NCBI GenBank assembly: GCA_023334545.1
Contig: JAADVB010000157.1
Coordinates: 1-44,527 of the forward strand
DNA length: 44,527 nucleotides
DNA from: Salisapilia sapeloensis CBS 127946
Lineage: Eukaryota; Protista; Oomycota
Reading direction: 5' to 3'
Shown one piece after another: positions 1-44,527 of this stretch. The position numbers and the translations under genes were made by a program. Each line of letters starts with the position of its first letter. Position 1 is the stretch's first letter. The notes beneath the pieces were generated by a model. The model was not told the DNA's origin. It made no database searches and saw nothing but the letters and a program-made list of their open reading frames with translations.

Positions 1-1
1 A

Positions 2-556
2 GAGAAGCCGGATAAAGTCATGATGTACTGCACTGGAGGTATCCGGTGTGAAAAAGTTGGTGCCTACGTCCGTCAGCATAAGCAGATCGACAATGTCCAG
101 AAGCTGAAAGGAGGTATCGTCAGCTACGCCAACTATGTCAATGAGCAGGAAAGCAAGCCTCGATCTCTCTTCCGAGGCAAGAACTTCGTCTTTGACCAGC
201 GCTGCGTCACTCGGACACCTTCCACCAGCGGCGAAGAAGTCGATGCGAACCAAGTCACAGATGACGTCCTGGGCAAGTGTTTCCAATGTGGAGCGCCTTG
301 CAACCAACACACTAACTGCAGCAACTTGATGTGTCATGGCCTTGTCCTGCAATGCAGCGTATGCGCCGAGTCTTATTTAGGCGCTTGTAGTCAAGCATGC
401 AAAGGCGAAGTTATCAAGATGCAAGATATGGACGAAGAGGAACGTCGAGCCTACCGAAAAACAAACGCACATCTTTGGCACAAAAACAACCCAAACAGCG
501 ATCACAAGTATAATCGCTTTCGACCTCTACCTCCAGACGTAGCTGCTACAGCCTAA
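2..556 (+). CDS. TrhO/YceA (UPF0176, TSTD2-like) rhodanese-domain protein, C-terminal part, truncated at the 5' window edge
   Basis: The frame is open from base 2 (EKPDKVMMYCTGGIRCEK). It carries the CTGGIRCEK active-site loop, LKGGIVSY, FRGKNFVFDQR and the Cys-rich C-terminal region CFQC..C..H.NC.N..CH...LQC..C, all typical of the YceA/TrhO family. Stop TAA at 554-556. Confidence 0.9.
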   Translation, partial: EKPDKVMMYCTGGIRCEKVGAYVRQHKQIDNVQKLKGGIVSYANYVNEQESKPRSLFRGKNFVFDQRCVTRTPSTSGEEVDANQVTDDVLGKCFQCGAPCNQHTNCSNLMCHGLVLQCSVCAESYLGACSQACKGEVIKMQDMDEEERRAYRKTNAHLWHKNNPNSDHKYNRFRPLPPDVAATA

Positions 557-707
557 GTAGTACCTTTTTAAATACATAAAAAACGTCTTTCTTCATTTCT
601 ATCGAAAGTTGGAATACAAATGGAAATGGAAATTAAGTAGGTGGCATTTGATGGTTTACCACGATCCATGACATTCAGGACATCACGTCGTTTCAGCCCT
701 GCAAGCC

Positions 708-1602
708 ATGTCGGATAGAGAGCAGTCGACTTCCCCTACGAATATGGATGTGGATCGAGACCAATCGGCGTCTCCACGTCCGGCAAAGGATGAGAACTCT
801 CGCTCTCGTTCAAACTCGCCTGAACCGGAACGCCGGGAGTCGACGGGAGAACCAAAGGATAATCCGGGCAATAACCTCTACGTGGCGAGCCTCCCGACTC
901 GAGTACTACTCTACTGCATACCAATCCTTCCATGAGGATAGTGTTGATAGTACTGTAGCATGTATATTAACTTTGTGGATCTGTAGGCAAAGCAGTCAGA
1001 CTTGGAGGAATTGTTTTCAAAGTACGGACGACTGGAGAAATGCCAAGTGATCCAGGACCCAGTGACACGAGAATCGAGGGGCTTTGGCTTTGTCACGTTT
1101 GAAGATACGCGAGATGCCGAGGATGCCGTCAAGGAACTCAACGGGTACTGCTTTCCAACTCTCGCCATGAGCCAGCAATCTTCCATTTTCCCATCACTGA
1201 CCAATTCGATCCGCGACTTCGACCTGCCATAGTGCCGAGGTGCTGGGCCGGCGCATCCGAGTGGAACATGCCAAGCGTAAGAATGGACACCCCAAGACAC
1301 CAGGACAATGTACTTTTACCATATTCATACGGCATATGCATGCAGCTAACGACATATATAAACTAGATCTAGGACCCAAGCAAGCGAGCTCCAGGTATGG
1401 TGGCAACCGCAATCGACGTCGTAGTCGTAGTAAGGATCGTGGCCGTCGTGGCCGCAGCCGTAGTGGAGACAGAAGCCGTACACGTGATCGCTCGCGCAGT
1501 CGAGACAAGCATAACGATGACCGTCGCAAAAATGATCGTCGTAATGATGATCGAGGACGAGAACGCCGCGATCGTGATCGTGACAGTGGCCGCCGTCGTT
1601 AA
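708..1602 (+). CDS. Transformer-2-like RRM/RS splicing factor, 4 exons
   Basis: Inferred exons 708-902, 987-1144, 1233-1309, 1367-1602 (all GT-AG; GCTAAC branch point near 1345). The spliced protein has RNP2 NLYVASL, RNP1 RGFGFVTF, the TRA2-type linker KTPGQYLG and an RS/RD-rich C-terminus. Confidence 0.85.
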
Positions 1603-1696
1603 CAATAGTGCTGGATTGAGTTGCGACTGCATTGCTTTGAATTCATCCGTTCTTTTCTACCCAAAGTTTACTTGATAAAGCATCTCGCTCTTCTCT

Positions 1697-3907
1697 CTAG
1701 TCTTGGTCGTTTGTTTCCACTTTCTTCCCGTCCAGTACAAAGACAAGCATCCGGTCAAAACCTTCATCACGTTCCGCATCGCCACTCACGTGACTATGGA
1801 AGAAAGATGCGTCCTGCGTACAAATGATTAATGGATAATGCCCAAGGAATATCGATAGCAAACTCACTTCGGTGTAGTGTAGTCGGTCTAAAACGTCCGA
1901 GATACTCGTTGCGAGAGAAGAGTACATGACTACATAGTCTGGTAGAGATGGCGTATCATTCGACTGGAGATCGTACTTCAGCTTTAAAAAGTCAATGGGC
2001 GAAGTCTCCAGTTGATGCGATTCACTTCCTTCCGGCAGCAGTCGATTGCTAAAGCACACAAAGAACCGCCTTAGCTTTCGTTATACCTGGTAATGTAACG
2101 TATGTATACTCTGGAGAGCAATCGGGGAACCACATGGGGACGTTGCGATGGAGATGACTGTAGTACGGCGTGGCATGGCAAGGTGTCCAGAAATGAATAG
2201 ATGCATGCGGATGTTCTAGTGCAATAGACTTAACATACATTCTACCTTGTGTATTTGCGGACAAAGCCTACCTTCTAGTCGTGCAGCTAGATGGTCCATG
2301 ACCTCTAACGGCGCTCGTTGGTGGTATCGAGAGAGGTAGACGGCTGTATGGAGACTGGGTACAGCAATCAAGAAGACAGCCACTCGCAGCAAGTTCTTTT
2401 GCGTATGTTCACGCAGCTGAATGTAGAGTCTCTGCTCAAGATTCCGCAGGCAGAAAGCAGCATACACGACTGCAATGGGTACAAGTGGCATGATAAAGCG
2501 AAACTCTACGAAATATTCGCTTCTTAAACATCTACACCAGAGGAATAATAAAGAGGCTGTACCTTTGTGCGTGGACAAGCTAAAGATACCAAGTGACCAG
2601 ATCAAAAGGTATCCTAATTCTCGCTTTGCTTGCTATCGACCAAACGTATTGTCAACAGACATACAAGACAATATAATAGGATGTGCGTACGAGAGAAGAG
2701 AGATATCCAACGAGTGAGAGGGGTAACATAGACCCTGTGACTGCTGGAAAGCCTTGCGTAATGTACCAGCTCCAAGGTTGTTCTCCATAGAGAGCATCTT
2801 TGCCCTACAATATTCCATCAGATCAATTCAAATGAACAAGTAAGCAGAAGCAATGTAGACTGGGATCATGTACCTCAAGAATGTTGAATTTGGCGAAATT
2901 GTATGGGACAAACGTCCATTCTCCATACCCGACGCGATCGATGCAAAGCATGGAAGCCGTTGTAAGCAGTCCAATTACAGCTACTTCAAGTAAAAAGCGA
3001 AGCTTATCTCTTGCTTGTATCAAATGAAATAAGCCGAGACAGATCCAGATGACTGCATTCGACGGTCGGAAAAGCACGCCGAAAGCTGCCCATATCAACG
3101 CATACACTCGTGTGTTTGTTCGATAGCTATTCTCTTCTTCCGTAGCATCATCATCCTTCTTGTGCTTGACACTTGCCTACATGGTTACATATTGTTTGCT
3201 CTGTTCATACGTGACACGATTAACAACTACTAGCTTACGACTGGTGTCCAAGGCCAATAGGATAGAGCTGCAGCAGTACAAAGCGTTTCGATCGAGTTGG
3301 AGAATGGACGGACCATGGCATAGAAAAGGAACCAAGAGAAGAGCTGACAAAAGACTGCCCACTTGGCAACATTCCGATCCAAATAGTTGTTCGCTAAACG
3401 ATAGACAAAATAGTCTGTCGAGGCTGCAAAGAATCCCTATTATCTCTTTCAGCATATACTTCCTAATAGGGAACACAATAGTTGGCGGATACCTGTAGAA
3501 GACGAGGACCATAGGCAATTGCCCAACGCGAATCCATTCCCTACTCAAGCGCAATCGAATGAGTAAGCATATGATACAAAGTCGAAAGTATGGACATACC
3601 AAGATTTCCAATGCTTTATACAGCAACGCAAAGACTGCTGGATGGGCAAAGCCTCGTATTTGTGCGTCACTCTGCCATTCCCACGTCCTATCAATTACAA
3701 TGTCACTACATCCTATCTGAGGTATCAATCCAGGTAAAAGATCACGTACAAGTGCCCATAGTTAAAGACAAGGTGATGCGCAACTTCCGTGCTTTGCCAG
3801 AACTCATCCGGGTTGAAGACTGTGCGTACGAAGAGTGCATTCCATAGTCGAAATACGAGTACACTCGTCCAAAACCACTTGGACTCGACGACTTGACACC
3901 ACTCCAT
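1697..3907 (-). CDS. PIGB: GPI mannosyltransferase 3 (PIG-B/Gpi10), multi-exon
   Basis: Exon 1 has FNPDEFWQSTEVAHHLVFNYGHL, spliced (intron 3688-3749) to TWEWQ...IRGFAHP. Later exons give YGPRLLQ, RPFSNSIETL, FRPSNAVIW, IDRVGYGEWTFVPYNFAKFNI and HQRAPLEVMDHL. The last exon ends at TAG 1697-1699. Internal boundaries were only partly resolved. Confidence 0.9.
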
Positions 3908-4090
3908 GTGAATTCTGACCTTGAGGATGTGTCACCAATACAAATTTCAAGTCATTCGCAAGAACCGAACGCGACACGAAACAGCACGAGCATCCTTATC
4001 CATACCCATCGACACGTAGTTTTCGATTAACACTTGCATCCAGACGAATTATATACTCTAGATAAACAAGTAAAAAGGAGCTTTACCACC

Positions 4091-7000
4091 ATGTTGCAAC
4101 GAGCGGTGGCAGTGCTTCTACAGAGGCTACTGGGAAAGGTCGTGTTGATCGATCCGTCCATGCTCCGGTTGTCACTATGGCAAGGAGACCTGTCGTTTAC
4201 AGATCTACAGCTCCGATTATCACATGGAGAAGGAAGCATCGGTCAGTTGGACGTGCAGATACCGTGGCGAGCGCTATGGACCCAGCCTGTGATCGTCCGA
4301 GCGGACCACGTAAGCGTCTTATTGCACCGCGCAGCGCCAGAGCCGATGGATCCTGCAGAGATGGAACAGGTCTTAAAGGCAGCTGTGAGTGATTTAAGTG
4401 GAGAATTTGCGCAGGAACAGGAGGATGCGACATATAAAGATGATAGCACGTACCTCTCTCGCTTGGTCACGCATATCTTGTCGAATATCCAAGTTGAAAT
4501 TAATACTATCCAGGTCCGGTACGACTGTGTCGAAGGTGTCGCTACAGAGGTAGATTATCTTATCAAGTCCATGCCGTATAAAGTATAGCTAACGCAAGAC
4601 AATGATAGAAGTGCAGCAGTGCGACGCTCGAGGTTGGATGCGTTTCCATGCTAAATGTCGACTCGAATTGGGAAATGACGTACACGCCTTATTCAAGCCC
4701 AGGAGCATACTCGCAGAAACTTATTAAAGTCGAAGACATTGCAGCGTATATTGAGTACAAAGAAAAAACAAAGGATGGCGTATTAGGCCACAAACGACGC
4801 GACTATCTCTTCCACGAGTGGTTCATTCGTGTCAAGGCAGTCCTTCATTACGACAGCGCAAATGCTAGCTTTCCGGACGTTGATTTAGATGTCGAAGTCG
4901 GCTGCAATCCAGGTGAGATCCAAGAAAATTGTCAGACATGCGCTAGTTCTCCTATCTACCATACCAACTCGACGGCTTCATCCAATACCTTGCGTGTACA
5001 TGACAGTCAGCCCCGTATACACTTTGAAGCACAACATATCGACATTCTGTACGAGATGTTGATGGAGGTCAAAGCACCTTACGATCAGTTTGAAAGACTT
5101 TCAGAGCTTTCTCAGAAAAAGATGTCACGACCGGAAGGCTTCGTTATGGTACTAACTTATGCCAAGCAATGGCTCATGGCGGATATCGACGCTGTATCGG
5201 GCGAGAAAACGGTCATTGACGATGACGAGGATGACGACGAGGATGAATTCGAAGACGCCATTACACCTCCCACACTAGTCATGAAAGCAACATTTGTCCA
5301 AGGTGCAAGCCTTGTGTTCTCTTCACGACAAGAAGATGGTGCCATACAAGAGAAGAGATCTAGGATGTGGCTATGGGAACTCGGACGGACAAGTGGTAGC
5401 CTTAAACAGTCGTGTGTCGATGACGAGATTTCATTCCAGGTCGACTCTTTAGACATTTATGAAGCTGCTGCAAATGGAGATAAGATGTATACGCTCTTCC
5501 ATCATGAAGCACGAAAGGAGCAATATGTAGACTCTCCTCTACTCCAATTTTCATGCGTCTTACCGGCGTATGAAAGTCGTCTTGTGGGTCATCAGCCTGA
5601 AATGGACTTGCAGCTACCTCATTTCATGATTCTTATGCTTGAAGATGAGACCATTACAGAGTGGATGAGTTTATTCGCTCCCTTGTATCAGTGGTGGAAA
5701 CAATGGACGAAAGCTCGTCCGAGTAAATCGATTTTGTCTGTAGAAGAACAGCCGATTGCTCCGATATCGAATGTTCATGTGCGTGTCGATGGCATTCGAG
5801 CTCTATTCTCTACGCATAAGAACTTTGGCTTTGGCGTCGAAGTATCCCAATTAAACGTGGTAACAGATACGGCAGATGCGTCCCAAGTGCAGTTGCAGAT
5901 CATGTCTCGATCCTTCTCAGTATTCTCTGCACCGAGTCTACTTGAGAACTACAGCAATAAGGAAACTAGCATGAAACAAGTGTCTAATCTACATCGGATC
6001 GTTGACATTGACAACTGGAAGCTCCGACTCAAAAGTTCATCGAGAACAAATTGGCATCCAGAAGTCTACACTTGTCGACATAACTTATACTCGAGCGATT
6101 CTATCCACGAATCGAAAGCGATATTCGATTTAAATCTCGGTGATGAAACGCCAATGTACACGTACGACTTGGATCTCCCTCCACTTATCGTGCATATGCA
6201 GTGGGAAGAAGTCGAGGCCTTAGCATGGACCGTTGGAAAGTGGAGCTTCTTTATGCCAGACCCAGTAGATGTTCCACCAACTGCTAATAAACACCGCTTT
6301 AGTCGGCATAAAAATGGCGTCTGCCAAAAACGATGGAACGTCAGTGTGCCACAGCTTGAATTCAAAGTCGGAGGTGATGATGCCAAGTCATTTATTGTGC
6401 TCAAAGCGCAGTCGCTTTCGTATCGTTCAAAAGCTTGCTCCACGAATCAGCTACACCAAATAGCAGCGTCGACAATCTCTTTGGAAGATGAGAAGACGTC
6501 AATCCTATCTGTCGTTCAGCATTCTCGCATGTCTCGCAATGCTTTAGACGTTCGACATCTTGTACGCGAAAGAGATACAAGTGACGTCGAAAAGAGCGGT
6601 ATGACAGGACCTGTCATGCAGAGTCACGTGTTTATGGAGCAACTAGCAGGAACATTTTCGCTACCAAGTGTCCAGAGCCTTCTCTCAAATTACCAGCGGT
6701 CATATGAGAGCTTTAGCCTTGGACTCGTGTATGCTGCTGGCGCTGGGTACGACCGAAGTGCTTTTGCATCGAATATCGATCGTATCCAATTGAATCGAGA
6801 CAAATGGGCGCAGCAAAAGGCGAGGGAGAGTAACTTTGAGCACATTATCGATCTAACCATTGCTCAAGACTGCCAGATCACGATTGTATCTCGTCAGGAG
6901 TCGCCACCTGCAATGGAAGTAGACACTGACGAGGAAAATGTAGCGATTGGAAGCATCGACTGCAGTAACATGTCCGCACATATCCGCTTACTCGTTCAAG

Positions 7001-10000
7001 ACGGTGTGCCTAGTATCGAAGCAAAGGGCTCCATGCCGAACTTTCAGATCACGGATTTGGCCTTACCTGTCGCTCATCAACGATCGGATACATTCGTCAA
7101 GTCACATCCACGCTTTGTGGGTTCGCACCAGGACATGCACTTAGGTGATCTGGACATTACGTCCATCGGTGTGAAGAACACAGTCGACTTTGCTGTGATG
7201 ACAGGTGTGTTTGCGAACACAGATTCAGCGACATCTGCTCCATGTTTGATGCAAGTGCGTCTAGATGCTGTCTGTATCATGTACCTCCACCGTATCTGCA
7301 AGCAGTACGTTCGTTTCGTTGCAGATCACGTCGTTCCGTCTTTAGAAAATGCATTTACCTACACACCGAACGACAAGGATGCAACGTTAGTGTTTGAACG
7401 CTTTGGATCTCCATCTAGGCTTCCTAGTAACATCCAGGAAATTATTCGTGTGATCTCCAAGCTATTCCCAGTAGCAGACGCAGAGGATGTGGAAGATGTG
7501 ATGCCAAAGCTTCCTCCACTCGCATTGGAACTCTTTGCCAATGAACTAACGTTTGCATTGCCACAGAATTCATTTTCAAAGGATAGCATCGTTCTCCACT
7601 GCACCAATGCACGCATGTGGAGTGCTGGGATAGACCCAGATGACTCGTTCTTCCTCCAGTCTGGCATGCTAAACACGAATGAAGGTCGTCTGTCGCACAG
7701 CAGTACGCTCTCAGATGCGACGCACACGCGGGCTCAACAGTCGAGACGCATGACGTTACGGAATCTACGACGGTCCGTGAAGAACCATCGGTCTCGCATC
7801 CTTAGTAGTCGCAGTCAACTCTATGTGGACTTGAAAAATGCGACGCAGCAGGCGCAAAACTACTTGCATGAAGGGTTTGAGGCGTTGCCGGAAGCAGAAG
7901 AGGCCGTTAGTATTATTCGCGGCAAGATCAAGTCGCTTGATGAACACCTTGAGAGCTTAGAAAAGAACTTGCATGAGCTTGATGATGCCATTGAGGACAC
8001 GAGGGTAGAGCACGAAGCGTTCGCAAGGTCTCGACGAGAAAGCTCTGGGCCGTATTCACCTAATGGCAGCTTTGTTAGTACCACGGGGGACGTAGATGAT
8101 GATCTTGTCACTAAGATTCAAGCTGCTTTGAAAGACATGCCACAGCATATTATTGCAGGCCCGTTGTTTGCAGCAGACGATGCAGAGTTCCATGACGCAC
8201 GTGCGGTGATGGAGACGAATATGTTTTCAGCTGAAGAGTCCACATCGCCTATCCTGTCGCTGTTTGAATTTGAGATTGTGGATATTAGTGGCATCACGAC
8301 GAACGCATCTAGTCCACTCTTCCATCATGCTCTGTTAACAGGTCGACTGGATTTTGAAGCGGAGGAATTGGCAAATGATATCCAAAGCGCTTTCCTCGGC
8401 ATTCACCTTGGATTGAATGAACTTAGTGTCGGTGCAACGCAAGATCAGTATGCTGTTTTTGTCGGTATGATATTTGAAAACTTTAGAGAAGCATCTTCCG
8501 TCGTGAACGAAGACACTTTCCCTTTGTGTGACAACTGCGGCGGGCATCACTTTCCTACGGAAGCTTGTACATCTATCTGGATGCATATACCGATCAAAGT
8601 TGCAGACGCCGCGCTACGTATCTCCAACGGGGATCATGCGATTGCTGATTTGTTCTTGGAGCAACTGGAGCTGAGCTTTACGCTCCGTACAGACGACTCA
8701 TTAGAGCTTGAGGCATCGGCTTTATCTGCTGTCGTCGTCGATATTAGTCCTTCCAAGTCCCCTGTAGCATCAGAACTTTTGCGTCCATTAGCTGGAGAAG
8801 GACTCCAGGTCGAGTACAAGCAGTGGATGAACTGGACTGATAGCGCTTTCGCGATCAAGTTGAATCACACTAACATGATTGTCATCTTTCCGACACTCAC
8901 CGAGATCATGGAGTACTTTACGGTGCCAGTGTTAAGCGACACTTTCATCGATTTTGGCGAAGGCTTTATGATGCCTCCACCTCCAGACTGGGCCAAGCTC
9001 GAGCTCCAGTTCGATGCTTCGAGCTGTCTACTCTCGTTACTAGAAAACTTTGGCTCTGGAGATTCAAGAGCGTTGGTGATCCTTGCAAACTATGCACTCA
9101 CTTTTTCTACCACGAATGCAAGTGAAAACGGTCTGGACTTGAAAAAGCTACACTTTATGTTCGACCAACGAGGCGTCTACTTTTCACAGTTGCCGCATCT
9201 ACAAATCGACGCGTTGTTCCCGCTTTGCAATGCCTTTTCACTCACGATGGACCACTTCCTAGAAGGTATGTCGTCTCTCCATCGTCGAAATTCGTTCGCT
9301 CTTGCTCCCGTGGAAGCACGCTTTTCAGTCCAAGATGCACACTTGTTTATTAACATTGTGAACAACTACATCAAGTGGCTACCTGATGCTGTAGCAGCTA
9401 CGCAGCCTCCTCCGTCATCTAAGCAAGAGCAGGTCGCTACACGGCCTGCCAATACTCTGTATACAGTAGACAAGCTGCTTGGTGATGTTGGCGAGTTCCG
9501 ACTCGTGCTAGTAAACAACAGTCTTGGTATTCCCATCGCGGACTTTCGTCTTGACGATATCTTGTGTGAATACGTCCAGGACGATGCTTACTCAACGGAG
9601 ATCGGAGGTGTCCTGTCTTTCAACTATTTCAACAATAGCATCTACAGATGGGAGCCACTCATTGAACCATTCTTTGTCCACTTGCGTGCACTACGGTCAC
9701 ACGAAGAGAATGCTCATGTGGAGATTCTAGCCGACTTGCCAAACACGGTGAATGTAAACGTGACACCAGCAATGGCACCTCTGATGTCGTCTGAAGCATT
9801 GAAACGAGCGGATTTCTTAACGACTGGATCTAAGTCGTCTGCACCGTTCTGGATTGAGAATCGAACAGGGATGGAAATCAAGTTTAGTTTCCGAAGAGGA
9901 AGAGGGAGTTTGATTCAACAGCGTATTGAGGACGAAGACCGTGTCCCAGTGGATTGTCGAGAACAAGGTGATATGCGGAGCTTTGATAGTGATTCGGCAG

Positions 10001-13000
10001 ATAAATTTATCAAGGACTCGGACCGTCAGACGCGTACGGCGAACCACACGCTGTCCGTCTGGCTGAACGACAGCAAGTGGGTAAGCACAAATCCAGTGAT
10101 TGTAGATGTAGTCGGGCATGTGTCCATCCCATTGAGAGAAGCAACAGTCGTCAACGACATGGAAGAGGAGGATACTTCTATGGCTTCAGACGTGGATCAG
10201 TCTCCTCCAGTCTTGGTCGCAGAGATTGCATTGCAGCCGGATGGAAGCAAGCTCATTAGTCTTCACTCGCAAGTTGTGCTTCAGAATCGAACGGCTATCC
10301 CATTGCTCGTGTGGGCATTCTCGCCTCGTGACGGTGGGAGCATCCAAGAGTGGATGGTCGAGAGAGAGCAGGTGTGCTACATCCCTTTGCAGCTGATGCA
10401 TCCACAAAGCAAGATTAGTATCAAACCGTCTCCGTTCGTCCAGTACGCTCCATTAGCTACTTCGTTCGAAGAATTACAAGATGATGCGCGTGTCGTCAAG
10501 TCTGTGAATTCCAAGAGGTTTATCAAGGCTGGAACGTGTGTCTGTAGCTTTGCGACCTATGATGCACAGGATGAATTGCAGTCGAATAGCGACACGCTTG
10601 AGAAACTCGCTGCTTTTGACACAACGAATACCTTGCCTGGATTCGTCGTGCGTGACTTGCCTACATGGAAGTGTACGTACGACATTGAAGCATACTTTCT
10701 CATGCGCGCGACGTTCTCCAATGCAGATGAGTGGAATGACGAGACGGCAGAGCACGCACAAGGTCAAATGAAGGAAGGGGTACAAGCTGATAATGGAAAT
10801 GGAGAACCATCTTCTGATGCAGACGAAAGAAAGGAGACGGATCAGGAGGAAAAATCGATGAATTCGCAAATCGATGAAGCACGTCTCGCGACGCAACGCA
10901 GAACGCTTTATGAGGCGACAAACTCGAGCTTATTCCACTTTTCCATCTCCCCATTCCTTACCATCCATAATCGATTGGCGACTGCACTAGCGTATAGACT
11001 GTTGAATGAGTCGTTGCAGCTAGTAGCAGAAGGTGTACTTGCAGTCGGGAACATCGTGCCACTCTTTCAAGTCGATTCCAGTGCTCCGCTGTACATTTCA
11101 TTCCGATTGGAAAACTATAACTGGAGCAGTCCGCAGCAGATTATAAATCCAAAGCAGTCGGCGTATCGAGTGCCTTACAAGGAGCTAATTGAACCAGCCT
11201 TTCTTCCTGGACGTGTGTTTGATCGGAATGTCGCGAATGAACAAGGAAATGTACCAAATCTACAGCTGCAAGTGAAACTAACTGGCAGAGACATTGTCGT
11301 CTTTTGCTCCGTATGGGTTGTCAACCACTCGAACTTGGATCTAGACTACTGCAATTCCACAAGCTCTTCATCGAAGAGACTCGAGGATATCGTACGATAC
11401 GTCCATCGACCAGCATCTCCTGACGATCTGATTGAACGCTATGGAGGCTTTGCTCCGGAAGCTCCTGTTTCCAATCGCAACGATCGTAGGAGAAGTTCGA
11501 GTGTCGCTCCGCTGCAAAAGATGAAGTCGTCCATAAATCCTGTGGCTCTTATTATCGTCGTAAAGGAAGCACGAGAGTTGTATAATTCACAATTCTTTGG
11601 ATCCCAAAGTCCGTATGTCCGAGCGACATTGTACGGGATTAAAAGATCTCGCGAAAAGTACGATGGAAATGCTGAGATGCATACGATTTGCTCAGCAACG
11701 ACTAGGCCATCACCGTCTGGTGGCATGAATCCAAAGTGGTCGACAAAGCTACATAACACGATGCTACTCCGTCTACCTGATAACATCACAGCTGCTCGAG
11801 TCGTGATCGAAGTGCGCAACGTCAATTATGGTATGGATTCTTGCATCGGTATGTACGCGATGAAGCTCGATAGTATCCTTCAAGACCGTTCAAAGGCTGC
11901 TGGGTTCAACTGGTACAGCCTAATCAAGCGTCGGTCGTCGAAGGACAAGAAGGCAGAGGCAGCGGATATTCATCGAGGAGATCTATGCCTCTCGTTTACA
12001 GTCGGTACTTCACAAGCACTAGGGTCAGAAACCATTTTGGAAGACGTTGAGATGGAAGATATGAACGAAACCAAGCCAGATGTGATGAATGAAGGGGATG
12101 ATGGTGACCATAGCGACGGATCGTGGATTGATGATGATACGCAGCTGACACCTGCCAATATCGAGGAAGCACTTGCAATGGAGAGTCAGACACCTGGATC
12201 ACTCCCTGTGTCTGGTATCCTTCGGAACACGCAGCGTCAAGCAGAGGCTGGTAGTACAAACAAGACGATGAGAGGCACAGCTTCAGCTCGGCGTGATTGG
12301 TGGTCTACGTACGAACCCGACGGTAGTAGCAACCTCACGAATGGTACTCAGCTGATGGATGCACCGTTATCGACAAGACATGGTGGACGTCATATGACTC
12401 CACCATCGAACGGAAGTGTTATTCTACGACCGATCCAGATTTATCTTCCGCACAATCGTTTTGCGTCCGTCGTGGTCGGCGTTGCGTCTCACTTCTTACT
12501 CTCCGATGTTTTCAAACTCGTGTGCATCAAGTGTGGCTTTGAAGGCGTGCTCGATCATAAGGACTTTGACTTTTATGAAATCGTTTTGCCTCGCTTTGTA
12601 TCGCTCCGGAGTGCAGGTAGACCAGAGGGTGATCGATGGTACGGTGAACGATTGCGCATGGACTCGCACATTCGACGTAGGGGCTATACGCATGGTCTTC
12701 ACCTTTGCCACAAGATCAACGAGACAACTGTCCGGTTGTATGATGAAAGCAGCACTGCTAGCTCACATCACATGACCCCGAGATCGAGTGTACGTCCAGG
12801 GAACCCTGCTCAGCATCGTCCGATGCCATGGGGTGAAGTTCTCGTGTACGGCTCTGGAGGTAAGAACTGGGACGTGCTACGACTTAAGTCGCCATCGTCC
12901 CCATGGTCGGACGTCGTTCGATTGAACCGGAATGCAATGGGCAACTCTGGTGTACCGCAAGTGATTACGCTGCCAAATGAGCGTCTTGATCAGGATGAAA

Positions 13001-16000
13001 ACAGTGAACTACGACGTGGTAGTCAAGAGATTGCGCTCTGGAGCATGTACGGTGGTGGCAGGTTCTCTGACACAATCATTGCGACTGTCGTGCCGCGATA
13101 CATTTTGATCAATCGGACGAAGCAGACGATCAAGTATCGACAATCTGGTGTACCACAGACACATCACTTAAAGTCAGATGAAGTGCTTCCGTTCCATTGG
13201 CCAAGTGCTTCGAGAGATAAACTACTGGAAGTGACGTTGCTGCATAAATTCACTTGGAGCGGATGCTTCCGTATCAATTCACTCGGAACGACATACCTCA
13301 AGCTGCGTGAAAGTGGGAATCGAGCACACATTTACATCCTTCAGTGCCAGATCGAAATGATTGGAGGCTCTGTCGCACTTGTGTTCCGTGAAGAGTCTCG
13401 TCGCTTCCCTCCGTATCGTATCGACAACATGACGTCCTTCCGTATCAAGTTCAAACAGTCGAGTTGGGGTCAACCGTCGGACTTTGACGAGATTCCACCT
13501 CGGACGTCTACTCCGTATGCTTGGGACTTCCTAGATGCACCAGACAAGTCTTCCATGTCGTTAACGTCAAGTCAAGACCCGAACTTCCCTGTTATCTCTA
13601 GTTCAACATCTGCACGAGCTCTCGAAGTCCGATTTATGCGTGTCACGTCATCCACATCGATTGACAGCGGATCGGATAAGGATATCGTCGAGACTCGAGA
13701 GTATAATCTAGACAAGATGGCTTCTCACCGTCGCATCCAACTGCATCGATCACTTCCGTCTCAGCTGTTTGTTAAACCGGACTTGGAAGGCTACTTGCTG
13801 AAGAAGGACAATGTCCTCAAGTGGAACAAAAAGTACTTTAGATTATACGATCGGATCGTGTATTACTTTGCTAGTGACAAGGACCAGGAGCTGCTTGGTG
13901 TCATTGATCTTCGGTCTGGTTCGAATATGTCTGGCGCTGGGGGTGTGGCTATCTTTGAGAAAGCTGCGGAGGCTACTTCAAAAGGATTCTTGTCGATCAA
14001 TGGCTTTGTCTCTTCGACCTTTGGATCGATCTTTGGTACGAACTCGACAGCAAGATCACGACAGGATGAGAGTAATGAGATGGACGCTGAGAATGCTCGG
14101 ACAATTAGTCTCGTTCAGCATGCTGTGGCTCTGACGCAGTCGAGTATTCTATGTGAAGCCTCGGAGAACTTTGTTGGAGATGTGATGGCCACACGACGTC
14201 CGACAAGTGTTCCTATTAGTCAGAAAGGTTTTTATGTGAATGGAGAGGATCTAGTAGACTTCCTCGGACGAGAGATGGGCGTGTCGACGAGTAGTCAAGC
14301 TTCTGTAGCCGCACAGGACATGCTTGATCTAGGAATTCTGAAAGCTGTGGAGTTTGTCGACAGAAATAGTACAGGTTCTCGAAAGAGATCTGACTCCATA
14401 GCCTTTACAGAGTCGAAGCGTGCGTGGTACAGCATCGACTCTATCAACTTGGCTGTGGACGATGACTCGCTTGATTCGGAAGATAGCTACTCTACGACTC
14501 ATTCCATGTCAAAAAGTCAATTGTCCTCTTCTCAAAAGACGGAAACCACTGCATCCTCATCACAGTTCTCTATCATCACACCGACGAAAGTATATGAGCT
14601 CAAGGCCAAGTCTTCTCGACAAGCCAAGATGTGGATCCGCAAGTTGCGAAAGGCAGTGCGCGATAGTCAGCTGCAGAATGGAGCAAGTAACAATGCGTCT
14701 GATGATGGAGATGAAACTGCTTCGACTGTCACTTCTCGAACGACTCGTAGTGTAGCATCCAAGTCTAGATCCTACGTACAGACTGCCAAGACATATGTAA
14801 ACGTTCGTGTTCGAGCTGATGGACCGACGAAAGTCCTGGAGCTATTGGAAGGTGGAGAAGAAGACTTTGAAGACAAGGAAGGTAGTCGAAGTGAACCATC
14901 GAGTGTCTCGTCGACCTCTCCACATGCAGGTGAAGCGGCAGTGCGTCCGTCGTCACTTCCATTCCAAAACGGACTGTCGATACATGTACACATGGAGGGT
15001 TTTGGCATATCATGTGTCAATGAAGTACCAGTGGAACTTGTCTATGCTTATGTCGGTGGCATCAATGCGCACTACTCGAGGTTTAATGGGAAGATGCGGT
15101 TTAATCTGACTTTTGACAACATTCAAATGGATAACCAGACACCTGACGCGACGTTCCCCAAGCTCCTATGTCCGCGTATCGTAGCCAAGAGTACTGACAA
15201 GGCAAATGGCGACCAGGATGACGAGTCGATAGCACTTGCAGATAATAGCGAGATCTCAGTCACGAATGAAAGCGCTGAAGAGGGAGGTACAGGTATGATG
15301 GAAGACCAGAATGTGTTCATATGTGCCGACTGCAAATACCGTCAGTCGAATATCGCTGCTCTTCATTTTTGCTGCACTTGGTCGAATGAACAAGGCGCGA
15401 CAGACTACTTTGAGCACTGTTCATTCTGGCTGTATCCGATGATTACACAGTTGGATGAAGAGCTCCTTGTATCGTTGCGTAGTTTCACTCAAGCTCTAGC
15501 CATGTCTGCTGGGCAATTAAAGACACAGAATCGTGGTGGTGAAATACGTCTAAAGAGCGTTCCGATTGAAACGATGAAAGAAGCACTGTCAGAGTTTACG
15601 GACAACACCACGAGTGAAGACCTGAATCCGTTAAAGAGTCTTGGCGCCTATTCCGATACGTCCACTTCCTCGGCAGAAGCGAGAAAAGTTTACTTTGCGT
15701 TGCTTCATATTCATCCGATCGAATTCGATATTACTTTCCGCAGCGACGTCTTTCAGACAACGACCGCCGCGACGGTCACGTCGTTGCTCGAGTCCAAAGC
15801 AGAGGGCATTGTAACTGGACAAGATGGAACCATCACTGTGTCGGCTCGCATTGATCCTATCAAGGCACAGTCCGACTCAGAAATAGCTGCGTCGTGGGCT
15901 ATTCCTAGTCTCGCAATGCACGTACCTGACTTGGACAATGCTCCCTTACGTCTGAACGCGTTGATGATCGAGCATGCATTTGGTACCAGTGGCGACCTCG

Positions 16001-18003
16001 TTGGACGCGTCACAAAGTACTACACTCGACAGCTCTGGCGTCAACTGCACAAGATCATGGGTTCGTTCGACTTCTTGGGCAATCCTGTCGGGTTCTTAGA
16101 TCACATCGGTACCGGTGTACGAGACTTTGTCTACGAGCCACTTGAAGGACTCAAGGTGGGAGGCAAGGGGCTTAGTCGTGGACTTGCAAAAGGCACAGCG
16201 AGTCTCGTGTCGAATACGGTGGACGGTACCGTTAACGTTGTGAGTAAAATCTCCGGAACGTTTGGACAAGGACTAGCGACAATGAGTCTTGATGACCATT
16301 ACCAACAGATTCGAGCTCGAGCAAGAAGGCGGCATGTCCGAGGTATCAAGGAAGGACTCGCACAGGGGTCACGTGAGCTTGGACTCGGTGTCTATGAAGG
16401 TGTGACTGGGCTCGTGCTTGGACCTATGCGCGGCGTTCAGGAGAATGGTGCTATCGGCTTAGTCATGGGTACGATGACAGGCATCATCGGTCTACCGATG
16501 AAACCTGTAGCAGGTATCTTCGACTTTGCCTCACGTGCGACGCAGGGTGTACACAGTCGATCGCTTCATAGCGGCCGTGACATGCGACGAGTGCGACGTC
16601 CTCGAGTCTTTGGTCGTTATAATGAACTGACAATCTACAAGGAAGCAGACACGGTAGCACATGAACTCTTGCGGAAGACGGCGGGTGGTAAATTCGCTGA
16701 AGAGAAGATCGTCTTCTACTATAACATCGTGCAGATGGTCCCTGGGTCCATGCTTACGCAAGAAGCGCGAGAGAAGAAGGGCACAGGTAATAGTTCACGA
16801 GCGTTAGTGGATCCAAACAAGGCGAAGAAGAATGCCAAGTCGAAACGCAGGAAGAAACTCATGTACGAGGTGATCTTCTATAAGAAGAAGCTAGGATTAG
16901 ATCTCGAGACGGACTTTTACTGCGAAGATGTGACGGTCAAGTCTTTCACAGGAAAGAAGGACAGTATCACGATTGTCACCCAGATAGAAGCTGGCCAACG
17001 TGTACTAAAGGAAGGAGATGTCGTAATTGCTGTAGGAGACGTAGATGTCCGTGGTATTGGTTTCCACGAAACGCTTGCTTTGATGCGAGGTGCTGCGAGA
17101 CCGGTCAAGATAGCATTTGAAAGTCTGGAAGAAGTGACGAGCAAAAAGAAGGAGAAGGAAGCAAAGGATAGAGCTGGAAATGCCAGTCTCGAGTCTGTTG
17201 ATAATGAACTTGCTGTCCAGTTGGAGCACTGGCTCATCGTAACGGAGCAACGTGCTTTATACGTCAATGTCGGGTCGTATGCTAAGCCACAGGTCGAGTG
17301 GATGACACCTTTGAGGTACATCTACGATGTCGATTGGACACCGGACTCAGATGCTGTGTCGCTTCGCTTAAGCGTCGGTGTTGATAGTCTACCTGCAGGT
17401 CCTCAATTACTTCCGACTACGTCGTTGAAAGTTGTGGATGCGCATGAAAAGGATATGAATGTCTTCCTGAATGTCATGTGGCACAGCTTTAACTCTGCTA
17501 TCGCAGAGGAACAGGAGCTCTGGCCGTCCGACACGACTGTCAACAGCTACTTGCTCAAGAAAGGTGGCTTCACAACGGTCCGGCGGTGGTTTGTGCTGAA
17601 CCGGAGGTGTTTATACTACTTCTCGACCAAGAAAGAGCTTCGAGGTATCATACCGTTGGGTGACGTACTGGTTGAGACGGATGACAAACCGGATGCACTA
17701 TCACTTCGTATCTCGAATGCATCAATGCACCAGCCGTTGATCATGCTGCAGATGGATGGTGGTCAGCTTGTTGAGCGTGTGCAGAAAGACATGGTCCTGC
17801 AGGCACATAACAAGAAAGAGTTCAAGATGTGGGAAACGTCATTGGCGAAAGTAACTGGAAAGACAAACTACAGTGCTCGGAATAAGCGATCAAAGGCTTC
17901 CAAGTTGGAGATTGGATGTAGGTCGACGCCAGAGGAAGTCGTTGCGCCACTTGTGGGCGCACTTCAGAAAGCTATTGAGGTGTTTAACACAAAGAGACCA
18001 TAA
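4091..18003 (+). CDS. VPS13: VPS13-family bridge-like lipid transfer protein (~4600 aa) with added C2, PH, DEP-like and PDZ domains
   Basis: Exon 1 (4091-4549) encodes a Chorein-N start (MLQRAVAVLLQRLLGKVV..LRLSLWQGDL). The intron 4550-4608 (GTAGAT..GCTAAC..TAG) joins it in frame to exon 2 (4609-18003). VPS13 hallmarks: FNYFNNSIYRWEPLIEPF, PFWIENRTG, VVPRYILINRT, PYRIDNMT, PYAWD, LHIHPIEFDITF, GSFDFLGNPVG and a Gly-rich ATG2_C-like region. Confidence 0.95.
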
Positions 18004-18351
18004 ACGTAGTTGTGCTTTCAAATCAAGTCCTTGAACGTAAGACTAGCTATCTATAAGAACATAAGATTGCTCTGCCTGTGCTGTGGTAATCTAGTTTTCG
18101 CTTCTACAGAACATTTTTTAGTATAAATGAACTGTAAGACTATCTAAGAATCTTGTAAGTGACTTCTTTTGGTTTATAATGAATTTATGGAGCTAGTCTG
18201 TATTTATGATTGTCGAGTGGCAGGTAGACAAGTAATTACCCTGGAGAAAGAGGTACAGAAATCGCAACTTGAATCCAAGTATCGATGGCTAAAATGTTGC
18301 ACGAACGTCTTCCGAGACGCGAATAAGAAGTTTTCAAGCGTAGTACTCCTC

Positions 18352-19478
18352 ATGGAAGTCTGCGGTGTTTGTCGACGTTCTCGTCATGAATTGTCATGTC
18401 CAGACTGCGTAGCAAAGCAACTGCAGAAACGAAAAGTCATGGTAGCTGGATTACAAGCGGATGTCGCGGTCTTACGCAAGAAAGCGTACACTCAATTGCG
18501 GGTATGTCTATCCTTGAACCGTGCTCTGCATATATCGCTTACGAATTGCATCGCAGTCAAGAGATGAGATTTTACAAGAAGAAGCAGCTTTGGCGAAACG
18601 TATGAAAGAAGTCGAAGCTCTTACAGCTCAAGTGCTTCGTACTCGTGAACAACTTTGTTCAGGTACTACGATGCATATCCGTCTACTTTATTATGTTTGC
18701 ATTGATAAACATTTATCATTAGAACGGATTGCCGTCGTGGAACAGACGTCTCGCTTGGAAAATATATCAGAGGATCTGGAGGATGTCCAAGACGGTCTAA
18801 AGAGTCAAAGCAATCGACCAGAAACAATTCATGCTCCCATCCTCCAGAGCCTTGATCTTCAGATTGAAGCTGCTCAAACCGTACCTTGTCTGCTTAGGGA
18901 ATACTGTCAGAAAGATGTCTAACTCGTGCTTTGTCTAGCATGCTGCAACGATTCGAGGTGACAAACTTCGAGAGCTTTTCGCTCTGTTCGCGCTTACACC
19001 TGATGATACTTCCAAGTACACTCGTACGATCATGTCTCTTCCTCTCCCAGTCTCCGGTATCTACGATCAAGTCCCACCAGAGGTAGTTTCCGCAGCTCTG
19101 GGTAAAATCATCCATTTGCTCCGTCTTGTATCTCCTCACCTCGGTCTATCGTTTCCCCATCCGATGGAGTTCGAAGGCTCTTTCTCGACCATCGGAAGCA
19201 CCAACGAAGGCGCCGGTTGCCACACTTTATATCCCGATGGTACATTAGGCTTCCATCGTGGTCTCCAAATGCTACGAGAGAACATCCATTTCTTCTGTCA
19301 GACACAAGGTGTCGCGCTGGAGAAACTCCATCCGACAGATATCCTCGGCAATCTCCTTCAAGCCTACGAATCTCCTGGCTTTGGTACCTACTTCCATCAA
19401 CACACCAAAACGTCTTCCAATGTCCATGAAAACGATGCGATGGACAATAGTACTGAAATCCTGCCGAACTATTCCTAA
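18352..19478 (+). CDS. ATG14-like (Atg14/UVRAG family) PI3K complex subunit, 4 exons
   Basis: Inferred exons 18352-18501, 18557-18662, 18723-18880, 18939-19478. The protein has an N-terminal CxxC-x8-CxxC (CGVCRRSRHELSCPDC), a long coiled coil, then IMSLPLP...EVVSAALGKIIHLLRLVSPHLGLSFPHP, typical of the Atg14/Vps38 domain. Confidence 0.75.
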
Positions 19479-19522
19479 TCAAAACAACTTCTTTGTGAGC
19501 AAACAAGCTTATTCTTTTAAAC

Positions 19523-20538
19523 CTATCCAAAGGGAGTGATGGGTGCAGTTGCAGTCGTCTGTTCCTCATGACTCAACTCGAGACATTGATGCTTGAGCGA
19601 AGACAATTTCTCTCGAATCAAATCCAAGGCACAGATGACTACTTCCTCCGGTCTCAACTGTCCTGTCGTTTCGACGGAAAAGATGAACTTATCCTCTCGC
19701 ATGCGAACGGTCACGGCTGCATCGTCCTCCGGATTGTCCTTGAACGTATTCGCGACACCCACACATTCCATGCAGTACATGCACCGCATCGGATCCGCGA
19801 CTGTCACCTGTTCGTAGTTCTCATCCGTCTCAAACACTTCTGTCGGACAGCTCTTGTATAACTCTGCCTTTTGTTCAGGAGCCAATGCCCCGAGAACAGC
19901 CTGGTTGAGGCTGATGATCGGGTCGTACATGAACGTCGCGACGGCCACTGGTGACCACTTGGCATGTTCCTTTCCGATTCCCTACATCCAATCTTGTTAG
20001 TACTAGTGCTCTGGTTATGTCGAGTATGAATTAGTACGAGTTTGGCGATGGCAGACAGCCGCAATCGTTGCCCAGGTCCGAGTTTCGTGATGATGACACC
20101 AGTGTCTTGCGTGTTATTCAGCTCTTCTTCCGAAGAAAAGCTTACAGGTTTAATGTATGGATCTTGAGACCGTAGATCTTCACTCGTGACCGATACAATG
20201 TCATTCGCAAGCACATCGAGTGTGAACTCGACGGAGCAATTGGGACAATGCTCGTCACAGTCACAATCTTGCGAATAGACAAATCGTTGACGGAAGTTGT
20301 CGAGACCGCCATCAAAGAACAGTGGGATCATACCAAGTCGGTGGGCTAGGAATTCATCCGTCATAACCGTCGTATTAATATCGATGGTCACGAGGTCAAT
20401 CGCTAATGTCGGTACTTCTGCGATCATGACTCGACGGAGGGCGTTCGCGACACTTGCATCCGTTTCAGCAAGCTCGAACTTGATGAAATCATCACGTAGT
20501 TCGAGTACATCGACCTTGGGAAACCGAGGATGAGGCAT
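19523..20538 (-). CDS. RPB3: RNA polymerase II subunit RPB3, 2 exons
   Basis: ANALRRVMIAEVPTLAID, DEFLAHRLGMIP and the zinc motif DCDCDEHCPNCSVEFTL are present. Intron 19982-20037 joins AIAKL to GIGKEHAKWSP. The C-terminus has FIFSVETTGQL. Confidence 0.96.
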
Positions 20539-20817
20539 CTTACGTCGAGACGGAGGAAAAAAGACCCGATATGGTTTTGGTGTTGGGCAAAGGTGTCCAG
20601 GCGTACTGTTACTGATATGTTAAACAAGACAAGCCAGCCTTCCAGTCGTCTCGTTTTATTAGGTATTCTGGAGGAAACGCCTCTTTCCTTCTAGGTGATA
20701 TGGAGCTATAGATATACTTTATTCAGGTGCGTAGAATGTGGTGGAAAGTAGGTGAATAAAGAGTGGAATGGTTTGGATTTGGTGATTAGATCTACGTGGA
20801 ATAGTCACTTGGTTCGA

Positions 20818-21801
20818 TTATAGTGAACCAAGAGGTCGACCTGTACCCCACGCGTACCCTCCGCCTGTATTCGCACCGCCTTGCCCTGGTTGCCGCGTTG
20901 CTCCAATGATGCTGGGACCTCCTGGCGCTTGGTCTTGCATCGGGAACATATTGACACTGTTTCCATCTCGTTCATTAGAAATAAATTCGACTTGTGAGGA
21001 TTAAAAGCATACAAGATGGAAGGTGTTTGGATGACGTTCCAGCCTTTTGTCTCGGGTAGTACTTCGAGTAAAAAGTAGTATAGATGTCCGGCGATGACAC
21101 CAAAAATGTCCATCATCGGGTTGCCACCCACCAATACCGTGAACGCAATCAATGCCCATGGTAGATATAGTCCTTGGAACTGGAAACCTACACGTTTACA
21201 CGTATTAGGCACTGTCAGTTGTTTTTACATGCAGGTTAAGTACCCCAGATGCTGACAGGAGCAGTCGGATTGCGACGACTCCAGACGTAGACCATCATGA
21301 AGATGAGAGGTGTACCGAGGAATGGTAATTGCATAAAGAATGCAACAATCTACTCGATATAACCACTTTCAGACATACTGTAACTATAATTCAAAAGATA
21401 TACTACATACCCATAAAACACAGGCACCAAAGAAGAGCATGAAGGCATAGTCGGCACTAGGATTGCCTCCACTCGGGAACGGGTCCTGTTCCAATCGACT
21501 AGAGTAGTTCGTCCTGTCATATTCCCACATCAGTGAAACACATATACGCCAGATACATAGCTACATCTTACAAGATCATGAGCTGCATGAGGAATGGGAA
21601 GCCAAAGCTGCCAAGGTAGATAAAGTTCGTCACGAGCCGCCAGAGATGGAATTTGTACCAGATCAGACCGAAATCGAGGTACAGCGACACGGGATCAATA
21701 AGACCAACGGCAGAAAGCAATGTCGTAAGTAGACATGCCGTCAAGTAGTTGCGTGTAACTACTGGAAGCGAATAATACCAATCCTCGATACCTTGTGCCA
21801 T
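20818..21801 (-). CDS. Derlin (Der1-like ERAD rhomboid pseudoprotease), multi-exon
   Basis: MAQGIEDWYYSLPVVTR..., LWRLVTNFIY, RLEQDPFPSG, MVYVWSRRNP, FQFQGLYLPWALIAF and GHLYYFL. Ends with the SHP-box-like GGGYAWGTGRPLGSL and TAA at 20818-20820. Confidence 0.9.
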
Positions 21802-21906
21802 GGTACGCGTCGCTCTGTCCAGATTCTTGTCGGTCCAGAAAGAATGCTCTCTTCGACTTTATATAGTGAGACAATCTGATTACACCAAGTAGCAAATCAA
21901 GTGTCA

Positions 21907-22724
21907 ATGGGGGACGTCGAGGGAGCTCTACGAGGAGCAGAGGCGCACTCCAAGCCTCGCCGAGCAGTGTACTTGACCGGGTTTGGCAAATTTGGAGATA
22001 TTGAAGAGAATCCTACGACGGAATTGGTGCAAGAACTAGCTGACGATGTGAACGTCACGGAGGCCGTCGTGCTCGAGACGTCTGCAGGAGGTAAGTCGTT
22101 GTTTAGTAGTGCTGTGATCCTCTTTATAATTTTTTATGTGCAGGGTCGATGGAGATGTTGCAGCCATTGCGTGAAAAAGCAGAGGTGTGCTCATTATGAT
22201 CGATTTTGATGCGTTTGAATGATGCTTAGAGGAAGTGTAGGCAGACTCCAACCCATGCATTTTTGTTCACTTGGGTGTAGCTGCCAGTGCGACAATGTTG
22301 CGGTTGGAACAGTGTGGCTATAATGTTGCAGACTTTCGTATTCCAGACGAGCGAGGATGGCAAGCTGATAAGGAAGTGATCCTTGAAGGAGAAGAGAATG
22401 CTTTGGAAACGCATGTGCCGCTAGAGCATCTACTTCCGTTCTTGCAGGAGAAGTCGGATGTGCTCATGAAAATCTCGACAGACCCTGGGCGCTACATTTG
22501 CAACTACGTATACTTCCACTCTCTTGTCTGGGCCGAAAAGATGAAGACAAATGGTCGTGACAATGTAAGTTTCTAGTGACTTGTATCCTTGCTGTTGAGA
22601 TGACTGATGATGCATGCACTAGTGCCTAGCACTCTTCGTTCACGTGCCTCAGTTCACGGAGATATCGAAAGAGAATCAAGTGTCTGTCCTCCGCCTTCTC
22701 CTCGAATGGCTTTCTGCCCTTTAA
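21907..22724 (+). CDS. Pyroglutamyl-peptidase I (peptidase C15), 4 exons
   Basis: Inferred exons 21907-22090, 22144-22184, 22241-22564, 22623-22724. Motifs: VYLTGFGKF..NPT, FVHLGV, LEQCGYN (Glu), STDPGRYICNYVYF (Cys) and LFVHVP (His), giving a complete catalytic triad. Confidence 0.9.
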
Positions 22725-23229
22725 GACCAATACAAACAAGTCTTGTCTCGACATGTCATGTCAAAAGAATCTCCATACCAAGTACAAGTCTAAGCATCCG
22801 ACGACGTCTATCACAGTATGAAAGGGATATGAAAACGAATTCATTTGATTGGATGCACTCGCCCAATCGACTCTTTCCAGACCACTTTTATACTCCTTGA
22901 TTGGTAGAAAAGTAAGGCTCGATTTTGACTGGAGCTAACTCGACGAAGGTCGTTCACATCGAGCAAACGCAGGCGAGACACACGAGTGGCTTTCGACGCT
23001 ACTCGTTCCATATACTTCATCAAGCGTACGCAATTCACTTGAGCTTCTATTCTGCGCGTGCAAGCCTGCTGCGGCCATGTCGACACGATCCTTGAGGTTT
23101 CTCAGAGTCGTGGACGGCCACTGGAGTGCCAAGCGCCATAACACTAGCCACATCGTAACGCTACTACGTCCATAGGCGACACAGACCTCTTGTACTAGAC
23201 ACACCTAGCACACTCTATCCTTATCGATC

Positions 23230-25167
23230 ATGAGTGCCGAAGTTGCAACGAGTGCGACTCCAACGGACAAGCCGACGCAACCCCTCGGTACGTCTAGTGT
23301 CCATTCCGTGCCATTGGCATTATCCATTGCATCCTCTACACAATATACTCATGTGCATATCTAGTCGGTGAAGAGCTCAAGCAAGCATTGAAGAAGCAAG
23401 TCGAGTTTTACTTTTCGAAAGGCAATCTAGCGAATGACGCATTCCTCGTCTCGCAAATGAACTCGCAAATGTACGTTTTCAAGTGTCTATTTGACTTTAT
23501 CCAATATACTAAAGTGTCTTCTGTAGGTACGTTCCAGTGGAAACCATCCTCAGCTTTTCTAAGATCCAGGAAATGACGACGGATGGCAATTTGCTCTTGG
23601 ATGCCATCTCCGATTCGACCGTAAGTGGTCTTCTTTCTCTCTTCCTCAATTCCATATGCCCCCCACGACGACCAAGTCATGTCGATAAAATCATATTGGA
23701 GTGATCGATGGGTCGCGAATTGAGGCATATAAACACTTTACGTCGCACGTACCCTTGCATCTATCCACGACATATAGTATGCAAAAAAGTTGAACGACCG
23801 ACATCTAACTCTATTTCTACCAACAGGTCTGCTCTGTCAATGAGACCAAGGACGCGATTAAACCCAACATCAAGTCGGAGCGGAACACGATCATCTTGCG
23901 TGAAATCCCGTCGTCGACAGATCCGTCGGAAGTCGAGAAGATTTTCGAAGGCAGTCCTGTCAAGGAAGTCCGCAGTGATGTCGGCGACACGTGGTTTGTC
24001 ACCATGGACTCGGAAGACGCCGCAGTCCAGACGCTGCTCAACCTCCGCAGCAAAACCTTCAATAACGCACCGATCAAGGCGCGTCTCAAGTCCGAGAACA
24101 TCCTCCGGTCCTTCTACCCGTCGCAGCCGTCCGACAACACGGCTCCAGTGAACCCGAATGCCGTCGGAGGCAGTGGACCGGTCGTGAGCGCAGCCCAGAC
24201 GACCGCGTACGGTCCGAGAGGCTACTACGGCGCTGCACCAATGGGATATTATGAGGTGCAGAGCACGTACGGCAACCAGTATAACATGCAGCGAGGTCCT
24301 CGATCTCAAGGCTACAATGGCCGCGGCGGCCGCGGCGGATTCCGTGGCCGTGGCTACCAGGCGAATGCCAATGGACAGCCGCGAGAAGGTCGCAACAAGT
24401 CCAACAGCTTTGACCAGCGCAGTGGTCGCGGGAAGAAGCAGGACAAGAAGGGAAAGGGATCGCCTGCACCCAAGCGTAGCGACAAGCAGCCAGTGCTGAA
24501 CGCTGCCAACTTCCCACCGCTTCCAACCGCGGCGGAGAAGGCGGCGGACGCGAGCGAGATCACGTACCAGTACGCGCATGACGACATTATGGAGATTGTC
24601 AAGCACATGGACGAGAGCGAGTTGGAGCTGCCAGCGGGTAAGATGGACTATGCTGCCCACGACGCGGCCTTGACATCGGTCGCGCACCCGGACTTGCTTA
24701 AGAACCAGCGTACGTACAGTATCGAGCAGGCGCGTGAAGCCATGCGTCAGGGACGACCTGTGCGTAGTGACTCGGTTGGCTCCGCGGACTACGAGAGCAT
24801 GATGTACGGTGAGGACTACACGCGTGAAGCTCGTGCGGCTCGTAGTCAGGAGAAGCCTGCGGAGAAGCAGGAAGAGGTCAAGACGGAAGCTGCCCCGAAG
24901 GAAGAGAAGACGACGGGATATGCGAATGCTGTCATCAACGGTACTCCTGCGTCTCCTCCTCAGGGGAAGAAGACGGAGAAGACGGAGAAGAGTGACAAGG
25001 TTGAAAAGACCGAAAAGACCGAGAAGAAGGTTGAAAAGAAGGAGAAGAAGAGCGAGAAGAAGGAAAAGAAGGAAAAGGTGGAAGCGCCTAAGGGTGCGTG
25101 GGGTGGTCGCAACTTTTTGGATGTAGTCAAGTCGGAACCGACTGGCGATGACAAGGAGAGCAACTGA
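23230..25167 (+). CDS. La-related protein, LARP4-like (La motif + RRM), 4 exons
   Basis: Inferred exons 23230-23287, 23365-23470, 23527-23620, 23827-25167. La motif LKKQVEFYFSKGNLANDAFLVSQM..YVPV; RRM RNTIILREIP..WFVTMDSEDAA..IKARLK; then an RGG tract, an NFPPLP motif and a Lys/Glu-rich tail. Confidence 0.88.
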
Positions 25168-25440
25168 TCTGGATTTTGACAAGCAGCAAAGGTGGTGGGG
25201 GTGTTCTATTTTCTTTTTCTTTTTCCTTTCATACAGGCGAGGTGCAATGGAACGATAGGAAAGAAAAGAAACAGTATGGTCGAATGGACATGGAGAGGAT
25301 AGATGCAAGGTAGGACGAGAGACGAAAAAGGATGAAAAACAAGAAAAAGTAGAAAACAAGAAAAAACCAACAAAAAAGTTTACATGTGTAAATGGTCTTT
25401 GGAGGAACGCTTCTTATGGTAACTTGGAGAGAATGGAAAC

Positions 25441-27819
25441 CTAGGTACGCATCGCAGTGTATCCTGCTCGAGGACTCTTGTCGTCTTCGTCTCCGGATGG
25501 AACGTCTTCGCCAGGTGACTCAGTGATGGCGATATGTTGTTCTTCCTTCTGCACCCACTTTTCCAATCCACAGGCCTTCAAGTCCGCTTCACTGGATGGA
25601 AGCGTGTCGTTCAGTGCTGCAACGTCGATGTGCATGCCGTCGGCTGCGAGACGGATGTTATCGACAAACTGTCGTCCGATGATCATATCAGACGGAGAGT
25701 ATGATTTCCGAGCGTACATGTCGTCGCAGATTACGCTGTCGATGCCAGAGAAGAGGACGACAAAGTAGAGACGACCAGACAGAATGTCCTCGGTACTCAA
25801 GTCGTACAATGGCGAGTCTTCATCGATCAAGTGCATGACAGTCGTACCAAGCTGAACGATCGGCCAGACGTTGCGCACAAGCCTCAGCTCATGCGTCTCG
25901 CGACGTCGCGTGCGTTTGTTGTAGATTACGACGCTCAGTCGGAAGGATCCTTCCACCAGTTTCCCATAACTCCGGTTGTTTGCTGCTCTGAACATGACTG
26001 CACGTCGCCGGTGAAAACCGGATAAGAGGAGCTTGTCACTAAACTGCAGTGTGTAAGGTCGAGGTTTCGAGAACTTGGACCATGCGAGACCTGGGAGGAA
26101 GGTCGAGATGATGGTACCTGCGACAATGAGGACGACGACGTAAAAGTTGACAAAGTCGCCGTTCGGGTACGGACTAAAGTCTCCGTATCCAATGGTCGAG
26201 ATGGTTTGGACGACCCAGAAGAATTCCATAAGGAAATCACTGTCGATCACTGTCTTCACGGGTTTGTTCACGACAGTGACGGGCACAGCATACGCGATCA
26301 AGGCAAAGATAAATAGAGCAGCAACGTATACAACTGTGATGATGACTAGAAGCGTCAGCCAAGATGATTCAAGCGCACGATAGTACAAGCCGTTGTCAAA
26401 GAGATGGAAACCAGTGCGCTTGAACCGCACTTTCGTGCCTCCATATGCCAACGGAGCATGCTGTTTGTCGTTGGCTGTTGCATGACTGTCCTCTTGCTTT
26501 TGCAATGGAGGCCGAGCATCGCAATTATCCTGCGCTTTGTTCACTTGACGCTGTGTGTCATCCGTTCGTGCCTTTTCGATCTCACTTGTGAGATAGTTAG
26601 TATTCTCTGGACGCGTGCCGTTCTCCGCAGGCATATCCGAGTCGGTATCCGTGTCTGTTTCCGTCGAGTCTTCTCCATTCTCAGCTCCGAGAAGGTTCCA
26701 GAATGGCCATTTCGTACTTTCACCACTATCATTCTGGTTATCAGGTGAGTCTTGCACGTCTGTCGCATAGTCATCACTATCCAGTGGCGCATCCGACACG
26801 GCGGAAACCTTGCTGAAGTCCATGATAGCACACTCCTTGCGACTATCCCACGAGACGGCAGGTTTAAATCGACATCCCCACCGCATTTCATCGACGCCGT
26901 ACTCTTTCTGCTGGTAAACAGTGTCGCTGATGTTGGCATCCAGACCGGAGACCATGAGAATGAGCACAAAGTCCGACTCGAGCACTTGTTCCTGCGTCAT
27001 GCCGTAAAAAGGACTTGTGCGAGTTACTCGATGGATGACTTCTCCGTCCAGACGCAAGCAAATGAACTTGGATGACTGGAGTTTTAGATTGTAGTAACAT
27101 AACTTACTCTCTCCATGCTTGGTCTTTTCAATACGCATTAAAATCACTTTCATATTCACGTCCAAAAGCTCATCTTGATCCACTTGCTTTCGCTCCGTGC
27201 TGTTCACCACTCGAAAGCGTAGCTCTAGCGCGCCGTCGAAAGACTTGGAAACCGTGAACACATCGCTGAACATGATATTCGCATGTGGGCGAGCGAATTT
27301 GGCAAAGGCGAGACCGGTGATGAATGACATGAGGATCATGCTGACCCACGACTCGAGCGTGGAAACCCAGTTGGAACAGACGTCATCCGGGAAGACAGTG
27401 CCGTAGCCGATCGTGGACATCGTTTGGAACGACAAGTTGATGTAAAACCGCGCCGAGGTTCCTTCACCAGGCGAATCACGGTGGCATGCATTATAGAAGG
27501 CAGCAAAGAGAAGGACGATGGTACAGTAGACAGCAATCAGGACAATAATAAAGAGCGGCCAGCTGAGGATTATCAACTGGTACAGCGGCCCACCACCAAA
27601 GATCCGATTAAAAAACCCTCCACGGTATTTCTCCGTCTGTAGCCCTGGCGATAGCAGTCGCTGCTTACTCTTGACCGCTTCGCCATCAATCTCCGTGCCT
27701 TGCCATACTTTCAATTCACAAATCCCACTACTGTCATCCCAATCGACACAAGGACAAGTTCTTTTCGTCTCGGTCATGTCCTTCAGATGTCCCATGACAC
27801 TCTTTCGATTCGGTGCCAT
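25441..27819 (-). CDS. Inward-rectifier K+ channel with two complete Kir modules in one chain, intronless
   Basis: Two 2-TM pore modules with filters QTMSTIGYG (27400-27414) and QTISTIGYG (26182-26196). Each is followed by AKFARP/SKFSKP and a Kir cytoplasmic domain (HRVTRTSPFYG..., HLIDEDSPLY...). Probable start ATG at 27819. Confidence 0.92.
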   Translation of the reverse strand: MAPNRKSVMGHLKDMTETKRTCPCVDWDDSSGICELKVWQGTEIDGEAVKSKQRLLSPGLQTEKYRGGFFNRIFGGGPLYQLIILSWPLFIIVLIAVYCTIVLLFAAFYNACHRDSPGEGTSARFYINLSFQTMSTIGYGTVFPDDVCSNWVSTLESWVSMILMSFITGLAFAKFARPHANIMFSDVFTVSKSFDGALELRFRVVNSTERKQVDQDELLDVNMKVILMRIEKTKHGESKLCYYNLKLQSSKFICLRLDGEVIHRVTRTSPFYGMTQEQVLESDFVLILMVSGLDANISDTVYQQKEYGVDEMRWGCRFKPAVSWDSRKECAIMDFSKVSAVSDAPLDSDDYATDVQDSPDNQNDSGESTKWPFWNLLGAENGEDSTETDTDTDSDMPAENGTRPENTNYLTSEIEKARTDDTQRQVNKAQDNCDARPPLQKQEDSHATANDKQHAPLAYGGTKVRFKRTGFHLFDNGLYYRALESSWLTLLVIITVVYVAALFIFALIAYAVPVTVVNKPVKTVIDSDFLMEFFWVVQTISTIGYGDFSPYPNGDFVNFYVVVLIVAGTIISTFLPGLAWSKFSKPRPYTLQFSDKLLLSGFHRRRAVMFRAANNRSYGKLVEGSFRLSVVIYNKRTRRRETHELRLVRNVWPIVQLGTTVMHLIDEDSPLYDLSTEDILSGRLYFVVLFSGIDSVICDDMYARKSYSPSDMIIGRQFVDNIRLAADGMHIDVAALNDTLPSSEADLKACGLEKWVQKEEQHIAITESPGEDVPSGDEDDKSPRAGYTAMRT

Positions 27820-27834
27820 CTTGCGTCCTATGTG

Positions 27835-27852
27835 GTAAATGGAGAAATGAAG
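27835..27852 (-). promoter_or_regulatory. Oomycete-type initiator + flanking promoter region (Inr-FPR) motif upstream of the Kir gene
   Basis: The minus strand reads CTTCATTTCTCCATTTAC, matching the TCATTYBNNNWTTY core known from oomycete promoters, about 16 nt upstream of the ATG at 27819. The motif is short, so a chance match is possible. Confidence 0.45.
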
Positions 27853-27985
27853 ATGTCTCGATCCAACCGAACAAGATAGAAGATAGTTCAAAATTTATCA
27901 TCTGGCACTCTATATCGGAAAAATTCATCCAAAGTTTCCGTTTCGGTGGTCGAAATCATCTATTTCCCCTAGATTACCACGTCGC

Positions 27986-28885
27986 CTAGGGCCAAAGCGC
28001 TCGACGGGTCTTGGCAACGACGGGAACAACGTACCCTGTGATACCTAACGTAACGGGATAGAAGGAGGAGGAGAAGACAACTGCAGCAGCCCAGGTGCCT
28101 AAAGCGGATCCGATCTCTTCGACGCCGATTTTGGCTAGAATCGGATTTAAATCCACGCCTTGTGTGATGAGAAAGTAGAGACCAGAGACAACGGTGACGC
28201 CTGCGAGGCGAGAGCCCATCATATACGCGGCTCCGTATCGGTCAATGACATCTCGAACGAGGTTTAAGCCACGGCCGAATAGACTAGTTTCGGATGATTT
28301 AGGTGGATTCGGAGGTTGAGAGAATCTACATAAAGTAGGAAGTAAGCATCATATCGATCTGTAATTGGAAAATGAAAACTGTACGAGGGGATGGCGCCTG
28401 TGAGCTCCGATAGACGGACTTGTTGGAATGCTGGGAAGACTTTCGCGACTCCTGCTGCAAACGCAATGTCCATGGGTAGTCGGAATCGACGAAAGGGACG
28501 ACTGGCAGCGAATGCCAAAGCGAATTCAGGTGAAAACTCCACGCCTAATGCCAGCATGAGTTTATAATCGACAAAGGGTACTTCTAGAGTAATAAAGTAT
28601 ACCTGAAAGCGTGATGAGTCCATACATGGCACCCACACCGACCATATCGGATGCAAAGAGCACTCCTAGCGTTTCTCCTGGATGCCGACGAATCGCAGTG
28701 TTCATCCGATGCACCACCGCATCCAAAAAGGGCTTTTCGCTTGCATCAGATTTATCACTACTCTCGTTCTCCGGTGGTGGACCCGCGGTACTCATTGCCT
28801 GCACCCATGTGCGGCTGCCTCCAGCATGTCGAAGTATCGATGCACTCGCAAACGAGCGCGGTCGAAGAGTGCTCACGGCCAGCAT
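27986..28885 (-). CDS. FAM210/DUF1279-like membrane protein with a probable mitochondrial presequence, 3 exons
   Basis: Inferred exons 28885-28603, 28544-28385, 28325-27986, which join in frame. The N-terminus is Arg/Ser-rich with no acidic residues. The C-terminal DRYGAAY...LYFLITQGVDL..IL...YP...T..VVPVVAK pattern resembles DUF1279. Confidence 0.6.
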
Positions 28886-29071
28886 CCTTCTGGTCGATTC
28901 AATGACTCAGAAGAGGGTGGACGCCTAAATCTACCCTTCACTTAGCGTCACAAATGATAGTAACAATCCTCCCTGATAAACGTACCCTTTACGCACTTCA
29001 AGTAGAACAGATTACACTTGTCTAGAGTATGCATCATCGCATCAGTTCTTAATTTGCTCATCTCAAGCGCA

Positions 29072-32000
29072 ATGGCCGGCCGACGGAGCAGCTTTGGCTC
29101 GCGGCAGTCGTTGCCACTCCAACCAGACAAGCTGAGTGAGCTACATCCATCCGATAGTATCTTCATGAGCCAGCAAGAGTCCCCGATGCGACCACCACCA
29201 GCGAGTGCGCCACATGCAAGTGGAAGTGGTCGCTTTCGACCGACGACACCAGTCGAGGAATACGTGTCCAAGTACATGGTTGTGAAGCACTCGTGGCGTG
29301 GCAAGTATGAACGCATCTTTGCAGTCGGTCCTACTAGATTCAGTACGATTGACCCGAAGGACTTTGAAGTGACGAATACATGGGCATTAACAGCTCTTTC
29401 GAACGTACAGGTCGATCCCGAATCGGATGATTTTTTCATCCTGTCCATTAAGGGTCCGAAGAAAGAGGAGCAACTACGTCTACGTTGTTCCTACAGAGCT
29501 CAACTCTTGTCAGATCTATATAACCAACAGAATACGTTTGCACGAGCTAGTACTGGTTTCACATCGACCCATCGATCGCGTTATGATGTCCGCAAATGGT
29601 CTCATCGACCGGAAGCTGCTAGTCAAGATGAAGCAGAACACGATAGTGATAGGAACGAAGTTCGCAGTCCGTTTATCATGGAAATAGCATCCGATGCTCT
29701 GCTCCTGCTGACACCAGAGGGTGTCCAGCGCTCTCGCTTTCCATACATCAGCATGGACCACTTGTCTGCTGCGAACGACGATGACGATGCGTTTATTCTT
29801 GGCCTCCAAGGTCGAGATCGTGTCTTTTTCTGCCATCAACGCAGCCAGCTACTTACGAAAGCTCAGCAAGCCGCCAAGCAGCTCGACCTTACTCTAAGTA
29901 GCAAGCGTCCGACTAGCTTGACGCAGACAATGATCCAGCGTAAAGAGTACGGTAAGGATGTAGGCTCAGCGTTGTGTCAATTCACCGTCCAGAAGAAGGC
30001 ACCATCGAAGCAAAAGGAGCCTCTCGATCGAGTCCTATCGATTCACGAAAAGTACTTTGTAGAGCATGACATGGAGGACAATGTCGTTTCATGCCTGTCG
30101 TATGCAGACATCCACGTCATCACGTTTTATCCCAACCGTTCAGAAAAGTTCGGTATTGAATTTGCAGGTGGAAGGAGGAAAGTATACATGTCTTCAAAGC
30201 GAGATGACATACTCGCCGACTTGTACGATCGTTGTATCACAGGCAAAGAGAACTCCGACATTTTAATCATGCCTTTTACGAATGTACGTGGTCTACGTCT
30301 GCTGCCATTTGACGCACAAGAAGATACGAATGCCTCCCACGAGTTCTTTGACGATCAATCCATGAGCTCCTTCTTCCTCCAGCGTCTGCACTCCATCCAT
30401 CGACCTGGTAGTGGTCGTAATGCGGAAGATAAAGGGTTCATTGACATTGCAGAAGAGTTCAATGCAAATGTTTCTCCCAGCGGCATCCCGTATAATTCGT
30501 CTCAGAGCGTTGTACAGGATGCTTTGCGAGCTATTGGACCACAGCTATACTACGTTTCCAAGACGCAACCAGTCTCGACAAGAAGTGCATGTGCTTTACT
30601 ACAGACCTTGTACCGCATCGCTCCGTCCTTTTACGGTTTCCAACAGATCGCTCAAGTTGCACATATGGGTGATTCGATCTCCAAGTTGCTCGTGAGTAAA
30701 GACCCATTCGTCATCTTCTGGACAACGTTATTACTCCAACGATTGTTCTCCCATGCACCTTTTGCATCCCACAAGCTGGATGGACACATGCAGAAGCAAT
30801 GTCTTGATGCCGAGAGACGGAACAAGGCTGCTTTGCTCGGAAATACAGTCCTTCTCGAAGCACTTGTGTCGAATCTGAAGCACATCGAGTCTAAATCAAT
30901 GCATTCATTGATCGTCATGGGTGTTATCATGGTGCTAGAGACGACAGTAGGGTCTAGTCGAGACACAACTCGAGCGACTGAAGCCAAGAGCGTCGTAAGT
31001 AGCGTCGTACGATGCTACAAGTCTCTCTTAACAGTACTTCTGGAATCCCATTGCAGTACAACAGTCGAAGCATGTGTCCTCCTGCTGAAAGCGACATTAG
31101 AAGAATGTGATCTAGATGTTGCGAATCGTATGCGCGACACGGTGTTGGACGAAGGGATTGCGTTAACGTATTTGTACGAAGCGATCACCCACCCTTCATT
31201 TGACCAACGTCGTGTCAGTCGGCATTTGACAGCTCTTTGGATGAGTCACCACGATCCGTCCAAGCAACTCTTATCACGTATCCTTCCTAAGGCCTTCCTC
31301 TCTTTCCTAGATGAACCTCTACTCTCAACGGAAGAGCAAGAGCAGATGGACGAGATGGAACAACGACAAGTCTTTAGCACGAATTCGAGTGTCCAAGAAA
31401 GTCGACAAGCATCGTCTCTATCATCTTCCGTTACTTCTGCACAGGTGAATGATGTCACAGGGGAACATAGTGCAGGTCCAAGCTCTTTCGATAGTTCCGA
31501 ACGGGTGCAATCGATGACAAGCTCCGATCACATGCGCTTGCAAGAGAACAAGTCATTTGCAGGTGAAAGTATCAGCTCTTCGTCTCGGAAACTCCAAAAA
31601 TCCGTGTCAGCATTGCCGCCTGCCACTTCTCCACCTAGCTTGATGCCACGTGCTTCGTCAGCAGGAGCTGCACGCCGTGGCGTGTTATCGAAAGAGTCGA
31701 GTGCGAGACTAGTACAGCGTCTACAGAGCTCAGACAGGAGCATAGACGCTACTCCAGCTCCTGCTAGTACCCACGCGATGGACAGTGGTAGGGTGAAGAG
31801 TCGTACTAGTCTCGACCAGTCTCCTCGTAAGCGTATGAACGTATCTAAGATCGTGCAAGACGCCGTCGATAAGATGCTTCCAGAGAAACATTCTCATTCC
31901 GTAACTTCCATCGATAAGGAGATGGAAAAAAGTACGCTTGAACGTCGTGAAGCAGAGAACTTTAACCTCTTGTTCTACATGCTTAGTCAAGATCATTATC

Positions 32001-35000
32001 AAGTGGAACTTATATGGAACGAATCGTGTCGAGAGGAATTAAAGAAGGCACTTGCAACTCAAGTTGAAAGCATCGGACGGTTACAAGAGAAGCAAGGGAC
32101 GAATCGTATTCGTTGGAATCATGAAGACTTTCGTATCGACTACGATAGTTTACATGATGAAGTCGTTGTCGATGGGTGTTACCTAGATGTCCTATGTGCT
32201 CTGCCGAACGAACACTTTGAAGACGTGCAAGAAGATAAGTTCATTGCTCTATCTCCAGATGACGTTCGGATGAAGTTTCCTGAGGGTGTTATAAGGTCGC
32301 TGTACCAACGTCTATTACGTGAATCCATTCGAGCAGAGTACTTTAACGATATCCAACTCTCACACAAGTGTGTTCGAGGCATGATGATCGTAGCAGCTGC
32401 ATACGCTAAAGACAATGGCGTATCAAGTATGCAGTTTAATGACTTGGACTATCTACTGCAGATGATAACAGAGACTAAGCATAACGACTTGGTCGCGAGT
32501 CTCACGCACTTGCTGCGTGCCCTCTGCATGTCAGATATCAATGCTAGGAACGTACTTGTTCATAAAAAGAACGTAGATATCATCCTCCAGCTCTTGCGCA
32601 TGGTGCATGCCTCTTCTAACGTAGATGTCGATGGAGATGATCAAGGCGAACGTGTATGGATCGTGACGAAAGCCGACGGAGAATCAGAGCTGATGAATGT
32701 TGGTGAGGTGAAGCAATTGTGTGCGAGTGCATGGGATGTCGCGGCTGTACCTGTCCAAAAGGCAGAAGTGAAATGCTGTGAACCATGTACAGACGAGTGG
32801 AAGGTGTCTGAGTGTCTACAGTTACGATGGCAGATCATGACACAAGGAACGTTGGACATGACGCAAGTGTCTCATGACGCAGCCTCTCTCCTTCTAGACG
32901 TCGCACACAGTACAGTTCGTAACACGGAAATGTCTCCTTATCCTGCTCCAGTAGCACTCGAAGCGTTATGGTCCAAGGCCAGGGAGCTCGTTTCTCTACT
33001 AGCAGAACATCGTACGCCAGAGTTACGACATAAAGTCTTGAAACTACTCGAGTTCATGTACTCGAGTCGTTGGGACTTTTCCTTACGTGATGAGAACGCA
33101 GACGCTTGCATCAGTCGGAAAGCCATGTACAAGAATGGACTATTTTACTTGCTGTTTGTCGGGGAGGAAATTGATGCAGAGACGACTGCAGCGTTGCTAA
33201 AGGCGACGCATCTCGGGCAAGATGGAAAAGAGGAAGACAGTGCTTTAACAGCTATACTCCCTGACGCCATGATCAGTCACTTAACAACGTCGTCGGCAGA
33301 GACGTTTGCTGCTACGTTTGGAGGCAGCGTCGAGACGCCGCATGTGGTTTGGAATCAAGACATGCGTCGACATGTACGTGATAGCTGTCTGGCGCATATG
33401 CAGGACTACATGTCGTGTCTAACGCAGGACACTACAAGCCACTGGCAATTCGTTCCCATGGCTCCTGTACGATACCCAGAGCTCGATGACGATATCTGGT
33501 GCAATGGCGTGTACCTGCAGCAGTTTTGTTTGAGTCTAGAGACGGTTATTGAGGATCCAATAATCTTTATGCATGCACTGACAGATCTCTGGGAGAAAGA
33601 GACGACGCGTGCACCGTGTCCATACGATGATCTAGACATTGCTGCGGATATTCTAGACGTTTCTCCTAGGACTGCATCCTCTAGTAATGACGATAATGCT
33701 GCTGTCGTACGTGATGGATTTAAACGCATGGCACGACAAGTCCTTTTGAATCATGCAGATGAATTGGAGTACCGGATCCGGATGAAGGAATTGTATGCTG
33801 CCTATGATCGCATGACCTGTCCTCGTCCGACGTTGTTGTCTGCCGGGCATGACCCGACAAACCTTCGTCTCATCCTCCAAGCGCTTGTCATCATGTGCAA
33901 ACGCTACGGAACTGACCTGAAGTCCTATGTCTTCCCGAGTTACGCAGCCTTGCTGTCTCTACTGCTAACGCACTGCTCGGCAGAAGGCTCTCCCACTGTC
34001 GAAACGACGGAGCAGCAGCGTGCAGATATCTCAGAGCATGCAGCCGAGTTACTCTACTTGACATGCAGCGTGAATCAAGACAATGAGCAGTTGCTTCTCG
34101 AGTTCCCAGACGTCCGTAGTCTAGAAAAGGTACTTAACTACTGTGTCGATGCGCTTGTTGATGGAGATGGCACCTCTATGCATGAACATGTCTCGCTGCA
34201 TCTACTCCCTACTATCACTGGTCTCCTCGCCTTGCAGGAAGGAAGGAAATGGGCTGCTCAATCGCCTACGCTCATCGTCGACATGATGCGCATCTTGTGG
34301 CTATGGAACCACACGTCTAAGCAATCACTTTTCCTATCCAAGATTACACAACAAGTCCTCGAAGCGATGGCCTATCTATCTCTATCAAGGGTGAATCAGA
34401 ACGTTATGTGTGCCAAGGGAGCAGTATGGCAGCTTCTATTACTCTTCTCAGAGTATAATGTCGAGATGGATCCTCGTGCTACGGAGGAACGCGTTCAGGA
34501 AGTAAATATCCCGTCAGAAGACTTTGATGAGATGCGTCCTGAGATACAAAACTACCTTGCTATCCTAGCTGTCAAAGCATTGTGTAGAATCACTGGTGTA
34601 GCTGAAAAGTCTGAGGTCCAACCACCTCGAAACCTAGCGCTTAAGGCAGCACTAGACGCTCTTTTGACGCCGAATCTTGCGAATCTGCTGACAGTAAGCG
34701 ACTATCACGAGTATCTAAAGCTGTATCATGGTGACTGCGAGTCGTATACATTGTACTGGAACGCTTCGATGCGAGAAGAGTTGCTCGCGTACGTTCGTCC
34801 ACGTGGCGATGAGCAGCCGAGTGCTGAGATGGAGGAAAGTCTTCAAGACATTGTCGACTTCCGATTTGAATACCTTGGCAACGTCGTGACGATCGGTGGG
34901 CTCTACCTTGAGACACTTATCTCGAGCTTTGAAGTGATTCGAGACACGAGAGAGTGGGTTCCTCCAGAGGAACTTGGGATCCCAAATTCGTTCTTCACAC

Positions 35001-37156
35001 AACTCTTTGCGTGTATTGATGCTGGTGCACTGAAGCAAGATAAATTGAAAGAGACAAAGTCTGCGAGTACATTCGGATCCTACCTTGCAATGAACTCGAC
35101 GATCGTAAGCGAAGCGTCGACGCAGTACTCAAGAGTACAAGAGATTGATGTTGATGATATACCTACGGATATCGATTCCATTGGTTTCCCAGATACGGTG
35201 TCCGCCGTTGAAGAGGAAGAAGTCGGATTGGATCTACCTGACAAGCCACATGCTGGCTGGCAAGTTCCTGAAGAAGATATGCGGACCGTCCATCGTGTCA
35301 CGTGCTTACATGCTCTTGAAGTGATGGTAGACGTCGCACCTATTTTAGTAGAGGAAGCTGTCGCCAAGGACAAGAGTGCTTTAAAAATGCTATTCCGAGT
35401 CCTCTTCCCGCCTGGCCATGAAGTCCACAAGTCGGACGAGACAGAGGACGGACTCGCTCTGCCGGAAGATCTGTATGAAGACGGACGATTGCATTGTCTA
35501 CATGCGATCGAAGGCTTATCTGTGTTTGGACGTTTTGCACAAGAAGCTTGTACCATCGGTGTTTGTGACATCCTGATTGAACTCACCCATCTCTGCCGTG
35601 AAGTTGGTGTCGAAGCTCTTGGGATCATTAGAAACTTGTGTGAAAGCAACGCTAGACAACGAGCTGTCGAAGATATCATGCATTCTGGATGCTACATCGA
35701 GTTCCTCGCCATGCTCATTCTAGTAGGTGAATACATCACGGAGAAAGAGTTGGAAATTGCGACGAGCATGCGTCTCCCTGCTGCTCAAGTCCTGTCAGCA
35801 ATGTGCAAATTCGAGTCCGAGACACACTTGGAAGCGAGGCGTACCCTCTGCCGTTTCTTCCCGGTCGCCATGGTCTACCAACTAACGACGTACCCAGACT
35901 CGTTTGTCGAGTTCTATAGCACAGACCATAAGAACCCAGAACTCGTGTGGGACGAAGAGTTCCGTATATATCTACGTGAAAGCATCGGTCACTGCCTCGC
36001 CATGTATTACTCTTCTCCATCCATGGCAGACTCGTCTGCGGGAGATCCGATGCTGTCGGCCGTGTCGACCTTCCAAGTCGACTACACGCCGTTGTATCCG
36101 TACCCGATGGCTGGAGACGTATACTTGCTCCTCTTTTTAGACGATCCGACGTATCGTCTTCGAGATCCTCATTTCTTTGCTACTTGTCTATGGGAAGAGT
36201 TTGACTTTCTCTTCCGAGAACTATCCCACCTCTTGTCTACTTTACAAAAAGGTCCGGATATCGTCAGCAAAGAAGCTGCTGATCGAGACATAGAGCTACT
36301 GGACCTCGTCACGTCTTGTCTTGTCGTTGTGCTTCAAGTGTATCCGAATCTGTTGGATCGGATGGCAGATCTAAATGCGGCAAGTCAGTGCGTCCAGATG
36401 CTACAGGACACTTTCCGAGCTCCTGGTCGGGACCCTTGTCTCGTAAGTGCCATGCGTGTCTTGCGGATTCTATCACTGTCGAAGCCGTGCGTATCGACCA
36501 TGCAGAAAGACTTTCCAACGCTCATCACGTGTGTTCAGACACTCGTGAGTCCAGCGAGAGGTGGTCCGTTGCATTTCGAGGCAGCGTACTCGCTCGGCGT
36601 CTTGCGACGTGTCGTAAAGAACGCGACGAACCATGGTGAGCGAGATCCGAATGCAGGTATCGTCGCCCAGGCGTCTCAAAAAGAATTATTCCAGTTCCTA
36701 TTGCACATCCTTGAATCGAATGCTGCGTTGGGAGCAGTACGTGAACCTACCGTCGTACGCGCGATAGCCATCGACATCTTGTTGACGTTGGAGCGAGATA
36801 CGAATCAAGGTGCGATGGCACACCAGATCTTGAAAAAGAACAAACCGTGGCGAAAGCAGTTTCGACAAGAGTCCATCCGAGACGCAATTGGCAGAAGTGC
36901 CGAGGATCCTTTCTTGTGCGCCAAGTATCCACGAATGGATGCCGTAATTCGAGAACACTTGAGGAGAAACCCACCGAACATGCCTCCATCGCCTCCGACC
37001 AACCTTCGGGCGACAAGCACGTTGGATGAAAGACTGACGATGATGCAGAAATTCCGTAAGGCTGTTGCCATGACAAAGGACACGGAGAATGGCGAGTCAA
37101 CGTCTGGTCAGACTGCTCATCCTGTGCGTACAAGAGGATATGACGACAGGGTATAA
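29072..37156 (+). CDS. DNAJC13: RME-8/DNAJC13-like endosomal protein, intronless, with a degenerate J domain
   Basis: N-terminal KYMVVKHSWRGKYERIF..T.DP..FEVTNTW and EFNANVSPSGI. Four IWN-type repeats (LIWNESCREEL, VVWNQDMR, LYWNASMREEL, LVWDEEFR). A J-like segment lies at ~33617-33817. Confidence 0.92.
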   Translation: MAGRRSSFGSRQSLPLQPDKLSELHPSDSIFMSQQESPMRPPPASAPHASGSGRFRPTTPVEEYVSKYMVVKHSWRGKYERIFAVGPTRFSTIDPKDFEVTNTWALTALSNVQVDPESDDFFILSIKGPKKEEQLRLRCSYRAQLLSDLYNQQNTFARASTGFTSTHRSRYDVRKWSHRPEAASQDEAEHDSDRNEVRSPFIMEIASDALLLLTPEGVQRSRFPYISMDHLSAANDDDDAFILGLQGRDRVFFCHQRSQLLTKAQQAAKQLDLTLSSKRPTSLTQTMIQRKEYGKDVGSALCQFTVQKKAPSKQKEPLDRVLSIHEKYFVEHDMEDNVVSCLSYADIHVITFYPNRSEKFGIEFAGGRRKVYMSSKRDDILADLYDRCITGKENSDILIMPFTNVRGLRLLPFDAQEDTNASHEFFDDQSMSSFFLQRLHSIHRPGSGRNAEDKGFIDIAEEFNANVSPSGIPYNSSQSVVQDALRAIGPQLYYVSKTQPVSTRSACALLQTLYRIAPSFYGFQQIAQVAHMGDSISKLLVSKDPFVIFWTTLLLQRLFSHAPFASHKLDGHMQKQCLDAERRNKAALLGNTVLLEALVSNLKHIESKSMHSLIVMGVIMVLETTVGSSRDTTRATEAKSVVSSVVRCYKSLLTVLLESHCSTTVEACVLLLKATLEECDLDVANRMRDTVLDEGIALTYLYEAITHPSFDQRRVSRHLTALWMSHHDPSKQLLSRILPKAFLSFLDEPLLSTEEQEQMDEMEQRQVFSTNSSVQESRQASSLSSSVTSAQVNDVTGEHSAGPSSFDSSERVQSMTSSDHMRLQENKSFAGESISSSSRKLQKSVSALPPATSPPSLMPRASSAGAARRGVLSKESSARLVQRLQSSDRSIDATPAPASTHAMDSGRVKSRTSLDQSPRKRMNVSKIVQDAVDKMLPEKHSHSVTSIDKEMEKSTLERREAENFNLLFYMLSQDHYQVELIWNESCREELKKALATQVESIGRLQEKQGTNRIRWNHEDFRIDYDSLHDEVVVDGCYLDVLCALPNEHFEDVQEDKFIALSPDDVRMKFPEGVIRSLYQRLLRESIRAEYFNDIQLSHKCVRGMMIVAAAYAKDNGVSSMQFNDLDYLLQMITETKHNDLVASLTHLLRALCMSDINARNVLVHKKNVDIILQLLRMVHASSNVDVDGDDQGERVWIVTKADGESELMNVGEVKQLCASAWDVAAVPVQKAEVKCCEPCTDEWKVSECLQLRWQIMTQGTLDMTQVSHDAASLLLDVAHSTVRNTEMSPYPAPVALEALWSKARELVSLLAEHRTPELRHKVLKLLEFMYSSRWDFSLRDENADACISRKAMYKNGLFYLLFVGEEIDAETTAALLKATHLGQDGKEEDSALTAILPDAMISHLTTSSAETFAATFGGSVETPHVVWNQDMRRHVRDSCLAHMQDYMSCLTQDTTSHWQFVPMAPVRYPELDDDIWCNGVYLQQFCLSLETVIEDPIIFMHALTDLWEKETTRAPCPYDDLDIAADILDVSPRTASSSNDDNAAVVRDGFKRMARQVLLNHADELEYRIRMKELYAAYDRMTCPRPTLLSAGHDPTNLRLILQALVIMCKRYGTDLKSYVFPSYAALLSLLLTHCSAEGSPTVETTEQQRADISEHAAELLYLTCSVNQDNEQLLLEFPDVRSLEKVLNYCVDALVDGDGTSMHEHVSLHLLPTITGLLALQEGRKWAAQSPTLIVDMMRILWLWNHTSKQSLFLSKITQQVLEAMAYLSLSRVNQNVMCAKGAVWQLLLLFSEYNVEMDPRATEERVQEVNIPSEDFDEMRPEIQNYLAILAVKALCRITGVAEKSEVQPPRNLALKAALDALLTPNLANLLTVSDYHEYLKLYHGDCESYTLYWNASMREELLAYVRPRGDEQPSAEMEESLQDIVDFRFEYLGNVVTIGGLYLETLISSFEVIRDTREWVPPEELGIPNSFFTQLFACIDAGALKQDKLKETKSASTFGSYLAMNSTIVSEASTQYSRVQEIDVDDIPTDIDSIGFPDTVSAVEEEEVGLDLPDKPHAGWQVPEEDMRTVHRVTCLHALEVMVDVAPILVEEAVAKDKSALKMLFRVLFPPGHEVHKSDETEDGLALPEDLYEDGRLHCLHAIEGLSVFGRFAQEACTIGVCDILIELTHLCREVGVEALGIIRNLCESNARQRAVEDIMHSGCYIEFLAMLILVGEYITEKELEIATSMRLPAAQVLSAMCKFESETHLEARRTLCRFFPVAMVYQLTTYPDSFVEFYSTDHKNPELVWDEEFRIYLRESIGHCLAMYYSSPSMADSSAGDPMLSAVSTFQVDYTPLYPYPMAGDVYLLLFLDDPTYRLRDPHFFATCLWEEFDFLFRELSHLLSTLQKGPDIVSKEAADRDIELLDLVTSCLVVVLQVYPNLLDRMADLNAASQCVQMLQDTFRAPGRDPCLVSAMRVLRILSLSKPCVSTMQKDFPTLITCVQTLVSPARGGPLHFEAAYSLGVLRRVVKNATNHGERDPNAGIVAQASQKELFQFLLHILESNAALGAVREPTVVRAIAIDILLTLERDTNQGAMAHQILKKNKPWRKQFRQESIRDAIGRSAEDPFLCAKYPRMDAVIREHLRRNPPNMPPSPPTNLRATSTLDERLTMMQKFRKAVAMTKDTENGESTSGQTAHPVRTRGYDDRV

Positions 37157-37259
37157 GTCTTGGAAGTATATGAACTGATGGAAGGAGAATACATAAAGGA
37201 TTATCTTAGCTTTTTGATAAACGCGCGAATCGAACGAAAGAACTTGCGTATTCATTGAC

Positions 37260-38576
37260 TTAGATTGTTGTTTTCGGTTCTACTAATAGCTCGCGGTATT
37301 CCTGCTCAAGTGCTGTCCATGTATGCTTCTGGAAGCTTTGACAGACAGATTGAGCGTCTCGACGGGCTAAAGACGGTCGTAAGCAATAGCTTTTCAGTCT
37401 TTTAAAAAGCTGTCGCTCTGTGTTGTAGAGGCATTGCTTCGGATAAAGCTCTGGATAGACTAGTCGATTCGGAAGAAGAGGAAAACAGCCACATAGCGTT
37501 GCTTCTAGCATTGACACTCCGTAGAACTCATGAAGACTATTCGAGACAACGACGTCGGAATCGCGTAGTATCCGAAAGTACTCTTCTTTCGATGCTGCGT
37601 ATCCCCAATGGCAGATTTGTACTGACGCAAAGCCAGATAATGCTTCAAAAGCCTCTTTAAAGATTTTTGGTGACTCTGGATAGCTCTCACCAAGAACAAT
37701 GAGATCAATACGCTGCGGCAAGCTACTTGTTTGAGTGTCTGGATTACTTTTTTTAAGAAGGAATTGAGCTAGTTCCTCCACAACTCGAAAGAACTGTGTT
37801 GGATTCTTATCATGCTCCCATCGGTGATTCCAAACTATTCTCAACGGTTTGTCTGTAATATCTCTCGATTCGGCATTCCACGTCGAGCTATCAGGAGCTG
37901 GTAGGAAGATAGGAAAGTACAGAACTCTGCTTTTTGATCGAATCGTAGCCTCAATACTGCCTGATGGTCGAAGCTGCTGCTCTGGAATCTTATTCAAAAA
38001 TGGTTGTACGCTACGCAGGAAGCTTGTGCGATTAAAGTCCGAGTTGAAGACGATGGTATCTGCTACCATACACGACATGATTTGACTCCAGCCGATCTGG
38101 AAGTCTTGCGCTGCTACTTTTTGACCAGCGACTTCTTCTTGTAGTGGATACGTGAGCTGGTTTTCATGGAAATATAGGATCTTCTCCACTGTTGGCGAAG
38201 CGAGATGGGGCTGAAAGCCAACGAGCTCTGCAAGATTTACCATGGAGGTTGCGAAGAGCTTACGACGTGTGAATCCGGTGTCAAGTTTTATTTCTTGTGC
38301 GAAATGGAAAGATGAAGCCATGAAGCGCCAATGCCACTTTCGAGGAGGGAGTGTATGGAGTTGATACTGCACATTGCCTGCTTGAAGGATATTTGAAATG
38401 AGAATATCAATAAGCTGTTTGTGTGATCCGCCATAAAACGGTTCAATTAAAATAACTTCGAGGTTATCGGTGGCTTCTGGTTCATCCAGAAACTTAGATT
38501 CTTCCTCGTCGATCATAGTCAATTGCGAGTTAGGACACGCTTTGGTACTTGCTGCAGACTTTCGTGCTGATGGCAT
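37260..38576 (-). CDS. GTDC1-like (DUF3524 + GT-B) glycosyltransferase, homolog of tRNA-queuosine mannosyltransferase QTMAN
   Basis: LIEPFYGGSHKQLID, TLPPRKWHWR, LYFHENQLTYP, ADTIVFNSDFN, IVWNHRWEHDKNP and HEFYGVSMLEA..CGCFPLLP.RLVYPE. Confidence 0.88.
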   Translation of the reverse strand: MPSARKSAASTKACPNSQLTMIDEEESKFLDEPEATDNLEVILIEPFYGGSHKQLIDILISNILQAGNVQYQLHTLPPRKWHWRFMASSFHFAQEIKLDTGFTRRKLFATSMVNLAELVGFQPHLASPTVEKILYFHENQLTYPLQEEVAGQKVAAQDFQIGWSQIMSCMVADTIVFNSDFNRTSFLRSVQPFLNKIPEQQLRPSGSIEATIRSKSRVLYFPIFLPAPDSSTWNAESRDITDKPLRIVWNHRWEHDKNPTQFFRVVEELAQFLLKKSNPDTQTSSLPQRIDLIVLGESYPESPKIFKEAFEALSGFASVQICHWGYAASKEEYFRILRDSDVVVSNSLHEFYGVSMLEATLCGCFPLLPNRLVYPELYPKQCLYNTERQLFKRLKSYCLRPSLARRDAQSVCQSFQKHTWTALEQEYRELLVEPKTTI

Positions 38577-38961
38577 TTAAAATTACGCGGGAAAAGAGAA
38601 ACATCAAAGGTCGTACGAGTAGTTTTTCCATTCGTATATCAAAAGGTCATTTCCATTAATGGACTTACTGGTACAAGTCAAACGAGTACTAAAGAAACTA
38701 CTTTGAACAAAGTGAATTGATGAACTGGTGCAAAGCAGACTAAAGTCCTTCGACAACGAACTGTGGATATTAAAACGAGCTGAAGCATGTGGAAACTCCA
38801 GGTGCTTGAAGCAGTTTTCATTTCATCGAGCTCCGAAAGAGCGACTCAGTTCTATAACTTTTTTTTAATAGACCATGGCGTTGATGCCAAATTTAGCTTC
38901 TTTGGAATTCACATTGCGTTCAAATTGCCACGAATACATCGTCGTATCCGGTCAAGCAATT

Positions 38962-39655
38962 ATGAGTATCCCGCCGAAAATTCAGTGCTTTGCAGGATGT
39001 GGTAATGTCGGAGATCCAGACCTGAGCTTCTTTTGTGTTGACTGCCACGCGGATCGGGCTGAGTTGGAAGAGCAACGAGCTTTGCAGCGCTTCCTGGAAA
39101 CTAATACCAAAGAAAATCAAGCGAATAAACAATTAACGAAGATTTTGCGTCGTAGGGCACCTCCTGCTCTAGACCATCGCAAAGGTATCAACAAAAATAC
39201 AAAGCTCAGGAGTTGCTACAATGGCTAATTAGACATTGTGAAACCTTGTAGCTCTCTTTGACTTTCTAGAAAGACCTCGTGAACGGGATCCGTCCATCGT
39301 TGCGAGAGAGATACACTTCTTGGAGAGGGAACTTCAGATACGAGAGGCATGTAAACAGCAATTGCAACGCTACATGCTAGCAACTGACTATGAAGACGAA
39401 GAAAGAGATCGTCGAGAATGGCATCGATATTTGTATGGTGCGCCCCAACCGGTTCCAAGGAACGATATGGGAGAAGAAGCAGAGCTGAAGGCACAGAGAA
39501 TGCTTTACTGTTACTGGCAAAGGAGAGCATTAAACAAGCGCATTAAAGAACGAATTCGCATCCGAGAGGAACGTGAGAAGGAAGCAAAACAGACACATAA
39601 GCGAAAGCAGAAAGGAAAGACTTTAAAGAAAGTTTCAATCTCGTCGGCAATATAA
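38962..39655 (+). CDS. Uncharacterised protein with an N-terminal A20-type zinc finger and a charged helical C-terminus, 2 exons
   Basis: Exons 38962-39184 and 39252-39655 join in frame through intron 39185-39251 (GTATCA..CTAAT..TAG), merging two ORF-track entries. CFAGCGNVGDPDLSFFCVDC has C-x3-C-x11-C-x2-C spacing. Confidence 0.6.
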
Positions 39656-39709
39656 AACTAAAACCACTTATGAGCGCAATATATGTGTACTTATGCGATA
39701 TACTCGACA

Positions 39710-41032
39710 CTAGACATGCTGAGAGACTTCTTTCGTTTCGTCATCCTGTCGTGACATCTCTTGCTCCGCAGACTCCGCTTTCTGATCCGACTGACCGGTG
39801 CTCGTATCATCTGAATCAGTCTTACCAGAATTATATTTTTCTTTGTCCTTGCTGACACCAGCGTTCGTGGAAGGGTTTGCGGTAGTATCAACCTCCTTCT
39901 TATCATCAGCTACTTCAGTTTCTTTGTCGACAACTGTATCCTTAGTTGGTTCAGCAACTTCCTTCTTCGTACTTTGCTCATCTTCGTTACCGACATCAGC
40001 ATCCAACTTGCTATCTCCGTTTATGGTGAACTTCACATGCGTAAGCTCTTCGCTAAGTTCCCACAGCTTCTTCCCGGCAGATTCTGATGTACCCTTCCAG
40101 TCCGGATTCTCGAGCGTCGGGTATCCACGGATGTGCCATAAACCATCCGGGCCGTAGAATTCACCTCCTTGGACTGTATCCTCTGAAGCGGCATACAGAA
40201 TAGGTAGGGCTCCCATCTCTACACTCTGCTCCGGGTTTACATACTTAAAAACTTTCCAGAAAGCACGGACATGCCACGGGTTGTTACCCGATGGAGCTGA
40301 TAGTACGTTCGTTTTAGCGACACCAGGATGACCACTTAGGACCATGACGTTCTTGATACCGGCAGCTCGAAGACGATGATCAAGCTCTTTCATGAAAATC
40401 AAGCAACCAAGTTTACTGTCTTCATAGACGAACAAAGGAAAGTATTTCTCCTTGGGCTTCACTGGTCGATCTTCATTGTAGAAAAACGAGCATCGGTGCA
40501 TGCAGCTGCCGACGACTACGATGCGAGCAGCTTTACTTCTTCGAAGCATGTCAAAAAGTTGGCAGGTCAGTGCGAAATGACCAAAGTAGTTGGTAGCCCA
40601 TTGTCGGTCGATACCATCTTCTGTTAGGCTATGAGCAATCCCCATGACACCAGCGTTGTTCACGAGCAAGTCGAGGCGTTCGTACTTATCACGGAACTCG
40701 ACTACAAACTGCTTGACGCTGGCAAGGCTGCTAACGTCTAGCTGCATGAACGTAACGGATCCAATATTTAATTCCTCATCCTTATCAGATGAAGGTTGGG
40801 ATGATAGTTCTTCGTTTATCTCTTTTTCTGCCTTGAGGCCTCTTTCAGAGCTACGGCATGCCAGTATCACATGAGCACCTTTCAAAGCAAGCTTGAGCGA
40901 TACTTCGCGACCGAGTCCAGCATTCGCACCCGTCACAATGGTGATCTTCCCACGCATGGACTTCATATTGTCAATGTCCCATTGTTGTGGCTTTTGGTCT
41001 TCCGGAAGTTCACGGCAGCTCGCATTGCCCAT
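39710..41032 (-). CDS. Short-chain dehydrogenase/reductase (RDH11/12- or WWOX-like) with an acidic C-terminal extension
   Basis: TGANAGLG cofactor motif, LDLLVNNAGVM, NYFGHF, catalytic YEDSK, HPG and GEFYGPDG. Confidence 0.93.
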   Translation of the reverse strand: MGNASCRELPEDQKPQQWDIDNMKSMRGKITIVTGANAGLGREVSLKLALKGAHVILACRSSERGLKAEKEINEELSSQPSSDKDEELNIGSVTFMQLDVSSLASVKQFVVEFRDKYERLDLLVNNAGVMGIAHSLTEDGIDRQWATNYFGHFALTCQLFDMLRRSKAARIVVVGSCMHRCSFFYNEDRPVKPKEKYFPLFVYEDSKLGCLIFMKELDHRLRAAGIKNVMVLSGHPGVAKTNVLSAPSGNNPWHVRAFWKVFKYVNPEQSVEMGALPILYAASEDTVQGGEFYGPDGLWHIRGYPTLENPDWKGTSESAGKKLWELSEELTHVKFTINGDSKLDADVGNEDEQSTKKEVAEPTKDTVVDKETEVADDKKEVDTTANPSTNAGVSKDKEKYNSGKTDSDDTSTGQSDQKAESAEQEMSRQDDETKEVSQHV

Positions 41033-41428
41033 GATTGCTCGATCTCGCTACAGAGGTCTTGTTTGTCTCGAGGAAATTTGACAGTGAGCACGGTAGGTTC
41101 AGCGTTTCCATGTGTCATATAGCGGATACCATCAATACGGCACTACGACTACAAAAACAGATGCGTCATTACACATTGAAGGCAACCAAGATATATAATC
41201 AGATAGTCCATTACAAGTTTCTTTCGTCTACTTCTAGCTACCAAAATTTGCAGTGTGCAGGACTGGTAAAGCATACCTTGCATCAAATAGAACCGAAAAT
41301 CTTATCTATGCGGTTATTTCGTAGTTACATGGCCAATAAATATAGAGGCAAAGCGGCAAAGTGGCAACTATCGATATGAGATGGGAACAATAGAGTAACA
41401 TACGAGAGTACTCGAGGGAAGTAAGATC

Positions 41429-41457
41429 GTCACTTACGTTTTTGAATCGTAAGTGAC
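41429..41457. repeat. Inverted repeat: 10-bp perfect stem, 9-nt loop
   Basis: GTCACTTACG (41429-38) pairs with CGTAAGTGAC (41448-57). Confidence 0.7.
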
Positions 41458-41586
41458 TAAATCCGTTGAGTCATCATTTTATCGATTGCAACGATAACCA
41501 AGGAGCAAATGTGATCCTTTACGTTACAGACAGAACTATTCGGTAGGAAGTCAGTTGCGAAAAAGATATTTTCTTAATCTTTCTAA

Positions 41587-41833
41587 TAGGGCGTGTCAAA
41601 CCTGTCAAAATTGCAAAATATAATGAGGTGTCTGATTGCCAAATAATTGTCCATAACTTCTAAAATAATCGGAAGTTTTATTTCGAACGCTCATGAATCA
41701 GTCAGGCCTTAAATAGGATAAACCACCTCCGGAGGTGGTTTGTTTTATTTTGGAAATAAGATCAGTAGAGCCGAAAGATAAGAATCTTATTTAAGAAAAA
41801 TAAGGCACCTTTTGGCAGGTTTGACACCCCCTA
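41587..41833. mobile_element. Non-autonomous TIR element (MITE), ~245 bp
   Basis: Left end 41587-41610 TAGGGCGTGTCAAACCTGTCAAAA; reverse complement of right end 41810-41833 TAGGGGGTGTCAAACCTGCCAAAA (22/24 identical). The flanks fit either a TA duplication or a 3-bp AAT duplication (41585-87 and 41833-35). The interior is AT-rich with no ORF. Confidence 0.8.
41720..41741. repeat. Perfect 22-bp palindrome inside the MITE
   Basis: AAACCACCTCCGGAGGTGGTTT is its own reverse complement. Confidence 0.9.
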
Positions 41834-42574
41834 ATCTTGATATTGAATGTAGTCAATGACTGCCTATTTCATCCTGCTGCGATCGGCTCGATTCTTAGGC
41901 ATTTGCATTCACGATGACGCCAAAGTCAACTACAGACCTTCAGTTTTTTCACATAACTGGAAATCCACGCGCCATCCAAGTATTTCATTGCTCCCATAAG
42001 CCGCATGGCACATCTACCACAAGATATCTTCAACTAATTGCACTACAACTGGTGCAATCATCTCTATATGATACTTGTGTCGGTGCTTCAAGTGTCAACA
42101 AGATACTTTGTGTCGAAAATGTCAAACTTGATGCAGCATAAACCAGGAAATGAGACTCATCCCAGACCCCATTTCTTACTTGGATATCCATTTCAGTCAC
42201 TAGCATAATGCCAACCTTCTATTTAATTACACAAGCGATCTGGTGCACCAAAAAATCTCCTTTTCTAAAGCATTCCTTATCCGGTCTCAGGTTCATCTAT
42301 CCTCTCAGCTAATGAACCTTCAACAAGATCATTTTCACCTATTAAAAGCCATCCATCCTCCCTATAGAACTAGAAACCGAAGGAACGCATGGCGTACATC
42401 TATGTATTATGTATGCGTTATGACGAAAGGGCTTCCTTCTATTATATCCCTAATGGCAAACCGCAGGAATGCCAAACGTTCCTATGCCGGTTGGAATGCA
42501 GGGATGAACAAGATGTCATCCATAATGCAAATGTCGACGTCATCCGAGCCGTCTATACAGGCTAGCCAAAACCT

Positions 42575-44023
42575 TTAATCAAAGAAACGATGCCGTTTAT
42601 TGCGCCTTGATGTCAGCAGCGTATTTAAATCCGGCTTCTTGCTCTGTTCCTGTCGCTTTCGGTCTTCATACCTTCTTCTCGTCTCCAACGTTTTCACCGG
42701 ATCATGATGCAGCACGTCAAACCCAAAGCTCGAAGGGCCATCGCGTCCAGCCAAGTGTTCATCCGGCGGCAAGACGGCAGCTAGTATACTCCCAGACTGT
42801 GTCTCCTTCACCTGTCCTCTCCGTCGGATCTCAACATCCAGTATCCTTCGCGCAAACTCAAACGCTCGGACGATCGTCCGAATGTCATAAGAGTTCGTAC
42901 CAATGTCATGCGTCGTATCCATCGGGTTCTCCAGACTCAATAGATATGGTCGACTATAGTCCATCCAGCCACGATCATTCTTATGATAGTAGCTCCCTCC
43001 ATTCCGAACACAAATGCCAATGTCCTTATAGTTAAAGTCACGACCGTACAAGGTGAAGAAACCAACGAGGAGTATCCCGAGATTATTATACCGAACGTCC
43101 GTGTGACTCTTTCCCAAGTCTCTCCGATACTGCTGGAGGAAACTAATGATCATCATCTGCAGCATAAAGCTACCAATACCTCCAGTATAAGTCTCATTTA
43201 CTCCTCTCTGAGCCAAAAAGTATTTGAGCACAAGCGTCAGAGGGCGAAAGGAAGGATAGAGACGCATATAGTGCTTCACCAAGTCTGCCGTAGCCAAACC
43301 ACCACTGACGTTAAACGAGACATCGACTGGGAAACCAGTCGCTTTGTGCACAAACTTCACGATTGGGATGCGAGCTTTATCGATGACTTCCATGAAGCTT
43401 ACGAGATCTCGTTCCCGTAGTTTCTCTGCTAAAGCAAACAATGGCTTCGTACCGGACGGTGCATCTAACACAACTAAATCGACGTCGCTCTGTGGGAGGA
43501 ACATTTGTGTCTCGTGACTGCCGAATGTCTCGAGTGTCGCATCCGGCCACAAGGCCTTGACAATAGTCGACATTTCATCCACGAGCTCCTGTCTCTGTTT
43601 CATCTCGGCATCAGATGGACTCATGAACTGGACAAAGTCTAAAATTTCATCATGCAATGCCAAGTACAGATTAGCATGATTGTAACTCGATTTGTCCACG
43701 GCTTGCATCCATGGTGCAGGCTCACTCATGGCAAGTTGATGCGTTTCCTGTGAACTCTTACGGTTGGAGTCTACATCCGCTTCGTCTGTATTCATATCGA
43801 GCGTAATAAACCCATCTTCGACACGAGGTTCACTCGCCACTTCTTGCTTGGACTTCTCTTTGGCTTGTTTTTTCTCGAATTTCGCCTTCGATTTCGCTTT
43901 TACGGACTTTTTCTCAGCTTTCGTCTTCTTCTTACCACCATTGTTACTGTTTTCAGGTGTTACGACACGTCCTTTGCCCTTGAGCTTGCCATCTCGACGT
44001 GCTGCCGCTTTCGTCCGAGCCAT
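42575..44023 (-). CDS. Non-canonical poly(A) polymerase, TENT4/PAPD5/Trf4-like, intronless
   Basis: LHDEILDFVQFMSP, catalytic TFGSHETQMFLPQSDVDLV, KARIPIVKF, VDVSFN, TYTGGIGSF and LSLENPMDTTHDIG, with a basic N-terminus. Confidence 0.93.
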   Translation of the reverse strand: MARTKAAARRDGKLKGKGRVVTPENSNNGGKKKTKAEKKSVKAKSKAKFEKKQAKEKSKQEVASEPRVEDGFITLDMNTDEADVDSNRKSSQETHQLAMSEPAPWMQAVDKSSYNHANLYLALHDEILDFVQFMSPSDAEMKQRQELVDEMSTIVKALWPDATLETFGSHETQMFLPQSDVDLVVLDAPSGTKPLFALAEKLRERDLVSFMEVIDKARIPIVKFVHKATGFPVDVSFNVSGGLATADLVKHYMRLYPSFRPLTLVLKYFLAQRGVNETYTGGIGSFMLQMMIISFLQQYRRDLGKSHTDVRYNNLGILLVGFFTLYGRDFNYKDIGICVRNGGSYYHKNDRGWMDYSRPYLLSLENPMDTTHDIGTNSYDIRTIVRAFEFARRILDVEIRRRGQVKETQSGSILAAVLPPDEHLAGRDGPSSFGFDVLHHDPVKTLETRRRYEDRKRQEQSKKPDLNTLLTSRRNKRHRFFD

Positions 44024-44144
44024 TAATTCCTTTTCTTCGGTATGGTGACTTTATATTCGTCATTTATTTCGCTCGAAGCTACAGTTGGTATGAGGTTTAA
44101 ATAAATGACGGAATAAAAAACGAAGATAAACACGTGAGACCGAC

Positions 44145-44527
44145 ATGAAATTGTGGACCTCGTGGAGACGACGAGCGAGTACTATAAGAACGATGCAGCC
44201 TTGTTATTGGCAATACTTGAGCGCATACAAGTATGTAAAGATAGATAAGACGACCTTACCTTCTCTACGTCGACAAATTCAAGCTACATGGGATAAGATT
44301 GGCGTCTTGGGCAGGATTTATATTTCGACGGAAGGCATTAATGCTCAATTGATGCTGCCGGAGGCGAATGTAGACGCGTTGGCTGTCTCATTTCCAGAGT
44401 TATTGTCCAAGGAAATTATGGTGTTTGGACAACGGATTGAAATGGGAGCAGCAGACACTTTGGATGGACAGCAAATGGACCATGAACCAAACAATGACAA
44501 GAAGGAAGCGCCGTTTACGAAATTGGA
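44145..44527 (+). CDS. TrhO/YceA rhodanese-family protein, N-terminal part, truncated at the 3' window edge and absent from the ORF track
   Basis: From ATG 44145 the frame stays open to the end: MKLWTSWRRRASTIR...YLSAYKYVKI...IGVLGRIYISTEGINAQLMLP...APFTKL. GRIYISTEGINAQ matches the YceA/TrhO N-terminal domain motif. Confidence 0.85.
   Translation, partial: MKLWTSWRRRASTIRTMQPCYWQYLSAYKYVKIDKTTLPSLRRQIQATWDKIGVLGRIYISTEGINAQLMLPEANVDALAVSFPELLSKEIMVFGQRIEMGAADTLDGQQMDHEPNNDKKEAPFTKL

What the first reader, a model, noticed from the sequence alone, without database searches (positions are those of the whole stretch)
1..44527. Both window ends carry complementary halves of a TrhO/YceA gene in permuted order: circular or tandemly repeated ~44.8 kb unit?
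Seen: bases 2-556 (+) encode the C-terminal half (from KVMMYCTGGIRCEK) and bases 44145-44527 (+) the N-terminal half (to PFTKL) of the same family, with no overlap between them. Joining end to start is in frame (GA+A gives Glu, reading FTKL-E-EKPDKVMMYC). Known: intact TrhO proteins have roughly 90-100 aa between these points, including the D-x-R-N-x-x-E and G-H-F first half of the rhodanese domain, and this is missing here. Inference: the region is either a circle (eccDNA or amplicon) or a collapsed tandem ~44.8 kb segmental repeat broken inside trhO, or two trhO paralogs flank the region as direct repeats. The in-frame join has a 1-in-3 chance probability. An amplicon of ordinary housekeeping genes in an oomycete-like genome would be unusual.
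Basis: partly seen in the sequence, partly recalled or inferred. Interest (0 to 1): 0.75.

Follow-up and report, generated by a model that had tools for sequence, protein, structure and literature searches.

The report
Contig broken inside duplicated TrhO gene
The two gene halves at the ends of this piece of DNA are an ordinary assembly break: the organism has two copies of a tRNA-modifying gene with an almost identical middle, and the assembler stopped there, so this is no evidence for a DNA circle.

Summary
Bases 2-556 encode a TrhO C-terminal half and bases 44145-44527 an N-terminal half. The ends do not overlap, and about 94 residues are missing between them.

The window is a whole contig, C431. 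Two other contigs stop at exactly the same bases. C113 ends with the same last 220 nt (2 SNPs), and C523 starts with the same first 324 nt (3 SNPs). Outside these stretches the copies are only about 35-50% identical as proteins.

At each terminus exactly 141 nt are identical. Three unrelated contig termini of this assembly also share exactly 141 nt with other termini.

The repeat is a gene-conversion tract between a short TrhO and a TrhO fused to a TrmR-like O-methyltransferase. Nine other oomycetes have the same pair with the same homogenised core, and several of their assemblies break there too.

The most likely order is C113 - core - C431 - core - C523. A circle or a tandem amplification is not excluded by sequence alone but nothing supports it. 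The finding is ordinary and of low interest.

The parts
2..556 (+). C-terminal half of the short-type TrhO paralogue. It runs from the active-site loop CTGGIRCEK through the Rhodanese_C zinc-finger region to the stop at 554-556. The 5' part of the gene is cut off by the contig start.
   Evidence: The post-core sequence (LMCHGLVLQC...KYNRFRP) falls outside the Peronosporales/Pythiales fusion-type clade, in the group that holds the short-type proteins and the Saprolegniales fusions.
1..324 (+). 3' part of the near-identical (gene-conversion) tract shared with C523:1-324. There are 3 mismatches, at 142, 220 and 313. Divergence is abrupt from base 325.
1..141 (+). Terminal 141-mer identical to C523:1-141. 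This is the outgoing junction node of the collapsed repeat.
   Evidence: The same 141-nt overlap occurs at unrelated contig termini.
44145..44527 (+). N-terminal half of a TrhO paralogue (UPF0176_N domain), with ATG at 44145. It is cut off by the contig end after ...PFTKL plus GA.
44308..44527 (+). 5' part of the near-identical tract shared with the last 220 nt of C113. There are 2 mismatches, at 44386 and 44330. Divergence is abrupt upstream.
44387..44527 (+). Terminal 141-mer identical to the last 141 nt of C113. This is the incoming junction node of the collapsed repeat.
42575..44023 (-). PAPD5/Trf4-like non-canonical poly(A) polymerase, transcribed divergently from the TrhO N-half 120 bp away. 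Its orthologues sit next to the short TrhO in other oomycetes.
4034..41032 (.). Ordinary nuclear genes between the two TrhO pieces. They include a VPS13-like giant ORF, an Rpb3/AC40-like RNA polymerase subunit, an inward-rectifier K+ channel, a QTMAN-like glycosyltransferase and a short-chain dehydrogenase.
   Evidence: The polymerase subunit and, just outside this range at 42575-44023, the poly(A) polymerase are each single copy in the assembly.

Best explanation
The window is a complete contig (a unitig of a k=141 de Bruijn assembly) lying between two direct copies of a repeat that the assembler collapsed. The repeat is the catalytic core of two paralogous TrhO (tRNA U34 hydroxylase) genes. 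One is a short form. The other is fused to a TrmR/YrrM-like O-methyltransferase. Gene conversion keeps about 820 nt of the two genes roughly 99% identical: 220 nt plus about 279 missing nt plus 324 nt. Their flanks are only 35-50% identical at protein level. Four unitigs therefore meet at one collapsed node. C113 and C431 enter it, and C431 and C523 leave it. The most likely chromosome order is C113 - core - C431 - core - C523, with the two TrhO genes 44.8 kb apart in the same orientation. Shown here: the four coincident ends, the 141-nt signature, the two paralogue types, and the concerted evolution of the core in other oomycetes. Inferred: that the path is the linear one, and that the missing node was lost through a length or binning filter.
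For: The window is G000:C431:1-44527, a whole contig. C523:1-357 matches the window start and the C113 end matches the window end. All four termini stop at the same base. The first mismatch is at nt 142 from the terminus on both sides, and identity collapses at nt 325 and nt 221. C113 start, C523 end and C564 start each share exactly 141 nt at 100% with termini of other contigs. k-max 141 is a widely used MEGAHIT setting. No contig of G000 carries the missing middle. The C523 copy continues into a PF01596 O-methyltransferase. Oomycetes generally have both a 590-700 aa fusion and a 420-450 aa short form with neighbouring locus tags. Within nine species the core is 89-100% identical between the two paralogues (97-100% in eight). 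The same paralogue type is 70-88% identical between species, and the flanks are 39-72% identical within species. The core tree groups by species and the post-core tree by type. Phytophthora lilii, P. fragariaefolia and P. megakarya assemblies also break inside this core. The window's genes are ordinary single-copy nuclear genes.
Against: Sequence alone cannot tell the linear path from 'C113-core-C523 plus a closed C431-core loop', because both use every edge of the graph. No read depth or read pairs were available. The N-terminal unique parts (34 alignable columns) could not be assigned to the short or fusion type, so the pairing of halves is not proven. Gene order around the pair differs from Peronosporales and Pythiales whichever path is right. 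There the order is SMC2 ... fusion - short - PAP, and the two genes appear to be head to head. The assembler's identity and the reason the 561-nt node is missing are inferred.
Confidence: 0.8

Rival explanations
1. Tandem amplification. The chromosome carries C113 - core - (C431 - core) repeated two or more times - C523, produced by unequal crossing-over between the two direct cores. The 44.8 kb unit is collapsed to one contig.
For: The graph topology allows any copy number. Direct repeats of about 820 nt at roughly 99% identity are good substrates for unequal recombination.
Against: Nothing indicates extra copies. The contig was binned together with its single-copy neighbours. No depth data were available. 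This model still requires the linear flanks found here.
Confidence: 0.07
2. Free circle. C431 plus one core copy is a 44.8 kb extrachromosomal circle carrying an intact short TrhO. The chromosome reads C113 - core - C523 and carries the fusion gene.
For: The window start carries a short-type C-half. The poly(A) polymerase beside the N-half at the window end is the conserved neighbour of the short paralogue in other oomycetes. The weak similarity trend of the N-termini points the same way.
Against: In Phytophthora the polymerase lies 3' of the short gene, not 5' as here, so the synteny argument does not transfer. The similarity trend rests on 34 columns and is inconsistent between targets. The unit carries single-copy housekeeping genes such as an RNA polymerase subunit and a VPS13-like gene, and no recognisable replication or segregation functions. 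The contig ends are generic k=141 branch points.
Confidence: 0.05
3. Mixed-source artefact. The four ends come from two related strains or species in one bin, or further partner contigs are missing, so neither simple path is right.
For: The core node itself is missing.
Against: The flanks differ in the way ancient paralogues do (short versus fusion type), not as alleles or orthologues. Both types are expected in one oomycete genome. No other copy of either terminus exists in the file.
Confidence: 0.05

Closest known systems
Collapsed-repeat contig break in a de Bruijn graph assembly (2-in/2-out repeat node, e.g. MEGAHIT k-max 141)
   Same: Four contig termini stop at the same bases. Each shares exactly k=141 nt with a partner. 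The repeat node is missing. Unrelated contig ends of the same assembly behave identically.
   Different: Nothing differs in kind. The repeat here is a gene-conversion tract inside a coding gene rather than a transposon or rDNA.
TrhO (YceA) oxygen-dependent tRNA U34 hydroxylase and its fusion with TrmR in Phytophthora (Sakai et al. 2019, PMC6599085)
   Same: The domain order is UPF0176_N - rhodanese with CTGGIRCEK - Rhodanese_C. The C523 copy continues into a PF01596 O-methyltransferase, as in the P. sojae and P. ramorum fusion cited in that paper.
   Different: The genes here are seen only as halves because the rhodanese first half is not in the assembly. The paper does not describe the second, unfused paralogue or the homogenised core.
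Concerted evolution of neighbouring paralogues by gene conversion
   Same: There is a sharp switch from about 99% to under 50% identity at both tract borders. The core groups by species and the flanks by paralogue type in nine oomycetes.
   Different: In Phytophthora the two genes appear to lie head to head and close together. In this genome the cores are direct repeats, about 44.8 kb apart if the linear path is right.
Extrachromosomal circular DNA or amplicon
   Same: Complementary halves of one gene family sit at the two ends of a contig in permuted order.
   Different: The ends do not overlap. Each end has another partner contig. The content is single-copy housekeeping genes.

Membership tests
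TrhO / UPF0176 (tRNA uridine(34) hydroxylase) | N-terminal acylphosphatase-like UPF0176_N domain | tested here: met
   Window 44145-44527 matches PF17773 at 3.3e-14 and NF001133 positions 3-55.
TrhO / UPF0176 (tRNA uridine(34) hydroxylase) | Rhodanese domain with the active-site loop CxGGxR (CTGGIR) | tested here: inconclusive
   The loop CTGGIRCEK is present at window 29-55. The first half of the rhodanese domain is not in the assembly.
TrhO / UPF0176 (tRNA uridine(34) hydroxylase) | Rhodanese_C cysteine-rich C-terminal domain | tested here: met
   PF12368 at 1e-19 for the window copy and 6.7e-18 for the C523 copy.
TrhO / UPF0176 (tRNA uridine(34) hydroxylase) | Whole-protein score over the NCBIfam cut-off (170 bits) | tested here: not met
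   The halves score 79 and 33 bits because each is a fragment.
Collapsed repeat node of a de Bruijn assembly | At least two contigs enter and at least two leave, all ending at the same base with a shared terminal k-mer | tested here: met
   C113 and C431 enter, C431 and C523 leave, with 141 identical nt at each terminus.
Collapsed repeat node of a de Bruijn assembly | The same k-mer overlap occurs at unrelated contig ends of the assembly | tested here: met
   All 3 termini tested share exactly 141 nt at 100% with other termini.
Collapsed repeat node of a de Bruijn assembly | Repeat node has about twice the depth of its flanks | not testable with these tools
   No reads or depth were available.
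Circular DNA / eccDNA amplicon | The contig closes on itself, shown by overlapping ends or junction-spanning reads | tested here: not met
   There is no overlap between the ends. About 279 nt are missing, and each end has a competing partner. Reads are not available.
Circular DNA / eccDNA amplicon | Raised copy number or exonuclease resistance | not testable with these tools
   This needs read depth or bench work.
Gene conversion between paralogues (concerted evolution) | A tract of near identity with abrupt borders inside otherwise diverged paralogues | tested here: met
   There are 5 mismatches in the 544 nt visible, then under 50% amino-acid identity beyond the borders.
Gene conversion between paralogues (concerted evolution) | The tract groups by species while the flanks group by paralogue type | tested here: met
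   In all 9 species the fusion and short copies are sisters in the core tree. The post-core tree separates the types.

The most novel reading that the evidence does not exclude
Recombination between the two direct TrhO cores has really excised or amplified the intervening 44.8 kb. This oomycete-like organism would then carry a circle or tandem array of ordinary housekeeping genes whose junction rebuilds an intact short TrhO gene.
Probability: 0.08. Interest if true: 0.6.

Novelty: not a real feature. Interest (0 to 1): 0.12.

Why it matters
The main value is as a caution for the scan. In a k-mer graph assembly, a contig that carries complementary gene halves at its two ends is what any sequence lying between two copies of a repeat longer than k looks like. 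A quick check is to ask whether other contigs share the terminal k-mer. That check settles most such cases without reads.

There is also a modest biological by-product. Oomycetes keep the catalytic core of their two TrhO genes (short, and fused to the next enzyme of the 5-methoxyuridine pathway) nearly identical by gene conversion, while the N- and C-terminal parts diverge. This systematically breaks short-read assemblies at this locus.

Tried and rejected
- **Exact-match scan of metagenome contigs** with the last 32 nt of the window, to find a spanning contig or the missing node: 0 hits.
- **Protein-guided scan of metagenome contigs** with the C523 fusion C-half: no relatives confirmed.
I could not fetch public contigs that span the gene or show gene order in relatives.
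- **Assigning the two N-halves to short or fusion type** from the 34 alignable unique columns was inconclusive. Mean BLOSUM62 scores were 78 versus 75 for the window-end N-half and 69 versus 78 for the C113 N-half, and they were inconsistent between targets.
- **Synteny of the poly(A) polymerase.** At first this seemed to say that the window-end N-half belongs to the short gene, which would close the contig on itself. I rejected it as a discriminator once the truncated Phytophthora gene models and consecutive accessions showed that the polymerase lies 3' of the short gene there, not 5' as here.
- **Synteny of SMC2.** It lies 4-20 genes from the fusion gene in other oomycetes, but directly upstream of a TrhO N-half here. 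The region has therefore been rearranged under either path, and this does not decide between them.
- **Relics of a second TrhO or methyltransferase** inside the window: none found. There are no tRNAs and no internal repeats of 60 nt or more.
Full report
**Observation**

The window is the whole contig C431 (44,527 bp) of a 22.4 Mb assembly in 1,365 contigs. Bases 2-556(+) translate to EKPDKVMMYCTGGIRCEK... followed by a stop. This matches Pfam Rhodanese_C (1e-19) and positions 164-226 of the NCBIfam TrhO model NF001133.

Bases 44145-44527(+) translate to MKLW...PFTKL. This matches UPF0176_N and TrhO positions 3-55. The contig ends with GA and starts with A. The window has no internal repeat of 60 nt or more, so the two ends do not overlap.

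In 18 oomycete orthologues, 82-129 residues (most often 94) lie between the equivalents of PFTKL and EKPDKV.

**What the ends really are**

Searching the organism's own genome with each end found a second partner for both.
- The first 324 nt of the window match the first 324 nt of contig C523 (123.6 kb). There are three mismatches, at 142, 220 and 313, and identity collapses from base 325.
- The last 220 nt of the window match the last 220 nt of contig C113 (147.6 kb). There are two mismatches, at 142 and 198 nt from the end, and identity collapses further upstream.

All four termini stop at the same base, and on both sides exactly 141 nt are identical before the first mismatch.

I then tested three unrelated termini: C113 start, C523 end and C564 start. 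Each shares exactly 141 nt at 100% identity with the terminus of another contig. The assembly therefore consists of de Bruijn unitigs with k=141, a common MEGAHIT maximum k. A contig end in this assembly simply marks a branch point of the graph.

Two unitigs (C113, C431) enter one repeat node and two (C431, C523) leave it. Neither the TrhO family model nor a full-length oomycete orthologue finds the missing middle anywhere in the genome, apart from a distinct third paralogue on C564. The node should be about 141+279+141 = 561 nt long. Presumably it fell under a length or binning filter; that is an inference.

The in-frame join has no meaning. The contig ends are set by the nearest SNP plus 141 nt. 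In many orthologues the terminal GA would fit an Asp/Glu codon (KL-D-IRIR) and the initial A the third base of a Gly codon.

**Why there is a repeat**

The four pieces belong to two old paralogues.
- The C523 copy continues for 404 residues into a PF01596 O-methyltransferase of the YrrM/TrmR type.
- The window-start copy ends after 184 residues.

Other oomycetes (Phytophthora, Pythium, Globisporangium) have both a 590-700 aa fusion and a 420-450 aa short form, usually with consecutive locus tags. Among the 120 best hits listed, Saprolegniales and Albugo show only the fusion.

Sakai et al. 2019 already noted the TrhO-TrmR fusion in P. sojae and P. ramorum and used it as a clue to TrhO function (PMC6599085).

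After the tract border, the window-start copy carries the short-type signature (LMCHGL...KYxxFRP) and the C523 copy the fusion-type signature (MCGxL...PNAL).

The core between the borders is homogenised.
- In this genome there are only 5 mismatches in the 544 visible nt, against 35-49% amino-acid identity outside the tract.
- In nine other species the two paralogues are 89-100% identical in the core from EKPxxV to ...NCSN, and 97-100% in eight of them. The same paralogue type is only 70-88% identical between species. The flanks are 39-72% identical within a species.
- A tree of the core pairs the fusion and short copy of every species. A tree of the post-core region separates the two types.

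This is concerted evolution by gene conversion. The 3' border lies in roughly the same place, near ...HTNCSN, in most lineages.

The same tract breaks other short-read assemblies. In P. lilii, P. fragariaefolia and P. megakarya the gene models start inside the core, at or near contig ends.

**Which path through the graph?**

If the node occurs twice, two paths use every edge.
- Linear: C113 - core - C431 - core - C523.
- Split: C113 - core - C523, plus C431 closed on itself through the core. With more copies of C431 this becomes a tandem array.

I tried to decide between them by orthology and synteny.
- The unique N-terminal parts offer only 34 alignable columns and give no consistent assignment.
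- The poly(A) polymerase that lies 120 bp from the window-end N-half is the conserved neighbour of the short paralogue elsewhere. The order is fusion - short - PAP in Pythium oligandrum, P. insidiosum, Phytophthora oleae, Bremia and Peronosclerospora. For a while this seemed to favour closure of the contig on itself.
- However, truncated models and consecutive accessions show that in Phytophthora the polymerase lies 3' of the short gene: GMF24772/24773 in P. lilii and GMF52263/52264 in P. fragariaefolia. SMC2 lies on the 3' side of the fusion gene. The two genes are therefore head to head there.
- In this genome the polymerase is 5' of a TrhO N-half, and SMC2 lies directly upstream of the other N-half. 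The locus has been rearranged under either path, and synteny does not discriminate.

What remains is parsimony.
- A contig attached at both ends to one repeat is the normal appearance of DNA between two direct repeat copies.
- The window carries ordinary nuclear genes: VPS13-like, Rpb3/AC40-like, a K+ channel, QTMAN-like, SDR and PAPD5-like. The Rpb3/AC40-like and PAPD5-like genes, the two I checked, are each single copy in the assembly.
- Nothing in the window resembles a replication or segregation function.

I put the linear path at about 0.8, tandem amplification at about 0.07, a free circle at about 0.05, and a mixed-source or incomplete graph at about 0.05.

**Comparison with what is known, and novelty**

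The genes are members of the TrhO family as far as the fragments allow. The N domain, the active-site loop and the C domain are present.

The fusion with the methyltransferase is already published. I did not see the lineage-wide homogenisation of the core between the two paralogues described in the one TrhO paper I read. It is a modest by-product and was only partly followed up.

**Limits**

- Both metagenome scans found nothing.
- The large representative-protein search, structure prediction and fold searches were not needed and were not used.
- No reads, depth or assembly graph were available, and these are what would settle the path.
- Earlier notes of this scan call the genome an oomycete or water mould. 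The best protein matches here agree with that: all are oomycete, at 50-60% identity.

Noticed in passing
L005 (G000:C523) 2-1216 (+): This TrhO copy is fused at its C-terminus to a TrmR/YrrM-like O-methyltransferase (PF01596, 2.5e-47). That joins two consecutive steps of 5-methoxyuridine synthesis in one protein. The fusion is conserved across oomycetes and was already noted for Phytophthora by Sakai et al. 2019.
   Followed up: partly
Alignment of P0001-P0100 with window 1-556 and 44145-44527: In nine oomycete species the rhodanese core of the short and the fused TrhO paralogues is 89-100% identical within a species (97-100% in eight) but 70-88% between species. The 3' border lies in roughly the same place in most species, near ...HTNCSN. 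This is long-lasting concerted evolution that I have not seen described.
   Followed up: partly
P0003 and P0079 (Phytophthora cactorum gene models): The 669-aa fusion model has the short-type N-terminus, and the 388-aa short model has the fusion-type N-terminus. This is either a flip of the segment between the inverted cores or a misassembly across them.
   Followed up: no
G000:C564:10892-11608 (-) (L007): A third, complete TrhO gene (365-aa open frame, 243 bits against NF001133) is only 36% identical to the oomycete short type. It is a separate, more bacterial-like paralogue.
   Followed up: no
window 557-4033: About 3.5 kb between the short TrhO stop and the VPS13-like gene has no ORF over 130 aa on the + strand and only one of 183 aa on the - strand (no Pfam hit). 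There is no tRNA and no relic of TrhO or the methyltransferase.
   Followed up: partly
window 37260-38576 (-): A clear QTMAN_N domain protein (tRNA-queuosine mannosyltransferase type, 1.3e-54) lies on the same contig as the TrhO pieces. Its function in an oomycete is untested.
   Followed up: no
G000:C523:123326-123625 (L020 301-600): The 3' end of C523 is a dispersed repeat with at least 40 copies at 73-88% identity across the assembly. It is probably a transposable element and explains that contig end.
   Followed up: no
window 4648-18003 (+) and 29018-37156 (+): Two uninterrupted giant ORFs of 4451 aa and 2712 aa. The ORF just upstream of the first (4034-4588) has a VPS13-like N-terminus, so the two probably form one gene. 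The second was not scanned.
   Followed up: no
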